IMG/VR virus record: IMGVR_UViG_3300029509_000119
Span: 63,909-127,908 of that record
Strand: one strand, 5' to 3'
Length of the DNA stretch: 64,000 nucleotides
Origin: a virus
Lineage: Duplodnaviria > Heunggongvirae > Uroviricota > Caudoviricetes
Shown here: positions 1 through 64,000 of the stretch, one piece after another
Numbering within the stretch: position 1 is the first letter of the stretch
Layout: each line of letters begins with the position of its first letter
Made by a program: the position numbers and the translations under genes
Notes under the pieces: model-generated
Databases searched by the model: none
Told to the model about the DNA's origin: nothing
What the model saw: the letters and a program-made list of their open reading frames with translations, nothing else

Positions 1-428
1 TGCCGGGGTGGTCATGCACGTCGGTATCCCCGTAGTCCGCCTCCTTGTCCGAAACGGCGGGACTGGCGGAGATTTCGTCATCCGGTTCGGCGAGAATGCC
101 CGAGATTTCGTCCCATGCGAACGGGAACAGTTTCCCCCGATGGCGCAGGTCGTCCAGTTCCCTGACGAGGATTTCACGCAGTCGGGGGCTGTCCGTCCCA
201 AGGTACGCGGATTCGACGGTTCCGGAATCGGCGTTGAGGTCTATATGGTTGGTCAGGAGGGCTTCTTCGGTGTCTTCGTCTATGACGAGGAGTCCTTCGT
301 CCTCAAGCTCCCGTCCTGCTCGCTCAAGCATTTCGGGGGTGTTGTCTCGGGAGTATGCGGAGATTTTCCGGAACGTCCAGTCGCAGACGCCGAGGGCGTT
401 GGTTTTCGGGTGTATTTGGAGTGTCATC
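1..428 (-). CDS. hypothetical protein, partial (C-terminal part lies before window start)
   Basis: Reverse-complement of the listed + ORF 8..445 in the same codon register gives a normal-composition protein (MTLQIHPKTNALGVCDWTFRKISAYSRDNTPEMLERAGRELEDEGLLVIDEDTEEALL...). ATG at 428..426 and no stop before position 1. The + ORF itself is G/V/F-rich and antisense-like. Confidence 0.45.
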
Positions 429-566
429 CAGAGGTGCTGTCCTAGGACGCTCAGATTGGTGAAGCGTCTGTCTAAGAGGATTTTCTGGTCGATGGTCTTT
501 CTCAAATTTTTCCTTTTGGTCTGGCCTGTGCAGTGGTTTCGTTGTTGTGTGTGGACGTTTTTATTT

Positions 567-592
567 TAGTCATACTGGACATACTCACAAAA
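567..592 (+). promoter_or_regulatory. variant copy of conserved promoter/leader motif (tagtCATACTGGAcATactCACAaaa)
   Basis: Matches the 26-nt consensus found more than 20 times in the window. An inverted partial copy (gtgtggacg = rc of cgtccacac) lies at 549..557. A weaker TGtCATACT element lies at 705..715. Sits upstream of the HTH gene at 813. Confidence 0.35.
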
Positions 593-812
593 TTGGGAGT
601 GTGTCCCGGTTCCATGCGTCGGCACGTGAATCGCTTTGCGGAGCCTGCTTGTTGCGGTCGGTCAGGGCTTGTTTCCCATGTCGTTCGGTTTGCATCCCTC
701 TCTCGTTTGTCATACTAAACAAGTGTTTGTATTTACAGACAATAGCATATAAAAATACACAGTCAAATCTAAAACAAAGCGTTTCGCGCCAAAAACCAGC
801 TATCATAAAAAT

Positions 813-1184
813 ATGGGAAAAAGAAAAAACCAAACCAGTGAGTTCAACCGCCGAATCAACCAACGCATCCTAGCGGAAGCCGGAATCCGACGACTCTCCG
901 CACGGGACATCGCACGGCAACTCGGCAAAAGCCCCAGCTACGTCACCACACGATACAACGAAACCGTCGAATGGCTCCCCGCCGACATCGAAGCACTCGC
1001 CCACGCATGGGACATGGAGCCAGAGGAGCTAATCGCTGGACAAAACGGCTACCAGACAAAACCCTCGACCGTGGAACAACAGCTGCAAGACGTACTACGC
1101 AGAATCAACACGGGAGACCTCACCTTGGCCGCGAACCACGACCCGAACAAACAGGCGGAAGCGGAAAGCGAGGACGATTGCTGA
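813..1184 (+). CDS. XRE-family helix-turn-helix transcriptional regulator (ImmR-like)
   Basis: ATG at 813. 'LSARDIARQLGKSPSYVTTRYN' is a typical HTH_XRE motif. Immediately upstream of an ImmA-like peptidase gene in the canonical order. Confidence 0.75.
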   Translation: MGKRKNQTSEFNRRINQRILAEAGIRRLSARDIARQLGKSPSYVTTRYNETVEWLPADIEALAHAWDMEPEELIAGQNGYQTKPSTVEQQLQDVLRRINTGDLTLAANHDPNKQAEAESEDDC

Positions 1185-1228
1185 ACCATCCCCCATTGGA
1201 CGGCAGAAACGTCACACTCGACAGACGT

Positions 1229-1705
1229 ATGAGCTACGAGTGCATGCGACGCGCCGTGGAACTCACCCGACCGGCACCACACATATTCGAAGAGGAACTG
1301 CCCGAAAACATCAACGGCGTATACGACGAGTTGACGCACATCATCATCATCGACCCACGGCTGAACGAACGGCAAAAACGATGCACGCTGGCCCACGAAC
1401 TGCTCCACTGGACGCATGGGGACGCCCGTTGCCAGAGCCAATACGACGACAAGGCCGAAATTCATGTGCGCAAGGAGACCGCGACACTGCTCATCAATCC
1501 GTTCGACTACATACAGTCCGAACGAGTGTACGAGGGTGAAGCGTTCCTCGTGGCCGTCGATTTGAACGTGACGGTCGGAGTGTTGGAGGACTACAGGTCG
1601 ATTCTGGAAGACGCTCCCACATTGGCGGTCGAACCGAAGGGTTGTCCTCAATCCAGTTTTTCAGCGAGTCCGACGCTTTCCGCAGCCTTGCGCCTGCACT
1701 CCTGA
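1229..1705 (+). CDS. ImmA/IrrE-family zinc metallopeptidase
   Basis: ATG at 1229 within ORF 971..1705 (the upstream part of that ORF is R-rich junk). HEXXH motif 'AHELLHWTHGD'. ImmA/IrrE-type domain paired with the upstream HTH. Confidence 0.75.
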   Translation: MSYECMRRAVELTRPAPHIFEEELPENINGVYDELTHIIIIDPRLNERQKRCTLAHELLHWTHGDARCQSQYDDKAEIHVRKETATLLINPFDYIQSERVYEGEAFLVAVDLNVTVGVLEDYRSILEDAPTLAVEPKGCPQSSFSASPTLSAALRLHS

Positions 1706-2370
1706 TAGAGCGGGATGATTGCCGTGACGGTCGCCGTGAACTGCTCCCAGTCGGGAGCGTCCTCCGTCTTTCGTCCGGCTGACCCGTCCAGCCATGCGGT
1801 GATTGAGGTCTCGTACTCGTGCTGGCGTTCCCTCAGCTTGATAAGACCATTGTTTTCGGCGGCGGCGATATAGGCGTCCACGAACGTTTCGACGGTTTCG
1901 TTGTCCTCGTTGCCGTGAATCCTCAAGCCGAGAGTATTGGCCAGTCCATCCACTTCCATGCGGAGCGCTTCGGGGATTCTCTGGCATGTCCGCTGGTTTC
2001 GGCGGCTTTTCGCCAATCGCATCGCACGACATGCTTCATCGGCCTTGCTGTCGGAACCATAGCCCATGACCCAGCGGACGGCTTTGATTTGCGCGTTTTC
2101 GTAGATGTTGTAGGCGCGGGTCTTCCCTACCTGCCGTCCGTCCTCATAGTAGGATGCGTAGGCGCTTTGGCGGGTGTGCCAGTCGGCGGGCTTCCGGCTT
2201 CCCGTCACTTGGATGACTGCTTTTCTGTTTTCGTGGGTGTAGGCGTATTTGTGGTGGAACAGTCCGTCGTTGTCGAATCCGTATTCCGTGACGCAGGTGA
2301 GTCCGAAGCCGGTGGTGTCGATGGTTTTCTTGTATTCCGGTGATTTGGGAGTGGTTTTTTCGCCAGACAT
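1648..2370 (-). CDS. hypothetical protein
   Basis: 240-aa ORF of normal composition. Preceded on the minus strand by a conserved promoter copy and a GGAGAG RBS. Its 3' end overlaps the 3' end of the ImmA-like gene convergently by 58 nt. Confidence 0.55.
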   Translation of the reverse strand: MSGEKTTPKSPEYKKTIDTTGFGLTCVTEYGFDNDGLFHHKYAYTHENRKAVIQVTGSRKPADWHTRQSAYASYYEDGRQVGKTRAYNIYENAQIKAVRWVMGYGSDSKADEACRAMRLAKSRRNQRTCQRIPEALRMEVDGLANTLGLRIHGNEDNETVETFVDAYIAAAENNGLIKLRERQHEYETSITAWLDGSAGRKTEDAPDWEQFTATVTAIIPLYQECRRKAAESVGLAEKLD

Positions 2371-2391
2371 TTTCTCTCCGTGACTTTCATT

Positions 2392-2418
2392 TTTTGTGTG
2401 AACAATCCCATTATAGTT
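2392..2418 (-). promoter_or_regulatory. copy of conserved extended -10 promoter/leader motif (minus strand)
   Basis: Reverse complement reads ggaaCTATAATGGGATTGTTCACACAAAAAatg, directly upstream of CDS 1648..2370. Confidence 0.5.
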
Positions 2419-2487
2419 CCTGACTTAGGAAACCACCGACACAAAAACAAAAAGGGCGGCAAAAAGCCGCCCAAAACCAAGAAAACG

Positions 2488-2700
2488 TCAGATGTCCACA
2501 ACCGCGAGAACCGCGACGACAGTCAGAATGACCACCGCCCATCTCAGGTTCCTGCGACTGCACAACTCCCCTAGTCTCGTATCACTATCCAACAGGTCTT
2601 CCACTGCGGACACGAGGAACATGAGCGCCAATATGATAGCTCCCACAGCCAATGCGATAAGCACATTCTGTTGCGATAATAGCGACAGCATTTTTTCCAA
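2488..2700 (-). CDS. small membrane protein
   Basis: 70 aa with two hydrophobic helices (LIALAVGAIILALMFLVSAV / WAVVILTVVAVLAVV). 4 nt downstream of the MTase gene, same strand. Confidence 0.45.
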   Translation of the reverse strand: MEKMLSLLSQQNVLIALAVGAIILALMFLVSAVEDLLDSDTRLGELCSRRNLRWAVVILTVVAVLAVVDI

Positions 2701-2704
2701 TCTC

Positions 2705-3661
2705 CTATACGAACGCGGGCTGATTCAGACGGTCTCGCAGACTCAATTCCAAATATTGTTCGTTTAAATCGACGCCGACATACCTACATCCCAGCATCGC
2801 AGCCGCCAACCCGGTGGTGCCGGAACCGTTGAACGGGTCGAGCGTCACGCCACCCGGCTTACAACCGGCCTGAATGCATGTGAGGGGAATATCCACCGGG
2901 AAAGCCGCAAAATGCGCTCCCGCATACGGGCGGGTCGGCAGCATCCACACGTCGCGTAGGTTTCGTCTGCCGTCCGATGCCACGTATTCCCTACGGTCTC
3001 TTCCCAAATCCTCGCGGACGCCACCATATGCGCTTTTGTTGCCGAACGTATGCCGGTGGGCTAAATCCTCGATGGTTTTCTCCGACTGCCGTTGTCTTAC
3101 GGACTGGTAGTCGTAATAGTATTTTTCGGTTTTGGAGAATAGGAAAATATGCTCGTAGCTTTTGCTTGGACGGTCTTTCACGCTTTCCGGCATGGGGTTC
3201 GTCTTCCCCCAAATGATATCCGAGCGCAATATCCAACCGTCATCCTGCAAGGCGAACGCCACTCTCCACGGGATGCCGAGCAGGTTCTTCGCCGGACGGT
3301 CTGGACGTTTCCTGCCGTTCGGTTTCTGCACATGTCCGTGCAATCCGATGCTGTTCTCCGACCCGTCGCCGCCGTCCCACAGGTTCGGCGTGGAGTACGT
3401 GTCTCCCAAGTTCAGCCAGAATGTGCCGTCATCGGCTAGGATTCGCCTGCATTCGCGGAATACTTTGCTGAGGTCTTCCACATAGTCGCCGGGTGTGGGT
3501 TCGCGTCCGATTTCCAGTTCGGAATCCGTGTATTGGCGCAACCCGTAGTACGGCGGACTGGTGACGATGCAATCGACTGTCCCGTCGGGCAAATCGGAAA
3601 GCACGGACGACGCGTCGCCCAGATAGAGCGTCAGCGTGTCGTCTTGGAACCAAGGCTTCAC
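2705..3661 (-). CDS. DNA methyltransferase, N6-adenine/N4-cytosine beta-class (orphan, no cognate endonuclease seen)
   Basis: Motif IV 'TSPPYYGLRQY' near the N-terminus and motif I 'DPFNGSGTTG' near the C-terminus, the beta-class order. Start overlaps the upstream gene stop (ATGA). Confidence 0.8.
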   Translation of the reverse strand: MKPWFQDDTLTLYLGDASSVLSDLPDGTVDCIVTSPPYYGLRQYTDSELEIGREPTPGDYVEDLSKVFRECRRILADDGTFWLNLGDTYSTPNLWDGGDGSENSIGLHGHVQKPNGRKRPDRPAKNLLGIPWRVAFALQDDGWILRSDIIWGKTNPMPESVKDRPSKSYEHIFLFSKTEKYYYDYQSVRQRQSEKTIEDLAHRHTFGNKSAYGGVREDLGRDRREYVASDGRRNLRDVWMLPTRPYAGAHFAAFPVDIPLTCIQAGCKPGGVTLDPFNGSGTTGLAAAMLGCRYVGVDLNEQYLELSLRDRLNQPAFV

Positions 3662-4101
3662 GCCGTTTGCTCCAGTCGTTCCAATAGTTCCCGTCCCGCA
3701 GGGAGCGGAGTCAGAGCGCCTGTTGCGATGTCGAGGTGAACCAGCTTGTCGTTCAGCAGTTCGACGGCGGCGTTTTCGAAACCGGCCTTGTATGCGTTGG
3801 CCGTTCCCTGTCCGGCTTGGCGGAGCAATGTTTCGCTGTTGCGCTCGTATAGTCGGATTGGACGGTCTCCCTCGCCTTGGGCGAGCGTGGATACGAGGCG
3901 CATGCCATCCTTGGTGAGGGACGGGGCTGATTGTCCGTTACGTCGGATGAGTCCGGCATCCAGCAGTCGTCTGCCGATGTTGCTTTTGAGGATGTCGGCG
4001 GTCAACCGTCCTTTTTCGACGCCGTACAGGATTCTGGTCTCGCCTTCGCTGATACCGGCCATGAGGACGCGGAAACGTTGGGTGGAGGATTGTTCGTCCA
4101 A
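3658..4101 (-). CDS. hypothetical protein
   Basis: 147-aa ORF, translationally coupled to the MTase gene by a 4-nt overlap. Normal amino-acid composition. Confidence 0.5.
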   Translation of the reverse strand: MDEQSSTQRFRVLMAGISEGETRILYGVEKGRLTADILKSNIGRRLLDAGLIRRNGQSAPSLTKDGMRLVSTLAQGEGDRPIRLYERNSETLLRQAGQGTANAYKAGFENAAVELLNDKLVHLDIATGALTPLPAGRELLERLEQTA

Positions 4102-4138
4102 TGCTGTTCCTTTCGGAGGTTTATGTTTTTTCTAAGTC

Positions 4139-4456
4139 TCAGAGGATGGTGACGGGAGTGTCGTTCAGGCAGTCCCAGTATTCGATTCGAGTGACGGGCG
4201 ATAGTGCCTTGAACGTTTTGACGATGCCTTCATGCATGGTTTTGGCTTGCCAGTATTCCTCACTGGACGATTCTGGATTGTCCATGACCTTGGCGGAGTA
4301 TTCTTCCATTTCCAACAGGTCGAGCCTACGGAGTCGGGCGGAACCGTTCTCGTCCAGTCCGATGTTCTCCGCCAACCACTCGCGGAGCATCCAACAATCG
4401 TTGACGAACAGGAGGATTCGTCCGCTTCTGCCGTCCCATAGCATCTGATAGTTCAC
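4139..4456 (-). CDS. hypothetical protein
   Basis: 105-aa ORF. Its start overlaps the stop of the upstream gene (4453/4456). Confidence 0.5.
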   Translation of the reverse strand: MNYQMLWDGRSGRILLFVNDCWMLREWLAENIGLDENGSARLRRLDLLEMEEYSAKVMDNPESSSEEYWQAKTMHEGIVKTFKALSPVTRIEYWDCLNDTPVTIL

Positions 4457-5184
4457 AGGACTCCGCCATCCTCGTAGCCGACCGTGTATTTTCCTGTAGT
4501 GCCGTGCTGCCCGCAGTTAATCTGCAATCCATCCAAAATGACCATGCGATGCGGGGAAAGTCGCACGTCCTCGCGCATATCCTCCAAACGCATGCCGTCG
4601 TTCAGTTTTCGCAAGGTCTGCCAGTAGGCTTCGTCCAACTGCCGCCAGTATTTCAAATGGGAGTCCTTCATTTGACGGAAAAGCAGGAACGCATGCACGT
4701 ATTGCCCCGTCCAATCCACGTCGTGCATGAGCCGTTCGAGCCGGTTCAACTGCACGGTGACGTCCTCCGGCGCGTGCGATTGGAACAACGTCCAGTATTC
4801 GTTCAACGCGTCCCGCAATTCCTGCTGCCGCATGGCACGAATGGGGGTTCCTCTGAACTGCGGACTGTTGGCAAGCCACACGGCCAAATCCCATGTTTCA
4901 TCCGCGTTCGCGTCGATATTCGGGTACGCGCAGTCGCGGAGGGTTGCCCAACTGTTGCACGCTTTGACGAATCCACGTATTCCCGCAACGGCGTTCAGGC
5001 AGGACAGGAGAAGGAACACGATTCTCCACACTCCGGCGAACGTGTTCGAATACGCGAGGAGCCATCCCGCGACGAACATGACTAAAACGTATACGACGCA
5101 TTGCGGCAGCACTCCCCTGCGGAAGATGGTCTTGAGCACGTCCTGACGGTTCCCGTTGGAGGCCAGAATGCTTCTTTCTGCCAT
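4453..5184 (-). CDS. membrane protein (two N-terminal TM helices, C-terminal soluble domain)
   Basis: ORF 4453..5721 trimmed to the internal ATG 'MAERSILAS...' because the first 179 aa are R/P-rich frame noise. TM segments VVYVLVMFVAGWLLAY and IVFLLLSCLNAVAGI. Confidence 0.5.
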   Translation of the reverse strand: MAERSILASNGNRQDVLKTIFRRGVLPQCVVYVLVMFVAGWLLAYSNTFAGVWRIVFLLLSCLNAVAGIRGFVKACNSWATLRDCAYPNIDANADETWDLAVWLANSPQFRGTPIRAMRQQELRDALNEYWTLFQSHAPEDVTVQLNRLERLMHDVDWTGQYVHAFLLFRQMKDSHLKYWRQLDEAYWQTLRKLNDGMRLEDMREDVRLSPHRMVILDGLQINCGQHGTTGKYTVGYEDGGVL

Positions 5185-5198
5185 ATCGTTCTGGTTGT

Positions 5199-5540
5199 TC
5201 AAGAGGTTAGGGCTTTCGACTCTCTGAGATATTCTTCCGGCTTGAATCGGCTGTTGACTCTGATGACCCAACCGGTGTCGCTGGTTCCGGCTATCTGGTA
5301 GCGTTCGCGCTTGCGTATGAGAAGCGGACGTAGATAGTTGTTGAGTCGGAGCTGTCCTACGGTGGGTGGGTCTCCCAGAAGCGTGGGGACGCGTTGGATG
5401 CCTTCGGCGGTGTCGAAGTAGAGAAGGATTGGCGTCTCGTCCTTGCAGGAGTCGAGGAATCCTCCTATGGTGTCGAGGTCTCGGCGTGGGCGGGAGCGTT
5501 GTTGGGGTTGACTGCCCGCATTGCCTGTTTCGATGGTCAA
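5199..5540 (-). CDS. hypothetical protein
   Basis: 113-aa ORF with a conserved promoter copy just upstream on the minus strand. Confidence 0.45.
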   Translation of the reverse strand: MTIETGNAGSQPQQRSRPRRDLDTIGGFLDSCKDETPILLYFDTAEGIQRVPTLLGDPPTVGQLRLNNYLRPLLIRKRERYQIAGTSDTGWVIRVNSRFKPEEYLRESKALTS

Positions 5541-5557
5541 GAAGAAACCTTCCTTGT

Positions 5558-5583
5558 TTGCGGCTGGTTCCAGTATAACGCAG
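5558..5583 (-). promoter_or_regulatory. copy of conserved promoter/leader motif (minus strand)
   Basis: Reverse complement is tgcGTTATACTGGAACCAGCCGCAAA, upstream of CDS 5199..5540. Confidence 0.4.
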
Positions 5584-5621
5584 TATTTTTAAAACAAGGA
5601 AGGTTTCGGAAAAAATATTCC

Positions 5622-5993
5622 TCAGCCGAGCTTGGATTCGGAATTGTCCATTGGTTGGGTGAGCGGCCTGCCGTCCGCGACCATCTGCTCGATGTCCTCG
5701 TAGTCGTCGCACGCCGCCCACAGCCCGAGGTCAGGGCTGAGGTGGTACATGGTTCCCGTCTTCGCGCCTTCGGCGATGTAGAATCCATGACTGCAAGTGT
5801 CGAGGATGTTGGTCGGCTGGGGGTCTTGCTCGTAATCGTCGAGGTTCCATGGGTCGCCTTCGGGGAGGAGCACGTAGTCCCCGACTCCTTCGCGCACGTC
5901 CCGCAGTCGCCGGTCGTATTCGTCTTGGAGGTCTTGCTCGCGGTCGAGCATGAGGTTGATTTGGTAGTCGATGCTGTTGAAGTAGTCGCTCAT
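5622..5993 (-). CDS. hypothetical acidic protein
   Basis: ORF 5622..6116 trimmed to 'MSDYFNSIDYQ...' because the upstream part is read-through of the promoter motif (MLYWKRS). D/E-rich. Confidence 0.5.
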   Translation of the reverse strand: MSDYFNSIDYQINLMLDREQDLQDEYDRRLRDVREGVGDYVLLPEGDPWNLDDYEQDPQPTNILDTCSHGFYIAEGAKTGTMYHLSPDLGLWAACDDYEDIEQMVADGRPLTQPMDNSESKLG

Positions 5994-6022
5994 TTTCGTC
6001 TCCTTGGTTTTGACTTTTCCTT

Positions 6023-6052
6023 TTTTGCGTGAACGTTTCCAGTATAGCATCA
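6023..6052 (-). promoter_or_regulatory. copy of conserved promoter/leader motif (minus strand)
   Basis: Reverse complement is tgaTGCTATACTGGAAACGTTCACGCAAAA, upstream of CDS 5622..5993. Confidence 0.5.
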
Positions 6053-6339
6053 TCTTCTGTTTTAGAAAACCGGCAACAGAGAAAGAAAAGGTTCCGCCGC
6101 CCCAAAATCCACACACGGGCGACGGAACCGCAAAAACACTCCCGCTAAGGAGTTCCAGCCGAGACCGGGGAAGAAACCAAGATGGCGGAAAACGGCCAAA
6201 AAACCGGTCTCAATCAACACATTAACCGACCTCGAACATTCGTCTGGCGAGGAACCGGAAAAACAGGAAAAAATTTTCTTTACCGTTTTTTTGTCGAGGA
6301 GGCCGCGTGAAGTCCGGCACCTGAGAATTGCCAACAAAA

Positions 6340-7365
6340 TCAGTTTCCGTCCGCAGCGCACTGTGCGAGGAACGATTTCGTCTCCGCCTTCTCCCACCCG
6401 CTCATGGACAGCTTGTACTTGTCTTTGATGTACACGCGTTTCGCCATGTACGAGCATTGGTACGTCTTGTTGGATGGAAGCCACACGCTTGGAGTGCCGT
6501 CCTGCCATTTGGTTTTGGAGCCGTTCAACGCCTCGTCCCTCACGAGGTTCACGCCCTGCTGTTTGACGTTGTTCGCCTCGCCTTCGGACGCGACGAGCAC
6601 TTCCGGGTCGTTCGCGTAGGCGATGCGGTCGCCTTTGCGTGAGTCCTTCCATAGGCCGCTGGCCCAAGCGTCGTTGACGGCGACCACGTGGTCGATTTGG
6701 ACGGCCATGCTGTCTCCGCCGGTCTTCCTTTGCTTGCCGTTGACGGTCTCGTAGGTGTCGCGTTGGAATCTGATGGTCTTGCCGGTGTACGGGTCTTGCA
6801 GGGTTCCGGTGAGTACCTTGCAGTTCTTGTCCATGGTCACGTCGGACATGTCGCGTTTGAGGATGTAGTCTCTCGTGGTGCCGTAGCCGCATAGTTGGCT
6901 GCTGTTCTGCCATGTGCCGAAGTCTTTTTTGCGGTCGTAGCCTTTGGTGTGAGGGGCGGCGGTTTCGATGTTGGAGAGCCTGTCGAGCGCCTGTTGCGTG
7001 GTGATGGGGCTTAAAGCGCCTTCAGGGACTCCTGTAGAGGCTGTTTGTTCCTGACTTGAGGAATTGTCCCCGTTTGGCGTCTGCGTCGATTCTGAGGGCG
7101 TTTCCGTGGCTTCTGGAGTGTTTGTCCGCGTATTGGGGTCGGACGGTTTCGAGGAAGGCTCCTTCAACCCCAGTTTCACATCAGGTTTGACCTTGGAATC
7201 CTCCCCCGGCATCAACTGGGACAAGTCATTGATTTCCGGCAGTCCGAAAATCTGCGACATGGGCTTCCACAATCCCAAGTTCACGATGAGCACCATGGCC
7301 GTCAACACGACCAGAATGCCGCCAATCAACGAACCGGCGGACATCCCGCCCTTCTTCCTAGCCAT
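6340..7365 (-). CDS. membrane-anchored DUF1524-type (His-Me finger/HNH-like) nuclease-like protein, extracytoplasmic
   Basis: Start at 'MARKKGGMSAGSLIGGILVVLTAMVLIVNLG' (N-terminal TM anchor). Low-complexity S/T/P/E linker. C-terminal 'IDHVVAVNDAWASG ... NNVKQQGVNLVRDEALN' resembles the DUF1524/GmrSD C-terminal His-Me motif. Confidence 0.55.
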   Translation of the reverse strand: MARKKGGMSAGSLIGGILVVLTAMVLIVNLGLWKPMSQIFGLPEINDLSQLMPGEDSKVKPDVKLGLKEPSSKPSDPNTRTNTPEATETPSESTQTPNGDNSSSQEQTASTGVPEGALSPITTQQALDRLSNIETAAPHTKGYDRKKDFGTWQNSSQLCGYGTTRDYILKRDMSDVTMDKNCKVLTGTLQDPYTGKTIRFQRDTYETVNGKQRKTGGDSMAVQIDHVVAVNDAWASGLWKDSRKGDRIAYANDPEVLVASEGEANNVKQQGVNLVRDEALNGSKTKWQDGTPSVWLPSNKTYQCSYMAKRVYIKDKYKLSMSGWEKAETKSFLAQCAADGN

Positions 7366-7391
7366 AAGCAACCTCCAAAAAATGTTCCGCT

Positions 7392-7526
7392 TCACAGGTT
7401 CAGGATGACGCTGATGGCAAGGCACACGATGAACGCTATCGCGATAATCGCGCCGGTCAGCGGGCCGTTGCTGTTGATGAACTCGGCGAACTTGTCGCCC
7501 TCATTGGGCTTGTTGCGTCCTGCCAT
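7392..7526 (-). CDS. small single-pass membrane protein
   Basis: 44-aa C-terminal part of ORF 7392..7730 starting at 'MAGRNKPNEGDKFAEF...IIAIAFIVCLAISVILNL'. The upstream part of the ORF is R/P-rich noise. Confidence 0.35.
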   Translation of the reverse strand: MAGRNKPNEGDKFAEFINSNGPLTGAIIAIAFIVCLAISVILNL

Positions 7527-7545
7527 TTTTCTTCTTCCTTTCGGA

Positions 7546-8805
7546 TTAGTCGTTCGGACCCTCATTGGGGTCTCCGGTGACGGAACCATCGTCTGAATTC
7601 TGGGTTGGGCTGTCGCCGTCATCGGATGGCTGGCCGTCGGACGAACCGGAGTCGCCGACACCGTTGGTGGAATCCGACGAACCGGAATCGGACGCCGCAT
7701 CCTCCTCGTCGTCACTGCCGGACGAGCCAATCAGCGAACGGTCGATGGCATTGTTGAACGCCTTCAACGTGGTCAGACTGCCCTCCGCGCCCCAGTCAAC
7801 GATTTTCGCGCTGCCACGGGTCGGATTGTGGATAAGAACCGTGACGCTCGTATCCACGTTGCCCACCGACTTGATGTCCGCGCTTGGATTGTTCGCGGCA
7901 CTCGCGTCAACCTTCTTCTCATAGGGTTTGAACGAGATGCTGACGCTCGCCGCAGCCCATTCGGGATTGTCGGACTTGTTCTTCTTGTCAACGACCTTGC
8001 CGTCCTTGGTGCATTGCACCAGCCATTCGACGGACGAGTTCAGATACGAACCCAAGCTTGCTGGCTGGTACACGTGCTCGCTGTTCGGGTCTCCGACAAG
8101 TACGGTCAACGCGTTGGGGTCTTTGCCGACGTACGCCTTTGCCCACGCGCCGACCACGGTCGTCAGGCTCGTGTTCTGGTCAAGCTGAACGTACCCGTCG
8201 GGACGATACGTGTCGGTGCCGCTGTCCGAAGTGACTGTCTTGGGCAGCACGGTCGGCGTTCCCACCGCAGTAGCCACTCCGTCCGTGACGGCGACAAGCT
8301 GGGTGATGTCCCTCGTGCTTCCGTCCGACTTGTCGGTAAGGGACATCTGATGGCTCCAATATTGGGTGACTTCCCCATCGGAACCGTCCGAAGTGGAAGT
8401 GCCCACTTCAGTGGCACCGTTCCACCACAGGTTCGCATACCCGTATTGGAACGCGCCATTGTCGTCATCCAACCAACCGTATACGGATTGCAACGCGACC
8501 TGCTTGCCGGGCTTGTCGCCGTTAACCTCCTTGAGCTTCGAACTCATATACGAACCCATGTCGGTCAACGTGTTGATTGCACGGACGGAAATCATCGGCG
8601 CGACCAGTCCGGTGCAGACGAACAGGACGATGAGAACCTTCCACTTCCGAGTGTTCTTCAACGCCTTCTTCCAAGCGGTGAGTTCTATTTCGTTCTTGCG
8701 TTCCTTCTCGTCGGCGAACAGGTCGGTCTCATCGTTCGGATTCTGCCACGCCTTCTGCTGTCCTATCGGCTGATTGCCGTTCTTGTCTTTCTTGTTTCCG
8801 AACAC
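7546..8805 (-). CDS. membrane-anchored surface protein with S/D/G-rich acidic tail
   Basis: 419 aa. Cytoplasmic N-terminus, TM 'WKVLIVLFVCTGLVAPMISV', large extracellular domain, low-complexity 'SGSDDEEDAASDSGSSDS...' C-terminus. Confidence 0.55.
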   Translation of the reverse strand: MFGNKKDKNGNQPIGQQKAWQNPNDETDLFADEKERKNEIELTAWKKALKNTRKWKVLIVLFVCTGLVAPMISVRAINTLTDMGSYMSSKLKEVNGDKPGKQVALQSVYGWLDDDNGAFQYGYANLWWNGATEVGTSTSDGSDGEVTQYWSHQMSLTDKSDGSTRDITQLVAVTDGVATAVGTPTVLPKTVTSDSGTDTYRPDGYVQLDQNTSLTTVVGAWAKAYVGKDPNALTVLVGDPNSEHVYQPASLGSYLNSSVEWLVQCTKDGKVVDKKNKSDNPEWAAASVSISFKPYEKKVDASAANNPSADIKSVGNVDTSVTVLIHNPTRGSAKIVDWGAEGSLTTLKAFNNAIDRSLIGSSGSDDEEDAASDSGSSDSTNGVGDSGSSDGQPSDDGDSPTQNSDDGSVTGDPNEGPND

Positions 8806-9039
8806 AGTCCCGCTCCGAATCCGTTTTTCGTCTGACTTGCATCCTCCAGTCTACCGTTCGTCGGAGGTTGCTTTCACCGTCTTCGAGGTTTTCTGAAACG
8901 TGTCTGCCGCCGGTGTCGGCTTCTCTGTTTTTCTTTTTCCGGAACTTTTCTTTTTCTCTCTTCCGTCGAAAGCATTCGGACATGCCTAAACGTTCACGTG
9001 ACCTGATTTTTTCTAAAGCATTGAGGATACCCTTTAAGC

Positions 9040-9200
9040 GGGTTTAGGCCTGCCCAAACGTGGAATCTGAAAAATGGTTTTATTCTGATTTTTTGATTTT
9101 TTGCTTCTTTTTGAAAAACCTGTTTTTTTAAAAAGAAGGGAATACAAGGGTTATTAATATTTTGTAATCTTTTGTATACCTTTTGCAGGTGTCGGAATCC
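9040..9200. other. AT-rich tract, probable DNA-unwinding element of the plasmid origin
   Basis: About 70% A+T in a ~60% G+C background (gattttttgattttttgcttctttttgaaaaacctgtttttttaaaaag). Directly 5' of the iteron array and the rep gene. Confidence 0.4.
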
Positions 9201-9233
9201 CTTATGGGAGTAGGCGTTTCAGGTCGAAAGCGT

Positions 9234-9398
9234 GTCGAAAGTTCCAACTTTCCGTGTCAGAAGTTCCAACTTTCCGTGTCGAAAGTTCCAACTTCTGTGG
9301 CAGAAGTGCCCACTTAGCGTGGCAGAAGTTCCAACTTTCCGTGGCAGAAGTTCCAACTTTTTATGCAGGGCGTGCCAGAATTGCCCACCTATAGCGGC
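9234..9398 (+). repeat. iteron array: six to seven directly abutting 22-bp repeats (AGAAGTTCCAACTTTCCGTGGC)
   Basis: Units at 9234, 9258, 9280, 9302, 9324, 9346 and a degenerate one at 9370. The 22-nt period equals two helical turns. Located between the AT-rich tract and the rep gene. Confidence 0.7.
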
Positions 9399-9539
9399 AC
9401 TTTCTCACGCGTGCCCGAAGAGGTTGACTGCAACAGTGGAGAGGTCGGAAGCTCTAACTAGAATCAGAGAAAAGAAAACCCCGCGCTGCGGAACCAGCCG
9501 GGGTAACGGTAACCATCAACCTTAAGGAACCATGGTCAC

Positions 9540-10409
9540 ATGACCTATGATAGCAAAGACCTCGACAAGTCAAACGCATACCGCTACGCTCCATCCGTGA
9601 TGTCGAAGCTGAGCTTCCTGCCACAGTCGAAACCTGACTCGCCATCCGTAAGGAAGACGAACGGGAACTCGTCAATCACCATTTCGGCCTCCAACGGGGA
9701 ATGGGCTTACGGTGCTGCCCCCAGAATGTTCCTCCTCCACATTCGCTCTCTTATCAAGAACGGGAGCGACTGCGTGGACGCGGAACATCACACCGTCTAC
9801 TTGGATAACACGTACAACTCGTTCTGCAATAGCGTCGGAATTAAATACTCCGGGTCAAACAAGGATAAGGTCATAGAGATGGTCAAGAACCTAGCCACCA
9901 CTTCCATCGTCCTCAAAAACTGGTCAGCGGACAGATTCATAGCCCGCTCGTTTTTCGTCGCAAACACCGTGGCGCTCAACTATGGGACTGACGAAAAAGA
10001 GAAGTCGTTCATAGAGTTCTCTCCTCAAATGTGGGCGCTGCTGACCGAGAACTGCGTGCCACTCAACCCGTCCATCGTCCGCCAGCTGCGCGGCGACGCC
10101 CTCTCGTTGGACGTGTACCAGTGGCTCGCGTTTCGCGCCAACTCCACACGCTATGAGACGCACGTAACATGGGAAGCTCTGTTGATGCAGTTCAAGTATG
10201 ACGGGTATCCGATGCGTGAATTCAAACGCAAGTTCAAGAGGGCGTTGGAGAAGATTCGGCTCGCGTGGCCGGAGCTGAAAGTCGAAATCACGGAAACCGG
10301 CGTCATAGTCCGTCCTAGTCTCCCTTCCATCCAGTCGGCTAACGATGATACCGACACGGACACGGGCGTGGCAGATAATGAAGAGCCGATAAACCCGTTC
10401 ATATCCTGA
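9540..10409 (+). CDS. plasmid replication initiator (iteron-binding Rep)
   Basis: ATG at 9540 with an AAGGAAC RBS. 289 aa with an acidic C-terminal tail. Position immediately downstream of the iterons and the AT-rich element. Family assignment (RepA_N-like) is from memory only. Confidence 0.6.
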   Translation: MTYDSKDLDKSNAYRYAPSVMSKLSFLPQSKPDSPSVRKTNGNSSITISASNGEWAYGAAPRMFLLHIRSLIKNGSDCVDAEHHTVYLDNTYNSFCNSVGIKYSGSNKDKVIEMVKNLATTSIVLKNWSADRFIARSFFVANTVALNYGTDEKEKSFIEFSPQMWALLTENCVPLNPSIVRQLRGDALSLDVYQWLAFRANSTRYETHVTWEALLMQFKYDGYPMREFKRKFKRALEKIRLAWPELKVEITETGVIVRPSLPSIQSANDDTDTDTGVADNEEPINPFIS

Positions 10410-10518
10410 ATGTGTTTAGAGAAACCAATGGGGCGTACGCTCTGTTATGAGTGCCGCCCCATCTGGAAGACTTCGATGAAGTTCTTTTTTGTTCATCCGA
10501 ATGCTAGTATACCGGAAT

Positions 10519-11043
10519 CTAATCCTTCTGCTCGTACTTGTCGATGAGAGACTGGTCGAAGTGTCCCTGCTGGAAGCAGTAGTCCATCGCGGCGTTCAAC
10601 AGGACAGCCTGTTTCGTCCCGTATTCGATGCTTCTCATCTTCCATGCACGCCAGTTCTCGACGGTGACGTTGCTTCCGATTCGTTTCTCTTTCGGCGGCT
10701 GGTGTGTTTCCGGTTGCATGGCGGCGGTTGGTTCCGGTTGGGCTTGGATTACGTTGGCGACGGCTGGCTGCGGTTGTTGTTGAACGGCTTGTGTCGGCTC
10801 CACGTTTTGAGGCATGGATTGTGTGACGACCGGCTGGACGGGCGTCTGCACGGTTGTCGGAATGTTCTGCGATTCCATCGGAGCCTGTGGATGGACCATG
10901 ACCGTCGGCTCCTGCACCGACCGTCCGGACTGTGGTTCCACAATCGGCGCCGATTGTGGAACCTCCGGCGACTCCAATGGACGCATGTCACGCTTGTCCT
11001 GCAAACCCGTGGCGAAAGCGTTGCGTCTGATGTTCTTGACCAT
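10519..11043 (-). CDS. putative centromere-binding partition protein (ParG/ParB-equivalent of a type Ib par locus)
   Basis: Directly downstream of parA on the same strand. Disordered P/Q-rich N-terminus with a folded ~50-aa C-terminus (ENWRAWKMRSIEYGTKQAVLLNAAMDYC). Confidence 0.45.
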   Translation of the reverse strand: MVKNIRRNAFATGLQDKRDMRPLESPEVPQSAPIVEPQSGRSVQEPTVMVHPQAPMESQNIPTTVQTPVQPVVTQSMPQNVEPTQAVQQQPQPAVANVIQAQPEPTAAMQPETHQPPKEKRIGSNVTVENWRAWKMRSIEYGTKQAVLLNAAMDYCFQQGHFDQSLIDKYEQKD

Positions 11044-11071
11044 GATTGTCTACTGCTCCCCTGCTCCCGTT

Positions 11072-11734
11072 TTATTCTTCCACCAGATTGATTGCCGTCA
11101 GATAGTCGATAAGTTCATGCACGACGCTGGAATACTCCTTGTTGTCGATTTCGGTCGTGCCGTACATGTTCTTGACGGCCTCACGTTCCGTGATGACGGT
11201 TTCGAATCGTGCGATGCCTTCCTCGTCGAGTTCGCCGATGCTGTTGCGGGCGAGTTTCGTTCGCGGTTTCACACGGGTCAACAGGACGATGCCGTTTCGT
11301 GCCGCCGCATACGTGCGTCCGGCATGGGTCAAATCGGAGATGGACGGCTGGCATGGGATTATCACCACGTCTCCCGCGTTTATCGCCGCCTGTACGACAC
11401 CGGCGTCGGATGGCGGGGTGTCGATGATGACCCAGCCGGAATATTTTTCACGGATGAGTTCGGGATTGTTGAGGATGGCTTCGTTGGTTTGTATGACGGG
11501 GAAACCCAACTCGTATGGTTCCGCGTCCGGATTGTCCTGCCGACGTCTGCGGTTTTCCTGTTCGACATACATTTCCCACATGGTCGCGCCGCCCGTGTTG
11601 TCGGAATCCAAGACCGTGACTTGTTCGCCGCGCTTGTGCAACAGTTCGGCCAATGCCATTGCCGTAGTGGTTTTGCCTGAACCGCCCTTGATGATGGCGA
11701 CGGTGATGATGACCGTATCGTTTTTGATTCTCAT
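11072..11734 (-). CDS. parA: ParA-family partition ATPase
   Basis: ORF 11072..12061 trimmed to 'MRIKNDTVIITVAIIKGGSGKTTTAMALA' (deviant Walker A KGGSGKTT). 221 aa, small Ib-type ParA. Confidence 0.8.
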   Translation of the reverse strand: MRIKNDTVIITVAIIKGGSGKTTTAMALAELLHKRGEQVTVLDSDNTGGATMWEMYVEQENRRRRQDNPDAEPYELGFPVIQTNEAILNNPELIREKYSGWVIIDTPPSDAGVVQAAINAGDVVIIPCQPSISDLTHAGRTYAAARNGIVLLTRVKPRTKLARNSIGELDEEGIARFETVITEREAVKNMYGTTEIDNKEYSSVVHELIDYLTAINLVEE

Positions 11735-11981
11735 GCCTGTGTTCCTTTTTCGGCTTTCGGTGTGGACGAAACCATAGTGGGGGTATGGATTCGTAATCAA
11801 GGATAACAACGTGGAACAGTCGGCACGCCGAACCATAAAACCATTTCCATCAACGTTCCGACAAAACGGCGAACCGGCATACAGGCTGAACGGCGAAACA
11901 ATGATGGTAAAAGGAAGTAGTAATACGGCAGTCTTCCAATCAGAAAAACGGACACGGCATCCAAAAAAACAGCGACGAAAA

Positions 11982-12335
11982 CTACTCAGTCGCCGTGAAC
12001 ACCAACCGGCGCAAAAACTCCATGAACAGCGAGCCGATATCCGGCAATTGAGCCGCGACATCCTTCATCCACTGACGCACCGGCAATCCCATCACCTCCA
12101 GCACGCCGGTGATAATCCACACGAACAGCAGGAACGCGCAGATGGTCAACGCTGTCATCAACGCGCGAGTGCTTTTCTGCAAGATGGCGAATACGACGCT
12201 GCCAGCGCAAATAATAATCATCAACAGTGTGAGGATTGCGCCAGTCGGCGTGAACACCCATGAGAAGAACACGGTGAGCACGTCGCCCAACGTTCGTCCG
12301 GCGGTGTTGGCGGCTTGGTTTCCTACCTCTTCCAT
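11982..12335 (-). CDS. small polytopic membrane protein (conjugation-associated?)
   Basis: 117 aa with three hydrophobic helices. Lies between the VirB6-like gene and par. Confidence 0.5.
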   Translation of the reverse strand: MEEVGNQAANTAGRTLGDVLTVFFSWVFTPTGAILTLLMIIICAGSVVFAILQKSTRALMTALTICAFLLFVWIITGVLEVMGLPVRQWMKDVAAQLPDIGSLFMEFLRRLVFTATE

Positions 12336-12438
12336 TTTCTAATCTCCTTGACAGTTGGAAGGTTTGCGAAAGGGAAACCGGCGTCGAACGCTGCTGAAGA
12401 TTTTCAAAAAACATTCGACGCCGGATGGTCAAACCGAC

Positions 12439-12545
12439 GTCACTTCATGAACGGCGGCTTGGATGTCGGCTGTCCAAATCCCGTCGATTTCGACGGGATT
12501 AAAAACCAGTCACTTCATGAACGGCGGCTTGGATGTCGGCTGTCC
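12439..12545. repeat. perfect 37-bp direct repeat (12439..12475 and 12509..12545) flanking an 18-nt perfect palindrome (12480..12497)
   Basis: 'gtcacttcatgaacggcggcttggatgtcggctgtcc' occurs twice. The second copy encodes the last 11 codons plus the stop of CDS 12510..16418. 'cccgtcgatttcgacggg' lies between the copies. Confidence 0.6.
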
Positions 12546-15500
12546 TCCGGTTGGCGGTTTCTTCATACGAAGATTGCCTACGACGGGGAAACCTGTCAGG
12601 TTTGACGGGTTGGCGTCCACCGGCGGTTTGACGGTCGAAGACGGTGTGGCTGACGGTTGCATTCGAACCGACGGCTGCTGTCTTACCTGAGCTTGTGGCT
12701 GCGGTTGAGGCTGCTGTTGCGTCTGACCGGAATCAACCGTGAATTCTCTACTCGGCTGAATCCCATTCGGGTTCATGGCACGTTCCGCACTCGCAGGCAT
12801 CATATCGCCCGGAAGACCCGTCGTCCTAGTCCACTCCTCCTGCGCCATACGCAAATGCTCCTCTGGGGACTGCTGTACCGGATTCTCACGCATGTGCGCC
12901 TGTTGCAGCGCATTGTTCACCGATTCAGGCATTGGAGTCGTGTTTCCGGTCGCGTTCTGCCAAGTGGAGGCGGCGGACACGGCGGCGTCCATTGTTCCGG
13001 ACGGCAGAGTCTCACCGACAATCTCGCCCGTCTCGGTGTTGTACACCGGCTGGTTGGCGTCCGCTTCAGGTTGGGCGGTCACATTCTCATTGGAGGATTG
13101 ATTGTTCTGTCGCATGTACGCTTGGACGGAATTATCTACCTCCCCGGAGGAGACGGCCTCTTGGAACGCTTGTTCCGCTTCTTCTTGGGACATGTGCTGA
13201 TTGTTCGTGAAATCCGCCATCATTCCCTCGCGAACCTGATTGAACGCGGACTGTTCGGTCAACACCGGAGCCTGTCCTTGAGCGTCGGCTGGAACCGATT
13301 CAGTTAGAGTGTCCACCGGAATCGTTTCCGTCTGACCGTCAGTCGAGGAAGGCATAGGACTGTCACCATCGGCGGAACCACCGTCACCGGTGCCGGAGAA
13401 CGGAGACGACAACGGAGTGTCACCATTAGCCATGCCCAACACGTCGCGACGCCACTGGTCACGTTTCTTCATACTGCCGGGAGCGGCGTTCCTGATGTCG
13501 CGGATTTTGCCCATCGCGGCTCCCGCACCCACCGCTAGACCATGATGGAGGTTACGGTCGGCGGCCAGCTTCCCGGCGGCGACCAATCCCAACGGTGCGG
13601 TAATCGGATTGGAGAACAAAGCTGCGGTGGCGGCGGCCTTAGCAGCTACCTTCGCACCGCGTGCGGCGACATTACGCAAAGGAGCGTTCTTCGCGGCGCG
13701 TACGGCGAACGCGAGACCGGCTCCGCCCATTGCGGCACCCGCCCCTGCGACTCTGGCCGCACCTTGAAGCGCACGTCCAGCATTGTTCAGATGATTCATC
13801 ATCTCCGCCCTACGCTGAACATTGTCGAGAGACATGCCCGGATGACGTTGCGCGATACGATGCGCGAACGCTTCAGTGTTGTCCGCTCCCCTGAACTTGG
13901 AGGCGGCGGCGTTCAACCGTTGCCGGAACTTGTCGTGGGACTCTTCCATGTGGAGTCGCGCACCGGCAAGACTTCCCCTCACCGTGTTGGCGTCCATTCT
14001 TGCCCACGTCCTGCTCTTGCGTCCATGGGATTGAATCGCTTCGAGTTCGCTCTGACTACGGTTCAGCAGGTTCCTGTCGCCGTTGGACAACGCCTCCTGC
14101 TGTGCGCGGCTCATCTTGCTCAGGACGGTCGCGCTCTGACGTGCTCCGCTATGCGCCATGCCAGCGCCGGTACCGTTCGTGGACAAGCGTCCGGCACTAT
14201 CGCCTCCGTGACGGAAGCCGCCACGCATGGCTTGCATCATACGGTGCTGTCCAATCATGCGCATGCCGGTGCGGATGCCGGAAGCCATGGAGGTTCCTCC
14301 CGCCATGCCCATCAGAGCGTTGATACTGAACGGATTACCGCACTTCAACACCTTTGAACAGAACATGCTTATGGACGCCAGTGCCAACAGTGGACTCACT
14401 CCCGCAATCAGCTGGTAGGTGAACGAGCCGCTACTGGCGGACGTGAACTTCAACGTCAGACCGCAGATGAACGTGGCGAGAGCGCCCAACGCTCCATACA
14501 ATGCGCCGACCATACTCAACTGGCATGTGTATGCGGTCCAATTCTTCAACGCCTTCTTCGGCTTCTCGCCTATAGGGAACGCTTGGATGAGGAACGTGAC
14601 CACGAGGAACAAAGCCATCATTATCAGCATGAGTTTCGTCAGGATGAGGATAAGACTCAACAATCCCCAGACCACAAGATTGACGATGCCGCCAAGGAGA
14701 CTTCCGCAAGCCCCCAACGTGTCAACGTTGTTGTTCCCGTACATGTAGTCGAGGGTTTTCTTCGCACCGCCCGTGACGGTGGAATCATCCTGAGCGTCAC
14801 GAAGATTGGCTTCGCTCCAAGTTCCGGAAACGTTCGGCACGTCGAAACGCCAGCCGACCGTTGCGGAATCACCCCAATTGGTGTTGTTCTGCTGGTCTTT
14901 GTAACCGCCGTCATCATTCTTGTCGATGTCGGAGCTACGGGCGAAGATTGCGGAATCCTGTTTGAGAATCGTCTGGCAGACCGATGTGGTCTGTTGGATG
15001 GTCTCGTTTTCGTTTCCGTTCTGTTTGGCGTCCATCAAACCTGTGCCACCGTTAGTCGGTTTCACATTGTCCAAGTCGTTAATCTTGACACGTACCTTCG
15101 TACTGCCGTTCTTGATGTCTTTGGTTCCCGCGTCGCCAAGATTGTTGATGAGAGTGCCCCAGCCGGAACGTGCGTAGATTTCCTGATTGCGTTTCGTCCC
15201 GCATGTCTCCCAGAACACTCCCGCACGGCTGAGATACGTCGCATTCTCCCTTTCCAACGGCTTGTCGGTGAAGTAAGGGTGACGGGGGTCAACCCAACCG
15301 TCCACGGAGAACAGCCATTTAGCCCTCTGGTCGCTGATGTGCAACGACATGGCCTTGTTGGTCAAATCCTTTTGGATGGTGGTGTTCGTATTGGCTTTCA
15401 TTTCCAACACGTGGCAGTATCCCTGCCGTGCGTTCTCCGCGATTCGGAACGAGGATGTTCCGGTGGCCTGCGGGTTTCCATACTGCATGGTCACCCACGA

Positions 15501-16418
15501 GCGAAGAGACGTCTCCTCCCAAATACGGTTGATGGCCTTGGTGATGTTGCTCGTATCCTGATTGCCATGGGACGCGGCCTGTTCGTCATACGCCTGATGC
15601 ATGTAGTACAGGTAGTCCTGACAGTTGGTTTTGGCTCCGTTTCCGCTATGGTAATAGGCCATCATATTCTTATCGCCGTCGGCCATGCCGTCAAGGTCAA
15701 GATTGACCGACAGTTTGTTGATGGTGTTGTTGATGGTCTGCACGACCCACCATGGGCTTCCGGTCGCAGGTTCCGTGGCGTTTCTCCCTGTCTTCGCGGC
15801 TCCCGCGCCAAGTATCGTGATTGAAGCGAAGCAGAGAACCATGATGATGATTCGTTTGCTCGCTTCTTTGACGGTGCCGATTTGGAATCCGGCCGCGCCA
15901 ACCCAAGCGACGATGCCCAGCACTGCGATGGTGGCGGGAATCCCGCCGTCCATCAGACTCGTTACCAGAGTGGCCACTGCGGAGTCAATGTTCGCGCCAG
16001 CCTGTTTCATCGGTTCGAACGAAGCGGCGAACTGGCTGATGGACAATGCGGATGACCAGCAGACCTGAGTCAACATCATCAGAACATTGGGAAGAACGAC
16101 ATGCATCTGCGAATTGATGGTCTGCTTGACATTGGAGAACCAGCCCGCGACGTCACTACCACTGTACGGTTCGGTACGTGAAGTGATTTCGCCGACATAG
16201 TTTCCCCAACGTCCGGAAGGAAGACAGCTTGCGATGTCCGACGTCGCACCATCCGTCCCACCGTTGGCGCATGTCGCCGTCGTTGTCGAACCGTCGGACG
16301 GCGCGGCGAACACGCTGTCAGGTAATACGAACAATGTCATGACCATGCACAACATCAGAATGACGAGCAGGTTCCTTCCACCAGCCCGTCTCACTGGGTC
16401 TCGATATTTTGTATTCAA
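12510..16418 (-). CDS. large polytopic membrane protein, VirB6/TrbL-like T4SS channel component with A/G-rich and P/Q-rich C-terminal extension
   Basis: 1302 aa. Signal-like N-terminus, two clusters of TM helices separated by a ~400-aa Asn-rich loop, then A/G-rich and P/Q-rich tails. Start overlaps the upstream gene (ATGA). Neighbours are T4SS ATPases. Confidence 0.5.
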   Translation of the reverse strand: MNTKYRDPVRRAGGRNLLVILMLCMVMTLFVLPDSVFAAPSDGSTTTATCANGGTDGATSDIASCLPSGRWGNYVGEITSRTEPYSGSDVAGWFSNVKQTINSQMHVVLPNVLMMLTQVCWSSALSISQFAASFEPMKQAGANIDSAVATLVTSLMDGGIPATIAVLGIVAWVGAAGFQIGTVKEASKRIIIMVLCFASITILGAGAAKTGRNATEPATGSPWWVVQTINNTINKLSVNLDLDGMADGDKNMMAYYHSGNGAKTNCQDYLYYMHQAYDEQAASHGNQDTSNITKAINRIWEETSLRSWVTMQYGNPQATGTSSFRIAENARQGYCHVLEMKANTNTTIQKDLTNKAMSLHISDQRAKWLFSVDGWVDPRHPYFTDKPLERENATYLSRAGVFWETCGTKRNQEIYARSGWGTLINNLGDAGTKDIKNGSTKVRVKINDLDNVKPTNGGTGLMDAKQNGNENETIQQTTSVCQTILKQDSAIFARSSDIDKNDDGGYKDQQNNTNWGDSATVGWRFDVPNVSGTWSEANLRDAQDDSTVTGGAKKTLDYMYGNNNVDTLGACGSLLGGIVNLVVWGLLSLILILTKLMLIMMALFLVVTFLIQAFPIGEKPKKALKNWTAYTCQLSMVGALYGALGALATFICGLTLKFTSASSGSFTYQLIAGVSPLLALASISMFCSKVLKCGNPFSINALMGMAGGTSMASGIRTGMRMIGQHRMMQAMRGGFRHGGDSAGRLSTNGTGAGMAHSGARQSATVLSKMSRAQQEALSNGDRNLLNRSQSELEAIQSHGRKSRTWARMDANTVRGSLAGARLHMEESHDKFRQRLNAAASKFRGADNTEAFAHRIAQRHPGMSLDNVQRRAEMMNHLNNAGRALQGAARVAGAGAAMGGAGLAFAVRAAKNAPLRNVAARGAKVAAKAAATAALFSNPITAPLGLVAAGKLAADRNLHHGLAVGAGAAMGKIRDIRNAAPGSMKKRDQWRRDVLGMANGDTPLSSPFSGTGDGGSADGDSPMPSSTDGQTETIPVDTLTESVPADAQGQAPVLTEQSAFNQVREGMMADFTNNQHMSQEEAEQAFQEAVSSGEVDNSVQAYMRQNNQSSNENVTAQPEADANQPVYNTETGEIVGETLPSGTMDAAVSAASTWQNATGNTTPMPESVNNALQQAHMRENPVQQSPEEHLRMAQEEWTRTTGLPGDMMPASAERAMNPNGIQPSREFTVDSGQTQQQPQPQPQAQVRQQPSVRMQPSATPSSTVKPPVDANPSNLTGFPVVGNLRMKKPPTGGQPTSKPPFMK

Positions 16419-16837
16419 CGGATTTCCATTTCCTGAAGGTCGATGATGTTTTCCGGCTGGGTGGAATTCGGATAGAAGACCTGTCCTTCAATCTTGCGGC
16501 TCTTCATGTCCTGCAAGGTTCTTTTCCACCGTGTCTGCTGGGTGCGGTCTCGAATGGTTCCCACTGCGAAGAACGGGGCCAACGCGCCGCCCAACAGTAC
16601 GAAGAACGAGCTGAACATGTATCCAAGCAGCGGAGCGAACATGAGGCAGAGCGCCAAGCCCGCCAATGCTCCGACGATGACGGAGAACACGGTTTTGGAA
16701 CGCGCTTCGGTGTTCTTCGTTATCTGGAACGTGTTCTTCCGTTCGATTTCCTCCGGGCCGGACACTTCGGTGATGTCGTCCATCGTCAATCTTGGATGCA
16801 ATGGGCCTTTATATCCTTCGTCTTCCTCGTCGCTCAT
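16415..16837 (-). CDS. small membrane protein (T4SS-associated, VirB3-like?)
   Basis: 140 aa. Acidic N-terminus, then two TM helices (VFSVIVGALAGLALCLMFAPLLGYMFSSFFVLLGGALAPFFAV). Confidence 0.5.
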   Translation of the reverse strand: MSDEEDEGYKGPLHPRLTMDDITEVSGPEEIERKNTFQITKNTEARSKTVFSVIVGALAGLALCLMFAPLLGYMFSSFFVLLGGALAPFFAVGTIRDRTQQTRWKRTLQDMKSRKIEGQVFYPNSTQPENIIDLQEMEIR

Positions 16838-16942
16838 GATTCAACCCTTTTCGTATGCAAAGCTTGTAAAAGAAAACCGGAGTGGGGACAGAATAGGAAA
16901 GGTTCTTTTCATGTATCCACTCCGGCATTACTTCTGCGGACG

Positions 16943-17287
16943 TCAGATTCCCAGATAGGACTTTCCACTGCCGCCGAGCGCGTCAACGAACCAGTCGAGC
17001 AATTTCAGGAGTCCCGGAATGGTGAAGGTCGGGCCTGCAAGGATGAAGCCGACTGCGAGAATGACGAGAACACGACCGACGGTCGGACAGAACATCTGGA
17101 CCAGTTTGTTCTGACGTCCCAACGCCTTGCAGATACCACCGGCGATAAGACCGAGAGCGAGAATCACTGCCGCAGCAAGACCAATATTGGTCAGCACGGT
17201 TCCCGCGCTACTGCTCAAAATAGTGTCGAACATCCTATGATAGGTGTTCTCAAGACTGCTTCCAGCCAAGGTGACGGTTCCACCCAT
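16943..17287 (-). CDS. small membrane protein (pilin/VirB2-like?)
   Basis: 114 aa with two hydrophobic helices. First gene after the terminator downstream of the coupling-protein gene. Confidence 0.45.
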   Translation of the reverse strand: MGGTVTLAGSSLENTYHRMFDTILSSSAGTVLTNIGLAAAVILALGLIAGGICKALGRQNKLVQMFCPTVGRVLVILAVGFILAGPTFTIPGLLKLLDWFVDALGGSGKSYLGI

Positions 17288-17385
17288 TTTTGAGTTCCCT
17301 TTCGTTTTTCCAAACGGAACTCTCCTGCGTTCTTCATCCTATCAACCTACACGGCTGTTTCCATCTATAACGGGGTTTTTAGGAT

Positions 17386-17423
17386 AAAAAAATCCGTCCG
17401 GAAGCTAGATGTTCCGAACGGAT
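17386..17423 (-). terminator. rho-independent terminator (minus strand)
   Basis: aatccgtccggaag...cttccgaacggatt hairpin (12 of 13 bp) followed on the minus strand by a T7 run. 30 nt after the stop of CDS 17456..20116. Confidence 0.55.
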
Positions 17424-17455
17424 TCACTTCAACTTGTCAAGCCTGAATCTGACAG

Positions 17456-20116
17456 CTAGTAGTCCTCATCCACGTCGCCATCACGATAGCCGTCGTCGAA
17501 ATCATTCACATGGACAAGGAACGTCGGCTGCAACTGCTCCTGAGTGCGCGTTCGCACAGCCGCCGCATAACGCGGAAGGTTCATGACCGCGCCGGAACGC
17601 CAACCATCCTCGCCATCATTGTTCGTCAGACGTTTCGCCGTCATGTCGGCTATACGGGGAATCGTCGTATTGTATGTGATGAACGTCGAATAGCCGATGA
17701 ACGAATCCAACATCGCGTCGGACAACTGGGTCGGATACTGGGTGGCGAACACGAGAAGAAGGCCGAACGAACGACCCTGCTCACGCAATGCGGGCATGAT
17801 ACCGTCATTGCCGTTAGCCAACAAGCTCAACTCGTCGCATACGAGCATCGTCCACTTGCCAGCCTTGTCCCAATCCTTGCAATGTGCGAACACCGTATTC
17901 CAGAAACGGTACATGAGCCAGCCGCCGAGAATCTTATCCATACGTTCCGGCAACGAATAACCATTATGCGGTGCGAGCACAATGTGATAATCGCCAGCAT
18001 GGTCGAGAATGTTCGTCCAAGTCACCTTGCCACGACGTGCCGTGAACATGTGTTCGATGGGGAGGAACTGGTTCACCTTGTTCAACGAGGCGTTCGTCTT
18101 GGCGAGAATGTCACGGTCGGAACGAACCGTATGACCAGCCGCGTCCGGACGGCCATACAATTGTTCGGCGGCACGGGCGGCATACGTCATCTCATCGAAC
18201 ATGTAGCCGCTTTTCAATTCCATGCTCAACGCGCGGCACACATGCCCCAACGCTTTGGCGGAACCGGCCTGACCGTCGGAACCGCATAATGCGACGACGG
18301 CCCATCCGATTGGACTCAGCTGCATTCGCAACTGTTCCGCACCCGGATAGGATTGTTCGAGCTGATGGCAGCGTTTCACAATCTCGCTTTCCCAATCCTT
18401 GTTCGCGGATTCGGGATTGCGTTTGCGTTCCTCCTGCACGTAACGGTCAACCGCCACGCCGATGGTCAACGCTTGGGTGATGATGTTCTGCGAGTCGTTC
18501 AGAATGTCGCCGTCGTCGAACGAGTAGCGCATGGTCTTGGCAACGCTCGCCGCAGTCTCCATCGCATTGTTCCCGTCCTTCATGCCAAGCATGTCCAAGC
18601 ACACACTGTTCGGGTCGGCCAAATAGACGACGCGCTGCGGACTGGTGAAACCGTGGTGTTTGCGGTAACGTTCCAACACGTTCACTCCCGTATCATCCTT
18701 CATCCAGAAGTGAATGATACGCGAGTCGCGTCCCCAGATTTTCGGACTGGTGGTCTCGCGTGCGCTGATGGCCCACTGGCTGATGCCGTGCGTGAGCACC
18801 GTCTTGCCGGAACCGGCCTCGCCGTTGATTGCGATACCGCCGAACAGTTGCGACGGGTCGAGATAGCAGTCACGTCCGGTATCGTCCTTTCCGAGGAAGA
18901 TGCCATCATGCGACAATACTTCCGGAACCGGATGTAACTCCTGTTTCATCGCCACTCCCTGAGTGACCGGGGTGAACACGGAGCTTACGATAATCGGAGG
19001 AAGAATCAACGTGGTCCTCTGTGCACCGTAAGCGGATACGCGCGACTCCTTCGTTCTGACGCCAAGACGCGTATGGTTGTCGGAATCGTTCGCGCCACGG
19101 TCGTTCGCAATCGCATAATATCTGCGCGGAGTCTGGAAAATATCATCCCACAACGTCCAGTTCCTCCAACGGATGAACGCGAATACGAGAAGAGGGATGA
19201 GAAGAACCGGAACGAACGTGGGGAGAGGAAGCAGCCCCAACAGAAGGTAAAAAGCGAAGGCGACGGACACTCCCGCAATCTGAGGCCGTGGAAGATAGAC
19301 GAACGGAATGCATGACAGCAGCATTAGGAGCAGGAACGCTACCAATGTCACGGCAAGCAGTGGAAGAGCCACGCCGAAACCCCAAGCGGAATGAAACAAC
19401 GGGAACACGCCATCCATCACGTATCCTCTTGCAAGACCGCACACGCTCCAAATCAAAGACAACGCTTCCAACAACATGCCGACGAACAGCAGCCCGAACT
19501 TCGGACGGCTCGTATGACTTGACATGTTGGATATGAGCGGACAGATGGTTTGGCCAATCTTCTGCGCAAGCTGCCGGTTACGGGAAGCCTGTCTACAGCC
19601 GAAACTCACTCGGGCGCACATCGTGTTGGTTGAAGCGAGTTTGCTTGAATCCTCGACGGTATTGTATTCGTCGCTAATCCAATTGCGGACGCGTATCTGT
19701 TCGAAGTATCCCTGATTGCGGAGGGTGACGCTCACGTAACTGTCCGGCGGCATGACCTGCTCGATGCTTGTGCGAATGCCGGAATAGTTCGTCCGCATTT
19801 CTTCCATGTCGTTTTTTCGATTCAACCGGGCACGGAACGGGACGAGAGGATGCGCCGCACTGTTCACACCGTCCGGCAACACCGGCTCATCATCGTCTTC
19901 GACCAGTTTCGCGTCGAATCCAGCCAACTGTCCGGCGTTGATGATTCCCTCGCCGTCGCCGTAAATGTATTCCTTGACCGGCTCCTCGCCTTTCTTGATG
20001 AGGAGCAGTGTGCAACCGTCCAGTTCGGCGGGAATGCTCTCCACTTTCGAACGTTGCTTGTCCGCGTCAAGCTGTTGCAATGTTCTGGTTATCTGATACC
20101 AGTTCTGGCCGCTCAT
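17456..20116 (-). CDS. type IV coupling protein (VirD4/TraG/TcpA-like ATPase)
   Basis: 886 aa. Three to four TM helices around aa 200-330, Walker A 'INGEAGSGKT', Walker B 'MLVCDELSLL'. Confidence 0.7.
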   Translation of the reverse strand: MSGQNWYQITRTLQQLDADKQRSKVESIPAELDGCTLLLIKKGEEPVKEYIYGDGEGIINAGQLAGFDAKLVEDDDEPVLPDGVNSAAHPLVPFRARLNRKNDMEEMRTNYSGIRTSIEQVMPPDSYVSVTLRNQGYFEQIRVRNWISDEYNTVEDSSKLASTNTMCARVSFGCRQASRNRQLAQKIGQTICPLISNMSSHTSRPKFGLLFVGMLLEALSLIWSVCGLARGYVMDGVFPLFHSAWGFGVALPLLAVTLVAFLLLMLLSCIPFVYLPRPQIAGVSVAFAFYLLLGLLPLPTFVPVLLIPLLVFAFIRWRNWTLWDDIFQTPRRYYAIANDRGANDSDNHTRLGVRTKESRVSAYGAQRTTLILPPIIVSSVFTPVTQGVAMKQELHPVPEVLSHDGIFLGKDDTGRDCYLDPSQLFGGIAINGEAGSGKTVLTHGISQWAISARETTSPKIWGRDSRIIHFWMKDDTGVNVLERYRKHHGFTSPQRVVYLADPNSVCLDMLGMKDGNNAMETAASVAKTMRYSFDDGDILNDSQNIITQALTIGVAVDRYVQEERKRNPESANKDWESEIVKRCHQLEQSYPGAEQLRMQLSPIGWAVVALCGSDGQAGSAKALGHVCRALSMELKSGYMFDEMTYAARAAEQLYGRPDAAGHTVRSDRDILAKTNASLNKVNQFLPIEHMFTARRGKVTWTNILDHAGDYHIVLAPHNGYSLPERMDKILGGWLMYRFWNTVFAHCKDWDKAGKWTMLVCDELSLLANGNDGIMPALREQGRSFGLLLVFATQYPTQLSDAMLDSFIGYSTFITYNTTIPRIADMTAKRLTNNDGEDGWRSGAVMNLPRYAAAVRTRTQEQLQPTFLVHVNDFDDGYRDGDVDEDY

Positions 20117-20133
20117 GCGCTACCTTCTTTCTG

Positions 20134-20574
20134 TTAGTCGTCTGTGCTTTGCTGATATAACGGCGCATATGGGAAGCCTTCCGGCTTTTGGAAAGTGGAA
20201 AGCCTCTCACGTAACGACAATTGGAGAAGCCACGTCGTCATCCGGACGGTTTTCTCCTTCGACTCCAACGCCCAGCCCAAAGTCACGTAACCGTCGTTCA
20301 CACTCGAACCATCGTTGATGGTCTCACGCATGATGCGGATGGTTTTGTTCGCAACCCGTCTGGAAGTGTTGAACATTATCGAGTCCAATTGCCAGAGTCG
20401 TATTTTCCGTAATGCGGGAACACGTTGCATGTTCGCCATCAGAAACGGAATGACCAAATGCCTGCGTCCCGTCTCGCATAATGTCTGAACCTGTTGCAAT
20501 GCTCGCGCCCGTTCCAGTCTCGCCGTATCCAACGCTTCTTGTGTCTGTTGAAATGATTCCTCAGTGGAGGCCAT
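20134..20574 (-). CDS. hypothetical protein
   Basis: ORF 20134..20610 with the start moved to 'MASTEES...'. Sits in an operon between the ATPase genes. Confidence 0.45.
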   Translation of the reverse strand: MASTEESFQQTQEALDTARLERARALQQVQTLCETGRRHLVIPFLMANMQRVPALRKIRLWQLDSIMFNTSRRVANKTIRIMRETINDGSSVNDGYVTLGWALESKEKTVRMTTWLLQLSLRERLSTFQKPEGFPYAPLYQQSTDD

Positions 20575-21757
20575 CACAATCCTTTCCGATGAAACCGTAG
20601 AAGCCGCCACGGTATGCTTCCGGCATCGTCCAACCGGAAACGTCCCAACCCCAATCCTTTTTTATGATGTCCCGTGTCACGTCCCAACCCCATTCGCTGA
20701 CTTTGCGAACGTCACGGACATGCGGAGTGTATTGCGTCCACTCGTCGGAGAAAATGTTGCGCCGGATTCCGCTCATGTCCGTATATTCACCGAACCTGTC
20801 GGTCGGAATTCCATGTTCGAACCATTCATCCCAAACCGCGACTCCCATTCGTTGCGACACGGTCGGATTGCCCACGACCATTTCCGTCATGCCTTGCGTG
20901 CGTTGTATCACCGCGTTGAACGATTCGTAACCTTCGTTCGCTTTGGGTATCTGCAACCATACGCAGACGAGGCCGCGACGTTTCATTGGAGAGTAGGCGA
21001 GCATCTTCGCCCAGTTCTGCATCTTTCTGTCCAGTTCGCTGTTCGACGTTTGTATTTCGATACCGGCAAGCACGTTGTTGCGGCACAGTGTGACCACGTC
21101 GGTTGCGCACGCCTTGCCGACTTTCGACTCGGCAACCGCCTGCGGGTCAACGCTACGGAATTTTCCCCAACCGTCGCCGGAAGAAAACCTGACGCGGGAG
21201 TCGCGTGCCAACATCAATCCCGCGTGCGCAGCATAAGTGTTATGCCGAACATGGAAACGATTCCCCGCGTAATAGGAAACCGCCATCGTCTCACGCATCC
21301 ACTTTTCCATCCCGTACAATTTCATCGCACGGTTGATAAGACGTGGACTGTTCGACGGTGAAAGCCAAACATGATTCACGGTCTGACCGTACAATCGTTC
21401 CGCCTGACTGAAACCGACGTTGATGATTCCCAAACGGTTCATCGCACCATACAGGTTCGGTTCGTCACGCTCGAAAGCGGGAGCGCCTTTGATGGAAAGT
21501 CCCGCACGCAGTTGGTCAACCGTGCATGTCTTCCAAGTGAACAATGCTCCGAGGATACTCGAAACGAGTTCGCTGTTCGCTTTCACCATTGTCTCCGCGA
21601 ACAGTTTGTTCGCAACGAACCACGGGTGGGTCTGCGCGAACAATCCGGGATGCTCCATCTCGAACATGTCGTTGCCTTTATACCAGTCGGCAATGCTTCC
21701 GGTCTTCCAAAGATTCTCGTCGTTCGGGTCGAAAAGAAAACGGTCATCGAATGTCAC
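20561..21757 (-). CDS. hypothetical protein (398 aa)
   Basis: Normal composition. No 3-His relaxase motif or P-loop recognised. Translationally coupled to the upstream ParA-like gene (ATGA overlap at 21754..21757). Confidence 0.5.
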   Translation of the reverse strand: MTFDDRFLFDPNDENLWKTGSIADWYKGNDMFEMEHPGLFAQTHPWFVANKLFAETMVKANSELVSSILGALFTWKTCTVDQLRAGLSIKGAPAFERDEPNLYGAMNRLGIINVGFSQAERLYGQTVNHVWLSPSNSPRLINRAMKLYGMEKWMRETMAVSYYAGNRFHVRHNTYAAHAGLMLARDSRVRFSSGDGWGKFRSVDPQAVAESKVGKACATDVVTLCRNNVLAGIEIQTSNSELDRKMQNWAKMLAYSPMKRRGLVCVWLQIPKANEGYESFNAVIQRTQGMTEMVVGNPTVSQRMGVAVWDEWFEHGIPTDRFGEYTDMSGIRRNIFSDEWTQYTPHVRDVRKVSEWGWDVTRDIIKKDWGWDVSGWTMPEAYRGGFYGFIGKDCDGLH

Positions 21758-22968
21758 TTACGCCCACGACCTTTCTTTCCTTCACTGTTCTTAGCGTTCG
21801 GATTGAATCTTCCCGGATTGAAACCACGGTCGGGCAAAGCCCAGTTAAGAATGTTCTCCCTAGCAAAAGCAAGACCGGGGTCATCCCATCTGACATCACC
21901 GTTGGCGATATGGTTGCTTGCCTCGACCGTCTGATATTCGGTTCCGAGAAACGTTCCGTATCTCGTATAGTCGAGTCGCCTGTAACCTTGCAATCCGACC
22001 GGAACAGTGTCCTTGATGCCGATGAGTTCCTTCGGAAGATGATGTTCCGCCAATGCCGTCAGCAGATTCAACGCGTCTATCTGCGTCTGCCTTCCAGCCT
22101 TGACGATAACCAGACAAGGGTCTCCCGATTGAATGTATGGAAGCAGTAAACCGTTGGCGATATTCTCCCTATCATCCAAATCGTCCGCGCTGATTCGGTC
22201 AAGGTCGAGCACGACGAAATCCCACAGTCGGCGTGCCGCTTGGATGTACTGACGGTATATCTGCCAGTCCACTCCGATACCGGCTGGAGGTGCGAAACAG
22301 ATATCGTATGGAACCCCAAGGTCACGTCCTCGATTGGCTCCAACCTGCACCTGCATGCCCGGTCGCCAGTCGGCTATCGTATGCAATGGCTTGTCCTGTC
22401 TCGGGTCAAAAAAACTACGTTGGCTGGACTGCCGGATGTTCCCGTCGATGAGTAGAACACGCAATCCGACTTGCGACGCACGGTCTGCCAACTGTCGGCT
22501 GGACGTGGTCTTCCCCACTCCTCCGGTGTTGGATGTGATGGGTAGGAGAACCGCAGTCTCCTTCACTTTGTTTTGGAGGATATCGACTACGAGACGCTTG
22601 TCCGCAAGCTGGATTCCCCAATAAGTCCGTGCGAAATCAGCCACGCTCATGCGTAACATCTGTTCGCTCATGCCCATGGCTCCGACCGGTATCTGACCGG
22701 TGTTGCACCAGTAGACCATGTATCCGGCGTTGGCTATCGGAAGCCAGTTTCCAGCCCTGTCGGTGAAGATGATTCCTTTGAACCCGGAGGGCACCGGATG
22801 TCTTACCAGATAGTCGGCCTGTGCTTGAATATTGTCTGCGGCGGGCACCTGCCAACGCATGTTTCCGGCTCTCGTAAGGGCCTTTTTGATGGTTGTGAGA
22901 AGCCCTCCGGAGCCGATTATCAGGGAAATCGTTCGTTTTTCCAATAAGACCGCCTCCTGATGGGTCAT
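21754..22968 (-). CDS. ParA/MinD-superfamily ATPase with N-terminal extension (CpaE/TadZ-like)
   Basis: 'ITSNTGGVGKTTSSRQLA' is a deviant Walker A in the C-terminal half. ~150-aa N-terminal domain. First gene of the minus-strand operon. Confidence 0.6.
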   Translation of the reverse strand: MTHQEAVLLEKRTISLIIGSGGLLTTIKKALTRAGNMRWQVPAADNIQAQADYLVRHPVPSGFKGIIFTDRAGNWLPIANAGYMVYWCNTGQIPVGAMGMSEQMLRMSVADFARTYWGIQLADKRLVVDILQNKVKETAVLLPITSNTGGVGKTTSSRQLADRASQVGLRVLLIDGNIRQSSQRSFFDPRQDKPLHTIADWRPGMQVQVGANRGRDLGVPYDICFAPPAGIGVDWQIYRQYIQAARRLWDFVVLDLDRISADDLDDRENIANGLLLPYIQSGDPCLVIVKAGRQTQIDALNLLTALAEHHLPKELIGIKDTVPVGLQGYRRLDYTRYGTFLGTEYQTVEASNHIANGDVRWDDPGLAFARENILNWALPDRGFNPGRFNPNAKNSEGKKGRGRK

Positions 22969-23029
22969 GTTCCGTTGTTTTCATCGGAACGTTTACGGTT
23001 TTGTCCGAGTTCTGGCATTTATAGTTTTT

Positions 23030-23640
23030 GATATTTAGTTTTTTGTTGGTTCTGCTGTTGCTTTTTCATTGCATTGGCTGTTCCTGTATTGATGTTACCT
23101 TGTTTTGATTGTTGTTGACCCTGTTGGTGTGACTATTGACCTTTTTGTTGTCTGGCTGACCGTGTGGGGTGTTGTAGTGATTGTGATGTGGTTGCTGTCG
23201 TACCGGTTCTTTCTTCTTTGGGTTTGACACTGTCTTATGTGGTGCGGCTTCTGCTGTTTGCGTGTTTCTGCTGTCGCGTTTTTTGTAGTCTGTTCTTCTA
23301 TTTTTCTCTGTGTGGGCTTTTGTCTGTTGCGTCCTGTTGTCTTATGGTGGCTGGTTGCTCTGCGTTTGGTTCTTTAGTTACGTTGTGACCTGATTTACGG
23401 CATGGATTATTCTTCTTGTTCTGTCGTTGTTCTCTATTTTCGGTTCTTTCGTACTGGTGTTCTTTCTTGATTGTGTTGCTGTGTCTTCTTTTCTTCTGAT
23501 GTGGTCTCTTCTTTCTGTCTGGTTTTATTCTTTTGTTTCTTCTTTTTCTTGGTTCTTCTTTTTGATGGCATAGGGTTCTTGGATTTTTGTTTTTTGGAGT
23601 GGTTTCTTCTCTCTTTTTTTGAAGTCCGCTGTTCATGCTG
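23030..23640. other. ~600-bp pyrimidine-rich, A-depleted tract on the + strand (T about 55%, A about 3-8%, by hand count)
   Basis: Hand counts of two 60-nt lines gave T 32-35, A 2-5, C 10-12, G 11-13. Low-complexity TTC/TTG-type runs. Lies in the 940-bp divergent intergenic region between CDS 21754..22968 (-) and 23911..24594 (+). Confidence 0.6.
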
Positions 23641-23910
23641 GCCACCGGCGCGGCGGACGGCTTTGGCCTGTTCTTCTTCAGGTGACGCTCTAATCGTCGT
23701 TCCTGTTTTCCTTTCCCGTCATTGGACTCTTTTTTCTTGGTTACGTTTTTCGGATGGAACCTACCGGCTCGGGCGGGAGGGCTGTTTCCTGTTTTCTCTG
23801 TTTTGGAATGGCGGAATCAGTTACACTCGTAAATTGAAAATACAGAACACCTCGTTCTGACTGCTAACAGCCTGTCTGACCGGAGTGTTCGCTGGCTGAC
23901 GAAAGAAGGT

Positions 23911-24594
23911 ATGATGCCAGACTTCACCAATTGGGGTTTCAACAACAACCAACAGTCGGAGCAGGACAACGGTTATGGTTCCGGCAATTATTTCGAACCG
24001 GAACAGCCTGAGTCCGGGCTTGTTCAGGACGGCGTGGATTCCGCCGCTGAGACTCCGACTCCAGCCGACGATGAGTCTGTTGGCACGACTGACGAGCCGA
24101 CCGAAACGGGAGACAAGCCGAAAGGCAAATCCAAGGTTCGTGCAAACCGTAAGCCTCGTGAAAAAACCATGCCGCATATCGAGGAACAGTTCGGAAAGAA
24201 ACTCATTCCTCTCATCAAATCGTTGGATGATGAACGTGTGATTGCTCTCGCCAAGGCGTTGACCGACACGAAGAAAAGCACTCCGGAAGCCGTGTTGGAT
24301 GCGTTGACCGAGCCGAAGAACCAACGTCGAATCTCTGATTTCACGTCCGCCTTAGAGGGTTTGACCACCGCCGAGCCGGGCATGATTGCAGCGGAGGTGA
24401 CGCTTGTGTTCGCACAGGGCAAGGATATGACGAACCTGCTGTTCTCCGTGTTGAACGCGGTCGCTCCGGAGAAGAATTTCGGACGTCCGGTTGACGACCA
24501 GTCTCCTATCGGAATGCGTAAGAACCTGAGCAAGATTGTCGATAACTGGGGTGACGGAGTTGACCTTTCCGTCATTGACGAGCTGAAAATCTAA
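23911..24594 (+). CDS. hypothetical protein with acidic low-complexity N-terminus
   Basis: ATG at 23911 with a GAAAGAAGG RBS. 227 aa. The antisense ORF 23821..24324 is G/V/R-rich. Confidence 0.5.
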   Translation: MMPDFTNWGFNNNQQSEQDNGYGSGNYFEPEQPESGLVQDGVDSAAETPTPADDESVGTTDEPTETGDKPKGKSKVRANRKPREKTMPHIEEQFGKKLIPLIKSLDDERVIALAKALTDTKKSTPEAVLDALTEPKNQRRISDFTSALEGLTTAEPGMIAAEVTLVFAQGKDMTNLLFSVLNAVAPEKNFGRPVDDQSPIGMRKNLSKIVDNWGDGVDLSVIDELKI

Positions 24595-24615
24595 GTTTCC
24601 AACTCCAACATCATT

Positions 24616-24648
24616 GAGGGGAGCCGACCGTGATGGCCGACTCCCCTC
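24616..24648. terminator. bidirectional GC-rich hairpin between convergent genes
   Basis: gaggggagccgacc-gtgat-ggccgactcccctc (12 of 14 bp). Between the stop of 23911..24594 (+) and the stop of 24657..25427 (-). Confidence 0.5.
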
Positions 24649-24656
24649 TCTTGCAT

Positions 24657-25427
24657 TCAAGACCGGTTTTTACGGCGTAAACGTACCGCATCTTCGGACG
24701 AGTACACGCCGAACGGGCTGATGGTCACACTGTATTTCGTCATCCGGTACGTCCACTCGGTCTGACTGTCGTTCAACTCTTTGAACCTCTTCAACAGGCT
24801 TTGCGCGGAAAGGCTCTGGCTGCTCGCCGGAAGCAATGATGGAAGGTCCTCACGTTCGATGATGAGACGATGGTTTTCCGGACAATACAATGCGGACAAC
24901 ACGAGCAAGTCTATACCGATGGCGCTTCCCGCGTTCGGATACAGGCACTTCAGCGGGAGCTGGCGGACGTTTCTTGTCATCATGCGGACGAACTGCTCCG
25001 TGAATGTGATTCTACGATGTTCGACTGTCAGGAAATCCGGGCTGATGTCCGTATGCGACACGGGAATTATCTTATTCCCATCCATGTCGGTGAACTGTAT
25101 TTCGGTGAGCATGAGCAGCCGGTCACGTACCGTGGTTCGTCCGTCGCCGCCACTGTTCAACCCGCATTTGTTCGCCAGATAGAAGAAGTCCTCTCCGATG
25201 GTGAGGGTTCTGGTTTCCGCATTCCATTCACGGCTAGGAGTGTTGACGAGCGTGGTGATGATGATGCTTAACAGACGTGGGGCTCGTCCCGAGAACGTCT
25301 GCTTGTCTTTCGCACGGTATGGGGCGAACAGTGGGTATGATTCCGCTGTGACGTATCCGATGTCGTAGCCGAGTATCGTATGATAATCGACTTTCAGGGT
25401 TTCCAACCCGTAGGTTCCTTCGTTCAT
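24657..25427 (-). CDS. hypothetical protein (256 aa)
   Basis: Normal composition. Last gene of the minus-strand operon that begins at the promoter copy at 28526..28553. Confidence 0.5.
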   Translation of the reverse strand: MNEGTYGLETLKVDYHTILGYDIGYVTAESYPLFAPYRAKDKQTFSGRAPRLLSIIITTLVNTPSREWNAETRTLTIGEDFFYLANKCGLNSGGDGRTTVRDRLLMLTEIQFTDMDGNKIIPVSHTDISPDFLTVEHRRITFTEQFVRMMTRNVRQLPLKCLYPNAGSAIGIDLLVLSALYCPENHRLIIEREDLPSLLPASSQSLSAQSLLKRFKELNDSQTEWTYRMTKYSVTISPFGVYSSEDAVRLRRKNRS

Positions 25428-25571
25428 GGTGTCTCCTTAATGATGTGGACGGAGTGTGGTTTCCGTCGATAAGACAATCATACCCCCACGTTAAGGTTGG
25501 AAGATGAAAAAAGCCGGTGGTCAATATCAACCACCGGACTAAAAATCCTAGATTTTCCTCCTATCCGCCTT

Positions 25572-25850
25572 TTAAGCAGACGTGTCGTCCACGTCAGGTT
25601 TTTTATCCTCCGAAACAGGTCTGCACGAATTTCGACCCGACTTGCCGGACGCCCTGCGTTCCAATCGAAGCTGGTAGCGGATACGCTCCAACGTCTTGGA
25701 CGTGTCCGTTATATTGCCCTTGCGGGCTTCACGAATCCACAACTGGCAGCCACGGTCAAGCATGGCAATGTCCGATAGTTTCGGTTGCCTGTCAGAACGT
25801 TTCAACGACTTCGACGGTATTTGTTTTCGTTGTTGTCCATCGTCTTGCAT
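25572..25850 (-). CDS. possible small basic protein
   Basis: ORF 25572..25901 (GTG start), tentatively trimmed to 'MQDDGQQRKQ...'. S/R/K-rich. Could instead be non-coding intergenic sequence. Confidence 0.25.
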   Translation of the reverse strand: MQDDGQQRKQIPSKSLKRSDRQPKLSDIAMLDRGCQLWIREARKGNITDTSKTLERIRYQLRLERRASGKSGRNSCRPVSEDKKPDVDDTSA

Positions 25851-25905
25851 TCCACCCGCCTTTCCTGTTCGTCGGCGTGGGCGTTTTGACGATTCGCCCA
25901 CTTTT

Positions 25906-26913
25906 TCACAGGTTTGGAATCTCCTTTTTCAAAGAGTCAAAAGCTTTGAGAAGCGTTTCCGTGGGAATGGTCTCCGACCCGGAAATCAAAGCGTTACGAG
26001 CCAAACCGTCTACGGTTTGGACAAGCAGGGATGGGCTGACGCCGGACATGTCGAAATCGGCTGGGACGTCAGATTTGACGTTCAGTTCCTTAAGACGACG
26101 GACGACGATAATCCTTGAGGCGGGCTTGTCCGTCATGTTCAACCGGATTCTCACGTCGAACCGTCGCCATGCGGCACGGTCAATGAGACTGTTCATGTTG
26201 GTCGCGCAGACGAGCACGCAATCGTCGGGCAGTGAGTCGATTCTTTGCAACATGAGATTGGTTGCGCGGCGCATCTCCGCCACATCCTGAACGTTGTCTC
26301 TACGGGCGAGAAGCATGTCGCATTCGTCAATGAAAAGAAGCCGACGTTCCGCGTGGAGCCGGTCGAACACCAATGCGATGTTGTCCAAGGTCTTGCCGAG
26401 CTGACTGCTTATCACACGGTCAGCACGAAGAACGATGCCGGGCAATCCGAGACGTTCGGCGAGTATGGATGCGAACGTGGTCTTGCCCGTGCCGGGCGCT
26501 CCGGTAAGGATGATTTTGTTCCGTGGGGCGAGATTGTGCGAAACCAATACGTCGGAATGGCAGTGCTCCTCCACGAGTCCATCCAGCGTCTCCTCTATGG
26601 TCTTGTCCCATACCGGCTTGTGTGTTCCATCCAATACCGGCAGCGGTTCGGTCAGCCCGTCCACCGGGGTCAGGTTCGGATTGGATGACTGTCCTTTCGC
26701 CTGTTCCAGCTCGGCGAGCCGACGCAGCCTGTCAGCGGAGGCGGATGATTTTCCGTTCTCGTAGGAGTCGGCCAATAATCTGATTTGCCGTGCGAATCTC
26801 AGATGGTCTTCGTCGCATGCGGCTTTGACCAGACGCAGCATCTCTGTTTTGTTCAATATGTTCCACCTTTCGGGAATTGGCTCACATGCCATCGTGGAAA
26901 ACCGTGGGGTCAC
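25906..26913 (-). CDS. classical-clade AAA+ ATPase
   Basis: Walker A 'ILTGAPGTGKTT', Walker B 'LLFIDECD', second region of homology 'CATNMNSLIDRAAWRRFD' with the arginine finger. ~120-aa N-terminal non-ATPase domain. Start overlaps the upstream gene by 4 nt. Confidence 0.75.
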   Translation of the reverse strand: MTPRFSTMACEPIPERWNILNKTEMLRLVKAACDEDHLRFARQIRLLADSYENGKSSASADRLRRLAELEQAKGQSSNPNLTPVDGLTEPLPVLDGTHKPVWDKTIEETLDGLVEEHCHSDVLVSHNLAPRNKIILTGAPGTGKTTFASILAERLGLPGIVLRADRVISSQLGKTLDNIALVFDRLHAERRLLFIDECDMLLARRDNVQDVAEMRRATNLMLQRIDSLPDDCVLVCATNMNSLIDRAAWRRFDVRIRLNMTDKPASRIIVVRRLKELNVKSDVPADFDMSGVSPSLLVQTVDGLARNALISGSETIPTETLLKAFDSLKKEIPNL

Positions 26914-27143
26914 TGGTAGAAAGACTTGTTGTACGCGATAATGGCTACGACCGAGACAGTCAACACCAACAGTGAAATCACGGTCATCAGCCGATAGTTG
27001 AACAGGTCGGAACGGGACTTCTCATCAGGCATACGGCTCATGCGCCCAAGGGAAAGACGAGCGTAATGGACCATTGCGGACAAGCTTAGAATGGACAGCA
27101 GTATGAGAAGCAGTGACACTTGGGAACGCTCGTCGGACAACAC
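26910..27143 (-). CDS. small two-TM membrane protein
   Basis: 77 aa: 'VSLLLILLSILSLSAMV' and 'LMTVISLLVLTVSVVAIIAY'. GTG start. Confidence 0.45.
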   Translation of the reverse strand: MLSDERSQVSLLLILLSILSLSAMVHYARLSLGRMSRMPDEKSRSDLFNYRLMTVISLLVLTVSVVAIIAYNKSFYQ

Positions 27144-27532
27144 TATTCATCCTTGCGAATCCACCGGTCGGGATGGTCTAGATACGGGTAGAGTTCAGGA
27201 ATTCTCTTTACCGCTTCGCTGACCCAACCGTTGCGGCAGATGCGTTCCAAATAGTCCAACGGCTTGCGTTGGAGGTATTTCGATTTTGCCTCTCGGGTCT
27301 TTCCGATGGCTTCCACGGCTTTCGCGTTGGCCTGTTCGGATGTGATTAGTCCACTGTCTTTGCTGGCGGAAATGGCAGTCAACTGTCTTCTGAGCCGACT
27401 GACTGCCTCCATGTCGTTAGCGTACGGTCGTGCTGGAGTGGAAGTCCTGCCCTTATTCTCTTTGTTGGACTCGTTCTCGCTCAACCCTTTTGCTTCCTTT
27501 TCTTCTTGCGATGTCCTCGATGCTTGTTCCAC
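27143..27532 (-). CDS. hypothetical protein, paralogue A of a tandem pair
   Basis: The C-terminal 'LERICRNGWVSEAVKRIPELYPYLD' matches 'LCKLCRNGWIREAADEMKIVYPDLD' in the upstream gene. Homology extends upstream of the internal ATG, so the GTG at 27532 is the probable start (uncertain). It would overlap the upstream gene's end by 52 nt. Confidence 0.45.
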   Translation of the reverse strand: MEQASRTSQEEKEAKGLSENESNKENKGRTSTPARPYANDMEAVSRLRRQLTAISASKDSGLITSEQANAKAVEAIGKTREAKSKYLQRKPLDYLERICRNGWVSEAVKRIPELYPYLDHPDRWIRKDE

Positions 27533-27819
27533 TGTTCAAGAGAATCCAAGTCGGGGTATACGATTTTCATTTCATCCGCCGCTTCACGAATCCAGCCGTT
27601 GCGGCAGAGTTTGCAGAGACGAACCATTGGGCCGCTTGTCGCTTTCGGCATTCCTCCGTTTGCTGTCACCACGGCTTCGACCGCCAGATTGTTGGCTTCG
27701 TCGTAGGGAATTGACCCTTCGTTTTTCCCGTCCGCTATCTCGCAAAGCCGTTCTCGTAGTTGGAAAAGCTTCCTTGTTTTTTCCAATGTTGGATGGTATG
27801 TCTGTATCGGCTCCGGCAT
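27481..27819 (-). CDS. hypothetical protein, paralogue B of a tandem pair (basic K/R C-terminal tail)
   Basis: ORF 27481..27906 trimmed to 'MPEPIQTYHP...', which has a GGGAGAACA RBS. Paralogous to 27143..27532. Confidence 0.45.
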   Translation of the reverse strand: MPEPIQTYHPTLEKTRKLFQLRERLCEIADGKNEGSIPYDEANNLAVEAVVTANGGMPKATSGPMVRLCKLCRNGWIREAADEMKIVYPDLDSLEQWNKHRGHRKKKRKQKG

Positions 27820-27850
27820 TGTTCTCCCGTGGGTCTCCTCTTGGTTGCGC

Positions 27851-28231
27851 TCACAGTCCGGCTTGCTGAATACGTCCCAGCCAGTACTTGCGGTCGGCGG
27901 ACGCATACGTTTCGTTGATGGTGGAGGCGAGTTCCTGATAGCGGATGGTCAAATCTGGCTGGTATCGTGCCGTCGCCGGTGGAACGACCGTGGTCATCGA
28001 ACCATGGTTGAACAGCAGGACGTCACGGTCTGCGCTTTCGTGTTCGAGCTTGCTGTCGATTCCTTCGAGCCACTGTCGGGTTTCGTCGTCGTTAGGCAGT
28101 CTGCCCTCGCCAATCATTCGGCTTATCGTGTCTTTGAGGTCGAGCAGCGCGTCCTGCATGCGCTCGTTTTTTTCTAGGAGTCGGTCGAGTTCGGTTTTCG
28201 GTTTCTGTTCCGTTTTGGTTTCGGTTTCCAT
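27851..28231 (-). CDS. hypothetical protein (charged, coiled-coil-like)
   Basis: ORF 27851..28261 with the start at 'METETKTEQK...'. E/K/L-rich. Confidence 0.45.
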   Translation of the reverse strand: METETKTEQKPKTELDRLLEKNERMQDALLDLKDTISRMIGEGRLPNDDETRQWLEGIDSKLEHESADRDVLLFNHGSMTTVVPPATARYQPDLTIRYQELASTINETYASADRKYWLGRIQQAGL

Positions 28232-28303
28232 GCGTGTTGCCTTTTTTCTGTGTGATGACATGCCTGTGCCCCAGTCTTTTTCAGGCTGGGGTATTCTGTT
28301 TTG

Positions 28304-28480
28304 TTAGGCGTCCAATCCGTTGAGGAAGTGGGCGAGCAGGGCGGCTGAGCTGAGTAGGAATGTGATGCTGGTGATTGCCATGACCACGTGTCCGTAATCC
28401 TGTCTCCACATGAGGAATGCGCTGACGATTGTGATGAGTGTCAATGTCAGGTTGATGTTGTTTTCCGTCTGCTTGCTCAT
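28304..28480 (-). CDS. small membrane protein (59 aa)
   Basis: 'MSKQTENNINLTLTLITIVSAFLMW...ITSITFLLSSAALLAHFL'. RBS AAGAAGAAACC. First gene after the promoter copy. Confidence 0.4.
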   Translation of the reverse strand: MSKQTENNINLTLTLITIVSAFLMWRQDYGHVVMAITSITFLLSSAALLAHFLNGLDA

Positions 28481-28525
28481 GGTTTCTTCTTTTTTCCCGG
28501 CGTGGCTGGGAGTGTGTGGCTCCCT

Positions 28526-28553
28526 TTTTTTGTGGACGATTCCAGTATAACAA
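28526..28553 (-). promoter_or_regulatory. copy of conserved promoter/leader motif (minus strand)
   Basis: Reverse complement is TTGTTATACTGGAATCGTCCACAAAAAA. Upstream of the 8-gene minus-strand operon 28480..24657. Confidence 0.5.
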
Positions 28554-28680
28554 AGAGTATTGCCATACGCAAGCCCGGAACCTCGCGACCTTCCGCCGTT
28601 TGCATACCCCCACATAATGTGTTAAGCTGGACGCGCCCACATACAAACCAGTCAACAGGACAAGGAAAAAGACGCAGACA

Positions 28681-28905
28681 ATGAGCGTAAGTGAATACTG
28701 CAACGGCAATACAAACACCCTGCAAGCCATCGACAACGAGTCCGACAACAAGCTCACCATCATCCAATCCACCGCCTTCGGCAAGGAACTCATGTTCACT
28801 ACCGTCGGAGACGGAACCGCGTCCAGCGTCATCGTCAACAACGCGGAAGACCTCCGGAAAATCAGAGACTACATGGACGAAAGCCTTCGCTGGATGGAAG
28901 ACTGA
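28681..28905 (+). CDS. hypothetical protein
   Basis: 74-aa ORF with an ATG start. The antisense ORFs in this region are G/V/R-rich. Confidence 0.45.
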   Translation: MSVSEYCNGNTNTLQAIDNESDNKLTIIQSTAFGKELMFTTVGDGTASSVIVNNAEDLRKIRDYMDESLRWMED

Positions 28906-28908
28906 ACA

Positions 28909-29451
28909 TTGGACGAAGACACCTGCACCATCCGCATCTACGACGACGGGCAACCCACGGTATTCGTCAACGGCCACCTCATACACGGGCGGATGCCCGA
29001 CAAAGACGAACGTCCCCTATACGTTCTGACAGTCCCGAAGACAAGACTCGTCACCGGTCTCGCGCCAACGATTCCGGACTTGGATTGCACGACAGTCCTC
29101 CCCTTGGAATCCTTCGCGGAATGGCTCGCCAACGGAGACGTGGGATTCAGCTCCCTCGCCATCGTCCAACGACTTACCGGCATCACCATGACTGCGAACG
29201 GCGTACGGAAAAACGGATGTGAGGATACGCCGAAAGACCCCGGCGACATACGCCGGATACTGAGAATGTTCGACATGGTGCCCGCCGCCCGAGCGTATCT
29301 GAGCCTCATGAGCGACGTGTCAGCCGACTGGGAAACCATCGTCAGACATTGGGGTGAAATCGAAGAACAGTATCGGCAGGAGGAACACAATCCCTCCGGT
29401 TGCGCTCCGAAAACCTACCGGATGCTGAAACACTTGAAAGAAATTGGATGA
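28909..29451 (+). CDS. hypothetical protein
   Basis: 180-aa ORF starting 4 nt after the previous stop. Normal composition. Confidence 0.5.
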   Translation: MDEDTCTIRIYDDGQPTVFVNGHLIHGRMPDKDERPLYVLTVPKTRLVTGLAPTIPDLDCTTVLPLESFAEWLANGDVGFSSLAIVQRLTGITMTANGVRKNGCEDTPKDPGDIRRILRMFDMVPAARAYLSLMSDVSADWETIVRHWGEIEEQYRQEEHNPSGCAPKTYRMLKHLKEIG

Positions 29452-29584
29452 CTGCCGTATTTATATTTCCTTCTACTCATCAAGGCATAGGACAAATGGC
29501 GTGAGGGAACGACGGTGAAACTCCTCAGATTCCCGCCAACCGAACAATTCCCCGACGCAATCTAAAAGAAAGGAACCGTCAGAA

Positions 29585-29953
29585 ATGGCCGAAAAGACCA
29601 AACCAAGCCTATCGAAAAAACTCTCCTCCAAGGAAGCATTGGAGTTGGCGAAACGACCGGAAGTCGAAGAAGTGCTCAACACCCGTCGCGGCTGGTGGAT
29701 TATCTTCACCACCGAATTCCAAGACGAAGTGACCCTCCGATACCTGCGGGGAGAGAAACCTTCCATCATTTTCCGCAGCCACAATCTCGGACCGGAAATC
29801 CTCGGATACAAACGCATCGAACGTTGCATCTACCATTGGGCTAGCCACCCATGCGACAGTCGGGCAAGCCGATTGGAGGAGGAACACCGATGCTACGCGG
29901 AGTTGAGAAAACATCGGAAGCATATCGCGGATAAGGGGAATTCCGACAAGTGA
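29585..29953 (+). CDS. hypothetical protein
   Basis: 122 aa. RBS AAAGAAAGGAAC. Its stop overlaps the dnaB GTG start. Confidence 0.45.
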   Translation: MAEKTKPSLSKKLSSKEALELAKRPEVEEVLNTRRGWWIIFTTEFQDEVTLRYLRGEKPSIIFRSHNLGPEILGYKRIERCIYHWASHPCDSRASRLEEEHRCYAELRKHRKHIADKGNSDK

Positions 29954-31290
29954 GCGACACCACTCCAATCCATAAGGACATGCCCGAACAGGTCGTGCTC
30001 GGAGCCATGCTCCAAGACCCTGAGACCTTGGACAAGGTCATCGGACAGTTGTCCGAACATGATTTCTACCAGCCGAACCATCAGGAAATCTTCTGCAACA
30101 TCAAGGAACTGGCAGCCGAAAACAATCGTGTGGACGCGCAAATGCTGTCCTCGCACATGATGGACAACGGCAAGTTGGAACAGGTCGGCGGCATCGACTA
30201 CATAGCCCAGCTTGTGAGCGCCGCACCATCCACAAGCAACAGCGGCTATTTCGTCAAACAGGTCAGGGACGCGGCAATCCTACGCCGTATCAACATCGTC
30301 GGACAACAATTGCAGCAGATGAGCGGCGTAACCGACGCTTCAGCCGAAGACGTGCTCCGCAAATCCTTGGAGGCCGCGTTCGCCTTGGAGGACGCAAGCC
30401 GGAACGAAGACGACGAACTGAAGACCGCATACCGGTTGTCCGACGAAATGCTCCAACAGTTGGACGACATGCAACGGCATCCGAACGACTTCGGAACACC
30501 CACCGGCTTCCGCAATATCGACGCTTTGACGCATGGGCTGCAAGCCGGACAGATGGTCATTGTCGCCGGACGTCCGGGCATGGGCAAAAGCACGCTCGGC
30601 ATGGACTTCGCCCGCAACGCCGCACTGCACAACAACCTACCCACCGTGATATTCAGTCTGGAAATGGGCGGACACGAACTCATGCAACGCATGTTCGCCG
30701 CAGAAACAGGCATCCGGCTCGCATCCTTCCAACACCCCGAACACTTGAACCGGAACGATTGGGACAAGCTCAACAACCTCTGCCATCACGTCGAACACGC
30801 ACCATTGTGGATTGACGATTCCGCCATCATCAACATGAGCACCATCCGAGCGAAATGCCGCGCCCTGAACCGCAAGGTCAACGGGCTGAAACTCGTCGTC
30901 ATCGACTACCTGCAACTCATGACTTCAGGCAAAAACGTCGAGAACCGCCAGCAGGAAGTGTCGAACTTCTCCCGCCAATGCAAGATGCTCGCCAAGGAAC
31001 TGCAATGCCCCGTGGTCGTGCTCTCCCAGTTGAACCGCAACTCGGAACAACGCGCCGACAAAAGACCGGAACTGTCCGACCTGCGCGAATCCGGCTCCAT
31101 CGAACAGGACGCGGACATGGTGTTCCTCGTGCATCGTCCCGAATACTACGACCGTGAGGAACGTCCGGGCGAGGCCGACGTGATTCTCGCCAAGCATCGC
31201 AACGGTCCGACCGACACGTTCAACCTCGCATTCATGGGCGAATGCTCCAAGTTCGCGGACATGGCCGCAGACTTCGGAGCTGAAATCTGA
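29950..31290 (+). CDS. dnaB: replicative DNA helicase DnaB
   Basis: 446 aa. N-terminal DnaB domain. Walker A 'GRPGMGKSTLGMD', 'LVVIDYLQLM', 'LSQLNR', 'DLRESGSIEQDADMV', all canonical DnaB motifs. Confidence 0.9.
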   Translation: MSDTTPIHKDMPEQVVLGAMLQDPETLDKVIGQLSEHDFYQPNHQEIFCNIKELAAENNRVDAQMLSSHMMDNGKLEQVGGIDYIAQLVSAAPSTSNSGYFVKQVRDAAILRRINIVGQQLQQMSGVTDASAEDVLRKSLEAAFALEDASRNEDDELKTAYRLSDEMLQQLDDMQRHPNDFGTPTGFRNIDALTHGLQAGQMVIVAGRPGMGKSTLGMDFARNAALHNNLPTVIFSLEMGGHELMQRMFAAETGIRLASFQHPEHLNRNDWDKLNNLCHHVEHAPLWIDDSAIINMSTIRAKCRALNRKVNGLKLVVIDYLQLMTSGKNVENRQQEVSNFSRQCKMLAKELQCPVVVLSQLNRNSEQRADKRPELSDLRESGSIEQDADMVFLVHRPEYYDREERPGEADVILAKHRNGPTDTFNLAFMGECSKFADMAADFGAEI

Positions 31291-31340
31291 AAACAAGTTT
31301 TGTTATAGTGGGTTCGCCCACAAAAAGAGAAAGGAAAAAC

Positions 31341-32720
31341 ATGCCGACAGCACTCATCATCGGCGCGGTAGTGGCAGTACTTGTCGTACTTCTCGCAACC
31401 GCAAGCTACAAGGTCTGCCCCGCCAACAAGGTCATGGTCATCACCGGTCCCGGCGGAAGACGCTTCGTCTCAGGCGGAAGCGCGTTCATCATCCCGTTTA
31501 TCATGCGCGTGGACTGGCTGAGCTTGGGCGCGGTGCAATCCCTGCTGTCAACCGATACGGCGATTCCCACCAAGGACGCCATCCTCATCGACGTGAACGC
31601 CGTGGCGAACTTCCAGATAGCGTCGGAAACCACGACCGTGGACGAGAACGGCAAACAAGTCAAAGCATTGGAGAACGCCGCCAAGAACTATCTCAACCAG
31701 TCCAAGGAGCGCATGGAGAAGGACGTCACTCAGGTGCTCCTCGGCAAGCTTCGCGAGGTCATCGGCAAGACCGAGCTGAAGGAACTGATGGAGAACAGGG
31801 ACACATTCGCCGAAACCGTGGCCGAATCCGCGCGTGTGGACATGGAACGGCTCGGACTGCAATTGACCACGTTCAACATTCAGGACTTCACCGACCGGCA
31901 AAGCGTCATCGCCAACATGGGCGCGGAGATGGCGGCGGAAATCAGCCGAAACGCGAAACTCGCGTCCATCAACGCGGAACAGGATGTGGCCGTCCGCCAG
32001 AACCAGCTTGACCTGAAGCGTGCGGAACTCCAGTCCATCGCCGACAAGGCTCAGGCCGAGGCAGACGCGGTGAAGGGCATCACCAGCGCCGAACAGTCCA
32101 AGACCCTCAAGGTCAAGGAGCAGGAGGCTGAAATCGCCGCCGCCGAGAAGAGGGCCGTGCTCGAACAGAAGAACGCTGAAATCGAAGAGCAAAAACTGAA
32201 CGCGACCATCCGCAAGAAGGCCGACGCCGACCGTTACGCCGCCGAACAGCAGGCCGACGCGCAAATGTATACAACCCAAAAACACGCCGACGCGGAACTG
32301 TACCTACGCCAGCAGGAGGCTCAGGCCATCCAATCCACAGCCGACGCGGACGCGCACGCGACCGAGGTCAAAGGCAAGGCCGAGGGTTCCGCCGCACAGG
32401 CGAAGGGTGTTGGCGAAGCCGAGGCAATCCGCGCTCAAGGACAAGCCTACAATGCGATGAACAACACGTACATCCTCGCCCAACAGTACATTCAGGTTCT
32501 CCCCGACATGGTTCGAGCCGCTGCCGAACCGCTCACCAAGGTTGACCACATCACCATGTACGGCGACGGAAACAGCACGAAGCTTGTGGGCGACACGGTG
32601 AACAGTGTGAGCCAGTTGAGCGAAGGCTTGTCGCAATCCTTGGGCATTGACCTGAAAGCGTTGCTGAACGGCGTCGTCGCCGGACATGCCGCCGGAAAGT
32701 CCATGCGGGACGCCGAGTAG
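31341..32720 (+). CDS. flotillin-like SPFH/band-7 protein (YqiK/FloA-like)
   Basis: ATG at 31341 with an AAAGGAAAAAC RBS. N-terminal TM 'ALIIGAVVAVLVVLLATAS', SPFH domain, long A/E/Q-rich coiled-coil (EAEIAAAEKRAVLEQKNAEIEEQKL). Confidence 0.8.
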   Translation: MPTALIIGAVVAVLVVLLATASYKVCPANKVMVITGPGGRRFVSGGSAFIIPFIMRVDWLSLGAVQSLLSTDTAIPTKDAILIDVNAVANFQIASETTTVDENGKQVKALENAAKNYLNQSKERMEKDVTQVLLGKLREVIGKTELKELMENRDTFAETVAESARVDMERLGLQLTTFNIQDFTDRQSVIANMGAEMAAEISRNAKLASINAEQDVAVRQNQLDLKRAELQSIADKAQAEADAVKGITSAEQSKTLKVKEQEAEIAAAEKRAVLEQKNAEIEEQKLNATIRKKADADRYAAEQQADAQMYTTQKHADAELYLRQQEAQAIQSTADADAHATEVKGKAEGSAAQAKGVGEAEAIRAQGQAYNAMNNTYILAQQYIQVLPDMVRAAAEPLTKVDHITMYGDGNSTKLVGDTVNSVSQLSEGLSQSLGIDLKALLNGVVAGHAAGKSMRDAE

Positions 32721-33055
32721 CCCGTTCGTCTGTTTTCGTATCGGAAGAAGTGAACCATGGGCTTGGGTTTTCTGTCGGGTCGCCGTCTGGTCAGGGCTTA
32801 TGACGGTAGGCTCACGTTCAGACAGGCCGCCGACCAAACCTTGAGGCGCGTCGAGGAACACTCGAAGGCATTGAGCAAAGGCTTCAGCGCGTTCCGCGAC
32901 GTATGACAGGCGGATGTGAGCGGACCGAACCTTGAATCCATACGCGCCGCCCGTCTGAACGCGGGTCTGAGTCAACGCGCCGCCGCGTGCGCGTCAAACG
33001 TGTCCGCCTGTACGGGGAGGCTGTGGAACATGCGATTCCACGGCCTCCCCTCTTG

Positions 33056-34222
33056 TCAATTCTTGGCAGTATTCCAATCTTCGACTATGTTGTCCCGCAT
33101 CTGCAAGTATGCACCATGCTCCCGCAGATAGTCGCGCAAGTATGGCATCTTGAACGCGACCTCGCCATAGCCGACCGGTTCAATCAAATCGTTCTCAATC
33201 AGCTTCGTCCGATACACGTTGGCGAACTGCGGGGAACGGTTCAACCGTCTGGCAATCTCACCCGTGTTGGACACCGTATCGTCAACCGACATGGCGAGCA
33301 GATAGTTGACCGCATGCGAAGGCAGACCATGCAACGCCGGAGCGTGCACCATGTCACCCAGTTTCGCTTGGGCTTTTTCGATTCCCTGAACCGCATCCTC
33401 CTCCGTCACTCGGCTTTCATGACCGTTGATGTCGGAGACGCGCCAAACCCAATAACCGACCAGTTGAATCATGAACGGATATCCGTGGGTGGCGTTCGTC
33501 AACCGTATCAGGGTTTCCATTCCCGTTTTCTTCTCGCCGCCGAAGGATTCCTCGAACGCCTGCAACACCTTTTCCTTGGGGACGGAACCCAAATGGTATC
33601 GTTCCGCCCGTTGGAGGAACGTGATGGCGTTGTCCGACAGTACGTCGTTCACGGCGGACGGCAGTCCGGCGAATACGAAGGCGATGTTCCGTCCTTCGCG
33701 GATGAGGTGTTGCACGGCGGTAGACAATGCCCTGATTTCGTCTATGGAACCGGACTGCACTTCGTCTAATGTGATGAGGATTCCCTGCTTGGATTCGTTC
33801 ATCTTGTCGAGACGATTACCGACCGCTTGGCGTAGTGTCAAGGAACGTTCCTCGTTGCGTTCGAGTTCGATTCTCCCCAAGCTCAGTTCGAGGTTTCCGA
33901 CGCTTCCCGTTAATCCGACTTTGGGCATGTCGTAGGCGGATATGCGGGTGGTGTCCTTGCCGGTGAGCGCGTCCACGAGTCTTCGGGTGAAGCCTTTGTC
34001 GGCGCTTTCGTTGTAGACCAGCCAACCATGTTCACGGGCGTGTGCTCCCAACGTGTCCAGCATGACGGTTTTCCCGACCCCTCTTGCTCCGGTGAGGAAT
34101 GTCAGCCGTCCGGGGCTTCCCACGCCGTCCTTCAGTGCGTAGTCGAAGTCCTCGATGATTTCCTCCCGTCCGACGAGGACAGGTGGGATGCGTCCTGCCG
34201 TGGGTTTGAATGGGTTGGTCAT
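33056..34222 (-). CDS. ATP-binding protein, Arch_ATPase/AAA+ (ORC/Cdc6-like P-loop with C-terminal winged-helix-like domain)
   Basis: 'LVGREEIIEDFDYAL...LTFLTGARGVGKTVMLDTL' P-loop and 'ILITLDEVQ' Walker B. 388 aa. Divergent from the + strand array. Confidence 0.65.
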   Translation of the reverse strand: MTNPFKPTAGRIPPVLVGREEIIEDFDYALKDGVGSPGRLTFLTGARGVGKTVMLDTLGAHAREHGWLVYNESADKGFTRRLVDALTGKDTTRISAYDMPKVGLTGSVGNLELSLGRIELERNEERSLTLRQAVGNRLDKMNESKQGILITLDEVQSGSIDEIRALSTAVQHLIREGRNIAFVFAGLPSAVNDVLSDNAITFLQRAERYHLGSVPKEKVLQAFEESFGGEKKTGMETLIRLTNATHGYPFMIQLVGYWVWRVSDINGHESRVTEEDAVQGIEKAQAKLGDMVHAPALHGLPSHAVNYLLAMSVDDTVSNTGEIARRLNRSPQFANVYRTKLIENDLIEPVGYGEVAFKMPYLRDYLREHGAYLQMRDNIVEDWNTAKN

Positions 34223-34299
34223 GCCGGTCGGCTCCTTCTCGTTTTACAATAATTAAAATAATTATAATGCTTTAAAATCTCGCTTGGTGGGAAGCTGAT

Positions 34300-34345
34300 T
34301 TGATGTTCTCCTACATTCTAGTTATACTGGAATCGTTCACACAAA
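34300..34345 (+). promoter_or_regulatory. conserved promoter/leader motif copy with recognisable -35 (TTGATG-17nt-TATACT)
   Basis: TTGATG at 34300..34305, TATACT at 34323..34328, then GGAATCGTTCACACAAAA. First promoter of the + strand gene array. Confidence 0.55.
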
Positions 34346-34373
34346 ACATGCTTGGAAAACAAAGGGAACAAAA

Positions 34374-34862
34374 ATGATTAAGACCATCACCAACCTCAAA
34401 ATCACCACATCCCACAACCTCTTCGACCAAAACGACACAATCGAATACCTCACCATCGACTACTTGGACGAAGACGGCAACCAGAAACAAATCAAAAACC
34501 TCCCCCATGAAGAGGATGCCGGAATCTACGACGTCAAAACCGACTCTTGGGAAGACATACTCGAAGACTGGCGTCTCACAAAACCCGCCTACATATCATC
34601 CTCAGACAAAGGCTGGGAACTGCTCGAAAGCTATCTCCAACACCTCACCAACACCCAATCTCAAGAATTGGAGGACCGCCAGAACAAACTGTACGAAGCG
34701 GACAAGGTGGCGGATATTCTGCGCAACATCAGCCGTCTCAGCGACGTCGGCAAAGCCGCTTTCGAGGAAATGCTGAACGTTGATTCCGAAAACGTGCGGG
34801 ACGTGTACGCAAAACAGTGGAACCGCATTACGTCGCATCGTTCAGGCAACGGGGAAGACTGA
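34374..34862 (+). CDS. acidic hypothetical protein (162 aa, about 22% D+E)
   Basis: ATG at 34374 with an AAAGGGAACAAAA RBS. First gene downstream of the strongest promoter copy. Confidence 0.55.
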   Translation: MIKTITNLKITTSHNLFDQNDTIEYLTIDYLDEDGNQKQIKNLPHEEDAGIYDVKTDSWEDILEDWRLTKPAYISSSDKGWELLESYLQHLTNTQSQELEDRQNKLYEADKVADILRNISRLSDVGKAAFEEMLNVDSENVRDVYAKQWNRITSHRSGNGED

Positions 34863-34877
34863 GAAAAAGGAGGAAGC

Positions 34878-35093
34878 ATGAGCGTCAAGTTCAACGGATT
34901 CGACTACATCAGCGACAACGACGGCATGGGCATTCATGTCGTCGCGGGAGCCGACGACATCTGGTTGCCGGTCGATGACCGTGAGCGCGTGAGGTTCGCA
35001 CTCGCCGTGCTGGACGGGTTGGAACCCAAGGAGCTGGACGAGGTCGCCTGTCAGTTCGCCTTGGAGAGGAGACGCGGACATGGTTCGCTGTGA
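34878..35093 (+). CDS. hypothetical protein
   Basis: 71 aa. RBS AAGGAGGAAGC 5 nt upstream. Confidence 0.4.
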   Translation: MSVKFNGFDYISDNDGMGIHVVAGADDIWLPVDDRERVRFALAVLDGLEPKELDEVACQFALERRRGHGSL

Positions 35094-35183
35094 CGCCAAA
35101 GGGGCCGTGCTGCGAAGCGACGGCGAACACGAGTTTGTGGATTCCGGTTGCGAATACCGGTATTAACGAAAGAAAGCACGACG

Positions 35184-35363
35184 ATGAGAACCAAAGCCAA
35201 GGAACTGCCAGCCATCCTCACCATCGCAGACACGATGGCCTACCTCTCCTGCTCACGACAGCACATATACGACCTGCTGAAGGCCGGTCGCATCCGCACC
35301 TACAAAATCGGACGACGCCGGTACATCGACGCCGATTCGCTCGCCCACCTGTTCTGGAGTTGA
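35184..35363 (+). CDS. excisionase/AlpA-like HTH_17 DNA-binding protein
   Basis: 'LTIADTMAYLSCSRQHIYDLLKAGRIRTYKIGRRRYIDADSL' matches the MerR-type HTH_17/Xis family. ATG at 35184. Confidence 0.6.
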   Translation: MRTKAKELPAILTIADTMAYLSCSRQHIYDLLKAGRIRTYKIGRRRYIDADSLAHLFWS

Positions 35364-35367
35364 CGCG

Positions 35368-35517
35368 ATGCCGAACGTGAACCGTGTGGTCATGTTGCCC
35401 GCCGAACTGTACCGGCAGACCATGCAGTATGCCGAGCGACATGAAGTCTCGTGGAACGATGCAGTCCGATTGTTGGTCGAACAGGCGCTCGGAGAAGATG
35501 GGGGTGAAGACTTGTAG
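35368..35517 (+). CDS. possible ribbon-helix-helix (CopG/antitoxin-like) protein, 49 aa
   Basis: Not in the ORF track (shorter than 60 aa). MPNVNRVVMLPAELYRQTMQYAERHEVSWNDAVRLLVEQALGEDGGEDL has an RHH-like beta-strand plus two helices. Starts 5 nt after the HTH gene stop. Confidence 0.4.
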   Translation: MPNVNRVVMLPAELYRQTMQYAERHEVSWNDAVRLLVEQALGEDGGEDL

Positions 35518-35558
35518 CCAGTATGTTCCGTGCTTGTTGTGGAGTTGGAACTTTATGT

Positions 35559-35585
35559 ATGCTATACTGGAAATGTCCACATAAA
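35559..35585 (+). promoter_or_regulatory. copy of conserved promoter/leader motif
   Basis: aTGCTATACTGGAAATGTCCACATAAAA. Confidence 0.5.
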
Positions 35586-35612
35586 ACAGGCGGAGCCAAC
35601 CAAGGAGAACGA

Positions 35613-35921
35613 ATGAACGACACCAAAACCTACTACCAGCCAATCTTCCACGATAACGGCACCATCAGCGTGGTCGCCGGAGACAACACCTACGACCACG
35701 CCTACGCAGACAGGCCCATGAACGAAACTATCGTGGAAACCTCCCACAGCAAGCCCAATCCAATCAACTGGAAGCACGTCGTATCCAACTGCGACGAACG
35801 TTGGAACCTCATCAAGGGCGACGCATGCTTGGCGGTTCTGAGCGGCAATTGGGACGTTTTCGAAAGCCGTCACGAAAACAGAATCATGCTCGTCACCCGC
35901 AAGGGAACCCGAATCCTCTGA
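35613..35921 (+). CDS. hypothetical protein
   Basis: ORF 35523..35921 trimmed to 'MNDTKTYYQP...'. RBS AAGGAGAA. The upstream part is promoter read-through. Confidence 0.5.
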   Translation: MNDTKTYYQPIFHDNGTISVVAGDNTYDHAYADRPMNETIVETSHSKPNPINWKHVVSNCDERWNLIKGDACLAVLSGNWDVFESRHENRIMLVTRKGTRIL

Positions 35922-36003
35922 CCCACACCAAAAAGCTCGGGGAGAAGTGGCATCCAGACCACTTCTCCCCTCTCTCATATCCGAAAAAAGAAAGAAAATA
36001 AAT

Positions 36004-36723
36004 ATGAAGGAACGGAATATCTTACTGGAAAACGACCTCATGATGTTAGGTCAGAAACCAATGGACGAACCCGACTCGTCCACCACCATCGAACTGCAAG
36101 AAATCGTAAAGAAAACGGAACGAAAAATGCTGAACCCACCGGCACCACCATTGAAATTCGAACCGAAAACAGCAGACAAGTCCACCGAAAACACCGACGA
36201 AACCGCCAGCAAGACGAGCAAGAAACCCGCTCCAACGGTAAACGAAACCGCTCCGAAAGCCTACAAGCCCGCCACACGAAAAACCAACAAAACCGCACCT
36301 CCGACACCAGTCCCCGCCAATCCGTACGCGCCCGTCGAATACGACTGCAACGGCAAATGGCGTCAACTGTTGACGGGAGTCGCCGTCATCGGAATTCTCG
36401 TGGCGGCAATCGCATTGCTGGTGGGAGCCAAAACATGTTGGCGGTTCATCGCCGTAGGCGCATTGACCGCATTCGCCATGCTCCCGCTCTACGGCTGGTT
36501 CGACGAACTCGAACGGGACATGGCGGTCAAGGCAGTCGAAAAGGATTACGGGATTCGTATTCTGCAAACAAACGGAGGCAATGGACTCGCGGAAGTGCAT
36601 TACATGTTCCAGCAGAATCCAACCGTCGAAGCCGGTATGGTCTCCTATGGTCATGGCTTGGCATGGTTGCGGAGCGCGGGCGGCAAGAAGATTGTCGGAC
36701 GAAAGCAGCAGGTGGAAAGGTGA
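36004..36723 (+). CDS. membrane protein with low-complexity P/T/K-rich N-terminal region
   Basis: ORF 35947..36723 trimmed to 'MKERNIL...'. Two TM helices (LLTGVAVIGILVAAIALLVGA; FIAVGALTAFAMLPLYGWF). Confidence 0.5.
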   Translation: MKERNILLENDLMMLGQKPMDEPDSSTTIELQEIVKKTERKMLNPPAPPLKFEPKTADKSTENTDETASKTSKKPAPTVNETAPKAYKPATRKTNKTAPPTPVPANPYAPVEYDCNGKWRQLLTGVAVIGILVAAIALLVGAKTCWRFIAVGALTAFAMLPLYGWFDELERDMAVKAVEKDYGIRILQTNGGNGLAEVHYMFQQNPTVEAGMVSYGHGLAWLRSAGGKKIVGRKQQVER

Positions 36724-37097
36724 TGTCCAGCACGGTCAAGGCCGCACGTTTTCCCGCGTTCTTTTTCAACGGCGTGCGGCAAGGGCTTAAAACCGCGCTT
36801 ATGCCGCACGCTTGCATATCCGACCCGTTGCCTCCCATGCCGACCGTACGCGATTGGCTTCAAGCCCACGGCGGCACCGGCATGGACACGGACGCATTCG
36901 ACCGGTGCGAGAGCGAATGGTATGAACTGCTGGAGCTGCGCGAACGGCAGATGAACGTGTTTTTGGCTGGCTTGTTCGTGGGCACGCTGGTGTATGCGAT
37001 TGCGGCGCTTGCATTGCTGGCGCTTATTGGCTGGTTGTTGTATTCGTTGGTTCCGTTTGATGGTTTCGGACGTTTTGTCGATTGGGTTCGGGGTTGA
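36723..37097 (+). CDS. membrane protein
   Basis: ATG at 36723 overlapping the previous stop (TGATG). C-terminal TM helices 'FLAGLFVGTLVYAIAALALLALIGWLLYSL'. Confidence 0.45.
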   Translation: MSSTVKAARFPAFFFNGVRQGLKTALMPHACISDPLPPMPTVRDWLQAHGGTGMDTDAFDRCESEWYELLELRERQMNVFLAGLFVGTLVYAIAALALLALIGWLLYSLVPFDGFGRFVDWVRG

Positions 37098-37112
37098 GCG
37101 TTTCTCTATTCT

Positions 37113-37140
37113 GTGCTATATTGGAATTGTTCACACAAAA
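37113..37140 (+). promoter_or_regulatory. copy of conserved promoter/leader motif
   Basis: cTGTGCTATATTGGAATTGTTCACACAAAA. Confidence 0.5.
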
Positions 37141-37167
37141 GAGTCGTTCTCACACACAGGAGAAAAA

Positions 37168-37632
37168 ATGCATAACACCTACAAGGAAACCCTCACAGTC
37201 TGGCCTGTCAACGACGCAACCGGACTGCACCTCTTCAGCACTCCGGAAGCCGCCGAAACCTACGCGGACGAACATCAAGGCGACATGTTGGAGCCAATGC
37301 CCGTCATGTCAGCCCGAACCGTCTGGCATTGCGTGGGATTGAGGTTCATTGGTCGAACCTTCGACTGGAACACCTACACCGTCGAGGAACTCGGATACTC
37401 CACAAAGGAACGTCCGGCCACCGCCACTCGTCCTTCTGTTCGGGTCTTTCCTCTAAATGGCGAGGACTTCGTGTTGGAAGTGTGCGCCGAAACCGAAGAA
37501 AAAGCTCACGAATTGGCTGCGTTCCTTGGTGATTCGGTGGTTCGTTGGGTTGCTAAGGAGGGGAAGCAGAAGCCATCCTTGAGCCATCGTCTTGAGCTTG
37601 CCTTAAAGAATTACGTTGAGGGTCGTGTCTGA
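37168..37632 (+). CDS. hypothetical protein
   Basis: ATG at 37168 with an AGGAGAAAAA RBS. 155 aa. Confidence 0.5.
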   Translation: MHNTYKETLTVWPVNDATGLHLFSTPEAAETYADEHQGDMLEPMPVMSARTVWHCVGLRFIGRTFDWNTYTVEELGYSTKERPATATRPSVRVFPLNGEDFVLEVCAETEEKAHELAAFLGDSVVRWVAKEGKQKPSLSHRLELALKNYVEGRV

Positions 37633-37652
37633 TTTCCTTTTCTCTGCATTTT

Positions 37653-37682
37653 TGTGCTATACTGGAATTGTTCACACAAAAA
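37653..37682 (+). promoter_or_regulatory. copy of conserved promoter/leader motif
   Basis: TGTGCTATACTGGAATTGTTCACACAAAAA. Confidence 0.55.
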
Positions 37683-37704
37683 CAGAAAACCAAAAGGAAT
37701 GAAA

Positions 37705-38631
37705 ATGAGCGACAACATCAACTGGAACGAAACCGCAATCTGCGACTTCCTCCGCTTCGAACACAAACCAGAACTCCAAGCGGCATACGATGACAGGAAC
37801 CTCACCAAACTCGCCAACGCCGGACTGGTACAACGCAACGAAGAAAGACACATGTGGACGCTCACCCAAAAAGGAGAAAAGAAACTAGCCGACATCAGAC
37901 AGCATTTCAACTCCGGCAAACTCTCCGAACTCCCGCTCACGCTCCGAAACTACTACTTCGACTGGGGCGAATACGAGATTCACAACCTGCCGGTCAACGC
38001 ACTTTACCAAGTGGCCCTGCAAGACAAGAGCGCGGAGATTCGCAGAAAAACCGCGGAACTGCTCGACAAGTACGACAAGCTCGACAAGGAAACATCGAAC
38101 GCCCTATCCCACGACAAGGATTGGGAGGTTCGTTATATCGCGGCAAAGAAAGCCGACGTCCACAACTTCTTCAAGGAGGATGACGTGCGCGTGGTCAAAA
38201 ACGTCATCCGCAACCATGACATCGATAAGGAATGCTTGTCCCACTGGCTGGAAAGCCCCTACAGTGGGATTCGCGTACAAGCGGCCCTCTTGTCCGATGA
38301 CAGCGAGGTGGACGAAGTGTTCGAACGACTCGAACCGCCAGACGTGGCCCATGTGCTGGACGTTAAACCTCGGTGGGCGACCCGTGAAATCATTATGAAA
38401 GCGTGGGAGGCGGCCGACGAGTCGGAGCGTTGCGAACTGGTTGAGAATATGAGAGACATGCCGGATTCTTTCATCAATCAGGCGTTTAAGGGCGAAGCTC
38501 GATGGACTCTTCGTCTGCGTATGGAGGATTATCGCAAGGCAGTTCGTCAAGTGTTGGAGTTGGGTGCGATGTTCTCCGAGGACAGTGAGATTCGCCGGAA
38601 GATTTGGGAGCGTGCCAAGCGCGAGATTTAG
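37705..38631 (+). CDS. HEAT/leucine-rich-repeat-variant (LRV) repeat protein
   Basis: ATG at 37705 (RBS AAAAGGA). Repeated '..D.DWEVRYIAAKKAD..' and 'SPYSGIRVQAALLSDD' units are typical of LRV/PBS-lyase HEAT repeats. Confidence 0.55.
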   Translation: MSDNINWNETAICDFLRFEHKPELQAAYDDRNLTKLANAGLVQRNEERHMWTLTQKGEKKLADIRQHFNSGKLSELPLTLRNYYFDWGEYEIHNLPVNALYQVALQDKSAEIRRKTAELLDKYDKLDKETSNALSHDKDWEVRYIAAKKADVHNFFKEDDVRVVKNVIRNHDIDKECLSHWLESPYSGIRVQAALLSDDSEVDEVFERLEPPDVAHVLDVKPRWATREIIMKAWEAADESERCELVENMRDMPDSFINQAFKGEARWTLRLRMEDYRKAVRQVLELGAMFSEDSEIRRKIWERAKREI

Positions 38632-38670
38632 CTAAGTGGAGTGTGTGCCGTTTTGGGATGTCTTCATTCA

Positions 38671-38700
38671 TGTGGTATACTGGAATTGTTCACACAAAAA
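38671..38700 (+). promoter_or_regulatory. copy of conserved promoter/leader motif
   Basis: TGTGGTATACTGGAATTGTTCACACAAAAA. Confidence 0.55.
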
Positions 38701-38723
38701 CATAAGAAAAGGACAAAACCGAA

Positions 38724-39014
38724 ATGTTCACCGCAACCGAATTCACCACCGGCGCGAAGGTCATCGTCAACCCAATCGCCATCCACCGCCCGAACGCCGC
38801 ACATGAGATGCTTCTTATCGCTGACAGCAACACCGGCAATGGTCTGTGGTTCGACCCCAACGACTGCGAATGGTACATTAACCTGCAAGGCGACAGCAAC
38901 CTCATGTATGACGCTGAAGTAATCGAGGGCGTGTACGGTGCGGACGAAAACCGAATGGGAAGCCGCGGCAAACGCGAGGCTTGCCGCATATGGTTTCCAG
39001 TTAGGCGAATTTGA
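38724..39014 (+). CDS. hypothetical protein
   Basis: 96 aa. RBS AAAAGGACAAAACC. Confidence 0.5.
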   Translation: MFTATEFTTGAKVIVNPIAIHRPNAAHEMLLIADSNTGNGLWFDPNDCEWYINLQGDSNLMYDAEVIEGVYGADENRMGSRGKREACRIWFPVRRI

Positions 39015-39060
39015 CGAAGCGGCTGGAGACCGATGGGAGCTGGTAGAAGCGTGATATTCT

Positions 39061-39084
39061 CCCCCGCCTCATGAGAGGCGGGGG
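39061..39084 (+). terminator. GC-rich stem-loop (I-shaped terminator-like, no U-tract)
   Basis: cccccgcctc-atga-gaggcggggg, a perfect 10-bp stem, 47 nt after the stop at 39014. Confidence 0.4.
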
Positions 39085-39110
39085 CTTCCTGCTCAAGAAA
39101 AGGGGTAACA

Positions 39111-39410
39111 ATGCGAAAAGCGACATTCGTTAGAAAATACCACGGGCACGGATACGACACCCATATGGTCTATCTTGTCTACAGCTATCGCGGGCACGAA
39201 TACACGGTGTATGAGAACCTAGCCCAAGGCAACGAGCCCCTCGCGTGGCAACACCGCAATGAGCAAAGCCAAATAGACCAGTTGATAGAGCAGGAAGAGG
39301 AAGAAAAGAACGCGAAGCAGAAGCCAAGCCGTTATGAGGACACCGCGCAATATGCCTTCGACCAGTTTTATAACTTTCTCGATGGTGAACCGTCGGACTT
39401 TGACCAATAG
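39111..39410 (+). CDS. hypothetical protein
   Basis: 99 aa. RBS AAAAGGGGTAACA. Confidence 0.5.
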   Translation: MRKATFVRKYHGHGYDTHMVYLVYSYRGHEYTVYENLAQGNEPLAWQHRNEQSQIDQLIEQEEEEKNAKQKPSRYEDTAQYAFDQFYNFLDGEPSDFDQ

Positions 39411-39498
39411 TGGGGAAAATTTCCAAGTCGTGTGGATGCTTTTTGCATTTGCGCGGCTTTTTGTTTTTTTTTTGCGCTTTTGCGCTTTCTTTCAAATA

Positions 39499-39526
39499 TG
39501 ATATACTGGAATCGTTCACACAAATA
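39499..39526 (+). promoter_or_regulatory. copy of conserved promoter/leader motif
   Basis: aTGATATACTGGAATCGTTCACACAAATA. Confidence 0.5.
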
Positions 39527-39543
39527 TGAGAGAAAGAGCCAAA

Positions 39544-39852
39544 ATGAACGAGTATTTCGCACGATTCGGCGCAGCAGACTACAACATCTTCCACAATGGC
39601 AATGCCTCCTATGTCATGTTGCGTGTCGTGGACGAGGACATGACCTACTTCGCCTTGTTCGAGCACATCGAGGGGCATGACGGCGTTGGCTGTAGGATGT
39701 TCAATTCTCCGACTGAGGTGGTTTTGGATGACGCCGTTGACGAGACGTGCTCCGACGAGCAGCTTGCCGACTTTGTTGGACAGTCTGACACCGCTTTCGT
39801 CCACAACATCAATATCCGTAGGATTCTGTATCGCTCCGGCTTTCTGAACTAA
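39544..39852 (+). CDS. hypothetical protein
   Basis: ORF 39526..39852 with the start moved to 'MNEYFARF...'. The first ATG lies inside the conserved leader. Confidence 0.45.
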   Translation: MNEYFARFGAADYNIFHNGNASYVMLRVVDEDMTYFALFEHIEGHDGVGCRMFNSPTEVVLDDAVDETCSDEQLADFVGQSDTAFVHNINIRRILYRSGFLN

Positions 39853-39960
39853 AAGCATGGGAATACGCCCGCAGGAAAACCGTGTGGGTGTATTCCTTTT
39901 TTCTTATGGGCGGGGATTGCGTCTTCTTTTTTGGTTTGCGTTGTGCTTTACCCCAACTTG

Positions 39961-39987
39961 TGTTATATTGGAATTGTTCACACAAAC
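39961..39987 (+). promoter_or_regulatory. copy of conserved promoter/leader motif
   Basis: gTGTTATATTGGAATTGTTCACACAAAC. Confidence 0.5.
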
Positions 39988-40016
39988 AAGGTCGAGAAAA
40001 CCAAGGAGCACACAAC

Positions 40017-40274
40017 ATGTACGTAATCCACTACATCGGCGGCGCAATAAACGTCAAGAAAATGCCCAAAGCCCAAGCAGTCGAATACGCAAAACAAATC
40101 AACGACAACCCCACAGGCGTATTCCCCGAAAGAGTGAAACTCGCACAAAGCGCCGAAGCCCGCGACATCATGCAAAAAAGGCTCTTCGCCCAAAGCATCT
40201 TCCACCGCCACAGCGACGTGTACGGCATGAGCATGAGCGAACTGGTCAACACAGTCAACGAATACTGCTGCTGA
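40017..40274 (+). CDS. hypothetical protein
   Basis: ATG at 40017 with an AAGGAGCA RBS. 85 aa. Confidence 0.5.
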   Translation: MYVIHYIGGAINVKKMPKAQAVEYAKQINDNPTGVFPERVKLAQSAEARDIMQKRLFAQSIFHRHSDVYGMSMSELVNTVNEYCC

Positions 40275-40316
40275 CCGCGCTGGCACCTCCCGTATGCGAC
40301 CGAAAGAAACAATGAA

Positions 40317-41171
40317 ATGGCAGACAAGCAACACAGGGAACGAATCGAAGAACTGCGCAAGGAAATCGAAACCGGCGTAAAGGAGCTGCGAAACTCCGGT
40401 ACTTGGCAGCGCTACCTCGACTTCATGGGACGTTTCCACCAATACAGCTGGAACAACATCCTGCTAATGCTAATGCAATCGAACGGCAACTCGTCGCTGG
40501 TCGCCGGATTCCGCCAATGGCAGACACGCGGGCGCGTCGTGCGCAAAGGCGAACACGGCATGAAAATCTTCGGCTTCAGCACCAGAACCGTCAAAGACGA
40601 AGACGGCAACCCACAGCTAGACGAGAACGGCGACCCTATCCAAAAAGTCTGGTATCCCATCTTGACGGTGTTCGACGTATCCCAGACCGACCCCATCGAT
40701 AAGGAGACCGACCCCATCGAACAGATGAAGCCGTCCGAACTTGAAGGCGCAGACGCACTCGGCCTCGTCGGGCACATGATCGCTTGGCTCGAATCCAAAC
40801 ATTGGCGGGTGGGACACGAGCCGATGGGAAGGGACGTCAAAGGCTATACCACGATGGACGGAAGCAGACGAATCATGCTCAACGAGAAGAATAGTCCGAG
40901 GCAGGACGCCAAGACCATCCTGCATGAAACGGCACACATGCTTCTCCATCAGGGTTTGCCGGAAGGCGAATATGGTCGGCATCGCGGCATCTATGAGACC
41001 GAGGCGGAAAGCGTCGCGTACGTGGTGGCCAAATACATGGGAATGGACACCGGCGAGTATTCCATCCGATATGTGGCGGGTTGGAGCGATGCTGACCCCA
41101 AGCTTGTACGTTCCACTGCCGAGCATGTCCGTAAGGCCGCTGATGAAATCATCAACGCGTTGCATGGCTGA
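40317..41171 (+). CDS. ardC: ArdC-like anti-restriction protein (N-terminal ssDNA-binding domain plus C-terminal zincin-like HExxH metalloprotease domain)
   Basis: 'RFHQYSWNNILLMLMQSNGNSSLVAGFRQWQTRGRVVRKGEHGMKIF' matches the ArdC N-terminal (DUF1738) signature. 'ILHETAHMLLHQ' is the HExxH motif. Confidence 0.75.
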   Translation: MADKQHRERIEELRKEIETGVKELRNSGTWQRYLDFMGRFHQYSWNNILLMLMQSNGNSSLVAGFRQWQTRGRVVRKGEHGMKIFGFSTRTVKDEDGNPQLDENGDPIQKVWYPILTVFDVSQTDPIDKETDPIEQMKPSELEGADALGLVGHMIAWLESKHWRVGHEPMGRDVKGYTTMDGSRRIMLNEKNSPRQDAKTILHETAHMLLHQGLPEGEYGRHRGIYETEAESVAYVVAKYMGMDTGEYSIRYVAGWSDADPKLVRSTAEHVRKAADEIINALHG

Positions 41172-41304
41172 AACCGTCCACCGGCGTCTCACGGGTTCTC
41201 CAAGGGGCTGTCCTTTGGCGGACGCTGCCACGAAGTGTCCGCCAGCAAAAATTCTCGGCTGGGGTCAAGTAGGGCGTGTGCTGTTTTTAGGTTTGTCATT
41301 TATA

Positions 41305-41333
41305 TGATATACTGGGATTGTCCACACAAACAA
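41305..41333 (+). promoter_or_regulatory. copy of conserved promoter/leader motif
   Basis: aTGATATACTGGGATTGTCCACACAAACAA. Confidence 0.5.
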
Positions 41334-41364
41334 GGGTTCGCCCCATACAGAACAAGGAAAAAGA

Positions 41365-41727
41365 ATGTACTTGAAAATCAACGAAGACACCTACCGGAAA
41401 CTCATCGACAAGCTCTCCGAAATCCCATACGTGACCGGAGCGCACGCCACTCACGCCATCTTCGGAGATGGAATCGAAGTCGCATTCCAATGCCCATACA
41501 TGGGCAAGATGTTCGAATACTACCTTGTGGCAGACTCGCAACGCAACGGCAAACGTTCCTACCGTTGGAGTGGAGGAGTATACACGGTTTCGGTCGAGCA
41601 TTGGATTTTCGACGACGGGGAATACACTCCCGTGGATTTGCCGTCGCATAAGCTGGAATCGTTGGACGTTGACGGACTGTATGACGCGATTGTCGAAGAC
41701 TTGAACAAGGCGCGAAAAGAATTGTAG
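41365..41727 (+). CDS. hypothetical protein
   Basis: 120 aa. RBS AAGGAAAAAG. Confidence 0.5.
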   Translation: MYLKINEDTYRKLIDKLSEIPYVTGAHATHAIFGDGIEVAFQCPYMGKMFEYYLVADSQRNGKRSYRWSGGVYTVSVEHWIFDDGEYTPVDLPSHKLESLDVDGLYDAIVEDLNKARKEL

Positions 41728-41748
41728 GAGCTTGTAAGCTCTAAACAC

Positions 41749-41982
41749 ATGTCGGCGGACTTTCCCTGTTGGAGAGTCTGCCGACCAAACGTCGAAAGTG
41801 GAACCTTGCACATTCATACCGTCTCCGAACAGGAGATTGAAAAGAACCTACCGGAACTGCCCCCTCATATGGAGGATGGTTTCAGCCTAAAACAGTTGGA
41901 AATCCTGCATGACTATGCGGTGGAAGCATTCACAGCCGGAATCGCATACGCAAACAAGCACTCCAAAGGAGCCAATCGATGA
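41749..41982 (+). CDS. hypothetical protein
   Basis: 77 aa with a weak RBS. Its stop overlaps the next gene's start. Confidence 0.35.
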   Translation: MSADFPCWRVCRPNVESGTLHIHTVSEQEIEKNLPELPPHMEDGFSLKQLEILHDYAVEAFTAGIAYANKHSKGANR

Positions 41983-43010
41983 ATGGGAAACCGTGGGTCA
42001 TTTCCATCCCACCGTTCAAATGTCCGGACAATTTGACCGGAATCCCCGACTATTACATTCAAGCGTGGGAAAAATACGTGGGCAAAGTCCAACCGGAAGG
42101 AGGGAACCGAGAGGATTGGATTGAACTCTGCGCCCGTCTTTACTGGGGCACCCGCAATCTAGGAGATGACGCCATCGTCCGTATTTGCGACAGGGATGAC
42201 GTCAACCCCCGCGACCTGATTGGACTCCCCCACTTCGGTCCGGTGTTGAGAATGCCAAGCATCGACCAGATTGGCGACCCTTCCAAAGCGGACATGTACG
42301 CCATCAATCCGAACGTGCGTATGCTCATGCACCGTAAGACACGACTCAGTTCGGTTCACGAGGATGATGTCAGTCAAGCGTTCAATTCCCTTATCGGCGA
42401 AGGGGTATCCGACTTCTTCGTCAAATACACGCACCGGAGCAAACGACTGCCGAACCTGAAACTGTCCGGCACCGACGTTGACCAGCTCGCCCAGCAGGTA
42501 CATGACTGGGGCGAATGGGCGTTCATCATGGCGGACGACGACCCGAACGCACTGCTTATCCAACAGTATGCGGACATCCGATACGAATACCGCATGTTCA
42601 TGGTAGGCGACCAGCCCGTATGCGGCGCTGGCAATATTGGCATGAAAACCCCTATCGACAACATGCATACAAGATTCGACCCTCAAGTACAGGAGCATCG
42701 TGATGACGGTACGGTGGATAATGTCGTAGTCAAACCTGAATTGGTTGAACGGTATCGCGAGTTCGCGGTAAGAGCCGGACGCATGCTCTCACACTGCGGC
42801 TACGCCGCGTATGTCCTCGACCTGTGTCTTATTGATGATGAGGTTTCCATTGTCGAATTGAACGGCATGATGAACGCCGGACTGTTCGCATTGAACATGA
42901 ACGACTTGACCATCGCTTTAAGGCTTAACTGGGAGCAATGCGTTCCGCCCGTTCTGGCTTCCCCCACCGACTCCATTCGTAGGAGGAAGCCAAGGGAAGA
43001 AAGGAGATGA
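41979..43010 (+). CDS. ATP-grasp domain protein
   Basis: The C-terminal half carries 'EYRMFMVGDQPV' and 'VSIVELNGMMNAGLFALN', characteristic of the ATP-grasp fold. 343 aa. Confidence 0.6.
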   Translation: MNGKPWVISIPPFKCPDNLTGIPDYYIQAWEKYVGKVQPEGGNREDWIELCARLYWGTRNLGDDAIVRICDRDDVNPRDLIGLPHFGPVLRMPSIDQIGDPSKADMYAINPNVRMLMHRKTRLSSVHEDDVSQAFNSLIGEGVSDFFVKYTHRSKRLPNLKLSGTDVDQLAQQVHDWGEWAFIMADDDPNALLIQQYADIRYEYRMFMVGDQPVCGAGNIGMKTPIDNMHTRFDPQVQEHRDDGTVDNVVVKPELVERYREFAVRAGRMLSHCGYAAYVLDLCLIDDEVSIVELNGMMNAGLFALNMNDLTIALRLNWEQCVPPVLASPTDSIRRRKPREERR

Positions 43011-43014
43011 TAGT

Positions 43015-43380
43015 TTGCTTGGCGGACGAATACGATTCGACGACCACCCGACTCGCGCTGTGTTCGACACCGTGGAACTTCCCACGAACGGTTCCTACGC
43101 GCTCTACCGCGTGTACCTGCGTTCTTGGCAACGACACTCCTGCCGACCGGAAGCGGAGAATGCTCCCATGTTCGACGCGATATGTCCGAAGGGATGGTGC
43201 CGGTGGATGGTGCACATGAGCATCCTGAACTATCTGGATGGGATAGGCCGGTTGGGGTGGCCTAAAACAGGCGGAGTCGTTTGGCAACATAGGACAATCG
43301 ACCCCTATGCTTGCCAACTTTCCGCTGGCTCCCGTATCCCGATGGTTGATTTTCGCGCGGACGCATCGAGTTTCAGGTGA
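43015..43380 (+). CDS. hypothetical protein
   Basis: 121 aa. TTG start 8 nt after an AAGGAG RBS. Confidence 0.4.
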   Translation: MLGGRIRFDDHPTRAVFDTVELPTNGSYALYRVYLRSWQRHSCRPEAENAPMFDAICPKGWCRWMVHMSILNYLDGIGRLGWPKTGGVVWQHRTIDPYACQLSAGSRIPMVDFRADASSFR

Positions 43381-43433
43381 GCAAACGTCAAATCCATCTG
43401 GAAACAAGCAGGAATCAACGAAAAGAAAACAAA

Positions 43434-43754
43434 ATGAAACTCACATACCCCATCATCATCATCCCCGACCATGAAAACCTCGGCACTTACGCCGTTGAAA
43501 TCCCCGACCTCCCCGGATGTACTACCGGAGGCAACAGCCTAGCCGAAGCGTTATCCATGGCCGAAGACGCGGCCAGCGGATGGGTTCTTACCGAACTAGA
43601 GGCGGGCAATCCGGCACCCAAAGCCAGCGACATGCGTTCCATCAAAACTGATGAACCAGATGCAATGGTCAGTATCATCATGCTTGACGTCAACGACCGC
43701 AATGATGAGCATTGCGGCTTGTCCCCGTCCGGCAGTGCCAGTGAACGGCTGTAA
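43434..43754 (+). CDS. HicB-family antitoxin-like protein (UPF0150/YcfA fold)
   Basis: ORF 43377..43754 trimmed to 'MKLTYPIIIIPDHENLGTYAVEIPDLPGCTTGGNSLAEALSMAEDAASGWV'. This is the canonical HicB N-terminal motif. No hicA seen. Confidence 0.6.
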   Translation: MKLTYPIIIIPDHENLGTYAVEIPDLPGCTTGGNSLAEALSMAEDAASGWVLTELEAGNPAPKASDMRSIKTDEPDAMVSIIMLDVNDRNDEHCGLSPSGSASERL

Positions 43755-43756
43755 CC

Positions 43757-45075
43757 GTTCTCCTACCTTTAATTGACGGAACATCATAGGGTGGTTGACT
43801 ACACCCTTACGCCGTCAGTCATGCTGGCGGCGTACTGCGAGTTCAAAAGGTCGTAGCCTTTGTGTCGCAGGTTCATCGCGGCTATCCGGTCGTCGTTGGA
43901 CCGGTATCCGCAGTTGCGGCAGACATACAGGTGGCGTTTCTTGTCACGGTTGGCTTTGCAGATTTTCCCGCATTTCGGGCAGGTCTGGCTTGTGTAGGCC
44001 GGGTCAACGAACACGACTTTCTGACCGTTGCGTTTCGCCTTGTATTCGACCATCTGCCGGAATTGGTGGAAACTCCAACTGACCTGAACATACCTGTCCT
44101 TGACCTTGACCTGTTCGGTCGCATTGCGGATTCCCGTAAGGTCTTCGAGAACGAACATCGTATCCCTGTCGTAATGGTTGACGAGTGCCTTAGACGCCTG
44201 ATGGTTCACATCGGTCATCCAACGGTTTTCTCTGTCGCCTATGGTTTTGAGTCGTCTGCGGGCGCTTCGGGTGCCGCGTTTCTGCAACTGTTGACGGAGC
44301 CGCTTGTATTTGCCGCGCTTGCTTTTCACCTCCCCTCCATGTTGGAAGACGGTGGTTTCGCCGTCATAACTGGTGGCGAGCATTCGGATGCCCAAGTCCA
44401 CGCCCACTATGTTTTTGGGGCTTGGGGTTGGGTCGGGAACCGGTAGGATGATGGGAATATGCAGGTACCATTTGCCTCGTTTCGATATCAGTCGGGCGGT
44501 ACCGAAACGTGCCGTACGGTATTCGTCTGGTATTCCCTTCCATTGGGCTTTGACCTTGATTCTCCCGTCCATGACGGGAAGGCTGAACATTCCGGTCTTG
44601 GACGAATAGGAGTAGTCACGGTTCCACAACAGGTCAACACCAGCGGACGAGTATTCGGGTTTGACGGAATAGCACGCCGTCCCTCTTCCTTTGGGCTTGC
44701 CTTCGTTTCGGCGTTCCATGCGCGAGTGAATTGCCTTGTAGGACGCGATGACCCGCCGTATCGAAGATTGGGTCATCTGGGCCAACAGTCCGTATTTGTC
44801 GCGTAGCGGGTGATAGACAGCCTCGTTGATTTTCCTCTGGCTGAGGGTGTGGTGTTCTCCAATCCAATCGGATACTTCGTTGCAGCAGGAGGTGTAATTG
44901 TCACATAGGCGGTTGAGGGCTTCGGACTCGTGTTTGTTGGTCGTGAGCTTGACTTTCATGGTCAATGCGAGTTCCACCATATGCTTCACCTCCAATAAAA
45001 AACATTGTATCATAATGTTAGTGGAAAGGAAAGGCATTCACCCACGACCACAAGGGTCGTGGTACCCTGCCCAAA
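43757..45075 (-). mobile_element. IS200/IS605-family insertion carrying only tnpB (IS1341-like); ends approximate
   Basis: tnpB ORF plus subterminal hairpins: 'agggtggttgactacaccct' at the 3' side (43779..43798) and 'ccacgaccacaagggtcgtgg' at the 5' side (about 45047..45068). Interrupts an otherwise uniform + strand gene array. Confidence 0.5.
43799..44983 (-). CDS. tnpB: TnpB (OrfB) RNA-guided endonuclease-type transposase accessory protein
   Basis: ORF 43799..45037 started at 'MVELALTMKV...'. OrfB_IS605 core. C-terminal zinc ribbon 'CPKCG...CRNCG' and RuvC-like 'DVNHQASKAL...VVFVDPAYTSQTC'. Confidence 0.8.
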   Translation of the reverse strand, partial: HMVELALTMKVKLTTNKHESEALNRLCDNYTSCCNEVSDWIGEHHTLSQRKINEAVYHPLRDKYGLLAQMTQSSIRRVIASYKAIHSRMERRNEGKPKGRGTACYSVKPEYSSAGVDLLWNRDYSYSSKTGMFSLPVMDGRIKVKAQWKGIPDEYRTARFGTARLISKRGKWYLHIPIILPVPDPTPSPKNIVGVDLGIRMLATSYDGETTVFQHGGEVKSKRGKYKRLRQQLQKRGTRSARRRLKTIGDRENRWMTDVNHQASKALVNHYDRDTMFVLEDLTGIRNATEQVKVKDRYVQVSWSFHQFRQMVEYKAKRNGQKVVFVDPAYTSQTCPKCGKICKANRDKKRHLYVCRNCGYRSNDDRIAAMNLRHKGYDLLNSQYAASMTDGVRV

Positions 45076-45158
45076 AAATCATGGACGCCTACGCCGCCAA
45101 ATATGGTAAAAAAGCCGTGCGTAAGAACGTCAAGCATAGAACAAAATAGGAAAAACGT

Positions 45159-45554
45159 ATGTCCAGCAAACAGAATATTCCGCGATTCTCAATCGAAGGC
45201 GTCACCTATACGAAACACCACAACAATGCGGCATTATCCATGCGTCCATTGGACGATGCGACCATGAGAGAACTGGGGTTCACCGACCGTCGGAAAGGAT
45301 ACTGGTATCTCTGCCGACGCGTATCAATCGACTCCGACGTAACCCTGAATGTGCGAATCGCCAAGGATGGGCACGACTGGCAGATAGACGTGTTGGACGA
45401 ATGTTTCTGCCAACCCTACGACTACCAGTATTTGCTTAGTGTCAATCCGACCTTGGATTATGCGAACAACGTGGCCGACGAATGTGAGAAATGGTATCGC
45501 AGACTGTCCGAATGGGGACTGCTGTCCGGCTGGCATGAAGGCATGTACGTCTAA
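45159..45554 (+). CDS. hypothetical protein
   Basis: 131 aa. RBS AATAGGAAAAAC. Confidence 0.5.
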   Translation: MSSKQNIPRFSIEGVTYTKHHNNAALSMRPLDDATMRELGFTDRRKGYWYLCRRVSIDSDVTLNVRIAKDGHDWQIDVLDECFCQPYDYQYLLSVNPTLDYANNVADECEKWYRRLSEWGLLSGWHEGMYV

Positions 45555-45588
45555 GACGTAGAGAAAAACAGAAAGGAAGACAAGAAAA

Positions 45589-45858
45589 GTGAGCATTCTC
45601 ACCGAGGAACTGGAAGAACGCTATCCCATCGAGGAAGGCGAATGCATCACGCTCACGCGCGAACAGCTCGCCTTGCAGTTGCGCCGAGCATACAAGGCTG
45701 GTGCGACCCGCGATTTCAGGCGTACGGCGCACGGGAATTCGGAACTGTTGAAGGTGTGCAGTATTTTGCAGGAGTCCCGCTTGCTGTCCGATGGAACGGA
45801 TGTCGAGGACGTGGTGAGAACCGTGTTGGACGGTCGGCTCGAAACCATCACGGCTTAA
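45589..45858 (+). CDS. hypothetical protein
   Basis: GTG start with a GAAAGGAAGACAAG RBS. 89 aa. Confidence 0.4.
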   Translation: MSILTEELEERYPIEEGECITLTREQLALQLRRAYKAGATRDFRRTAHGNSELLKVCSILQESRLLSDGTDVEDVVRTVLDGRLETITA

Positions 45859-45859
45859 G

Positions 45860-45884
45860 TGTTATAATGGAGGTGTCCACACAT
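45860..45884 (+). promoter_or_regulatory. copy of conserved promoter/leader motif (TATAAT variant)
   Basis: TGTTATAATGGAGGTGTCCACACATC. Confidence 0.45.
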
Positions 45885-45908
45885 CTTTCCTTGCAGAGGA
45901 GACCGCCG

Positions 45909-46493
45909 TTGAGTTGGGATAAACGCCAAAGCCGAGACCCCAGAAGAATCGACCCACTGGAAACACCGCTCTACGATTACGTGGTCGTGGACACCGAAAC
46001 CACCGGATTCAAACCATCGGACGGTGCCAAACTCATTGAAATCGGAGCCGTGAAAATCCACGGAGGAAAACTCGTGGACAGGTACGAACAATTAATCGAC
46101 CCGCACCAGCATATCCCCGAACGCATCACCTCCCTCACCGGAATCAACGACAACATGGTTTACGGTCAGCCCGACGTAAGTCAGGCGATATGCGAATTCG
46201 ACCGTTGGCTTGGTCCGAGAACCATCATCATGGCCCACAACGCGACCTTCGACCTGAGTTTCTTGGACGCGGCCATGAAAACCGTGAACGGTGGCATGTT
46301 CTTCTTCCCCCACCGGTTCGTGGACACGTTGGAAATGAGCCGGAAAATCCATCCTGAAAAACCGAGCCACAAGGTGTCCGTGCTTATACGCGATTACGGT
46401 ATAGGCGACGTGGAGGAGCATCGCGCCTTGTCTGACGCGACTCAGGAGAACATGCTGTACGAGGCCATGCGCAGAGAGGAATTTGGCCGCTAA
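45909..46493 (+). CDS. DnaQ-like 3'-5' exonuclease (DEDDh, DNA pol III epsilon family)
   Basis: Exo I 'YVVVDTETTG', Exo II 'AHNATFDLSFL', Exo III 'HRALSDA'. Probable TTG start at 45909, 7 nt after GAGGAG. The in-frame ATG at 45867 lies inside the promoter. Confidence 0.7.
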   Translation: MSWDKRQSRDPRRIDPLETPLYDYVVVDTETTGFKPSDGAKLIEIGAVKIHGGKLVDRYEQLIDPHQHIPERITSLTGINDNMVYGQPDVSQAICEFDRWLGPRTIIMAHNATFDLSFLDAAMKTVNGGMFFFPHRFVDTLEMSRKIHPEKPSHKVSVLIRDYGIGDVEEHRALSDATQENMLYEAMRREEFGR

Positions 46494-46751
46494 ATGGGAT
46501 ACGAGGACATGTTCAGTCCCGAATGCAGGGACTATCTGAAATCACGCAAGCCGTCGCAACGGGAGCGGGAAATAGTGAAGCTTGAGAAACAGGCCGACAA
46601 CAAGCACGACATGTATGGCGACAAAAGCCTCTATGAGGTTTCCGGAGAGGTTGCTGCCATCTACGAAAGCCAGAAGGCGTTGCGGTTGCGGCTGGACAGC
46701 ATCGAGGAAAAACTGGACAGACTGTTGGGAACCAGAGAGGAACAGCTGTGA
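46494..46751 (+). CDS. hypothetical protein
   Basis: 85 aa. ATG immediately after the DnaQ-like stop. Confidence 0.45.
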   Translation: MGYEDMFSPECRDYLKSRKPSQREREIVKLEKQADNKHDMYGDKSLYEVSGEVAAIYESQKALRLRLDSIEEKLDRLLGTREEQL

Positions 46752-47326
46752 AAAATCTGCTCACCTGCCCCTGTTGCGGTGGAACCCCGAAATTCAGATA
46801 TCAGGCCAAAACCGAAATACACGGAATGTGGGACGGGTCTCCGGTCTACCGGCCTAAAGGCTGGGAATACTCCCATCTATGTCCGGCTGAACGCGATTTG
46901 CAGACGGCTGGAGGAAACGGATTCGCAACACTGCACGAGGCGGAACGCGACTGGCAGTACAAGGTGGGAAGCTTCCTGCGGAACCCGATGAACAGTTTCC
47001 ACCCATTCATCGAAACCGGCGCTGAACTACTGACCGAATTGGATGATTGTCTCGTCGGAGAACGATTGCACCTTGGAGACAAAGTAACATTAAGTCGGCG
47101 TTCCATGACTGTTCGTGGTGTTGTGCAGTTCATCCAACGGACTTCCGTCGGACAAATCAGTATCATTCTCCGCGACACGGATACCATCAAGTTCGTGATT
47201 TACACACCGGTCAGAGAGCGCCGAAAGTACATGTTCTCTTATCATGTCGAAAGGCGGTTTCATTGGATAAAAAGCCGAAAGGCTCCTCTGCGACGCATAC
47301 CATCGTGGACGACTAGCGGAGGTTAA
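46748..47326 (+). CDS. hypothetical protein with N-terminal CxxC pair
   Basis: GTG start overlapping the previous stop. 'LLTCPCCGGTPKF'. Confidence 0.45.
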   Translation: MKNLLTCPCCGGTPKFRYQAKTEIHGMWDGSPVYRPKGWEYSHLCPAERDLQTAGGNGFATLHEAERDWQYKVGSFLRNPMNSFHPFIETGAELLTELDDCLVGERLHLGDKVTLSRRSMTVRGVVQFIQRTSVGQISIILRDTDTIKFVIYTPVRERRKYMFSYHVERRFHWIKSRKAPLRRIPSWTTSGG

Positions 47327-47491
47327 CGAACATAATCAGGACGCGGCTATGTCCCTTATCGATAACGGGTATGCCGACTATTGGCGTACTCTGTTGGGAC
47401 ACGAGGCCATCAGGCTGACCGACCATGGGCTTGGTGCCGCACGGAGGTTGGAGTCGGATTACTGAGTTCTTAGCGTTTTCCAAATCTCTAT

Positions 47492-47517
47492 TGTTATAGT
47501 GGAACAGTGGGCACAAT
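47492..47517 (+). promoter_or_regulatory. degenerate copy of conserved promoter/leader motif
   Basis: TTGTTATAGTGGAACAGTGGGCACAATA. Confidence 0.35.
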
Positions 47518-47555
47518 ACCGTGCTCGCTGTTTTTCTTTTTTAGGAGAAGTCGGA

Positions 47556-47816
47556 ATGCCCCAGCACGACGATAAGCACCACAAGAACAAGAAAATCGTG
47601 GTCATCGAGAAGGTGCGCGACAAATATGGTTCCGTCATCGCTTTGAAGGTCGTTCTGTATCGTCGGCATGATACTGAGAATGGGAAGGTTTGGGATATGA
47701 AGCGTTCTCATACGTTCAGTGCGGCTTTCAGTCGTCGTGCTTGTAGGGAACAGGCGAAGACGTTGGCTCGTCAGTGGGCTGATAAGTATGGTGCGAAGGT
47801 TGTGAAGAGGGGGTAG
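47556..47816 (+). CDS. hypothetical basic protein
   Basis: ATG at 47556 with a TTAGGAGAAG RBS. 86 aa. Confidence 0.5.
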   Translation: MPQHDDKHHKNKKIVVIEKVRDKYGSVIALKVVLYRRHDTENGKVWDMKRSHTFSAAFSRRACREQAKTLARQWADKYGAKVVKRG

Positions 47817-47836
47817 TTGTCCTCTTTGAGAGTTTA

Positions 47837-47862
47837 TGTTATACTGGGGGCGTTCACATAAG
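47837..47862 (+). promoter_or_regulatory. copy of conserved promoter/leader motif
   Basis: aTGTTATACTGGGGGCGTTCACATAAGG. Confidence 0.5.
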
Positions 47863-47888
47863 GCCCAGTTGAAAAAAAGGAGAACACC

Positions 47889-48179
47889 ATGCAGAACATC
47901 AACCTCTACAGACTGATGTCAAAACTGTCCGCCCGACCCGAAGTCAGGACCGCTGACATCGTGAGCTGGGAAGGCACCATCAAAACGGTCATGCGCAACG
48001 GCACGGTCGTCGCCATCGGCGTGCAGGACGAATATCCGGCGGTCGCACTGTACACCATATACGCCTCCGACGAGGACTACCGAAACAAGGAGCCTCTGAC
48101 CGAAGGCTTGCACTACGACTTCGAAGAAGACCACGACTACAAGGACGGCGTGGAAGCCATCATCAAAGAGGCGTACTGA
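47889..48179 (+). CDS. hypothetical protein
   Basis: 96 aa. RBS AAAAAGGAGAACACC. Confidence 0.5.
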   Translation: MQNINLYRLMSKLSARPEVRTADIVSWEGTIKTVMRNGTVVAIGVQDEYPAVALYTIYASDEDYRNKEPLTEGLHYDFEEDHDYKDGVEAIIKEAY

Positions 48180-48182
48180 CCC

Positions 48183-48572
48183 ATGGATACCATCATCTTC
48201 GTTAAAGACCGCAACTGGCCCGGCGCAAACAGCCGCATCTATGAGATTCCCTCAGCTGATTTAGGCTTGAAGGCGATGACCAGCTGGAGCAGGATAGAGG
48301 ATATGCAGGCCGCCGGATATTCGCTTCCCGGCGAAGCATTGCAAAACCGGTATTTCGCACTGTCCAACCGTGACGACGCCACTCAAGCCGAATGGGATGA
48401 ATTCATAGACGCCCTTTGGAATGTCGTGCATTCCATGACCCCGGAAGCGCTGGCCGACTGGTTCATCCAACTGAACGACCCCGTGACCGTCAAAGCGCAC
48501 TACTGGGTTCACGACGGCGTCGAATACTTGGATGCCGCGCACACCCTGCCAAGAGACGAGGCGTCGCGATGA
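48183..48572 (+). CDS. hypothetical protein
   Basis: 129 aa. Starts 3 nt after the previous stop. Confidence 0.5.
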   Translation: MDTIIFVKDRNWPGANSRIYEIPSADLGLKAMTSWSRIEDMQAAGYSLPGEALQNRYFALSNRDDATQAEWDEFIDALWNVVHSMTPEALADWFIQLNDPVTVKAHYWVHDGVEYLDAAHTLPRDEASR

Positions 48573-49057
48573 TTGACCTGACGAACTGGGCGGCGGGTCA
48601 TAAGGGAGGCATCGACGGCATTCTGGCATTTCTGGTATTGGCCATGGGAAGCATGTGTGCAGTCGCCGTGGTAATGCGGTTGTGCTCTCGCCTCTGGCGT
48701 CTCATGCGACACCGTTCGGGAGAGGCCCTCAAACCCCTGCTTGAGGACGAGAGCTTCGTCTTCGAGCTGTGGGGCGCAATATTCCTCTGCACGGTCGCCA
48801 CGTTGACACCGAATGTCTTCGCCCCGTTCACCACCCCGCAGACCACGTTCACCGGACAGGTCGCGAAACAGGCTGGATTGAGGGCGCTGTCATGCCCGAC
48901 GTTGGACGATTCCGACCGTATGCCCCGTCAGGACAGGTACGAGTGCGAATACGTGGACGACAAAGGGCGTGCACACGACATGAGCCTGCTCGTCGCATCC
49001 GGCGGCAAGGTATGGCTCTACGACCATCAAGGCAAACCGTTGAAGGTGGAGAAATGA
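48569..49057 (+). CDS. membrane protein
   Basis: ATG at 48569 overlapping the previous stop. TM helices 'GILAFLVLAMGSMCAVAVVM' and 'LWGAIFLCTVATLTP'. Confidence 0.45.
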   Translation: MIDLTNWAAGHKGGIDGILAFLVLAMGSMCAVAVVMRLCSRLWRLMRHRSGEALKPLLEDESFVFELWGAIFLCTVATLTPNVFAPFTTPQTTFTGQVAKQAGLRALSCPTLDDSDRMPRQDRYECEYVDDKGRAHDMSLLVASGGKVWLYDHQGKPLKVEK

Positions 49058-49464
49058 CCGGTTTTATTGCCGTCGATATGCTGGCTGAAATCAGCAAGGC
49101 CCTCGAATGTGAAAACGACTGGACTCAACTGAAGGACGGCGTGCTGGAATGCCGACTGCGAGACCAGTATGACGGTGAGCACACCGGACTCGCCCGCGTC
49201 ACCGTGAATAAGGCGGGCAAGGTGTCCGTTATGGCATGGTCGGACAATCCGTATGAATACGCGACCATGCCCGACCCCGACTGGATGCATGACTACGATT
49301 CAGCCGACCCGGAGGCCATCGCAGAAGACATTTGGAACCGTTGCCCGTACTGCGGGCGGGAATCCGACAGGTGCGTGTGCGAACGTTGCGCGGGCTGCGG
49401 TGCTCTTCTGGACTGGGGCAACAGGGCGGGCGGCGGCTACGGCTACTGCGAATACTGCCATTAG
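49054..49464 (+). CDS. hypothetical protein with C-terminal Cys-rich zinc-ribbon-like tail
   Basis: ATG at 49054 (ATGA overlap). 'CPYCGRESDRCVCERCAGCG...CEYCH'. Confidence 0.45.
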   Translation: MTGFIAVDMLAEISKALECENDWTQLKDGVLECRLRDQYDGEHTGLARVTVNKAGKVSVMAWSDNPYEYATMPDPDWMHDYDSADPEAIAEDIWNRCPYCGRESDRCVCERCAGCGALLDWGNRAGGGYGYCEYCH

Positions 49465-49483
49465 AGAAAAAGGAGAAACGAAA

Positions 49484-50104
49484 ATGTTGAAAATCGAGAA
49501 GACGCTGAAAGAACTGCGTGACCTCCAAAACACCTTGCTTGACCTCGGAATCGAAATGTCTATCAAGGATGCGGATGACGAAACGAAAAACGATTACGAG
49601 GATGCGGCGATGACCATTGACATATTTGAGCCGTGTCGTTGTTTCGCATGGGTCGGCATGGACGGCGTGATTCATATGAGGTGGAATTCGTATCCCGATG
49701 CCTTCGCGTGGTTTCGGATGAACCTGCTTTTGGACCTCGCTCGCGGCTACATGCTGAAAGCGGACAACATCACGAAATCCTGGACGCACCTTCGCAGGAA
49801 TCTCGACGGTCAGGATGCCGAGATGCCTCTCCCCGACAAGCTGGCCGGAAGGAAAGCAGAATACGAGAATGCGGCAAACCGACTGCGCGACCTCATCAAA
49901 GCCGACCCGATTGCAATGGATTTATCCCCTTACGAATGCGAACGCCTTGAAAGGTTCCTCCGCGACCCGCAGAAGGAACGTCTTCTGGAGTATGACCCGG
50001 ACGACCCGTTTTACAGGAACATGTTCAACAGGAGCTTGATTGACCGCGACGGGCTGACCGAACTGGGACGGAAGGCCATGGAACATTACATTGAGTCGGT
50101 CTGA
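49484..50104 (+). CDS. hypothetical protein
   Basis: ATG at 49484 with an AAAGGAGAAACG RBS. 206 aa. Confidence 0.5.
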   Translation: MLKIEKTLKELRDLQNTLLDLGIEMSIKDADDETKNDYEDAAMTIDIFEPCRCFAWVGMDGVIHMRWNSYPDAFAWFRMNLLLDLARGYMLKADNITKSWTHLRRNLDGQDAEMPLPDKLAGRKAEYENAANRLRDLIKADPIAMDLSPYECERLERFLRDPQKERLLEYDPDDPFYRNMFNRSLIDRDGLTELGRKAMEHYIESV

Positions 50105-50403
50105 CCGTCACGTCCATAGTCGGACAATCCGCGCGAATACGCGGCCTCCCGTTCGCTGAGGGCCTGTTCTCGTTCACGCGCGGGGCTGGACTGGACGTGG
50201 CCTTCACTGTCGAATCGGCTGTGGATTCGGGGACGCATGGCTCCAACAAGAACCTCAAGGAGCAGGAGCCGACCATGAACATTCCCCGCAAGTCCACGGA
50301 AGAGAAAGCCGATGAGCGCCAAACCACGCCGCAACCACGGAATCAAGCTTGACGAACACGGCAACGAAATCATTCACGATGACAGAACACAGGAAGAGGA
50401 ATC

Positions 50404-52158
50404 ATGAGGATAAGCGATGGCACGGAGACAATGGAGGTCTCCGTAAAGGAATACGGAGACCACTCCGACAAGGAAATCACCGACCGGGCTCTGCCTCAAC
50501 TGGTCGATTGGGCGGAAACCCCCGGTATCGTAAGAAATGTGCGACGAACATCGCATCGCCTGATGGAACTCTTTGCGAACGATGGGGCGGACGCCCGCAC
50601 GATTCTCGGACACACCCCTTATGGAATGAAGCTGGGACTCAGTATCCGCCTGCACGCACCCGACATTCAGGACGACGAACGCGGCCTGCCGGACGACATC
50701 GGGCTGACGCGATACATGCGCGTCGGCAAGCCAAGCCCGGGCGTCATCGTGGAGACCGAGCTTTATCGCTTGGGAAACGTCCTTCGAGGCCGCAATCTGA
50801 GTGGACTCGACCTGCGATACCTCGACTTTTCCGGAGTGGACCTTTGCGACGTGAACATGTCAGGAGCCGATTTGAGAGGTTCTTTGATCGACTCGGGCAC
50901 ACCTCTCGGCCGCACCGTATTCAACAACGCAGACATGCGTCGCATGAGGTTCGTCGGAAGGCTGGATCCACGCCGTCCCGTCTATCTGGAGGACGCCGAC
51001 CTGCGAGAAGCCGATTTCAGCCGTGCCAACGTAAGCTGGTTCCAGTTCAACGGTTCCGACATGTCGGGCGCGATACTGCGAAACGCCGTCTTCGAATGCA
51101 CGAACATGGAGGGCGTGAACCTTGCCGGGGCCGATGCGACCGGAGCCAGTCTGGGCGACATTGACCTGCGGGAGGCGAATCTGACCGGCGCGGCGATGGA
51201 CAGGGCTTTCTTGGACAGGACGGTGATGGCCGATGCGACCGTAGGCAGGACGAGCGTTCACGGGCTTCGCATCCGCAGGGGCAATGTCCGTCGAGTGGAC
51301 TTCGGACAAGCCCACGGGGCGGGGAGCATGTTCTTCGAGAACACGAAGACAAAGGGGAGCATGCTTCCCGGAAGGTTCGTCAACCATTATTATGACGCCA
51401 GTCTCATAGCCCGGGGGAACGGCTGGAGGCTGAACTACCGCAACAACGGCCTCGACTGTGTGCTTACCTTCGACTGGCGCAACGGATGCCCCGACCCCCG
51501 CACGCTTGGCCACACGCCGGAATGGGCGGACATGGACTACCGCGACAGGGTTGAGGAAATCCGCTTCGTGCCGGGTTCCAAGGCACCGGAGGACATGAGT
51601 GCCTTCTTCGAGGACATGTTCGCCCTGCGCCGGGTGGACTTCACGAATCTGGACATGTCGAAGACCGTCAGTCTGGCATGGATGTTCAACAATTCGGGCT
51701 TCAGGGACGTTGAAATCGTCAACCTGAAGGCCCCGAACGCAAAGGACTGCGAGCGTCTGTTCCGACTTGGCCCCGACGTGACGAGCCTGAAGGTGCCCGG
51801 ATTGGACGTGAGCGGCGCGGAGGTCGCCCGCGAGATGTTCGCCTCGTGGAATCGGATTGCCGAACTGGACCTATCGGAACTGCGGCTGCCGCAGGCCAGG
51901 GACATCAACCGCATGTTCATGTGCTGCGAGCGGCTTCGCAGACTGGACATCTCCAATCTGGAGCTTCCCCCCGACGTGGAGATGGACAACAGGGGGCCGG
52001 CCATGTTCTCCGACTGCGTCTCCCTTGAGCACGTGGACATGCCAACGAAGGGTGCGCTGGCCGACCGGTACGGGGAGACGATGAAACGGTTCAACGCGGG
52101 CGACCGCGGCGTGTTGGAGGCACGGCCGTATCCGCGTGTCACCGTACTCGCCCTGTAA
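50404..52158 (+). CDS. pentapeptide-repeat protein fused to a BspA-type leucine-rich repeat domain
   Basis: The middle region is tandem A(D/N)LxG-type pentapeptides (LSGLDLRYLDFSGVDLCDVNMSGADLRGSLIDSG...). The C-terminus has 'AWMFNNSGFRDVEI', 'REMFASWNRIAELDL', 'NRMFMCCERLRRLDI' and 'AMFSDCVSLEHVDM' LRR_5/BspA-like units. Confidence 0.65.
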   Translation: MRISDGTETMEVSVKEYGDHSDKEITDRALPQLVDWAETPGIVRNVRRTSHRLMELFANDGADARTILGHTPYGMKLGLSIRLHAPDIQDDERGLPDDIGLTRYMRVGKPSPGVIVETELYRLGNVLRGRNLSGLDLRYLDFSGVDLCDVNMSGADLRGSLIDSGTPLGRTVFNNADMRRMRFVGRLDPRRPVYLEDADLREADFSRANVSWFQFNGSDMSGAILRNAVFECTNMEGVNLAGADATGASLGDIDLREANLTGAAMDRAFLDRTVMADATVGRTSVHGLRIRRGNVRRVDFGQAHGAGSMFFENTKTKGSMLPGRFVNHYYDASLIARGNGWRLNYRNNGLDCVLTFDWRNGCPDPRTLGHTPEWADMDYRDRVEEIRFVPGSKAPEDMSAFFEDMFALRRVDFTNLDMSKTVSLAWMFNNSGFRDVEIVNLKAPNAKDCERLFRLGPDVTSLKVPGLDVSGAEVAREMFASWNRIAELDLSELRLPQARDINRMFMCCERLRRLDISNLELPPDVEMDNRGPAMFSDCVSLEHVDMPTKGALADRYGETMKRFNAGDRGVLEARPYPRVTVLAL

Positions 52159-52231
52159 AAGCGCTCGGACGCACGCCGATATGACAATTGACCACGGGGA
52201 CGCATCTGACGAACGGAAAGGAGAATAAGGA

Positions 52232-52909
52232 ATGACTGAAAGACCGTTCATCGTCATCGACTTGGACAACACCTTCGTCGACTACACGACCGCGTTCAAG
52301 GAATGCCTGACCCAAATGGGCTACGACGGCTACGCTGACGCGCCCGACCCGTCGGACTATTCCTTCGCATGTGACGACTGGTTCGAAGACGAGGACACGT
52401 TCTTCCCATTGCACCAGCGTGCCGTGGAACTCGGCCTGTATCTGCGCGAACGCCCCTACGCGGGCGCGTTGGACGTGGTATCCGATGTGGCGCGGCGATA
52501 CTCCGTCCTGTTCGCCACCAGCCGCGAGCGGGATGAGACGGACAGTCTGCGGTGGCTGCACGCCTACGGGTTGGACGCGACCCCGAACTGGAATCTCGAC
52601 CTTTGGCGCGACACGTATCCCGAAACGTTCGAGTGGACCATAAGGGATTCCTGCCGCCGTGATGGAAGCGGAATCCGCTTCTGCCACATCTGGGATAAGA
52701 CGTTTCTGGACGCCGACCTGACCGTCGAGGACAATCCGCATACGCTCGACTGGCTTATGGACAAAGGGTTGCGCGTGCTGGTCAAACGGCACGCCTACAA
52801 CCTGCCCCAATGCGAACGCGCCGAACAATCCGGCTTGGGGTTGTCATTCGACGATTGGACGCAGGTGCCCGCATTGGCGAAACGACTAGTGGAGGAGAAC
52901 GCGAAGTGA
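52232..52909 (+). CDS. HAD-superfamily phosphatase-like protein (possible nucleotidase or polynucleotide 3'-phosphatase)
   Basis: N-terminal 'FIVIDLDNTFVDYT' is the HAD motif I (DxDxT). No P-loop. 225 aa. Confidence 0.5.
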   Translation: MTERPFIVIDLDNTFVDYTTAFKECLTQMGYDGYADAPDPSDYSFACDDWFEDEDTFFPLHQRAVELGLYLRERPYAGALDVVSDVARRYSVLFATSRERDETDSLRWLHAYGLDATPNWNLDLWRDTYPETFEWTIRDSCRRDGSGIRFCHIWDKTFLDADLTVEDNPHTLDWLMDKGLRVLVKRHAYNLPQCERAEQSGLGLSFDDWTQVPALAKRLVEENAK

Positions 52910-53169
52910 ATCTTGCACCATGCCCGTTCTGCGACGGCACCGTGCATCTCGTGTTCGACCGCGATTTCCGGCGCGGCGTCCGCTATGGAATCGTCCACGA
53001 ACGGCCTTGCTCGCTTTTGCCGACCTTATGGGCGGCGTACGGGGTTGAATCCGATACGCTCGCCCGCTGTTGGAACCAACGGTATGGGGTGGCGAACCGG
53101 CTGCGAGCATTGGGTGAGGATGGGCTGGCTGACAAGCTGGCTTACGAGGGGGTTGGTTTACCTTCGTGA
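52906..53169 (+). CDS. Lar-family restriction-alleviation protein-like
   Basis: GTG start overlapping the upstream stop. 'LAPCPFCDGTVHL ... ARCWNQRYG' resembles the Lar N-terminal zinc-ribbon signature (CPFCG). Confidence 0.5.
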   Translation: MNLAPCPFCDGTVHLVFDRDFRRGVRYGIVHERPCSLLPTLWAAYGVESDTLARCWNQRYGVANRLRALGEDGLADKLAYEGVGLPS

Positions 53170-53176
53170 CCGAATG

Positions 53177-53204
53177 TGTTATACTGGGGGTGTTCACATA
53201 AAAA
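53177..53204 (+). promoter_or_regulatory. copy of conserved promoter/leader motif
   Basis: gTGTTATACTGGGGGTGTTCACATAAAA. Confidence 0.5.
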
Positions 53205-53247
53205 CCAGTCAGAAAAGAGACCACCATCCCGATTTGGAGCAGCAACA

Positions 53248-53874
53248 ATGCATAGCCTATACAAGACCGCAGGTAAATGCACTCTCAATCGAAACAAAGT
53301 GCGTTACCCCAACCAAAAGGAAGCCCAACTCGCCTTGGCTGTCATCAAAGGACGAGGCAATCCGAAACACACGGAGAAACGCGCATACCATTGCCCCGTC
53401 TGCCACGGATGGCATCTGACCAGCGCCGAAACCGTGAACGACACCATCCTGTCCGGAAGCGTACTCCAGCATACAAATCCAAACGCGTTCAACACCGGCA
53501 TGGAAGCGTTCAAATCCGGTTCCAGACAAGGCAGATACTCCATCAGCAAGGCAAGCCTGACCCGGCGTGTGCGACACCTGCTCCACCTGTTCGCAGCCAA
53601 CGACATTCCGGAGGATTCGTGGGACAACCCATGGTTGTGGGCCACCCTCCGATTCCAAATCATGTGGCATGGCGGCGATGAAAAAGCGGAACAACTGCTG
53701 TCCACTTCGAAAAAGACCGTCAAAATCGCGGGAGACATGCTCGCAGAAGACAAGACGCCGTTCCTTCGCGTGGCTGAAAACCGGAAGGAAGCAAGACGAT
53801 TGCATGATACGCCACTGCCCGCATGGTTGGCCGTGGCATTATTGGCGGATAAAGGAAAGGAACAGGAAAGGTGA
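53248..53874 (+). CDS. hypothetical protein with 'YHCPVCHGWHLTS' zinc-ribbon-like motif
   Basis: ORF 53176..53874 started at 'MHSLYKT...'. 208 aa. Confidence 0.5.
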   Translation: MHSLYKTAGKCTLNRNKVRYPNQKEAQLALAVIKGRGNPKHTEKRAYHCPVCHGWHLTSAETVNDTILSGSVLQHTNPNAFNTGMEAFKSGSRQGRYSISKASLTRRVRHLLHLFAANDIPEDSWDNPWLWATLRFQIMWHGGDEKAEQLLSTSKKTVKIAGDMLAEDKTPFLRVAENRKEARRLHDTPLPAWLAVALLADKGKEQER

Positions 53875-54044
53875 ATGAAGAAGAGCTGAAAGAGAGGGCT
53901 ATCCGTTCCCTTCTCCAATCGAGCCTCGGCAAAGTCTCCCCGGCGGAAGCGTTCGTCATCGGATGGCGCAAAGGCTGGGATGAGGCGTTAGACGTGGCTT
54001 TGGAAATCGTTCGCAAGGAACTCGACGGCGAGGAAGAGTGCTGA
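53871..54044 (+). CDS. possible small protein (57 aa)
   Basis: GTG at 53871 overlapping the previous stop, with an AAGGAAAGG RBS. VNEEELKERAIRSLLQSSLGKVSPAEAFVIGWRKGWDEALDVALEIVRKELDGEEEC. Not in the ORF track. Confidence 0.3.
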   Translation: MNEEELKERAIRSLLQSSLGKVSPAEAFVIGWRKGWDEALDVALEIVRKELDGEEEC

Positions 54045-54086
54045 ATCACCTATCCAGCAGCAACAATTAGAAAGGAACTAAAACAT

Positions 54087-55142
54087 ATGGTTCGAAAAAT
54101 GGTGAGCGTGCAAGCCATCGAAGGCGTGTACCCAATCAAGGATGCAGACCGTATCGAGAAAGCGAAAATCGGAGGATGGATTGTCGTAGTCGCCAAGGAC
54201 ATGGGATTGAAACCCGGCGACCATGTGGCCTATTACGAAATCGACTCCATGCTGCCCGCCGACGACCCACGGTATGCGGAATTGCAGAAACGTGGACAGC
54301 GCACCGTGCCAGTGTCCAACACGATTACCGGCGAAGAACGCGAAATCACCGGACACGTGTTGAAGACCGCAAGACTGCGAGGCGTATACAGTCAGGGTTT
54401 GGTCATGCCGCTCTCGACTATTGGCGTGCCGGAGGATACTCCGGTCGGCACCGACGTCACCTTGCAGGCGAACGTGTGGAAATTCGAGGAACTACCGCCT
54501 TTGAAAGGCGGGGATATGGTTGGCGTGTTCAACGCGCCATGCTCCAAGTCGGACGCTACGCGAGTGCAGAATCTCACCGCGTATTGGGATGAAATCAAAC
54601 GGATTGCGTGGACGCCAACCGTGAAAGTGGATGGCACCAGCACCACAATCTACCGTGACATGGATGATATGGTTCACGTCTATTCTCGAAATTGGGAGTT
54701 GAAGCCGGAATGCACGAACATGCAAGTGGCGGTGAAAACCGGATTGGTTGACGCGTTGGAGAAAGGCATGGTCTGCCAGTTCGAGCTGTGCGGACCAAGT
54801 GTCAACAGCAACAGGTTGAAGCTCGCCTCCTATCGTCCATTCGTGTTCGCCGTATGGCGGGACGGCATGAAACTCGACCGCGAGGATTGGCCGAAAGCCA
54901 TGCTCGACAATGCCGCTCCCCTGTTGGACGAGGACGAATGGAAGCCGACCGGCGATGTGATGGACATGATTGCCAAAGTGGACGGTCTGCGCGGCAACGT
55001 GACCCGCGACTTGTTGGATGAAGGTATCGTCTGGCATGCGAAAGCGGGCGAACGGTTGAGCGACGACCTATATGACGAGCTTGGCGGCAACCGTTGCTTC
55101 AAAATCATCAATAATAAGTATCTGACCAAGCACGGTCTGTGA
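54087..55142 (+). CDS. ATP-dependent RNA ligase (DRB0094/Rnl-like, KxDG adenylyltransferase)
   Basis: Nucleotidyltransferase motif I 'TPTVKVDGTS' (lysine in KxDG). N-terminal 'IEGVYPIKDADRIEKAKIGGWIVVVAKD' resembles the DRB0094-family N-domain. 351 aa. Confidence 0.6.
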   Translation: MVRKMVSVQAIEGVYPIKDADRIEKAKIGGWIVVVAKDMGLKPGDHVAYYEIDSMLPADDPRYAELQKRGQRTVPVSNTITGEEREITGHVLKTARLRGVYSQGLVMPLSTIGVPEDTPVGTDVTLQANVWKFEELPPLKGGDMVGVFNAPCSKSDATRVQNLTAYWDEIKRIAWTPTVKVDGTSTTIYRDMDDMVHVYSRNWELKPECTNMQVAVKTGLVDALEKGMVCQFELCGPSVNSNRLKLASYRPFVFAVWRDGMKLDREDWPKAMLDNAAPLLDEDEWKPTGDVMDMIAKVDGLRGNVTRDLLDEGIVWHAKAGERLSDDLYDELGGNRCFKIINNKYLTKHGL

Positions 55143-55149
55143 TGCGGAA

Positions 55150-55179
55150 CAGGGCTATGGGGTTTTCCCTCAAGCCCTG
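55150..55179 (+). terminator. stem-loop immediately after the RNA ligase stop
   Basis: cagggct...agccctg, 7-bp stem with a 16-nt loop. Followed directly by a promoter copy. Confidence 0.3.
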
Positions 55180-55182
55180 TTC

Positions 55183-55206
55183 TGTTATATTGGGAGTATT
55201 CGCACC
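55183..55206 (+). promoter_or_regulatory. degenerate copy of conserved promoter/leader motif
   Basis: cTGTTATATTGGGAGTATTCGCACC. Confidence 0.35.
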
Positions 55207-55229
55207 GTCAGATGGATTAGAGGTCGGTC

Positions 55230-55628
55230 TTGCCAATGCAACCAGAAAACACCGGAGAACTCACCACTGTTATCGACCCCACGTCCATCACACGCATGGC
55301 GTCCAGCCGTCCGGACAATAGGGAAACCACTATGTATGGCAGACACGGCAAACATGATGGCAAGCCAGTAAGAATCAGAAAGACACGCGTTAAACCCGAT
55401 AGACCAAAACGTCCCGTGGAGCAAATCATGCCGTTTATCATGCTCACAATCAGCATCGTATATATGGCTGGAATGGTGCCACTTCTTTGGCTTATGCCGG
55501 TTTCAGAACCGGAGAATATGATTGTTCGTCCTATCCTGACCGGTTTGGTCGGTATGGCGGCGGTTTCCGCCGACGTTCCGGCTTGGGTATATTTCGCTGG
55601 TTGGCGTCGGAATTCGCGGAAAAGCTGA
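55230..55628 (+). CDS. membrane protein
   Basis: 132 aa with C-terminal TM helices 'IMPFIMLTISIVYMAGMVPLLWLM' and 'PILTGLVGMAAVSA'. Confidence 0.45.
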   Translation: MPMQPENTGELTTVIDPTSITRMASSRPDNRETTMYGRHGKHDGKPVRIRKTRVKPDRPKRPVEQIMPFIMLTISIVYMAGMVPLLWLMPVSEPENMIVRPILTGLVGMAAVSADVPAWVYFAGWRRNSRKS

Positions 55629-55643
55629 ACCTGAACTTTTTCT

Positions 55644-55668
55644 TGTTATACTGGAATCAGCCACATTT
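55644..55668 (+). promoter_or_regulatory. copy of conserved promoter/leader motif
   Basis: tTGTTATACTGGAATCAGCCACATTT. Confidence 0.5.
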
Positions 55669-55689
55669 TAGTAAAAGCAAGGAAAACAC

Positions 55690-55959
55690 ATGCCTAGAAC
55701 CACATTGGCCGATGTCGCGTCCGACTATGTGCGCAAACATCAGCACGAACGACAATGCCGACAACTCGACTCCAACAGCCGCGTCACGCTCACAGTAATC
55801 CAAAACCAGTGGGCGAAACTCGCCGGACAGGAACCCATGACCATTTTCGACGCGCCGGAAGTCGTAATCAGAAGCATCGAAAACACGCAACGCGGACACG
55901 AACTGTTCGACCGGACGAAAGAATCAAACGGCGTCGTCTACTACGGGCTGAAGAAATGA
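55690..55959 (+). CDS. hypothetical protein
   Basis: 89 aa. RBS AGCAAGGAAAACAC. Confidence 0.5.
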   Translation: MPRTTLADVASDYVRKHQHERQCRQLDSNSRVTLTVIQNQWAKLAGQEPMTIFDAPEVVIRSIENTQRGHELFDRTKESNGVVYYGLKK

Positions 55960-56357
55960 AAGGGAAAATGTCGGGCACCATTGAAACCTTCGTGCAAGTC
56001 AAGCTCATATTGGCGGACAATCCAGAGGATGGCGGATATTGGCGTACCTGTTGGGACTTATCCGACAATGGGTACGCCATGGACGAATTGCTGAAATCGG
56101 GAAAACTGGAATCAGGTGAAACCGTCCTTCTGTCCACCGGACTATTGCGCAACATGCTTGTCAAAGCGCAAAAAGACGCTCGCGGATTCCAGAACACTCC
56201 TCTAAGCGAATGCTCGCACGGCAGTGAGGCGGAACGGAAAAAGCAGGCTTACAGGTTCGCGGAAATCCTGAACCATGCCCTCTGCGAGGGTTCTCCGGCT
56301 TATTGTTCGGCAGTCGAGCCGAACTTGGATTTGTCGTTCCCGGATTTCGAGGATTGA
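55956..56357 (+). CDS. hypothetical protein
   Basis: ATG at 55956 (ATGA overlap). 133 aa. Confidence 0.5.
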   Translation: MKGKMSGTIETFVQVKLILADNPEDGGYWRTCWDLSDNGYAMDELLKSGKLESGETVLLSTGLLRNMLVKAQKDARGFQNTPLSECSHGSEAERKKQAYRFAEILNHALCEGSPAYCSAVEPNLDLSFPDFED

Positions 56358-56363
56358 GTCGCA

Positions 56364-56873
56364 TTGGGTAGACATTCTAAAAAGAAACCCCGTACGGTTC
56401 CCGCCTCCACCGAGGAGCAGTCGTTCTATGGCATCATCGCCGCCGGTGTGCGGGATGGTGAACTCTGGGTTAGAAAACGTGTGAGACGGTTTGTCGCTAC
56501 CGTTTTGTCTCTGCTTGTATCCATCGCCCTCTGCTGTTGCGGGACGTTCCTTTGGTGGGATACTCAAGGCAAGGTGAAACGCGCACGTATGGAAGCGGAG
56601 AACTCCTGTATCCAGCAGGTCGGCAGCATGACGGAATCATACAATGAAGCGTTCCGCCTGTACGGTCAGGTTGCTTCCAAGTTCGGTGAATTGGACGAAT
56701 CGTATGATTTGGACGCTTTGGCCGCTTTGCAGGACAAGAAGCCGGAGGGATATAAGCTGCTGCATTGCGATACGGATGTGGATGGGGATGTGAGGGAGGC
56801 CAAGGCTTTGAAGCGTTCCTTCGACCGGTTGGCTGTTGAGTATCGCAAGGCTTTGACCCCCGTCGGAAAATAG
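56364..56873 (+). CDS. membrane-anchored hypothetical protein
   Basis: Non-ATG start (uncertain). TM 'FVATVLSLLVSIALCCCGTFLWW'. 169 aa. Confidence 0.4.
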   Translation: MGRHSKKKPRTVPASTEEQSFYGIIAAGVRDGELWVRKRVRRFVATVLSLLVSIALCCCGTFLWWDTQGKVKRARMEAENSCIQQVGSMTESYNEAFRLYGQVASKFGELDESYDLDALAALQDKKPEGYKLLHCDTDVDGDVREAKALKRSFDRLAVEYRKALTPVGK

Positions 56874-56921
56874 TTGCCATAGCGCTGGGGTTGATTCCCC
56901 GCCTACCTTTAAACACTCTCG

Positions 56922-56948
56922 CGTTATATTGGGTTTGTCCACATATGG
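56922..56948 (+). promoter_or_regulatory. copy of conserved promoter/leader motif
   Basis: gCGTTATATTGGGTTTGTCCACATATGG. Confidence 0.45.
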
Positions 56949-56960
56949 TAATATGAGGTC

Positions 56961-57494
56961 ATGACTGGCATAACCCATGAAAAAGAAATCCTGATGATTA
57001 GAATCGGATACGCACCCCGACGAGGCCGCGTATACTTCCAACCGCGAACCGTAATGCAGGAATACCTCCGATTCAGCGAACAGCACGACGACCACATCCT
57101 CTGGAAATGCGGCATCATCGGAGTCATGCGAAACGTGGAGCAGGTCATCCTGTACGCGCACGACGAAGACCTCATGCTCATAGGCGAAGTCGCCGGTTTC
57201 GGAAGCCCCTACAATCCACGGACATGGGACGAGGGAAGCTTCTACCAATGTCCTAAACCTTGGTCGATGGAACCCGCGAAATACTGGATAGCGTTGGATA
57301 ATTTGAGACCGTTGGAGGACTTCGACCCCGACATGTACGAACTCGCAGCCGGTAAGGACGAAGGCAAGCCGCTGTCTCTCGTGTTCGAACGGAAGGTGCC
57401 CATGCTCACCATGGCGGATTCCGAAGGCAATCGCAGGAAGGTGACGACTTCCCGTCGTTCCGTCCTTACGCGCGTCCGACTCCGAGAAGTGTGA
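56961..57494 (+). CDS. hypothetical protein
   Basis: 177 aa with an ATG start. The antisense ORF 56637..57515 is antisense-like in composition. Confidence 0.5.
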   Translation: MTGITHEKEILMIRIGYAPRRGRVYFQPRTVMQEYLRFSEQHDDHILWKCGIIGVMRNVEQVILYAHDEDLMLIGEVAGFGSPYNPRTWDEGSFYQCPKPWSMEPAKYWIALDNLRPLEDFDPDMYELAAGKDEGKPLSLVFERKVPMLTMADSEGNRRKVTTSRRSVLTRVRLREV

Positions 57495-57527
57495 ATGATT
57501 CCAGTATTTGGACATATTTTACGCAAA

Positions 57528-57554
57528 CCACTATACTGGAATCAGTCACATAAG
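57528..57554 (+). promoter_or_regulatory. copy of conserved promoter/leader motif, preceded by an inverted copy of its core at 57489..57520
   Basis: ccaCTATACTGGAATCAGTCACATAAG. Upstream 'gtgtgaatgattccagtat' is the reverse complement of the core (17 of 18 identical to the + copy), giving an ~18-bp inverted repeat with a ~25-bp spacer. Confidence 0.5.
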
Positions 57555-57568
57555 AGTAAGGATATACC

Positions 57569-58096
57569 ATGACGGAAACAACACTCATGGACAGACGAGC
57601 GGTATTCATGCGAATCAGCACGGAATCCGACCTCATCGGCAAAGCGAGCGTCAAACCCGACAAGAACACCATCATCCGCTACAACTGGCGCGAAGCGGAC
57701 AGCATGCTGGACGAAATCGTCAAACATGCGGAACAGAACGACGGCAAGGTCATCATCCCGTTCGACAGCATCGTCTCCGTCCGTTCATTGGACATCTGCT
57801 CCCGATTCATCCTCTGGCGCACCGATGGAAAATATCTGGTCGGAAAACTGTTCGAATCCGGAGAGAACTACAAGCACGGGATGGACGATAGGGACGGCTA
57901 TACGACCCCGAAAGCGTTGCGGGCCAAAGCGGCGTCCCGCTGGGTGAAGCTCAGCGAAGTCCAGAATGGAGAGGACTTCCCGTTCGAGGATTGGTATATC
58001 GAAGCGTACCGTCACCGCTCCCACAGCAAAACCCCTTTGGGAGAGGCTTTGCAGCACAGCCATATGAACGTCATGTTCGCATACGAGGAGGATTGA
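57569..58096 (+). CDS. hypothetical protein
   Basis: 175 aa. RBS AGTAAGGATATACC. Confidence 0.5.
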   Translation: MTETTLMDRRAVFMRISTESDLIGKASVKPDKNTIIRYNWREADSMLDEIVKHAEQNDGKVIIPFDSIVSVRSLDICSRFILWRTDGKYLVGKLFESGENYKHGMDDRDGYTTPKALRAKAASRWVKLSEVQNGEDFPFEDWYIEAYRHRSHSKTPLGEALQHSHMNVMFAYEED

Positions 58097-58097
58097 G

Positions 58098-58415
58098 ATG
58101 CCGAAAATCATCATACCGGGCAAACGCCTCACAGCCGACGTCACCCATAAGATTCAACCAATGATTAAAGTCACCGACACGGAAGGGAAGGAATGGTTCG
58201 CACGGGCCATGTTCCTCAATCTGAACCGTGGTACGGGAGACAAGTGGGAGGTTGAAGACCTGAGCCTGTCCATTGCGGCGAAACCAAATTACGCGTTCTA
58301 CAAGAATCCGAAGCTTGGCGTGGACATCAGTCTGGAACAGAATCCGGAACTCAAGGAACTGGTTGACGAATACATGCTCGTAGTCAAAAGGGACACCGCT
58401 CAGGCAGGAGCCTAA
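58098..58415 (+). CDS. hypothetical protein
   Basis: 105 aa. RBS GAGGAGGATTGAG. Confidence 0.5.
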   Translation: MPKIIIPGKRLTADVTHKIQPMIKVTDTEGKEWFARAMFLNLNRGTGDKWEVEDLSLSIAAKPNYAFYKNPKLGVDISLEQNPELKELVDEYMLVVKRDTAQAGA

Positions 58416-58439
58416 CCCCTTATAACAGCAAGGACGGCA

Positions 58440-58486
58440 CCTCCGTTTCGTGTAAGGTTGTTTACAGCGAAACGGAGGTTTTTCTT
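58440..58486 (+). terminator. rho-independent terminator
   Basis: cctccgtttcg...cgaaacggagg, an 11-bp stem, followed by TTTTTCTTTC. Confidence 0.6.
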
Positions 58487-58488
58487 TC

Positions 58489-59673
58489 ATGGTGTACAAT
58501 CCGTCAGAACCGCGCGACCCGCTGGGCAAATGGGTCAAAGAGCATGGTGGCGCTTCGATTGAGGATGTCGTCTCCAAAACCAGTACGGTCGATTTGGAGA
58601 ACATGGCCTTGGACGATAGGACTCCGACAGCCGTGCTGAACAATCTCGCCACGACCGAATACGGGTTCAACCATCCATTCGACGAGGACATGACCTATCC
58701 GAATGCGAACGGCGAACCGCCAAAAGACAAGCGGGAGAACCGGTACAATTACGAGCAACAATCGGTCAGATACGACACTAAGGTTCGCTGCACGGCAATC
58801 GAACGCGGTGCCGACGATACCGCGTTGAGCGTATGCCGGTTCGACGACAATCCGCAAATCCGCAATGCGGTGGCCCGTAACACCGAGGACGCGCACACGC
58901 TGGACGTTCTCTCGTCCGACGAGTCGTGGAAGGTTCGCGGTGCCGTGGCGGGCAATCCCCATACTCCGAAAAACGTGACGGAAAGACTGTTGAACGACAA
59001 TGAGGCCATCGTCCGTGCGGAAACGTTGAAACGTTCGGATTTGAGTTCCGAACAGATTCGAAAAGCCGTGAATGACGCTTTGGAGCCAACCTCCCATAAG
59101 TCGGGTGCCGTGACTGATGACATGACGAAAATCATCCGTGCCGCGTCCGGCAATTGGCAGGCCGACGCCGATACGCTTCACGAATGTCTTCGTTTGAATG
59201 ATTATGAGACTCAGCGGAATGTCGCGGAGCATGAGCATACGTCTCAGGAGGATTTGCACCGGCTGGCTTCCAGCGAGGATAGCGCTGTCCGCGAGCAGGT
59301 GGCGTTCAATCCCCATGCGTCATCGGCTACGTTGAGCTTTTTGTCCTACGATGATTGGACTCAGACCCGTGTCAACGTGGCGGGCAATCCTAACACGACT
59401 CCCGATACGTTGGAGTACATGTCGAACCAGTGGAGTCCGCATGTGAAGCGTGCCATCGCCGTGAACTCAAACGCCCCCGTAGATACGTTGAGAAAGCTGT
59501 CCCACGATTCAGACAAGACCGTGAGACGATTGGCTTATTCCGGACTGAAGCAAAAAGGTGAGAAACCCATCGACAAGCCGTTCAAACCGGACAAGCCGGT
59601 CGAAGACGACAATCCCGGAAAATACATGAGCGCCGATTTCGACCCCTTGGAGTTCTTCGGTTTGGATAACTGA
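58489..59673 (+). CDS. leucine-rich-repeat-variant (LRV)/HEAT-like repeat protein
   Basis: Tandem ~24-aa units of the form '..D.NPQIRNAVARNTEDAHTLDVLSSDESWKVRGAVAGNPHTP..'. 394 aa. Confidence 0.6.
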   Translation: MVYNPSEPRDPLGKWVKEHGGASIEDVVSKTSTVDLENMALDDRTPTAVLNNLATTEYGFNHPFDEDMTYPNANGEPPKDKRENRYNYEQQSVRYDTKVRCTAIERGADDTALSVCRFDDNPQIRNAVARNTEDAHTLDVLSSDESWKVRGAVAGNPHTPKNVTERLLNDNEAIVRAETLKRSDLSSEQIRKAVNDALEPTSHKSGAVTDDMTKIIRAASGNWQADADTLHECLRLNDYETQRNVAEHEHTSQEDLHRLASSEDSAVREQVAFNPHASSATLSFLSYDDWTQTRVNVAGNPNTTPDTLEYMSNQWSPHVKRAIAVNSNAPVDTLRKLSHDSDKTVRRLAYSGLKQKGEKPIDKPFKPDKPVEDDNPGKYMSADFDPLEFFGLDN

Positions 59674-59687
59674 AAACACGTTCCAAA

Positions 59688-59735
59688 AATCCCTCCTCAA
59701 ACATCCATCCCAGAGGAGGGATTTTTCCGTTTTTA
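59688..59735 (+). terminator. rho-independent terminator
   Basis: aaatccctcctc...gaggagggattt, a perfect 12-bp stem, then TTTTCCGTTTTT. Confidence 0.55.
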
Positions 59736-59818
59736 GAAGGTTTATAACATTTGGAGCCGTTAGAGTCGAAACCAGCAATGTAGAAAAATTCCACAAAATC
59801 GAAAGCGATTGACCCGAA

Positions 59819-62479
59819 ATGGCAAGAGACGGCTTCTATCGTCCGGAAAGCTTCATTAGTCCCGGCAGTGAATACGGTCTGCTTCGAGCGGCCACGCCGG
59901 ACAGGACCGTATGGCTGTATGCGAAGATTCCTTGGACGAGCGCACTGTTGGACGGTGCCGGTGATTCGAAACGCAAGGAAGCCGAACAGGGTTTCATGGC
60001 GTTCTTCGACGGATTGGCCGGTGAGGTCAGCGTGGCTGGCATGCGCTACCGTGACATTCTGAAAAGCGAATACAGGGAATTCCACCTGCTGACCGGTTCC
60101 ATGCCCATCCCCTACCGTCCGCCGGTCATGCAGCAGGATGATTTGAAAAGCTATCAGGCGTACTATTACCGTAATCTGAACGTGTGCAAGCAGTTCGCCG
60201 TAATCGGGGTTCCGTTGAAACTGGGTGGCGAGGGCGGAAGGAAGGGACGCAAACAGTCCCTCCTACGCAGAGCCACCACGAAATTCAATCAGCTTAGCTT
60301 CTCCATGGCGAACGGTTACGCCATGTTCGAGGAATACCTGCCCGACGCGCACCGTATCGAACGCATCATGCTGAACGCCGGTCTCATACCTTTCACCGTC
60401 ATGGAGGAAAGCGAACGGGAACAGCTGGTCGCGATGATGGAGACATGGTGGGTGAGCCGCGCGTCCGCATCAGCCCTTCCCATCATAGCCGAGAACGACC
60501 ATCTGCATTTCTTCCCCAACAGCAAGGTCTGCCAGAACGCGAAACGCCTGTACGATGAGGGAATCGACTGCGACCAGTGGAACATCGACAGTGAGTATCC
60601 GGCGTCAATCTGCTTCGCCAGAACCACCCAATTCGCCCAATCGGACATCACCGACCCGTCGAATCTTTGGATTGCGAAATTGATGGAGGTCGCCACTGCC
60701 GGTGGGGCGAACGCGGTCGGAACGTCAATTCGAGGAAAGGTCGAACCCGGCAAGGTGACCGCCGACACGATTCGCCGTAACGCCCGCACGATTGACGAGA
60801 ACATCAAGGAGCGTTACCAGCATGGGCGTGAGGCGTCCGCCGACATGACCGATTTGAAATATCGGTTGGACTATAAGAAAGCCATCTACAATTCGCCTGA
60901 AATGCCGCCGAGCATCATTGATTTGAGCGTGGCCGCCTGTGTGGCCGGTAACGCGCAGATGGCCGTTGACTCGTTGCAGAACATCCAGAACTTCGAGTTC
61001 ACGAATCTGACCACCGCCAACGAACAGTTGATGGCGTTCAAAAGCATGCAGGCGTGTTCGCCTGTCCGTATGACACCTTATGAGATTCACTGGTCGGCGA
61101 CCTGCGTGGCCGGTGGCGGCGTAAGCAGTTTCGCCAAGGCCGGTGACGATACGGGCGCGTTGGTCGGATTGACGGAAGCGAACCGGCAGCCCGTGTATGT
61201 GGGCACCACGACGGTGCAGGACAAGGACACGCGACCGGGCATTCTGGTCATCGGCGAGACCGGTTCCGGCAAGTCCATGCTGCTGGTGAGCCTGTTTTTG
61301 CAGTGGATGCTGATTGACTCGCGTAGCGGCAAAGGTAAGACGCCCTGCATTCTCGTCAATCCGAAGGAAGGCAACGATTTCGAGGACGCGGTACTGTCCC
61401 GCAACGGAACCGTGCTCAGAATGGACTCCGACATCGCCGATGGCACATTCGACCCGTACAACGTGCTCCGCAGCGAGGAGGAGGCCAAGGATATGGCCGC
61501 CATCATGATTTCCGACATCCTCAAACCCGACGGCGACACCTCCTACGAGCTGACCGTCAAGGCGATGCTGGACTACGGGTACAAGAAAGGCGGTCGTTGC
61601 TGCGGAACGATTCTCTACAAGGCCGCGACGGACTTCCGCGCCCTCCAACAGGCGGGCGAGGACCCTTCCAAATACAATCTGTATCCGGACACGTTGGAAG
61701 TGTTCAAAATGGTTACGATGAGCGTCAACACCAACCAATCATTGAGGCTCATCTTCGGCACCAACGACAACGTGACCCCGTTGCGGGTCAGCCAGAACTT
61801 GACCCTCATCAACGCGGGCGACCGTTCCATGATTCCAGAACGAGGTGCCGAGAACACCGTCACCGGACGTATCCAACGTTGGGTTCTCCGCATGATTGTG
61901 TTCGGAGCCGGTGCGGCGGTGAGTGAACGAGACGGCATGGTCGGAATCGACGAGGCTTGGGCGATTCTGGGCGAGGACAAGGGTGCCGCCAAGGTGAACG
62001 AGTGGATGCGTACCGCGCGTTCCCGCCGTTTCACTCCGGTGTTCGCCTCGCAGAAGGTCAAGGAGTTCATCAACGCGGGCATGACGGGCGGTATCGGCCG
62101 AGCGTTTCTGCTGGCATTGGACGACCCGATTCAGGATTCCCCGGCGCGAGACGCATTGCGGCTGTTGCAGATTGAGGATTCCGGCAATCGTATCCGCTCC
62201 CGCATGAGCATGGGCGACACGAAGGAGAATGACGACCCGAACTGGTCTGGCATGAGGCGTCTGCGCGTCAAAGACAAGGAGACCGGCAAAGACAAGACCA
62301 TTCGCGGTGCCATCGCCTATTTCAAGGATTCCAGCAAACAGCCCGTACCCGTCGAGGTCATCATCCCGACTGACCTGTTGAAGGAAATCTCCACGACGGC
62401 GACCGACAAGATTCGTCGCGAGGAGGAGAAGAAGAAAGCAATGCAAGCGTTTGAAACGCAGGAAGGACAAGAACAGTGA
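59819..62479 (+). CDS. VirB4-like type IV secretion ATPase (TrbE/CagE/PrgJ family)
   Basis: 886 aa. Walker A 'VIGETGSGKSMLL'. Walker B 'MVGIDEAWAIL' (DEAW is typical of VirB4). Confidence 0.75.
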   Translation: MARDGFYRPESFISPGSEYGLLRAATPDRTVWLYAKIPWTSALLDGAGDSKRKEAEQGFMAFFDGLAGEVSVAGMRYRDILKSEYREFHLLTGSMPIPYRPPVMQQDDLKSYQAYYYRNLNVCKQFAVIGVPLKLGGEGGRKGRKQSLLRRATTKFNQLSFSMANGYAMFEEYLPDAHRIERIMLNAGLIPFTVMEESEREQLVAMMETWWVSRASASALPIIAENDHLHFFPNSKVCQNAKRLYDEGIDCDQWNIDSEYPASICFARTTQFAQSDITDPSNLWIAKLMEVATAGGANAVGTSIRGKVEPGKVTADTIRRNARTIDENIKERYQHGREASADMTDLKYRLDYKKAIYNSPEMPPSIIDLSVAACVAGNAQMAVDSLQNIQNFEFTNLTTANEQLMAFKSMQACSPVRMTPYEIHWSATCVAGGGVSSFAKAGDDTGALVGLTEANRQPVYVGTTTVQDKDTRPGILVIGETGSGKSMLLVSLFLQWMLIDSRSGKGKTPCILVNPKEGNDFEDAVLSRNGTVLRMDSDIADGTFDPYNVLRSEEEAKDMAAIMISDILKPDGDTSYELTVKAMLDYGYKKGGRCCGTILYKAATDFRALQQAGEDPSKYNLYPDTLEVFKMVTMSVNTNQSLRLIFGTNDNVTPLRVSQNLTLINAGDRSMIPERGAENTVTGRIQRWVLRMIVFGAGAAVSERDGMVGIDEAWAILGEDKGAAKVNEWMRTARSRRFTPVFASQKVKEFINAGMTGGIGRAFLLALDDPIQDSPARDALRLLQIEDSGNRIRSRMSMGDTKENDDPNWSGMRRLRVKDKETGKDKTIRGAIAYFKDSSKQPVPVEVIIPTDLLKEISTTATDKIRREEEKKKAMQAFETQEGQEQ

Positions 62480-63246
62480 GCTATAAGGATTTCTTCGGCG
62501 AGAACCGTCCGACCCCCAGCAAAAAGCGGGACGAGCCGAACATGACCCCATTGTCCCCACCGAAGTTCGATACCACGCCAGTGGTGGAGAAATATGACGT
62601 CATGGCTTTCCAAGGTTTCTCCAGCGGCAGACCGTTGCTGTTGGAGAAACCCACCAAGTATGTGAACCGTATCGTCAATTCGATGAAGCAGATTATCGCC
62701 GTTCCGGAGAACGACCAGCATGGCGGCGTCGAGGGAAGAGTATACCTGTCCCCTATTTTCACGCTTCCCGTGGCATTGCTCCATGAGGGAGACAAAATCG
62801 GCGACGAGACCGTGAACCGATACCCCTACCTGCATTTCCCGTCGAACCATGTTTGGGACGCCGACGAAATCAGTCTGGATGAATACCTGCTCGCCATCGA
62901 ATACATGTTCGTCATTCACGACGTCGCGCAGGAGGACACCGCTGGAAACCTGCTCACCTATGGCGTGGACGGCGATTACACGATGGACGACGACGCGTGG
63001 AAGACCGCTTGCGAATGGTCTAGGGAAATCAGCAAACCATTGTCCGACCTCAACCGTGGCCGACTGTTGGGATTCGCAATCAACAGTCAAAGCGAACGGG
63101 AGGTGGATACGGTTGCCGACCTGTTCGACCTTTGGGGAGAGGAAAGGGAGCCGCAGCAGATTCTCTCCGACGCGCAAACCGCTGCGGGCGATGTGGAAGA
63201 CCTTTACGATATGGTGTTCAGCATTCCCTTCGAACCATTCCACTGA
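62476..63246 (+). CDS. hypothetical protein (T4SS operon member)
   Basis: Start overlaps the VirB4-like stop. 256 aa, acidic. The antisense ORF 62317..63243 has antisense-like composition. Confidence 0.5.
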   Translation: MSYKDFFGENRPTPSKKRDEPNMTPLSPPKFDTTPVVEKYDVMAFQGFSSGRPLLLEKPTKYVNRIVNSMKQIIAVPENDQHGGVEGRVYLSPIFTLPVALLHEGDKIGDETVNRYPYLHFPSNHVWDADEISLDEYLLAIEYMFVIHDVAQEDTAGNLLTYGVDGDYTMDDDAWKTACEWSREISKPLSDLNRGRLLGFAINSQSEREVDTVADLFDLWGEEREPQQILSDAQTAAGDVEDLYDMVFSIPFEPFH

Positions 63247-63278
63247 TTTTCCTCCACCTATGGGAAAAATTCTGTTAA

Positions 63279-63315
63279 CTTGGAAGAGACGGCAAAATTC
63301 TCTTCCAAGTTTTTT
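63279..63315 (+). terminator. rho-independent terminator
   Basis: cttggaagag-acggcaaaatt-ctcttccaag, a perfect 10-bp stem, then TTTTTT. Confidence 0.5.
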
Positions 63316-63347
63316 GTAAGGCGGGCACGGTGCGAAGTTTCGGAAAA

Positions 63348-64000
63348 ATGGCGGCTATGGGAATGGCCGGACTGCTGCTCTTCGACCTGACGTTGGCTGT
63401 CGGCGTGGCCAGCATGAGCACGGTTTCCAATACGGCCATGATGTCGATACGTTCAAACGGATGCACTCCGACCTCCGTTAAAGACGATTCGGACTCCGAG
63501 GGTGCCGGTTCCTCTTCCGACTTCAAATCCAACGATGTCGCCACCAGAATAGCCGAAGCGTTCGCTTCGGCGGGATTCTCCAAAGCGGCAACGGCTGGTG
63601 TACTGGGCAACGTGTATGCCGAATCCGGTTTCGTGGCAGACAGAAGCAGCGGCGACAATGGCTATGGTCTTGGACAATGGACTCCCCGAAGCAAAATCCG
63701 CGCTTGGATGGACGCTAACGGGATGGGGGATACTCCCGATTCCGATGAGGCCGGGCAGATAAAAATGCTTGTCGCAACAGCCAAAAGTTCCTTCAACAAC
63801 CATTACCTGTCAAATGCGAAATCGGAGATAACCGTCAAAAACGACAGCCTGTATGATACGTGGCATGATGCCAGCGACCCGGAAGTGGCCGCAGTCGCGT
63901 GGATGGCCGGATGGGAAAGGCCGAATTGGGCGTCCCGGAATGAGGACGTTCGCAAACAGGTTGCCAAGGATTACTACGACAAAGGATTGAACGGCGTCTC
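63348..64000 (+). CDS. conjugation-associated peptidoglycan hydrolase, phage-tail-lysozyme-like domain (partial, continues past window end)
   Basis: ATG at 63348. N-terminal TM/signal 'MAAMGMAGLLLFDLTLAVGVASM'. 'AATAGVLGNVYAESGF...GYGLGQWT' resembles the phage tail lysozyme / CwlT-type motif. No stop before 64000. Confidence 0.55.
   Translation, partial: MAAMGMAGLLLFDLTLAVGVASMSTVSNTAMMSIRSNGCTPTSVKDDSDSEGAGSSSDFKSNDVATRIAEAFASAGFSKAATAGVLGNVYAESGFVADRSSGDNGYGLGQWTPRSKIRAWMDANGMGDTPDSDEAGQIKMLVATAKSSFNNHYLSNAKSEITVKNDSLYDTWHDASDPEVAAVAWMAGWERPNWASRNEDVRKQVAKDYYDKGLNGV

Follow-up and report, generated by a model that had tools for sequence, protein, structure and literature searches.

A strand-polar, non-coding tract of DNA separates two divergent genes in the 64,000-nt stretch analysed here (the window), where it heads a putative DNA-transfer operon. 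We read this tract as the operon-proximal arm of a conserved, single-copy cis element that is most plausibly an oriT region, a tentative assignment to which we give a probability of about 0.4. Between positions 23030 and 23640, the + strand contained 51.7% T, 24.7% G, 16.2% C, and 7.4% A, confirming the extreme strand asymmetry described in a first-pass annotation of this DNA; the A content of 3–8% given there corresponded to approximately 7% over the range, and values near 3% were reached only in 100-nt bins (3–4%). The tract was also longer than the 600 bp or so first proposed. AT skew ranged from -0.65 to -0.80 between 23000 and 23800 in 200-nt windows, and the whole skewed tract extended from about 22990 to 23800 (600–800 bp). 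The replicon, taken earlier to be approximately 60% GC, measured 54.7% GC over the window, and the tract was 40–45% GC in this 55% GC plasmid. The features of the region are listed in Table 1.

Table 1. Features of the skewed tract, its borders, and the adjoining genes (window coordinates).
Feature	Position	Strand	Remarks
P-loop ATPase, 886 aa, coupling-protein-like	17456..20116	-	Homologous to an Arthrobacter-type plasmid gene
Nuclease, 398 aa	20561..21757	-	Restriction-endonuclease-like (PD-(D/E)XK) fold; possible winged-helix domain
ParA/MinD/CpaE-like P-loop ATPase	21754..22968	-	First gene of the operon; Pfam CbiA/AAA_31, weak NCBIfam matches, PHROG ParA-like
Inverted repeat GTTCCG-N11-CGGAAC	22969..22991		Immediately 5' of the ParA-like gene; taken from the sequences themselves
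Conserved ParA-proximal block	22992..23150		A-containing motifs TTTATAG and GATATTTAG
Core of the skewed tract	23039..23620		+ strand T 53%, A 7%; - strand T-depleted; non-coding; maximal-segment scan
T+G-rich half, ParA side	23040..23400		G 28–31%; oriented words
Oriented words	TTGACC 23115 and 23136; CTGACC 23156; TTGACA 23224; GTGACC 23385		Also GTTGC/CTGTTGC words
T-peak, T+C-rich half	23400..23635		T up to 61%, pyrimidine 73%, TTCTTC-type words; adjoins the GC box
GTCCGCT motif	23624..23630	+	About 15 nt ahead of the GC box; (G)GTTCCGCT or GTCCGCT at equal distance in relatives
GC box, copy 1 (GGCCACCGGCGCGGCGGACGGC)	23640..23661	+	Core GCGCGG(G)CGG kept in all clades
GC box, copy 2 (CTACCGGCTCGGGCGGGAGGG)	23761..23781	+	
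TAAATT (-10-like), then GAAAATACAGAACAC	23830..23859	+	Inverted repeat CAGAAC-N5-GTTCTG at 23843–23859
Gene of 227 aa, N-terminus MPDF..W..NN	23911..24594	+	Conserved; always beyond the GC box

We scanned the window for comparable DNA. The background AT skew in 600-nt windows was 0.02 on average (sd 0.20), and the next-lowest value, once the tract and its edges were excluded, was -0.47. A maximal-segment scan returned 23039–23620 as the sole T-rich/A-poor segment. The 190-kb Bifidobacterium megaplasmid pMP7017 likewise contained one such tract.

The tract does not behave as a gene. The annotation had proposed a lysine-rich disordered protein on the - strand, singling out a basic 115-aa ORF (23298..23645), and small hydrophobic peptides on the + strand, such as the one annotated in pMP7017 (WP_172685975.1), can be considered alongside it. 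ORFs of 115 aa (-) and 129 aa (+) do exist, the tract of pMP7017 contains a 91-aa ORF called by PGAP, and a - strand ATG lies behind the GC box in several clades. However, period-3 power was 1.1 in the tract compared with 3–20 in the flanking genes, and the stop codons once described as almost absent were rare but present at three to nine in every frame, leaving none open throughout. The 115-aa ORF was no longer than composition alone predicts, with stops at approximately 3.2% per codon on its strand. The candidate starts had no Shine-Dalgarno sequence, the ORFs had no Pfam match, and no ORF was conserved among relatives, in which length (31, 31, and 115 aa) and frame varied and the ATG was missing from two loci (L048 and L056). 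The coding reading is close to refuted and is rejected here. Searches with Rfam covariance models gave zero matches in the tract at gathering thresholds and at E <= 1, a tRNA/tmRNA scan found none, and a blastn search of plasmid and phage sequences gave no match for the tract.

Related megaplasmids carried the same kind of DNA at the same place. A T-rich/A-poor tract of 148–733 nt (A 3–8%, T 49–57%) was present in each of the 57 metagenome loci whose upstream DNA reached about 840 nt or more, as well as in two sequenced plasmids, pMP7017 and B. longum p1. Relatives with a spacer of ordinary composition, which would have spoken against the tract, were thus not what we observed; the skew was kept in every relative with enough upstream DNA. 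Relatives with 45–47% ParA identity had a shorter tract beside the GC box, except L083, in which 32 nt were left. A first profile search of genome contigs with the ParA-like alignment confirmed no locus.

Composition was kept between clades, but sequence was not, and tract DNA could not be aligned from one clade to another. The first 184 nt of the intergenic region were 94.6% identical to L019, but the centre was not alignable in that locus and was about 72% identical, with gaps, in L003 and L007; the ParA proteins there were 94–99% identical. When 13 close relatives were aligned, the number of variable columns per site was 0.173 in the tract versus 0.044–0.060 in the flanks, and 36% of tract columns contained gaps. 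When changes were polarised by minor allele, 56 eroded the skew and 35 raised it; therefore, point-mutation bias is not the source of the skew. Deamination-type bias in particular was rejected, because lower A was not accompanied by higher G and because the polarised changes erode the skew.

Such turnover could also be expected of functionless low-complexity filler, in which T-rich motifs between two regulatory regions multiplied through replication slippage and local duplication, with selection acting on the ends and the GC box only. Indels were frequent even among near-identical plasmids and included changes in T-run length, some members contained local tandem repeats (27–32-nt units in L002, TTTTCG-type runs in L084), and tract length ranged from approximately 30 to 730 nt across relatives. 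Nevertheless, we consider filler rather improbable. Polarity, internal order, and A depletion were kept across clades that cannot be aligned and in hosts of 53–72% GC, the skew persisted in spite of point changes that erode it, and a comparable drift was seen in none of the other non-coding DNA of the 190-kb plasmid.

Similar elements were found in distant Actinobacteria. Of 26 actinobacterial loci that encode the nuclease, 13 had a non-coding skewed tract (375–950 nt, A 5–8%) ahead of the operon. At the chosen threshold, none was detected over 7 kb of upstream DNA in the other 13, one of which (L098) had only 441 nt on that side. In 6 of the 13 positive loci, a second, T-poor arm (T 6–9%) of opposite polarity followed 25–375 nt further on and adjoined the operon. 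The four Arthrobacter-group loci had near-identical GC boxes (CCTGCGGCGGGCGG), two to four per arm and opposed in orientation: 13 on the + and 1 on the - strand in the A-poor arm, and 13 on the - and none on the + strand in the T-poor arm. The Bifidobacterium GC box was nearly identical in sequence and had the orientation of the operon-proximal arm.

The genes on the operon side suggest a role in DNA transfer. The ParA-like gene probably starts at a TTG near 22941, behind AGGAGG. The operon had been called a T4SS operon, a description that could be verified only in part: the 886-aa ATPase is homologous to a protein annotated as a type IV coupling protein and the nuclease has a MOBC-like fold, but sequence matches of the operon proteins were almost absent in Pfam, NCBIfam, PHROG, and PDB. 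The 886-aa ATPase was 26% identical over 485 aa (BLASTP, E 3e-35) to a protein of pACHL01 with the NCBI annotation 'type IV secretory system conjugative DNA transfer family protein' and a weak TraG-D_C Pfam match. The 398-aa protein gave no match in Pfam, NCBIfam, or PDB sequence searches; it has the PD-(D/E)XK restriction-endonuclease-like fold of MOBC relaxases, with invariant D/E-x-Q/K residues, and is a candidate relaxase of this kind. On the far side, where cargo genes had been placed earlier, the adjoining gene (23911–24594) is a conserved backbone gene and not cargo. In its 227-aa product, the N-terminal 85 residues were disordered, the helical C-terminal domain had no recognised fold, and no DNA-binding fold was found.

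The intergenic region has a constant internal order. In all Bifidobacterium clades, a T+G-rich part is followed by the T-peak part and then by the conserved GC box (consensus CCGGCGCGG(G)CGG), at which the tract terminates. A relative (L009) lacks the approximately 120 bp between the two box copies, which suggests a duplication or deletion between the boxes. When the box was sought as a plasmid-wide regulon motif, its occurrence in the rest of the plasmid did not exceed chance. Two motifs recurred across clades in the ParA-proximal block (TGATTTAG-N-TTATTGA and CTGTTC-N-TTGAT(A/G)TTAC), which is probably the promoter/operator region of the operon, although no consensus promoter was found there. 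The stem TTCCG/CGGAA of the adjoining inverted repeat was kept across clades without covariation and is more likely, for that reason, to be an operator than an RNA hairpin. At the other end, 23830..23859 is the probable promoter/operator of the downstream gene. The 34-bp pMP7017 regulon motif (TATACTGAATATGTCCACA) was absent from the intergenic region, with only a loose resemblance at 23830. A consensus scan for promoters and terminators found none within the tract and weak terminator-like sites only near the second GC box, and a manual search for -35/-10 pairs at both tract ends yielded no clear-cut pair.

The tract could instead act as duplex DNA, either as a cooperative binding platform for a nucleoid-associated silencer, the ParA-like ATPase, or the 227-aa protein, or as a rigid spacer without promoters, insulating divergent promoters from each other or absorbing supercoils between them. 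Its AT enrichment, its position between divergent genes, and the lack of promoter-like sites are consistent with this, as are the under-representation of TpA steps (TA 0.74, TTA 0.60, and TTAT 0.39 times expectation) and the over-representation of oriented words (in six independent tracts, TTGACC 8 versus 0.5 expected and GTTGCG 10 versus 1.2 expected). Duplex binding, however, does not require constant polarity over 600 bp, neither 10–11-bp phasing nor a shared repeat period was detected (maximum power 1.99 compared with 1.94 +/- 0.19 in shuffles), and the 227-aa neighbour has no DNA-binding fold; we regard this role as improbable. Phased A-tract curved DNA or a centromere-like array was rejected on the same absence of phasing and periodic repeats. 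The earlier suggestion of H-DNA or a triplex was not supported either, as the + strand was only 68% pyrimidine and its longest pure pyrimidine run was 18 nt, which matches the shuffle expectation (14.6 +/- 3.1). An R-loop formed by purine-rich RNA on the TTC template was dropped because it accounts for the Bifidobacterium tract only in its distal half and does not suit the Arthrobacter arms.

As a single strand, the - strand of the tract is predicted to be nearly free of structure. The minimum free energy of the - strand, as RNA or DNA, was -0.06 to 0.0 kcal/mol per nt versus -0.31 +/- 0.05 across the window, and the tract contained a single 6-nt palindrome; RNA folding z-scores were not significant for either strand. 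The - strand, which is the sense strand of the operon, had 1.3–2.1 times as much C as G and five start codons per 597 nt.

These properties also suit a long, untranslated, U-depleted, structure-free 5' leader RNA of the transfer operon, which would control it through Rho-dependent premature termination, antitermination, or RNA stability, as in transfer operons silenced during elongation. In Bifidobacterium as in Arthrobacter-type elements, the tract immediately precedes the operon on its sense strand, the two-arm design would fit divergent transcription from the centre into two U-poor RNAs, and Rho-dependent silencing inside the R6K vir transfer operon provides a precedent (bioRxiv 10.64898/2026.02.23.707533). 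In contrast, actinobacterial Rho prefers U>G, the M. tuberculosis enzyme favouring U>G over C>G RNA (PMC13650167), and RNA from the tract would be U-poor. A search of the distal end detected no sigma-70-like promoter on the - strand. A proximal promoter, which would leave the tract untranscribed, is suggested by the conserved A/T-mixed motifs and the operator-like inverted repeat beside the ParA-like gene. Publications on the transcriptome and replication of pMP7017 report nothing for the tract region. We judge a leader RNA rather unlikely.

AT-rich, strand-asymmetric DNA next to a GC cluster is also reminiscent of the unwinding elements of replication origins, and a plasmid dnaB gene lies 6 kb from the tract. 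A vegetative origin, in the form of an unwinding element or a GC-cluster module, is nevertheless very improbable here. No iterons or Rep gene adjoin the tract, and the published mapping of pMP7017, which excludes this candidate, places the functional replicon, iterons, and skew switch at repB (115–120 kb; PMC8313286), whereas the syntenic tract is at 53 kb, in the region 52654–53361.

Of the ideas put forward earlier, a site associated with oriT thus remains the best supported, although it is unproven, because the adjoining genes encode a homologue of coupling proteins and a nuclease of restriction-endonuclease fold. In a family of actinobacterial conjugative plasmids, the element heads an operon of Dtr type (ParA-like ATPase, PD-(D/E)XK nuclease, coupling-protein-like ATPase), and the linkage of the cis site to relaxase-like and coupling-protein-like genes recurs in 13 of the 26 distant loci. 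It occurs once per replicon. Recognition repeats could be provided by the two oriented GC boxes in the window and by the opposed boxes of the Arthrobacter-type arms. Since the skewed tract and the GC box recur together at the head of the transfer genes in related plasmids, the likeliest reading is that they form part of a transfer origin; we infer this identity from the operon, the unstructured T-poor strand, the oriented GC box, and the conserved composition.

In such an origin, recognition by the nuclease/relaxase or by an accessory protein would involve the GC box and may extend to the oriented short words, in the way that TraX of pAD1, a precedent, binds direct repeats 70–120 bp from the nick site; MOBC relaxases are of the PD-(D/E)XK class with a winged-helix N-domain (PMC12857230). 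Unwinding would take place in the skewed, AT-enriched tract and yield a hairpin-free single strand that could be handled by the coupling protein, a helicase, SSB, or the priming machinery. The extreme skew may keep this AT-rich DNA without promoters and ORFs. Slippage and duplication would produce the length variation, and selection on composition would keep A off the + strand.

Several observations argue against a transfer origin. PLSDB/MOB-suite typed the plasmids as 'non-mobilizable' and recognised no relaxase, and the tract had neither a periodic repeat array nor the long inverted repeat common at oriT, the window containing only short ones. The nuclease fold is shared by many enzymes other than relaxases, and half of the 26 distant loci had no detected tract. 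Nicking of one strand does not predict a mirror-symmetric, two-arm design. As tract length falls to approximately 30 nt in some relatives, most of the 600 bp in the window are not strictly required. The tract and its GC boxes may belong to an undescribed type of transfer origin or loading site in actinobacterial plasmids typed as 'non-mobilizable', in which two mirror-image, hairpin-free arms, both almost devoid of one base, carry polar boxes that converge on a centre. The boxes would orient a coupling-protein/FtsK-like translocase and position the restriction-endonuclease-fold relaxase, and the Bifidobacterium megaplasmids would have kept one arm and greatly expanded it. We consider this proposal speculative and on balance unlikely.

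Megaplasmids of the pMP7017 type have been reported from approximately 10% of mined human gut microbiome samples, mostly from infants and/or mothers (PMC10832533). They are conjugative by experiment, yet have no recognised relaxase or oriT, and the same is true of many large plasmids of Arthrobacter, Curtobacterium, and related genera typed as 'non-mobilizable'. The skewed tract and GC box, located just upstream of the nuclease and the coupling-protein-like ATPase, are a candidate for the missing cis site, and the restriction-endonuclease-fold nuclease is a candidate for the missing relaxase-like enzyme. If this is correct, mobility prediction for Actinobacteria could be improved, a minimal mobilisable cassette could be designed for Bifidobacterium genetics, and the tract would be an unusual case of selection on strand composition, not sequence, in a bacterial cis element. 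Even if the tract were filler, the GC box and the nuclease would still be useful leads.

The region can be compared with several known systems. At MOBC oriTs (pAD1 TraX, CloDF13 MobC), a PD-(D/E)XK relaxase with a winged-helix N-domain binds a direct-repeat array located 70–120 bp from the nick (PMC12857230). Here, a nuclease gene of the same fold class lies beside non-coding DNA with oriented GC boxes and short words; the likeness to TraX and MobC is one of fold class, and MOB-suite recognises no relaxase. To our knowledge, arms of 0.4–1.4 kb almost completely depleted of one base have not been described for MOBC oriTs.

Overdrive of Ti plasmids is a 24-bp, T/G-rich cis enhancer (core TGTTTGTT) beside the nick site and is bound by the ParA-like ATPase VirC1, which helps to assemble the relaxosome. 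A ParA-like ATPase gene similarly adjoins a T/G-rich tract with TGTTTTGTT-type words here, but the tract spans hundreds of bp, the low-complexity resemblance of the words is not significant, and the ParA-like protein gave no VirC1 Pfam match. Guide motifs of the FtsK type are short, G-rich, and oriented, with a polarity that switches at the target site; KOPS converge on dif and are spread over whole replichores, and TraB recognition repeats are found in the clt locus of Streptomyces plasmids. The Arthrobacter-type GC boxes likewise point to the centre from both sides, and the plasmids compared here encode FtsK/SpoIIIE-domain proteins. Unlike KOPS, the putative guide motifs are packed into approximately 1 kb, with extreme A/T skew.

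Like rut sites and long transfer-operon leaders, the tract is unstructured, free or nearly free of start codons, and richer in C than in G on the operon sense strand; rut sites differ in length (approximately 80–100 nt versus 600 here), and mycobacterial Rho prefers U>G substrates (PMC13650167). Finally, Mihasan & Brandsch 2016, as presented in PMC10494377 and PMC6305408, described a syntenic T4SS in Arthrobacter pAO1-like plasmids together with conserved DNA repeats, the latter taken as backbone markers. The repeats described in those accounts lie 5' of DUF4192, DprA, and ParB genes and not at a coupling-protein/nuclease operon, but they belong to the same plasmid group (pAO1-like) as the Arthrobacter-type loci analysed here.

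The + strand of the T-rich, A-poor tract was 51.7% T, 24.7% G, 16.2% C, and 7.4% A between 23030 and 23640, so the first-pass annotation had its composition roughly right. Extent and background needed correction. An AT skew of -0.65 to -0.80 extended across approximately 23000-23800 (200-nt windows) rather than about 600 bp, and the window as a whole was 54.7% GC, not the approximately 60% claimed, with the tract dropping to 36-46% (200-nt windows). In 600-nt windows, AT skew across the 64 kb averaged 0.02 (sd 0.20) and, with the tract and its edges left out, fell no lower than -0.47. A maximal-segment scan returned 23039-23620 as the sole such segment within the window. The skewed tract is real and extreme.

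The tract filled the 945-bp gap between the genes for a ParA/MinD-like ATPase and a 227-aa protein. The window also codes for a RepA_C replication protein, a canonical ParA, a plasmid DnaB, a DNA methylase, and a GmrSD-like nuclease (see the table); its rep and par genes do not adjoin the tract. Two conjugative Bifidobacterium megaplasmids, pMP7017 from B. breve and p1 from B. longum, had an identical gene order and ParA-like proteins 58-59% identical to that of the window. The 190 kb of pMP7017 contained a single such tract, syntenic with that of the window, at 53.0-53.2 kb; this region went unmentioned in both pMP7017 papers and in the transcriptome-paper supplement. The experimentally defined pMP7017 replicon, with its iterons and GC-skew switch, lies at repB, 115-120 kb (PMC8313286), far from the tract, and we therefore rejected oriV, a reading of very low probability.

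Coordinates of the features discussed, in the window unless a related locus (L-number) is named
Feature	Position	Strand
DNA methylase gene	2705-3661	
GmrSD-like nuclease gene	6340-7425	
RepA_C gene	9540-10409	
Canonical ParA gene	11072-12061	
886-aa ATPase gene	17456-20116	-
398-aa nuclease gene	20561-21757	-
ParA/MinD-like ATPase gene	21754-22968	-
Inverted repeat TTCCG-N10-12-CGGAA	22969-22991	
GC box, copy 1	23640-23661	
GC box, copy 2	23761-23781	
227-aa gene	23911-24594	+
dnaB	29950-31290	
Two-arm element, L087	1001-2300	
Two-arm element, L089	2901-4300	
Two-arm element, L090, L091, L093, L108, L113		

Period-3 power in the tract was approximately 1.1 for all four bases, compared with 2.7-20 in both flanking genes. 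Stop codons, described earlier as almost absent, were indeed scarce but occurred 3-9 times in each frame, and no frame was open throughout. Composition alone predicted that approximately 3.2% of - strand codons and 2.2% of + strand codons would be stops; the 115-aa and 129-aa ORFs are therefore unremarkable. The - strand ORFs beginning after the GC box, a conserved GC-rich motif that ends the tract, were 115, 31, and 31 aa long in three plasmids, and their start codon was missing in two further clades. Rfam gave no match for the tract at any threshold. The weak periodicity, interrupted frames, unconserved ORF lengths and starts, and negative Rfam search led us to reject the tract as a gene, and a coding sequence, including the disordered-protein gene first suggested, is highly improbable. 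Within the pMP7017 tract, RefSeq lists WP_172685975.1, a hypothetical protein of 91 aa (53034-53309, or 7305-7580 of locus L001), which is probably a spurious call because stop codons are scarce; locus L082 carries two overlapping calls of the same kind.

The - strand, the sense strand of the adjacent operon, had a minimum free energy of -0.06 to 0.0 kcal/mol per nt, compared with -0.31 +/- 0.05 window-wide, indicating that as a single strand it is essentially without structure. It held only 5 start codons in 597 nt. Across six independent tracts, from the window and its relatives, CpG and TCG occurred at 0.53 and 0.38 of expectation, and ATC once against 12.9 expected, so that GATC was nearly missing. 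The oriented words TTGACC (8 observed, 0.5 expected), GTTGCG (10 observed, 1.2 expected), and TTCTTC were over-represented in these six tracts. Neither 10.5-nt phasing nor a shared period was found in the tracts, pure pyrimidine runs were at chance level (longest, 18 nt), and the tract duplex contained one 6-nt palindrome.

Scanning metagenomes with the ParA-like protein gave 75 loci from the human gut. Each of the 57 that had approximately 840 nt or more of upstream DNA carried, in the same position, a tract rich in T and poor in A (148-733 nt; A 3-8%, T 49-57%), the opposite of the ordinary-composition spacer that had been thought possible in relatives. The ends of the intergenic region aligned well with locus L019 (ParA-proximal 184 nt, 94.6% identity; distal 155 nt, 84%); its centre could not be aligned with L019 and gave approximately 72% identity, in a gapped alignment, with L003 and L007, although ParA was 94-99% identical in these three plasmids. 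Clades whose ParA identity was 57% showed no detectable similarity. In a comparison of 13 close relatives, the number of variable columns per site was 0.173 in the tract, with gaps in 36% of columns, compared with 0.044 in the ParA-like gene, 0.048-0.060 in the intergenic ends, and 0.045 in the downstream gene. With polarity set by the minor allele, skew-eroding changes outnumbered skew-raising ones (56 versus 35), and point-mutation bias was therefore rejected as the source of the skew. Its upkeep must reflect selection on composition, or slippage/duplication turnover of A-free motifs. Local tandem repeats were present in some members.

Read outward from the ParA-like gene, all Bifidobacterium clades shared one order of parts: a proximal block with the few conserved A-containing motifs and the inverted repeat TTCCG-N-CGGAA; a T+G-rich part; a T+C-rich T-peak; a GTCCGCT/GGTTCCGCT motif; a spacer of approximately 15 nt; the GC box (core GCGCGG(G)CGG); and approximately 60-130 nt in which the downstream gene probably has its promoter. 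The approximately 120-bp segment flanked by the window's two GC boxes was absent in some 99%-identical plasmids (L009, L018, L022), and L009 had one box, as if this segment had been deleted or duplicated; the pattern suggests recombination between the boxes. In four loci with 45-52% ParA identity (L056, L082, L084, L085), a tract of only approximately 60-190 nt adjoined the GC box and the ParA side of the gap was ordinary in composition; in L083 the tract was reduced to 32 nt, with no clear box. These short box-adjacent tracts imply that the core element is the tract plus the GC box and that the window's clade has enlarged it. The inverted repeat directly upstream of the ParA-like gene (also in L001, L002, and L056) was kept across clades, showed no compensatory changes, and looks like a candidate operator for a dimeric regulator.

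Sequence searches with the operon proteins gave almost no matches. A PD-(D/E)XK restriction-endonuclease-like fold was assigned with confidence to the 398-aa protein, in which RHNT, D, D, E-x-Q, and K positions were invariant. Its distant homologues on Micrococcales plasmids adjoined a gene annotated by NCBI as a type IV coupling protein, with which the window's 886-aa ATPase shared 26% identity (E 3e-35). This homology and linkage thus point to a DNA-transfer module as the probable nature of the tract-headed operon. Nuclease homologues across Actinobacteria likewise adjoined coupling-protein-like genes, and MOB-suite typed all plasmids concerned as 'non-mobilizable'; the 398-aa protein may represent a relaxase family that has escaped recognition.

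A nuclease scan with one genome per species returned 26 actinobacterial loci (Arthrobacter, Pseudarthrobacter, Curtobacterium, Tersicoccus, Nakamurella, and others). Half of them (13) had a 375-950-nt tract with 5-8% A upstream of the operon; the other 13 had none at the threshold used within the available upstream DNA, which was 7 kb for every locus but L096 and L098. Six of the 13 tracts were followed, 25-375 nt further on, by a second arm of 300-525 nt with 6-9% T, abutting the coupling-protein gene. The period-3 signal of the arms was 0.4-2.6, compared with 6.7-19 in the nuclease gene; Arthrobacter-type plasmids thus carry a non-coding A-poor arm and then a T-poor arm. In L087, L089, L091, and L093, CCTGCGGCGGGCGG occurred 13 times on the + and once on the - strand of the A-poor arm, 13 times on the - and never on the + strand of the T-poor arm, and in few copies elsewhere in these loci, the counts not being independent since the four loci are related. 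L089 further carried small hairpin motifs that read GGGGCTTCGCCCC in one arm and the complementary sequence in the second. The Bifidobacterium GC box, CCGGCGCGGGCGG, was near-identical to CCTGCGGCGGGCGG and lay, relative to the operon, in the orientation of the operon-proximal arm, whose sense strand is T-depleted; this match argues that the window tract is the counterpart of that arm. Sense-strand T depletion just upstream of the transfer operon was the rule across hosts of 53-72% GC. The 227-aa protein begins with 85 disordered residues encoded by moderately T-poor DNA (23911-24170) with an AT skew of +0.12 to +0.30; thus, on passing from the GC box to this gene, the skew changes sign, as it does within the two-arm elements of Arthrobacter. 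In L114, a Mobiluncus MAG, nearly all of the matched strand from -4100 to +1250 of the nuclease match was A-poor (A 7-10%), including the tblastn match itself, a composition unusual for coding DNA, which may reflect mis-assembly or a very different arrangement.

The tract and its conserved GC box form a cis element that is single-copy, non-coding, and strand-polar and that is linked to the nuclease and coupling-protein operon across Actinobacteria. We tentatively read it as a transfer-origin region (probability approximately 0.4), in which recognition would fall to the GC box, perhaps together with the oriented words, and the skewed, AT-enriched DNA would be the zone that is unwound and processed in single-stranded, hairpin-free form. 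The main rival is a leader RNA of the operon that is neither translated nor structured and is depleted in U. Such a leader would fit the tract's position on the operon sense strand, and a mirror-image arm would suit divergent transcription. However, the promoter scan found none within the tract, the distal end likewise has no promoter, conserved promoter- or operator-like motifs adjoin the ParA-like gene, and mycobacterial Rho favours U>G RNA (PMC13650167); we consider a leader unlikely. Filler made by slippage is improbable, and a duplex spacer that binds protein or insulates is slightly more so.

For a widespread group of gut and soil plasmids in which oriT and relaxase are both missing, these results supply candidates that can be tested. 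Transfer origins, rut-like leaders, and polar guide motifs each belong to known kinds of element. We know of no description of 0.4-1.4-kb arms nearly devoid of one base, with opposed GC-box arrays, heading a transfer operon. Mihasan and Brandsch (2016), as cited in PMC10494377, described repeats conserved in the DNA of Arthrobacter plasmids along with a syntenic T4SS; as described there, these lie 5' of genes other than those of the present operon, and an overlap with the GC-box arrays is possible.

Follow-up and report, generated by a model that had tools for sequence, protein, structure and literature searches.

Gene content and transcription of the locus

The region at positions 24657-28553 of the window (the whole 64-kb stretch of DNA that was analysed) is part of a human-gut Bifidobacterium megaplasmid. 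The genes and signals of the region and its immediate surroundings are as follows.

29950..31290, DnaB gene
28526..28553, minus strand, plasmid-specific promoter/operator motif TTGTTATACTGGAATCGTCCACAAAAAAA, with its core TATACTGGAATCGTCCACA at 28531..28549, upstream of the first gene
28304..28480, minus strand, w58, 58-aa membrane peptide with one or two transmembrane (TM) segments (backbone)
28266..28294, no strand assigned, 12-bp hairpin between w58 and w126 from a terminator-like scan, with the U-run absent on the coding strand
27851..28231, minus strand, w126, acidic soluble protein of 126 aa, pI 4.9 (backbone)
27481..27819, minus strand, w112, "CxNGWIREA" helical protein of 112 aa (backbone)
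27143..27484 (or 27532), minus strand, w113, diverged paralogue of w112, 113 aa (129 aa from 27532), with a TTGA start/stop overlap (insert)
26910..27143, minus strand, w77, basic two-TM protein of 77 aa, TM segments at residues 7-25 and 52-70, pI 9.7 (insert)
25906..26913, minus strand, IetS-less IetA-family classical AAA+ ATPase of 335 aa, identified by profile matches (insert)
25572..25850, minus strand, w92, small basic protein of 92 aa (63 aa if begun at the ATG at 25763), pI 10.0, just upstream of w256 (backbone)
25514..25537, minus strand, strong intrinsic terminator closing the ATPase-containing unit, with a 10-bp stem (6 G-C pairs), a 4-nt loop and the tail CTTTTTTCAT
24657..25427, minus strand, w256, double winged-helix, replication-initiator-like protein of 256 aa in the RepA_C/Rep_3 superfamily, with its own Shine-Dalgarno sequence AAGGAGA (backbone)
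24616..24648, no strand assigned, hairpin with a 14-nt stem (inverted repeat I13) between the convergent w256 and w227
23911..24594, plus strand, w227, 227-aa gene convergent with w256

The minus-strand reading frames lie where the preliminary description had put them, and its small membrane proteins are real: w58 has a strong TM segment (residues 32-50) and a weaker one at its N-terminus, and w77 has two. Compared with diverged relatives, all ORFs but one show the excess of third-codon-position differences typical of real genes (codon-position differences 6/1/9 for w58, 12/3/24 for w77, 81/42/143 for the ATPase and 7/6/24 for w92). The "possible small basic ORF" of that description exists as w92, which differs from its counterpart in the related locus L011 by about 17 third-position changes and a single amino-acid change over 38 codons. 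A 35-aa ORF overlapping the ATPase stop codon lacks a coding signature (codon-position differences 9/11/7, synonymous/nonsynonymous 3/17) and was rejected as a gene. Two starts are available to the ATPase, GTG 26913, which gives the 335-aa protein and the 4-nt overlap with w77 described earlier, and ATG 26892, which gives 328 aa; gene callers choose the latter, and more distant homologues begin near residue 18-25.

The promoter copy is one of 13 occurrences of TATACTGGAATCGTCCACA in the window, against 0.01 expected, and agrees with the plasmid-specific promoter/operator motif published for pMP7017, a 34-bp sequence, AWAYATGYTATACTGAATATGTCCACATAAAAWA, that overlaps the -10 element and whose regulon includes defence genes (PMC10832533). 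The promoter at 28531..28549 drives a minus-strand unit of closely spaced genes in the order w58, w126, w112, w113, w77, ATPase, w92, ending at the terminator at 25537..25514; at L011 a hairpin with a T-run of different sequence occupies the equivalent position. Since this terminator precedes w256, the locus is probably not the single eight-gene operon proposed earlier, although some read-through into w256 may occur. The hairpin at 28266..28294 may act as an attenuator or mark a processing site. The bidirectional hairpin that had been placed at the end of the operon is likewise real, its 14-nt arms being 86% complementary in the repeat scan; with G-U pairs allowed all 14 of 14 positions pair, the 76-nt stretch around it folds at -34.6 kcal/mol, and neither strand carries a U-run there.

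Backbone module, cargo slot and the Rep-like protein w256

All genes of the locus are syntenic in 37 related contigs, in which the ATPases are 62-100% identical; the identity of w77 is 70-77% in the diverged types of plasmid and 95-99% where the loci are nearly identical. These contigs come from megaplasmids of ~180-190 kb of Bifidobacterium pseudocatenulatum, B. catenulatum and B. adolescentis. In metagenomes of the human gut the carrier family is common: 138 blocks of the contig collection index an identical 256-aa w256.

A distant relative, pMP7017 of Bifidobacterium breve/longum, resembles the window in gene order and in the type of promoter motif. Its B7017_RS00325, RS00320, RS00315 and RS00310 lie between dnaB and a CobQ/ParA-like gene and include homologues of 128, 107 and 259 aa, with identities of 38% to w126 (E=2e-20), 36% and 31% to w112 and w113, 39% to w256 and 31% to w227. 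Because the proteins are only 31-39% identical, the window represents a plasmid family separate from pMP7017, found in the B. pseudocatenulatum/catenulatum/adolescentis group. In pMP7017 there is a single NGWIREA gene and no ATPase or 77-aa TM protein, and tblastn found no homologue of w58 or w92. Locus L101 has backbone genes of 62, 157, 107, 104 and 256 aa without an ATPase, and at L112, where the w126 copy is 54% identical, the slot holds genes for one NUDIX and two TM proteins in place of the ATPase. Homologues of w92 (54-62% identity) are present in L101 and L112, and homologues of w58 (56-58%) are the first gene of the matching operon in these two and in L114, which has w113-type and w77-type genes together, again without an ATPase.

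Judged from these comparisons, w58, w126, w112, w92 and w256 form a backbone module common to other bifidobacterial megaplasmids and flanked by DnaB and ParA-like modules. The absence of w113, w77 and the ATPase from pMP7017, L101 and L112 marks them as an insert specific to this lineage, in a variable slot that holds other cargo in sister plasmids. The locus is therefore composite, a conserved backbone operon with a three-gene insert followed by a probably separately transcribed Rep-like gene, and the flanking genes are kept where the ATPase is missing, contrary to the view that the operon was built around it. BLASTP confirms the tandem paralogue pair reported earlier (104 aa aligned at 34% identity, E=6e-15); w112 is the ancestral copy and w113 the diverged second one. 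Protein-family profiles gave no match to w126, and no defence-family match was found for the small proteins or the alternative cargo of the slot.

Listed as an unknown in the preliminary description, w256 was placed in the RepA_C/Rep_3 superfamily by structure, profile and hhalign comparison, which recovered a tandem winged-helix (WH1-WH2) fold and homology by sequence profile. The statement that nothing here matched replication modules consequently fails for this gene, w256 being initiator-like. Pfam returned nothing beyond noise at E<=1 for w256 and no direct RepA_C or Rep3_N match, whereas the other Rep of the window (9540..10409, RepA_C), which is 19% identical to w256, passes. At 256 aa, w256 is shorter than the initiators of iteron plasmids (290-390 aa; π of R6K, RepA of pPS10, RepE of F, RctB and pMP7017 RepA/RepB) and lacks their C-terminal extension, and direct repeats in 22900..25600 included no convincing family and no iteron array. 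The homologue in pMP7017 is a protein other than RepA and RepB, and the origin of pMP7017 maps to repB, elsewhere on that plasmid (PMC8313286). We suggest that w256 is a DNA-binding Rep paralogue that may act as an auxiliary initiator or regulator, outside any machine formed by the ATPase.

The IetA-family ATPase and its clade

The ATPase was previously assigned to the classical AAA+ clade with an extra N-domain, and this assignment holds (PF00004, E=7.7e-22; VAT/Cdc48/p97, 3e-25). Its Walker A (GAPGTGKT at 138), Walker B (LLFIDECD at 192), sensor-1 (CATN at about 236-239) and RRF arginines (250-252) are present, so that the catalytic motifs are intact. The top-scoring profile is phrog_3757 (E=1e-63, residues 21-329), a phage protein family without assigned function that comprises IetA-like ATPases of phages and prophages, some adjoining an S8 peptidase, as in E. 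coli phage vB_EcoS-683R6. The PADLOC IetA profile PDLC02196 matches at E=1e-58 (residues 22-326, profile positions 4-319 of 374), the only PADLOC match in the locus, and NCBIfam IteA_antiphage (NF042959) at 4e-49, with 167.7 bits, below the equivalog cut-off of 510. Over ~300 aa the ATPase is 30-31% identical to IetA of pHG1 and of pRHL3. On these profile matches the protein is a full-length IetA-family AAA+ ATPase, N-domain included, in line with the defence-cassette resemblance noted earlier.

IetAS is a stability toxin-antitoxin system of pTiC58 that also acts in anti-phage defence (as cited in PMC13069673); in it, IetA serves as antitoxin to a protease toxin, IetS, and how the system defends is not known (PMC13069673). 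The system is present in human-associated Bifidobacterium genomes (bioRxiv 10.1101/2025.01.20.633837). The partner that defines IetAS, IetS, is an S8 subtilase of about 720-880 aa encoded by the adjacent gene; an S8 peptidase follows the ATPase in the canonical relatives (pHG1, pRHL3, L106 and E. coli phage 683R6) and in 32 of 53 IMG/VR loci. Like IetA, the window ATPase is plasmid-borne, with Walker A/B, sensor-1 and arginine fingers intact, but it is flanked by a two-TM protein and an NGWIREA paralogue, and tblastn with two IetS queries found neither IetS nor any S8 peptidase in the 64 kb (best match E=0.006 over 52 aa); the neighbours of the ATPase gave no Pfam peptidase match. The earlier remark that the locus lacks a recognisable effector was thus incomplete, as the missing effector can be named.

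In a neighbour-joining tree, computed without support values, the ATPase falls in a clade whose members all lack IetS (8 of 8) and come from actinobacterial mobile elements, among them plasmids, prophage-like regions and conjugative elements, with identities as low as 40%. For IetS-linked IetA proteins, this analysis derived the pore-loop-1 motif S-[FY]-L-G-E-T as an empirical feature. The window ATPase has SSQLGKT, with Q170 in place of the aromatic residue, which is present in 34 of 35 IetS-linked proteins and in none of the 8 of this clade. As far as neighbourhoods and alignments indicate, the clade has lost both the subtilase partner and the pore-loop aromatic; the latter loss argues against classical substrate threading, and since the N-domain shares only about 16% identity with its counterparts in IetS-linked IetA proteins, retained binding of IetS is doubtful. 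Co-conservation as a unit holds inside this plasmid family and ends beyond it, neighbours differing around ATPase homologues of 40-44% identity. Within the clade, L103, L104 and L105 have no small TM partner adjoining the ATPase. At L103 the ATPase gene is translationally coupled to one for a 416-aa HTH_36 DNA-binding protein, and at L012 the homologue follows a topoisomerase.

Possible roles of the ATPase module

The reading that we tentatively favour is of a composite locus in which the IetS-less ATPase acts as a stand-alone antitoxin-like remodeller for plasmid maintenance or conflict, a function that we infer. The ATPase would no longer control a protease and would instead work alone, as an ATP-driven remodeller or holder that engages a partner through its fast-evolving N-domain; the co-inserted w113 and/or w77 are the obvious candidates for that partner. 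The task of the module may lie in maintaining the plasmid or in conflict between elements, with the ATPase and w77 forming an addiction-type pair or with the IetS-type toxins of a resident IetAS being neutralised; it would not be directly devoted to replication, partition or conjugation. A bolder and rather doubtful proposal is that IetA ATPases with no IetS and an altered pore loop are "antitoxin-only" counter-defence proteins neutralising resident IetS so that the element can establish, or that w113, w77 and the ATPase make up a new membrane-acting module of three parts, for addiction or abortive action, with the two-TM protein in the place of the protease.

The ATPase might instead be an accessory of replication or maintenance that remodels backbone machinery, for example by monomerising or activating w256 or by acting on w92, with w113 as adaptor and w77 as membrane anchor. 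On other plasmids, iteron-type Rep proteins depend on chaperones or AAA+ proteins to become monomeric. RepB of pMP7017 is purely dimeric in solution (PMC8313286). The module also lies between DnaB and w256, includes w113 as the paralogue of a backbone gene product, and has relatives coupled to the HTH_36 protein at L103 and placed after a topoisomerase at L012. We nevertheless consider this role unlikely, given that pMP7017, L101 and L112 retain the Rep-like gene and backbone without the ATPase, that a terminator separates the ATPase unit from w256, near which no iterons were found, that the ATPase has no aromatic pore loop for unfolding, and that the sole documented roles of the IetA family are as antitoxin and in defence (PMC13069673).

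A single eight-gene defence or anti-defence cassette around the ATPase, with w256 as an unrecognised effector or sensor, would accommodate the defence-system ancestry of the ATPase, the co-conservation of all eight genes in the 37 contigs and a promoter of the family that in pMP7017 controls defence genes. It is nonetheless improbable when w256 is a Rep-family DNA-binding protein behind a terminator, five of the eight genes persist in unchanged order without the ATPase in sister plasmids, more distant ATPase homologues have different neighbours, and PADLOC recognises the ATPase alone. That the ATPase is a decaying relic of IetAS, kept by linkage after the loss of IetS and now without function, would agree with the missing IetS, the score far under the NCBIfam cut-off and the lost pore-loop aromatic; it is highly improbable in view of the intact catalytic motifs, the intact ORF in 37 contigs with its third-position excess, data that already suggest a dN/dS clearly below 1 across the clade, and the persistence of the IetS-less clade on plasmids, conjugative elements and prophage-like regions.

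IetAS is widespread, and a natural IetA clade that lacks the protease, has an altered pore loop and is confined to mobile elements offers a handle on IetA acting alone; it is also a candidate anti-IetAS or new addiction factor. The backbone module between the DnaB and ParA-like regions is now defined, along with its variable cargo slot. Separately, a backbone-protein paralogue inside the module and a Rep-like neighbour would suit a replication or maintenance role no less naturally than a conflict role. With w256, a third Rep-family protein, a short one, joins the two replicases already studied in pMP7017.

Transcription units of the locus

The minus-strand open reading frames (ORFs) of the preliminary description, which had drawn a single eight-gene operon of unknowns around an ATPase (24657-28553), are present where it placed them, and the promoter copy ahead of the first gene, TATACTGGAATCGTCCACA, is real: the window contains 13 copies of the motif where 0.01 would be expected. 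Its counterpart in the Bifidobacterium megaplasmid pMP7017 is a 34-bp plasmid-specific promoter/operator motif, 19 copies of which drive 56 genes (PMC10832533). The single operon probably does not extend through the gene for the 256-aa protein, w256, because a strong intrinsic terminator with a 10-bp stem and the tail CTTTTTTCAT parts the ATPase unit from it; in L011, a diverged relative, a hairpin plus T-run of different sequence occupies the same position. Seven closely spaced genes, some of which overlap, are driven by the plasmid-regulon promoter as far as this terminator; the Rep-like gene encoding w256 is separate. The terminal hairpin is also real, with a 14-nt stem between the convergent w256 and w227 genes.

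Features of the locus (proteins named by their length in aa; w58, a TM peptide, and w126 precede w112)
28531..28549, TATACTGGAATCGTCCACA, promoter copy
27481..27819 (-), w112, first tandem "NGWIREA" paralogue
27143..27484 (-), w113, second tandem paralogue
26910..27143 (-), w77, two-TM protein
25906..26913 (-), ATPase, 335 aa
25572..25850 (-), w92, or 25572..25763 (63 aa) from the ATG at 25763
25537..25514, intrinsic terminator
24616..24648, terminal hairpin
23911..24594 (+), w227

The twelve additional copies of TATACTGGAATCGTCCACA (6028..6046, 34323..34341, 35563..35581, 37117..37135, 37658..37676, 38676..38694, 39502..39520, 39964..39982, 41308..41326, 55647..55665, 57490..57508, and 57532..57550) are concentrated between 34 and 41 kb, on the + strand. 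Another element, GTGGGGGTATG, lies at 25476..25488 and 28600..28612 (-), upstream of w256 and of the first operon gene, and the related ACTGGGGGTATC is found in L011. A looser version of the pattern has 3 matches in place of about 1 expected, so its significance is marginal; it may represent a second promoter or operator type.

When each ORF was compared with the diverged relatives L011, L021, and L022, differences were in excess at third codon positions (12/3/24 by position for w77, 81/42/143 for the ATPase, and 32/23/105 for w256) in every case except a 35-aa ORF overlapping the ATPase stop, which is not a gene (9/11/7; synonymous/nonsynonymous, 3/17). The possible small basic ORF of the preliminary description does exist, as w92 rather than the 35-aa ORF; over 38 codons, w92 differs from L011 by about 17 third-position changes and one amino acid change. 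The GTG start of the ATPase, with its 4-nt overlap, is only one among three plausible starts. Pfam, PHROGs, PADLOC, and NCBIfam scans of each small protein gave nothing but noise, and Rfam and tRNA scans found no RNA genes in the window.

An IetA-family ATPase and the clade without IetS

The ATPase carries the Walker A, Walker B, and sensor-1 motifs, the RRF arginines, and the extra N-domain (about 115 aa) previously noted, and its AAA+ core is of the classical clade, closest to VAT/Cdc48/p97. The PADLOC IetA profile matches residues 22-326 (E=1e-58), phrog_3757 matches at 1e-63, and the NCBIfam model "anti-phage ATPase IteA" matches at 4e-49, with 167.7 bits against an equivalog cut-off of 510; the best-matching PHROG family carries no assigned function. 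These profiles place the protein in the IetA family over its full length; it descends from IetA and is predicted to work like it.

An IetAS system consists, by definition, of IetA paired with the S8 subtilase IetS, whereas the window has an IetA-family ATPase without IetS, which was not found anywhere in it. An S8 peptidase lies immediately downstream in all canonical relatives inspected (pHG1, pRHL3, Escherichia coli phage vB_EcoS-683R6, and locus L106, whose ATPase is 36% identical to that of the window), and 32 of 53 IMG/VR homologues have a downstream ORF of IetS-compatible size (648-884 aa where complete; two are of about 500 aa, one of these truncated at the end of its contig). Since IetS is absent and the score falls under the curated equivalog threshold, the locus should not be filed as IetAS. 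The likeness to defence cassettes first proposed for it holds for the full-length ATPase.

Neighbour joining of 64 sequences puts the ATPase in a group with those of L011, L012, L103, L014, L104, and L105, and L018 is sister to them. The carriers are plasmids, conjugative elements, and prophage-like gene arrays of bifidobacteria or other actinobacteria, and IetS is missing from all eight clade members. The clade has lost the aromatic residue of pore loop 1 as well: the motif S-[FY]-L-G-E-T is present in 34 of 35 IetS-linked proteins, and the corresponding residue in the eight is Q, Q, R, K, L, H, R, and R. The N-domain evolves rapidly, being only about 16% identical to IetS-linked proteins and about 20% identical inside the clade; for the AAA core the values are 38% and 56%, respectively. 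In the window protein, the catalytic motifs are intact, the protease partner is absent, and the pore loop is non-aromatic. This IetS-less, pore-loop-altered clade, limited to mobile elements, is undescribed in the IetAS and pMP7017 literature that we found. A coupled small TM protein is seen in the window, L014, and L012 and fails as a universal partner in L103, L104, and L105. When GTDB genomes were scanned with the ATPase, the only matches were AAA proteins of Bacteroidota that are unrelated to it, and Rhodobacter phage ATPases, which do not have the IetA N-domain, were unsuitable as comparators.

Backbone, insert, and possible roles

All genes of the locus occur in the same order in 37 loci of this plasmid family (ATPase identity, 62-100%). 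Their co-conservation as a unit is confined to this family. The ATPase is absent from the equivalent slot of pMP7017 and other sister plasmids.

Gene order in slots without the ATPase (sizes in aa)
pMP7017: 128 (w126-like) / 107 (one NGWIREA) / 259 (Rep-like)
L101 (Rep-like 69% identical): 62 (TM) / 157 / 107 / 104 (w92-like) / 256
L112 and L113: 58 (TM) / 128 / NUDIX 212 / 110 / TM 60 / TM 211 / 99 / 256
L114: 58 / truncated w126 / w113-type / w77-type / 254
L098: 662, with long hydrophobic stretches (by inspection) / 80 / 243

From these gene orders we conclude that w58, w126, w112, w92, and w256, with convergent w227, constitute the backbone and that w113, w77, and the ATPase are a lineage-specific insert in a variable cargo slot. 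In L112, a 212-aa NUDIX-domain protein (3335..3973) and two membrane proteins replace w113, w77, and the ATPase in the same operon, which marks the slot as a cargo hotspot. The alternative cargo of the sister plasmids, this set included, gave no PADLOC match, and the 211-aa TM protein of L112 is not a detectable homologue of the TM proteins beside the L012 ATPase (E=1.4 and 73).

The tandem pair are true paralogues, as first proposed (34% identity over 104 aa, E=6e-15), with the common motif C(R/x)NGW(I/V)(R/S)EA…YP.LD. Because w112 is 57-66% identical to single NGWIREA copies elsewhere and w113 only 34-35%, we take w112 to be the ancestral copy. A model of the NGWIREA protein is a five-helix bundle (pLDDT 79), and a structure search with it gave only generic helical-bundle matches and no informative structural neighbour. 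w92 carries C-Q-L-WIREA, echoing C-x-N-G-WIREA of the pair; as a third paralogue it was rejected, the pentapeptide being identical and the overall similarity not significant (E 0.14-0.9). A 102-aa relative, P0242, is chimera-like, with a w112-type N terminus and a w113-type C terminus (…GWIREAVRKIPELYPYLDHPDLW), which suggests recombination between tandem paralogues.

w256, previously listed as an unknown, has no direct Pfam match. Searching 1.84 billion representative proteins with a family profile of w256 found about 40 full-length relatives and then reached 340-390-aa proteins with Pfam RepA_C, and profile-profile comparison gave 99.8% probability (E=2e-28, 228 columns). On this profile evidence, w256 is a short Rep_3/RepA_C-superfamily protein. 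A bona fide RepA_C protein, distinct from w256, is encoded at 9540..10409 (+) (PF04796, 4.9e-10, above cut-off), so the window has two Rep-superfamily genes. The pMP7017 homologue of w256 is neither RepA nor RepB. No iteron array was found beside w256, where a search gave only short, low-complexity T-rich repeats. For the intergenic region ahead of the Rep-like gene in pMP7017, no alignment to the window was obtained. An auxiliary initiator, a regulator, and an incompatibility factor are all candidate roles. Together with the variable slot, this short Rep-family protein adds detail to the map of the pMP7017-type backbone.

IetA is described as an antitoxin restraining the protease toxin IetS, the mechanism of defence being unknown (PMC13069673), and IetAS systems are present in human bifidobacteria (bioRxiv 10.1101/2025.01.20.633837). 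We therefore tentatively favour, as the most likely reading, this anatomy with the ATPase as a stand-alone, antitoxin-like remodeller or holder serving plasmid maintenance or conflict. It might keep w77, the membrane protein inserted alongside it, under control, perhaps using w113 as an adaptor; alternatively, it might neutralise toxins of the IetS type made by the host or by competing elements. A counter-defence or membrane-toxin role, which would add to the interest of the locus, is itself rather doubtful.

The main rival reading, in which the ATPase remodels the Rep-like backbone for replication or maintenance, draws on the position of the module, the backbone paralogue inside it, and the DNA-binding neighbours of homologues (HTH_36 in L103, topoisomerase in L012), but the backbone occurs without the ATPase and a terminator separates the two units; we regard it as unlikely. 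The single eight-gene defence cassette, which has the full-length IetA-family ATPase in its favour and the terminator and the ATPase-less sister plasmids against it, is quite improbable. For an ATPase with intact catalytic motifs and third-position excess, the status of dead relic is more improbable still.

Carrier plasmids and surroundings

w256 is identical to WP_065437577.1 of Bifidobacterium pseudocatenulatum, with close variants in B. catenulatum/kashiwanohense and B. adolescentis; it lies on 180-194 kb contigs and is indexed in 138 contig-collection blocks, mostly human-gut samples. Megablast with 24000..29500 found no nucleotide-level match in PLSDB plasmids or the phage collection, the region is syntenic at the protein level (31-39% identity) with pMP7017 (KM406416) and B. 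longum megaplasmids, and a DnaB helicase (29950..31290) and a ParA/CobQ-like gene (21754..22968) flank the locus; the window therefore belongs to a distinct, widespread bifidobacterial megaplasmid family. IMG/VR classes this family as viral genomes (L019-L044, contigs of 90-217 kb), with a pMP7017-like backbone of DnaB, a ParA-like protein, and an AAA_10-domain ATPase (59819..62479).

Between the w227 and ParA-like genes, about 800 bp (~22990..23800) are markedly rich in T and G when read on the + strand (AT skew -0.36, GC 0.49). Gene callers put a 112-180-aa minus-strand ORF in the equivalent stretch of related contigs, and the minus-strand ORFs of the window are Lys/Arg-rich and of low complexity, with only short, degenerate repeats; candidate readings of the stretch are a centromere- or origin-like element and a coding sequence for a basic DNA-binding protein. 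The interval from DnaB to a divergent 74-aa gene is variable too: the window and L001 carry a 180-aa protein (phrog_1229, 9.5e-23; 28909..29451, +), and in L002 and others two genes, of 588 and 185 aa, take its place (L002 4214..5980 and 5962..6519). A TnpB/Cas12f-like gene (OrfB_IS605 plus TNB domain) lies at 43799..45037 (-), and L098 has a similar gene in its backbone slot, as does B. felsineum (L014) near its ATPase homologue.

What the first reader, a model, noticed from the sequence alone, without database searches (positions are those of the whole stretch)
34300..57554. At least 16 near-identical ~26-nt promoter/leader elements (TGnTATACTGGAATyGTTCACACAAA) precede individual genes across a 23-kb co-directional array
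Copies lie at 34318, 35559, 37113, 37653, 38671, 39499, 39961, 41305, 45860, 47492, 47837, 53177, 55183, 55644, 56922 and 57528. Each sits 20-45 nt upstream of an RBS and start codon, usually right after the previous stop or a hairpin. The 5' half is an extended -10 (TG-n-TATACT), and only the first copy has a good -35 (TTGATG-17-TATACT). The 3' half (GGAATyGTTCACACAAA) is conserved well beyond what a -10 needs. It would form the first ~15 nt of each transcript or an operator overlapping -10/+1. Conservation of promoter plus leader in about 20 copies resembles phage early-promoter families or repressor-controlled leading-region regulons. It implies that ~45 cargo genes (ArdC, Lar, DnaQ exonuclease, RNA ligase, pentapeptide protein and others) fire together, for example on entry into a recipient or on induction.
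Basis: seen in the sequence. Interest (0 to 1): 0.85.

Follow-up and report, generated by a model that had tools for sequence, protein, structure and literature searches.

The report
Bifidobacterial megaplasmid promoter box family
The repeats are real copies of a promoter box already published for the Bifidobacterium megaplasmid pMP7017, here found in a divergent relative; what reads the conserved part at the transcript start is still unknown, and the boxes also mark where gene cassettes are gained and lost.

Summary
All 16 listed copies exist. A scoring matrix built only from relatives gives them 15.8-45.8 bits, against 14.3 for the best of 30 shuffles. Six more copies lie outside the reported range, on both strands.

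The window is part of a ~180-kb metagenomic megaplasmid distantly related to B. breve pMP7017 (VirB4-like ATPase 66% identical). Dineen et al. 2024 (PMC10832533) already described this motif in pMP7017. They found 19 copies overlapping the -10, predicted them to drive 56 genes, saw activity in RNA-seq, and found none in chromosomes. So the kind is known; this is a new lineage with a variant consensus.

The element has two blocks at fixed spacing: an extended -10 (TRTGnTATACTGG) and an 11-12-nt box starting at the predicted +1 (GTYCACAYAAA).

New here:
- The +1 box is kept at orthologous promoters whose flanks have diverged to random identity.
- Three plasmid lineages carry lineage-specific variants.
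- Leaders are A-rich and unstructured.
- Homology breakpoints between relatives fall inside the box (13 of 74 against 2.1 expected), with exact cassette deletions joined through it.

The leading-region, fire-on-entry idea is not supported. The factor that reads the +1 box remains unidentified.

The parts
34318..34346 (+). Promoter box copy (-17..+12), CTAGTTATACTGGAATCGTTCACACAAAA. Heads gene 34374-34862. Divergent from the AAA ATPase gene 33056-34222(-).
   Evidence: 39.4 bits. -35 TTGATG at 17 bp. Leader 39 nt. Orthologous to pMP7017 copy 173725(-).
35558..35586 (+). Promoter box copy with the GTCCACAT variant. Heads gene 35613-35921.
   Evidence: 43.6 bits. Leader 38 nt.
37112..37140 (+). 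Promoter box copy. Heads gene 37168-37632. A terminator-like hairpin lies upstream at 37054-37072.
   Evidence: 41.7 bits. -35 TTGAGC at 17 bp and the hairpin.
37653..37681 (+). Promoter box copy. Heads gene 37705-38631 (HEAT-repeat protein). Cassette junction in relatives.
   Evidence: 45.8 bits. Homology blocks of 8 loci start here and 2 end at +22. In L111 its upstream flank is joined through the box to the 39964-type cassette.
38671..38699 (+). Promoter box copy. Heads gene 38724-39014.
   Evidence: 45.4 bits. -35 TTGGGA at 17 bp.
39497..39525 (+). Promoter box copy. Heads gene 39544-39852. Preceded by a terminator hairpin at 39425-39459. Cassette junction in relatives.
   Evidence: 40.4 bits. 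Hairpin. Six homology blocks end at +22. L027, L112 and L129 lack this cassette, with the junction inside the box.
39959..39987 (+). Promoter box copy. Heads 40017-40274 and the ArdC-N/M78 peptidase gene 40317-41171.
   Evidence: 41.6 bits. Seven homology blocks start here. ArdcN and Peptidase_M78 domains.
41303..41331 (+). Promoter box copy. Heads 41365-41727 and downstream genes, including the ATP-grasp gene 41979-43010.
   Evidence: 41.8 bits. Leader 45 nt.
45858..45886 (+). Promoter box copy (diverged). Heads the 3'-5' exonuclease gene, whose true start is about 45909 and which ends at 46493.
   Evidence: 21.9 bits. RNase_T domain. Orthologous to pMP7017 copy 81979(+) before its exonuclease gene.
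47490..47518 (+). Degenerate copy. The +1 box is replaced by GTGGGCAC, which forms a terminator-like hairpin (47501-47534) in the leader of 47556-47816.
   Evidence: 15.8 bits. Hairpin.
47835..47863 (+). Promoter box copy (GGGGGC spacer). Heads an operon of about 5 kb, 47889-52909, that includes the pentapeptide-repeat protein.
   Evidence: 33.1 bits. -35 TTGTCC at 17 bp. Pfam Pentapeptide.
53175..53203 (+). Promoter box copy. Heads 53248-53874, 53871-54044 and the RNA ligase gene 54087-55142.
   Evidence: 40.0 bits. RNA_ligase and PHA02142 domains. In pMP7017 the RNA ligase gene lies in the operon behind copy 125864.
55181..55209 (+). Diverged copy (ATTCGCAC box). Heads 55230/55236-55628.
   Evidence: 17.5 bits.
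55642..55670 (+). Diverged copy (AGCCACAT box). Heads 55690-55959.
   Evidence: 19.8 bits. Leader 31 nt.
56920..56948 (+). Copy (GTCCACAT box). Heads 56961-57494.
   Evidence: 26.0 bits.
57527..57555 (+). Copy (AGTCACAT box). Heads 57569-58096 and downstream genes up to the VirB4-like ATPase gene.
   Evidence: 18.5 bits. Orthologous to pMP7017 copy 83817(+).
2392..2420 (-). Additional copy outside the reported range. Heads 1648-2370(-).
   Evidence: 28.5 bits. Leader 33 nt.
5554..5582 (-). Additional diverged copy. Heads 5199-5540(-). Orthologous to pMP7017 copy 36118(-).
   Evidence: 16.3 bits..
6023..6051 (-). Additional copy. Heads 5622-5993(-). Orthologous to pMP7017 copy 35196(-).
   Evidence: 33.1 bits..
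28526..28554 (-). Additional copy in the backbone. Heads small genes ending with 27851-28261(-). Orthologous to pMP7017 copy 56070(-).
   Evidence: 39.5 bits..
28618..28646 (+). Additional weak copy, the divergent partner of 28526-28554(-). It mirrors the divergent pair 56070(-)/56120(+) in pMP7017.
   Evidence: 16.6 bits. The pMP7017 pair.
31299..31327 (+). Additional copy just after the dnaB homologue. Heads the SPFH/Band 7 gene 31341-32720.
   Evidence: 25.7 bits. Band_7 domain. Leader 25 nt.
545..594 (.). Marginal back-to-back pair of box-like promoters: 545-573(-) with a TAAAAT -10 and GTCCACAC, and 566-594(+) with CATACT and ACTCACAAAA. They lie in the intergenic region upstream of the HTH gene 813-1184.
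   Evidence: 8.5 and 13.7 bits, at or below the shuffle maximum of 14.3. The +1 box alone scores 15.2 bits at 557(-). Sequence read directly.

Best explanation
The repeats are the family-specific promoter cassette of pMP7017-type bifidobacterial megaplasmids. Each copy has two blocks held at a fixed 6-nt distance. Block A (-17..-5, T-R-T-G-n-TATAcT-G-G) is a Gram-positive/actinobacterial extended -10 for the host housekeeping sigma factor, with only a weak TTG at -35. Block B (GTYCACAYAAA) starts at the predicted +1. Each copy fires a short transcription unit with a 25-56-nt A-rich, unstructured leader. Together the copies express about 40 mostly orphan or anti-restriction accessory genes in 34-59 kb, plus several backbone genes elsewhere in the window. 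This much is shown by sequence, by comparison with relatives and, for the homologous pMP7017 copies, by published RNA-seq. Inferred, at about 45%: block B is a binding site at +1 for a still unidentified megaplasmid-encoded protein (an operator or roadblock) that tunes the whole set together. Shown comparatively: the ~30-bp boxes are also where relatives differ by whole cassettes. Recombination between copies therefore adds and removes promoter-plus-gene modules, and probably homogenises the boxes within each plasmid lineage.
For: Identity of the replicon: the VirB4-like protein is 66% identical to that of pMP7017. The backbone at window 6-31 kb is syntenic with pMP7017 35-59.5 kb. The window lies on a ~180.6-kb metagenome contig.

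Same motif family: 26 hits above 12 bits in pMP7017, consensus ATGTTATACTGAATATGTCCACATAAAA. The published description gives a 34-bp motif overlapping the -10, 19 copies, 56 genes, six highly expressed, and absence from chromosomes.

Not a generic promoter: a degenerate scan of 185,579 species genomes gave only 7 single hits, none in a Bifidobacterium record and none multi-copy. IMG/VR gave 119+ stretches on 67 contigs of 10-217 kb.

Two-block anatomy: a logo of 288 unique instances peaks at -15..-5 and at +1..+11, with a small TT peak exactly at -35/-34.

Coupling: in the window all 19 block A hits are followed by a block B-like sequence. Of 335 strong block B sites in relatives, 294 (88%) have block A at the canonical offset.

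Purifying selection: in six orthologous window/pMP7017 promoter pairs the flanks are 26-29% identical (random) and block B is 67% identical.

Tie to initiation rather than translation: the distance to the -10 is fixed, while the leader varies from 25 to 56 nt.

Leaders: 41-48% A. MFE of +1..+50 is -5.4 and -3.1 kcal/mol, against -10.6 and -12.0 for random genomic 50-mers.

Cassette junctions: 62 of 273 homology-block ends lie within 40 nt of a box, against 14.1 +/- 8.2 for random positions. Thirteen of 74 unique breakpoints lie inside the 44-nt box window, against 2.1 expected (P = 1.8e-7). Exact cassette-less junctions through a chimeric box occur in L027, L112, L129 and L111.

Lineage-specific variants: GAATAT-GTCCACAT, GGAATT-GTTCACAC and GTAACA-GTCCACAC.
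Against: No transcription start site has been mapped at base resolution, here or in the paper. The published RNA-seq 5' ends were refined by hand and are about 20 nt uncertain. No binding protein is known. Block B has only a 3+3 dyad (TGTnnACA), which is not significant. The -16/+8 complementarity is weak within a lineage (p = 0.02), and most changes there are one-sided. High expression of the best copies in steady-state cells argues against tight repression. Homogenisation by gene conversion could explain part of the similarity. In pMP7017 it extends through the leader and the ribosome-binding site. The breakpoint enrichment is measured against random positions, not against other intergenic positions, and BLAST will extend any block into a conserved box.
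Confidence: 0.6

Rival explanations
1. Cis-only expression module. Block B has no dedicated binding protein. It is an optimal initial transcribed sequence or mRNA 5' end that promotes promoter escape, resistance to 5'-dependent RNases, or ribosome standby on a CA/A-rich leader. Its uniformity is maintained mainly by copy-and-paste and gene conversion among promoter cassettes.
For: The motif was discovered among the most highly expressed pMP7017 genes in steady state. Leaders are A-rich and unstructured. In pMP7017 the similarity runs on through the leader and ribosome-binding site (TAATCGAAAGAGGAAA), as expected for duplicated cassettes. Copies demonstrably recombine with each other. A few block B sites with a ribosome-binding site but no -10 persist upstream of the same gene in diverged relatives. 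That fits a function in the RNA.
Against: Seven positions of block B are near-invariant across three lineages whose backbone proteins are about 50-66% identical, and at orthologous promoters with randomised flanks. Promoter escape and RNA stability rarely need such specific bases. The distance to the start codon varies from 25 to 56 nt, so the box is not part of a fixed ribosome-binding architecture.
Confidence: 0.28
2. Leading-region entry regulon. The boxes are promoter/operators of genes that fire together when the plasmid enters a recipient and are then shut off by a plasmid repressor.
For: The cargo includes anti-restriction-type functions: ArdC-N/M78, a region homologous to the pMP7017 Lar-family gene and its downstream neighbour, and a pentapeptide-repeat protein. 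An orphan methylase lies nearby. The 23-kb array is co-directional and sits just upstream of the VirB4-like gene.
Against: Copies occur on both strands across the whole backbone, in the window and in pMP7017. In pMP7017 they precede ssb and lie in the region between repA and the next annotated gene. Six are highly expressed in exponentially growing established carriers. No hairpin that could form a single-strand promoter surrounds them, and the leaders show no structure. The origin of transfer and the direction of transfer are unknown.
Confidence: 0.1
3. Promoters for a plasmid-encoded polymerase or alternative sigma factor. The ~29-bp conservation from -17 to +12 resembles T7-type promoters.
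For: The length and position of the conserved block, spanning the start site, resemble promoters of single-subunit polymerases. Large backbone ORFs have no Pfam match (1302 aa and 886 aa).
Against: Block A is a textbook TRTGnTATAAT-like extended -10. A TT peak sits exactly at -35/-34. The generic sigma-70 scan picks up six copies. No sigma or polymerase domain was found in the window proteins scanned. None is annotated in pMP7017.
Confidence: 0.03
4. Primarily a recombination or mobile sequence (attC-like or MITE-like), with the promoter resemblance secondary.
For: Breakpoints between relatives are concentrated inside the box, and exact cassette deletions pass through it.
Against: The box is always oriented with the downstream gene, 25-56 nt from a start codon. 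It lacks terminal inverted repeats or a hairpin. No integrase was found among the array proteins scanned. The homologous copies sit at promoters of expressed transcription units in the published RNA-seq analysis. Many breakpoints also fall at gene boundaries that have no box.
Confidence: 0.05

Closest known systems
The conserved 34-bp promoter motif of megaplasmid pMP7017 (Dineen et al. 2024, Microb Biotechnol 17:e14405, PMC10832533)
   Same: It has the same two-block sequence (TGnTATACTG-N5-GTYCACAYAAA) and the same position overlapping the -10, at most 60 nt before start codons. It occurs on the same plasmid family, is multi-copy and plasmid-wide, and is absent from chromosomes. Six promoter positions are orthologous between the two plasmids.
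   Different: The window belongs to a different lineage. It has no megablast match to any PLSDB plasmid backbone, and core proteins are about 50-66% identical. Its consensus differs: GGAATY-GTTCACAC against GAATAT-GTCCACAT. The AWAY upstream extension and the conserved leader and ribosome-binding site are missing. Copy density is higher: 22 in 64 kb against about 26 in 190 kb.
PeSLs, the promoter-plus-stem-loop cassettes of T4-type phages (Arbiol et al. 2010, PMC2839356; Comeau et al. 2014, PMC4122927)
   Same: A highly conserved promoter is repeated before individual small accessory genes in hyperplastic regions. Insertions, deletions and replacements between close relatives have their junctions in the repeated promoter element.
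   Different: This is a plasmid of an actinobacterium, not a phage of a proteobacterium. The conserved extra part is a +1 box, not a stem-loop. Only some copies have a terminator hairpin just upstream. Copies also serve backbone genes.
Stoperators of cluster A mycobacteriophages (L5, Bxb1). This comparison rests on my own knowledge, not on a source checked here.
   Same: Both are asymmetric 12-13-bp sites present in tens of copies, always oriented with transcription, on an actinobacterial mobile element. A few block B sites occur without a promoter inside transcribed regions.
   Different: 88% of block B sites are locked to a -10 at a fixed distance, whereas most stoperators are not at promoters. 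No immunity repressor has been identified here.
Global plasmid regulons with repeated operators (KorA/KorB of IncP-1; the ArdK/StbA/KorA network of R388). This comparison rests on my own knowledge.
   Same: Many promoters across a conjugative plasmid share one operator that overlaps the core promoter, which gives coordinated control of backbone and anti-restriction genes.
   Different: Those operators are palindromes with known repressors. Block B is essentially asymmetric, and no regulator is known.

Membership tests
pMP7017-family 34-bp promoter motif (Dineen et al. 2024) | Sequence matches AWAYATGYTATACTGAATATGTCCACATAAAAWA | tested here: met
   A matrix from the window copies finds 26 sites in pMP7017, including the published consensus. 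A matrix from relatives scores the window copies 15.8-45.8 bits. The core TGnTATAcTG-N5-GTYCACAYAAA is shared. The AWAY extension and positions -5, +3 and +8 differ by lineage.
pMP7017-family 34-bp promoter motif (Dineen et al. 2024) | Overlaps the -10 of a promoter within about 60 bp of a translation start | tested here: met
   All copies include TATAnT. Predicted leaders are 25-56 nt.
pMP7017-family 34-bp promoter motif (Dineen et al. 2024) | Carried by a pMP7017-related megaplasmid and precedes comparable genes | tested here: met
   The backbone is syntenic, with 30-66% protein identity. Six promoters are orthologous. The source contig is about 180 kb.
pMP7017-family 34-bp promoter motif (Dineen et al. 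2024) | Absent from chromosomes | tested here: met
   An exact-pattern scan of one genome per species (185,579) gave 7 single hits, none in a Bifidobacterium record and none multi-copy. Only exact matches to the degenerate pattern are detectable.
pMP7017-family 34-bp promoter motif (Dineen et al. 2024) | Transcriptionally active promoter | not testable with these tools
   RNA-seq exists only for pMP7017. There are no expression data for this window.
Sigma-A (sigma-70 type) extended -10 promoter | TGn at -15/-14 plus a TATAAT-like hexamer. Optional TTG at -35 with a 17 +/- 1 bp spacer. | tested here: met
   The family logo shows T-15, G-14, TATAcT and a small TT peak at -35/-34. The generic scan flags six copies at >=9/12.
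Sigma-A (sigma-70 type) extended -10 promoter | Transcription starts 6-8 nt downstream of the -10 | not testable with these tools
   Needs 5'-RACE or dRNA-seq. The +1 used here is inferred from spacing.
Repressor-operator regulon (KorA/KorB-like or immunity-repressor-like) | A cognate DNA-binding protein encoded by the element | tested here: inconclusive
   The candidates are only circumstantial. A winged-HTH gene (813-1184) with an ImmA/IrrE peptidase gene next to it is syntenic in pMP7017. pMP7017 also has an XRE gene and a WhiB gene, which were not found in the captured DNA of window-lineage relatives. Only about a third of the plasmid is in the window.
Repressor-operator regulon (KorA/KorB-like or immunity-repressor-like) | Dyad-symmetric operator | tested here: not met
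   Block B has only TGTnnACA. The -16/+8 complementarity is driven by lineage. Within the window lineage it is 58 against 47.7 +/- 4.7 (p = 0.02), with mostly one-sided changes.
T4-type PeSL mobile regulatory cassettes | Indel and replacement junctions between close relatives lie in the repeated promoter element | tested here: met
   Thirteen of 74 breakpoints lie in the boxes, against 2.1 expected. Exact junctions occur in L027, L112, L129 and L111. Caveat: the null model used random positions, not intergenic ones.
T4-type PeSL mobile regulatory cassettes | Composite promoter plus conserved stem-loop | tested here: not met
   There is no conserved hairpin. Only 3 of the 12 copies between 34 and 54 kb (37117, 39502, 39964) have a terminator-like hairpin just upstream. 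The logo is flat outside -17..+12.
Mycobacteriophage stoperators | Most sites lie away from promoters, inside transcribed regions | tested here: not met
   88% of strong block B sites are coupled to block A at a fixed offset.
Single-strand (Frpo-type) leading-region promoters | A long imperfect hairpin that recreates -35 and -10 in single-stranded DNA | tested here: not met
   No local inverted repeats surround the copies. Flanks are not conserved.

The most novel reading that the evidence does not exclude
The +1 box may be the operator or roadblock site of an unidentified megaplasmid-encoded factor whose specificity has drifted with the box in each of three plasmid lineages. This would act like an immunity-group system for megaplasmids. 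The same 30-bp promoter box would also act as the recombination substrate that lets these plasmids swap ready-to-express gene cassettes. That would be a plasmid counterpart of T4 PeSLs, functionally convergent with integron cassettes but without an integrase.
Probability: 0.25. Interest if true: 0.6.

Novelty: new member of a known kind. Interest (0 to 1): 0.35.

Why it matters
About a quarter of the genes of these gut-commensal megaplasmids sit behind one promoter box, including their anti-restriction functions. According to the 2024 paper, pMP7017-homologues are present in roughly 10% of the microbiome samples screened, mostly from infants and/or mothers. Whoever finds what reads the +1 box will hold the main switch of the plasmid family. 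The box is also a compact, strong, plasmid-specific expression signal that could be useful for Bifidobacterium engineering. The cassette-junction result suggests how such plasmids assemble and reshuffle their large sets of orphan genes. The basic finding, however, is already in the literature.

Tried and rejected
- Exact window consensus in species-representative genomes: no hits, so the source replicon is not in that collection.
- Megablast of 34-46 kb and of the 6-31 kb backbone against plasmids and phages: only a TnpB gene matched.
- tRNA and Rfam scans of the window: nothing.
- Pfam, PHROGs and NCBIfam on the first gene of nearly every cassette and on the large backbone ORFs: almost all orphans. 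No regulator appeared among them.
- RNA structure in the leaders: none. They are less structured than random DNA.
- Hairpin or single-strand promoter idea: no local inverted repeats.
- Dyad operator spanning -16..+8: pooled complementarity is highly significant, but it is a lineage effect. After collapsing orthologues within the window lineage it is marginal, and the changes are one-sided. I do not rely on it.
- pMP7017 WhiB and XRE regulators as candidates: no homologue in the window or in the captured DNA of window-lineage relatives, but coverage is partial.
- The XRE gene of pMP7017 carries a perfect +1 box plus ribosome-binding site inside its annotated ORF. This is unexplained.
- The two 886-aa ATPases are not paralogues.

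Full report

Yes. A 23-mer search with up to 3 mismatches gave 11 hits against 0.00 expected from shuffles. All 16 listed positions carry the element when read directly. A matrix built from the 16 copies scores them 24-45 bits, against 10.8 for the best of 20 shuffles. A matrix built only from relatives in IMG/VR scores them 15.8-45.8 bits, against a maximum of 14.3 in 30 shuffles. The repeat finder recovers the family on its own.

The reported set is incomplete. Six more copies above the shuffle maximum lie at 2392-2420(-), 5554-5582(-), 6023-6051(-), 28526-28554(-), 28618-28646(+) and 31299-31327(+). A marginal back-to-back pair lies at 545-594. Each copy sits 25-56 nt, counted from the predicted +1, before a start codon with a Shine-Dalgarno-like sequence.

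**2. What replicon is this?**

- The 886-aa VirB4-like ATPase (59819-62479) is 66% identical to that of the B. breve megaplasmid pMP7017, and about 63% identical to those of B. longum megaplasmids.
- Window 6-31 kb is syntenic with pMP7017 35-59.5 kb, and window 55.7-63.2 kb with pMP7017 82.9-88.2 kb. Protein identities are 30-66%.
- The same protein is encoded on ~180.6-kb metagenome contigs whose gene order matches the window.
- No PLSDB plasmid or phage record matches at the DNA level, except for a TnpB gene.
- GC content is 54.6%, against 57.4% for pMP7017.

The window is therefore about a third of a megaplasmid from a distinct lineage of the pMP7017 family.

**3. The element is already described.**

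Scanning the whole of pMP7017 with the window matrix finds 26 sites with the consensus ATGTTATACTGAATATGTCCACATAAAA.

Dineen et al. 2024 (PMC10832533) report exactly this. They describe a conserved 34-bp motif, AWAYATGYTATACTGAATATGTCCACATAAAAWA, overlapping the -10 of six highly expressed genes. They found 13 further copies and predicted that the set drives 56 genes, about 24% of coding capacity. They call it a likely transcription-factor binding site. They also state that it is present before comparable genes in pMP7017 homologues and absent from bifidobacterial chromosomes. They do not name a factor.

**4. Anatomy.**

A degenerate pattern found only 7 single hits in 185,579 species genomes, none in a Bifidobacterium record and none multi-copy. 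In IMG/VR it found 119+ stretches on 67 contigs of 10-217 kb. Many of these are 82-93% identical to the window.

From 288 unique instances the logo has two blocks:
- -15..-5, TGnTATACTGg, with t at -17 and R at -16. From my own knowledge this matches the Gram-positive TRTG '-16 region' and the actinobacterial TAnnnTgg consensus.
- +1..+11, GTyCACAyAAa.

Between them lies a less conserved AT-rich spacer. A small TT peak falls exactly at -35/-34.

The two blocks are locked together. In the window every block A hit is followed by a block B-like sequence. Of 335 strong block B sites in relatives, 294 have block A at the canonical offset.

The distance from block B to the -10 is fixed. Its distance to the start codon varies from 25 to 56 nt. 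This ties block B to initiation of transcription rather than of translation.

Leaders are 41-48% A and unstructured, with MFE -5.4 and -3.1 against -10.6 and -12.0 kcal/mol for random genomic 50-mers. No hairpin or inverted repeat surrounds the copies.

**5. Selection and concerted evolution.**

Six promoters are orthologous between the window and pMP7017. Their flanks are 26-29% identical, which is random, while block B is 67% identical and the -10 is kept. The box is therefore maintained by selection and not only by recent duplication.

The family splits into lineages with their own variants:
- pMP7017-like: GAATAT-GTCCACAT, almost invariant.
- Window-like: GGAATT-GTTCACAC, with minority C at +3 and T at +8.
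- A third lineage: cTCACG-TGATAyACTGT-nnnn-GTCCACAC, on plasmids whose VirB4 is 64% identical.

In pMP7017 the similarity continues through the leader and the ribosome-binding site. This points to homogenisation among copies.

**6. Cassette junctions (new here).**

Homology blocks between the window and its relatives end near the boxes far more often than at random positions: 62 of 273 ends within 40 nt, against 14.1 +/- 8.2. After clustering, 13 of 74 unique breakpoints lie inside the 44-nt box window, against 2.1 expected (binomial P = 1.8e-7).

Two concrete cases:
- In L027, L112 and L129 the upstream flank of box 39502 is joined through a chimeric box to the leader and gene of cassette 39964. 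The 102-codon cassette 39544-39852 is missing.
- In L111 the flank of box 37658 is joined through the box to the 39964-type cassette. The genes between 37705 and 39852 are missing.

This is the behaviour described for PeSLs in T4-type phages (PMC2839356, PMC4122927).

Three caveats apply. The null model used random rather than intergenic positions. Many breakpoints also fall at boundaries without a box. BLAST extends any block into a conserved box.

**7. What reads block B?**

This is not resolved.

- The first genes of the cassettes and the large backbone ORFs are almost all orphans.
- A winged-HTH gene (813-1184) has weak PHROG hits to phage regulators or repressors. It is followed by an ImmA/IrrE peptidase gene (about 1190-1705). 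The pair is syntenic in pMP7017 and lies next to the marginal divergent box pair at 545-594. The arrangement recalls ImmR/ImmA switches, but nothing links it to block B.
- A dyad spanning -16..+8 looked promising in pooled data. It is mostly a lineage effect. Within the window lineage it is marginal (p = 0.02), with one-sided changes.
- A few block B sites with a ribosome-binding site but no -10 persist before the same gene in diverged relatives. One sits inside the annotated XRE ORF of pMP7017. These fit a roadblock or an RNA-level role better than a pure promoter-escape role.

**8. Verdict.**

The promoter reading is sound. The operator reading is plausible and is the published hypothesis. 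The idea of a leading-region set that fires on entry is not supported, for two reasons. The boxes serve backbone genes on both strands. The homologous promoters are highly active in established carriers.

The kind of element is known, and this is a new lineage-level member. I put the promoter role at about 0.9. For block B, I put a trans factor at about 0.45 and a cis-only role at about 0.3.

Noticed in passing
window 813-1705 (+), with the intergenic region 506-812: A winged-HTH gene (813-1184) has weak hits to phage regulator and repressor families. It is followed by an ImmA/IrrE-type metallopeptidase gene (about 1190-1705). The pair is syntenic with pMP7017 24932-26028 and looks like an ImmR/ImmA-type repressor and anti-repressor switch. 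Two marginal back-to-back box-like promoters (545-594) lie upstream.
   Followed up: partly
window 43799-45037 (-): An IS200/IS605-type TnpB gene interrupts the co-directional array. It is 96-97% identical in DNA to copies on B. longum megaplasmids, although the rest of the window has no DNA-level match there. This suggests a shared host range and recent exchange of the insertion sequence.
   Followed up: partly
L012-L130 (IMG/VR contigs): Sixty-seven contigs of 10-217 kb in the viral collection carry the box, many with 10-21 copies in the DNA captured. These look like pMP7017-family megaplasmids filed as viruses. Whether any is a true phage-plasmid was not examined.
   Followed up: no
window 47490-47534 (+): In one degenerate copy the +1 box is replaced by a sequence that forms a 14-bp terminator-like hairpin with a T run, inside the leader of gene 47556-47816. 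It could be an attenuator or a decaying promoter.
   Followed up: no
L002 10372 (pMP7017 60372, +); L003 7050 (107050, +) and 47857 (147857, -): These are perfect +1 boxes followed by an A-rich leader and a ribosome-binding site, but with no -10 upstream. The first is conserved before the same gene in several relatives whose upstream sequence differs. The second lies in frame inside the annotated XRE regulator ORF 106877-107530.
   Followed up: partly
window 12510-16418 (-) and 17456-20116 (-): Two large conserved backbone ORFs (1302 aa and 886 aa) are 43% and 59% identical to pMP7017 proteins and have no Pfam match at E <= 0.01. The second is annotated as an AAA ATPase in pMP7017. It is unrelated to the other 886-aa protein, the VirB4-like ATPase at 59819-62479.
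   Followed up: partly
window 40317-41171 (+): The anti-restriction ArdC N-terminal domain is fused to an M78/IrrE-type peptidase domain. The gene contains short exact direct repeats at 40596-40635 and 40684-40720.
   Followed up: no
window 50404-52158 (+) and 58489-59673 (+): A 584-aa protein combines pentapeptide repeats with a DUF285-like region, and a 394-aa protein has LRV/HEAT repeats. Both sit in box-driven operons. A shorter pentapeptide protein is also box-driven in pMP7017 (186108-186914).
   Followed up: no
family-wide logo, positions -16 and +8: The base at -16 and the base at +8 are complementary more often than expected: G/C in the window and third lineages, A/T in the pMP7017 lineage, and T/A in two window copies. 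The signal is strong when pooled but only marginal within one lineage.
   Followed up: yes
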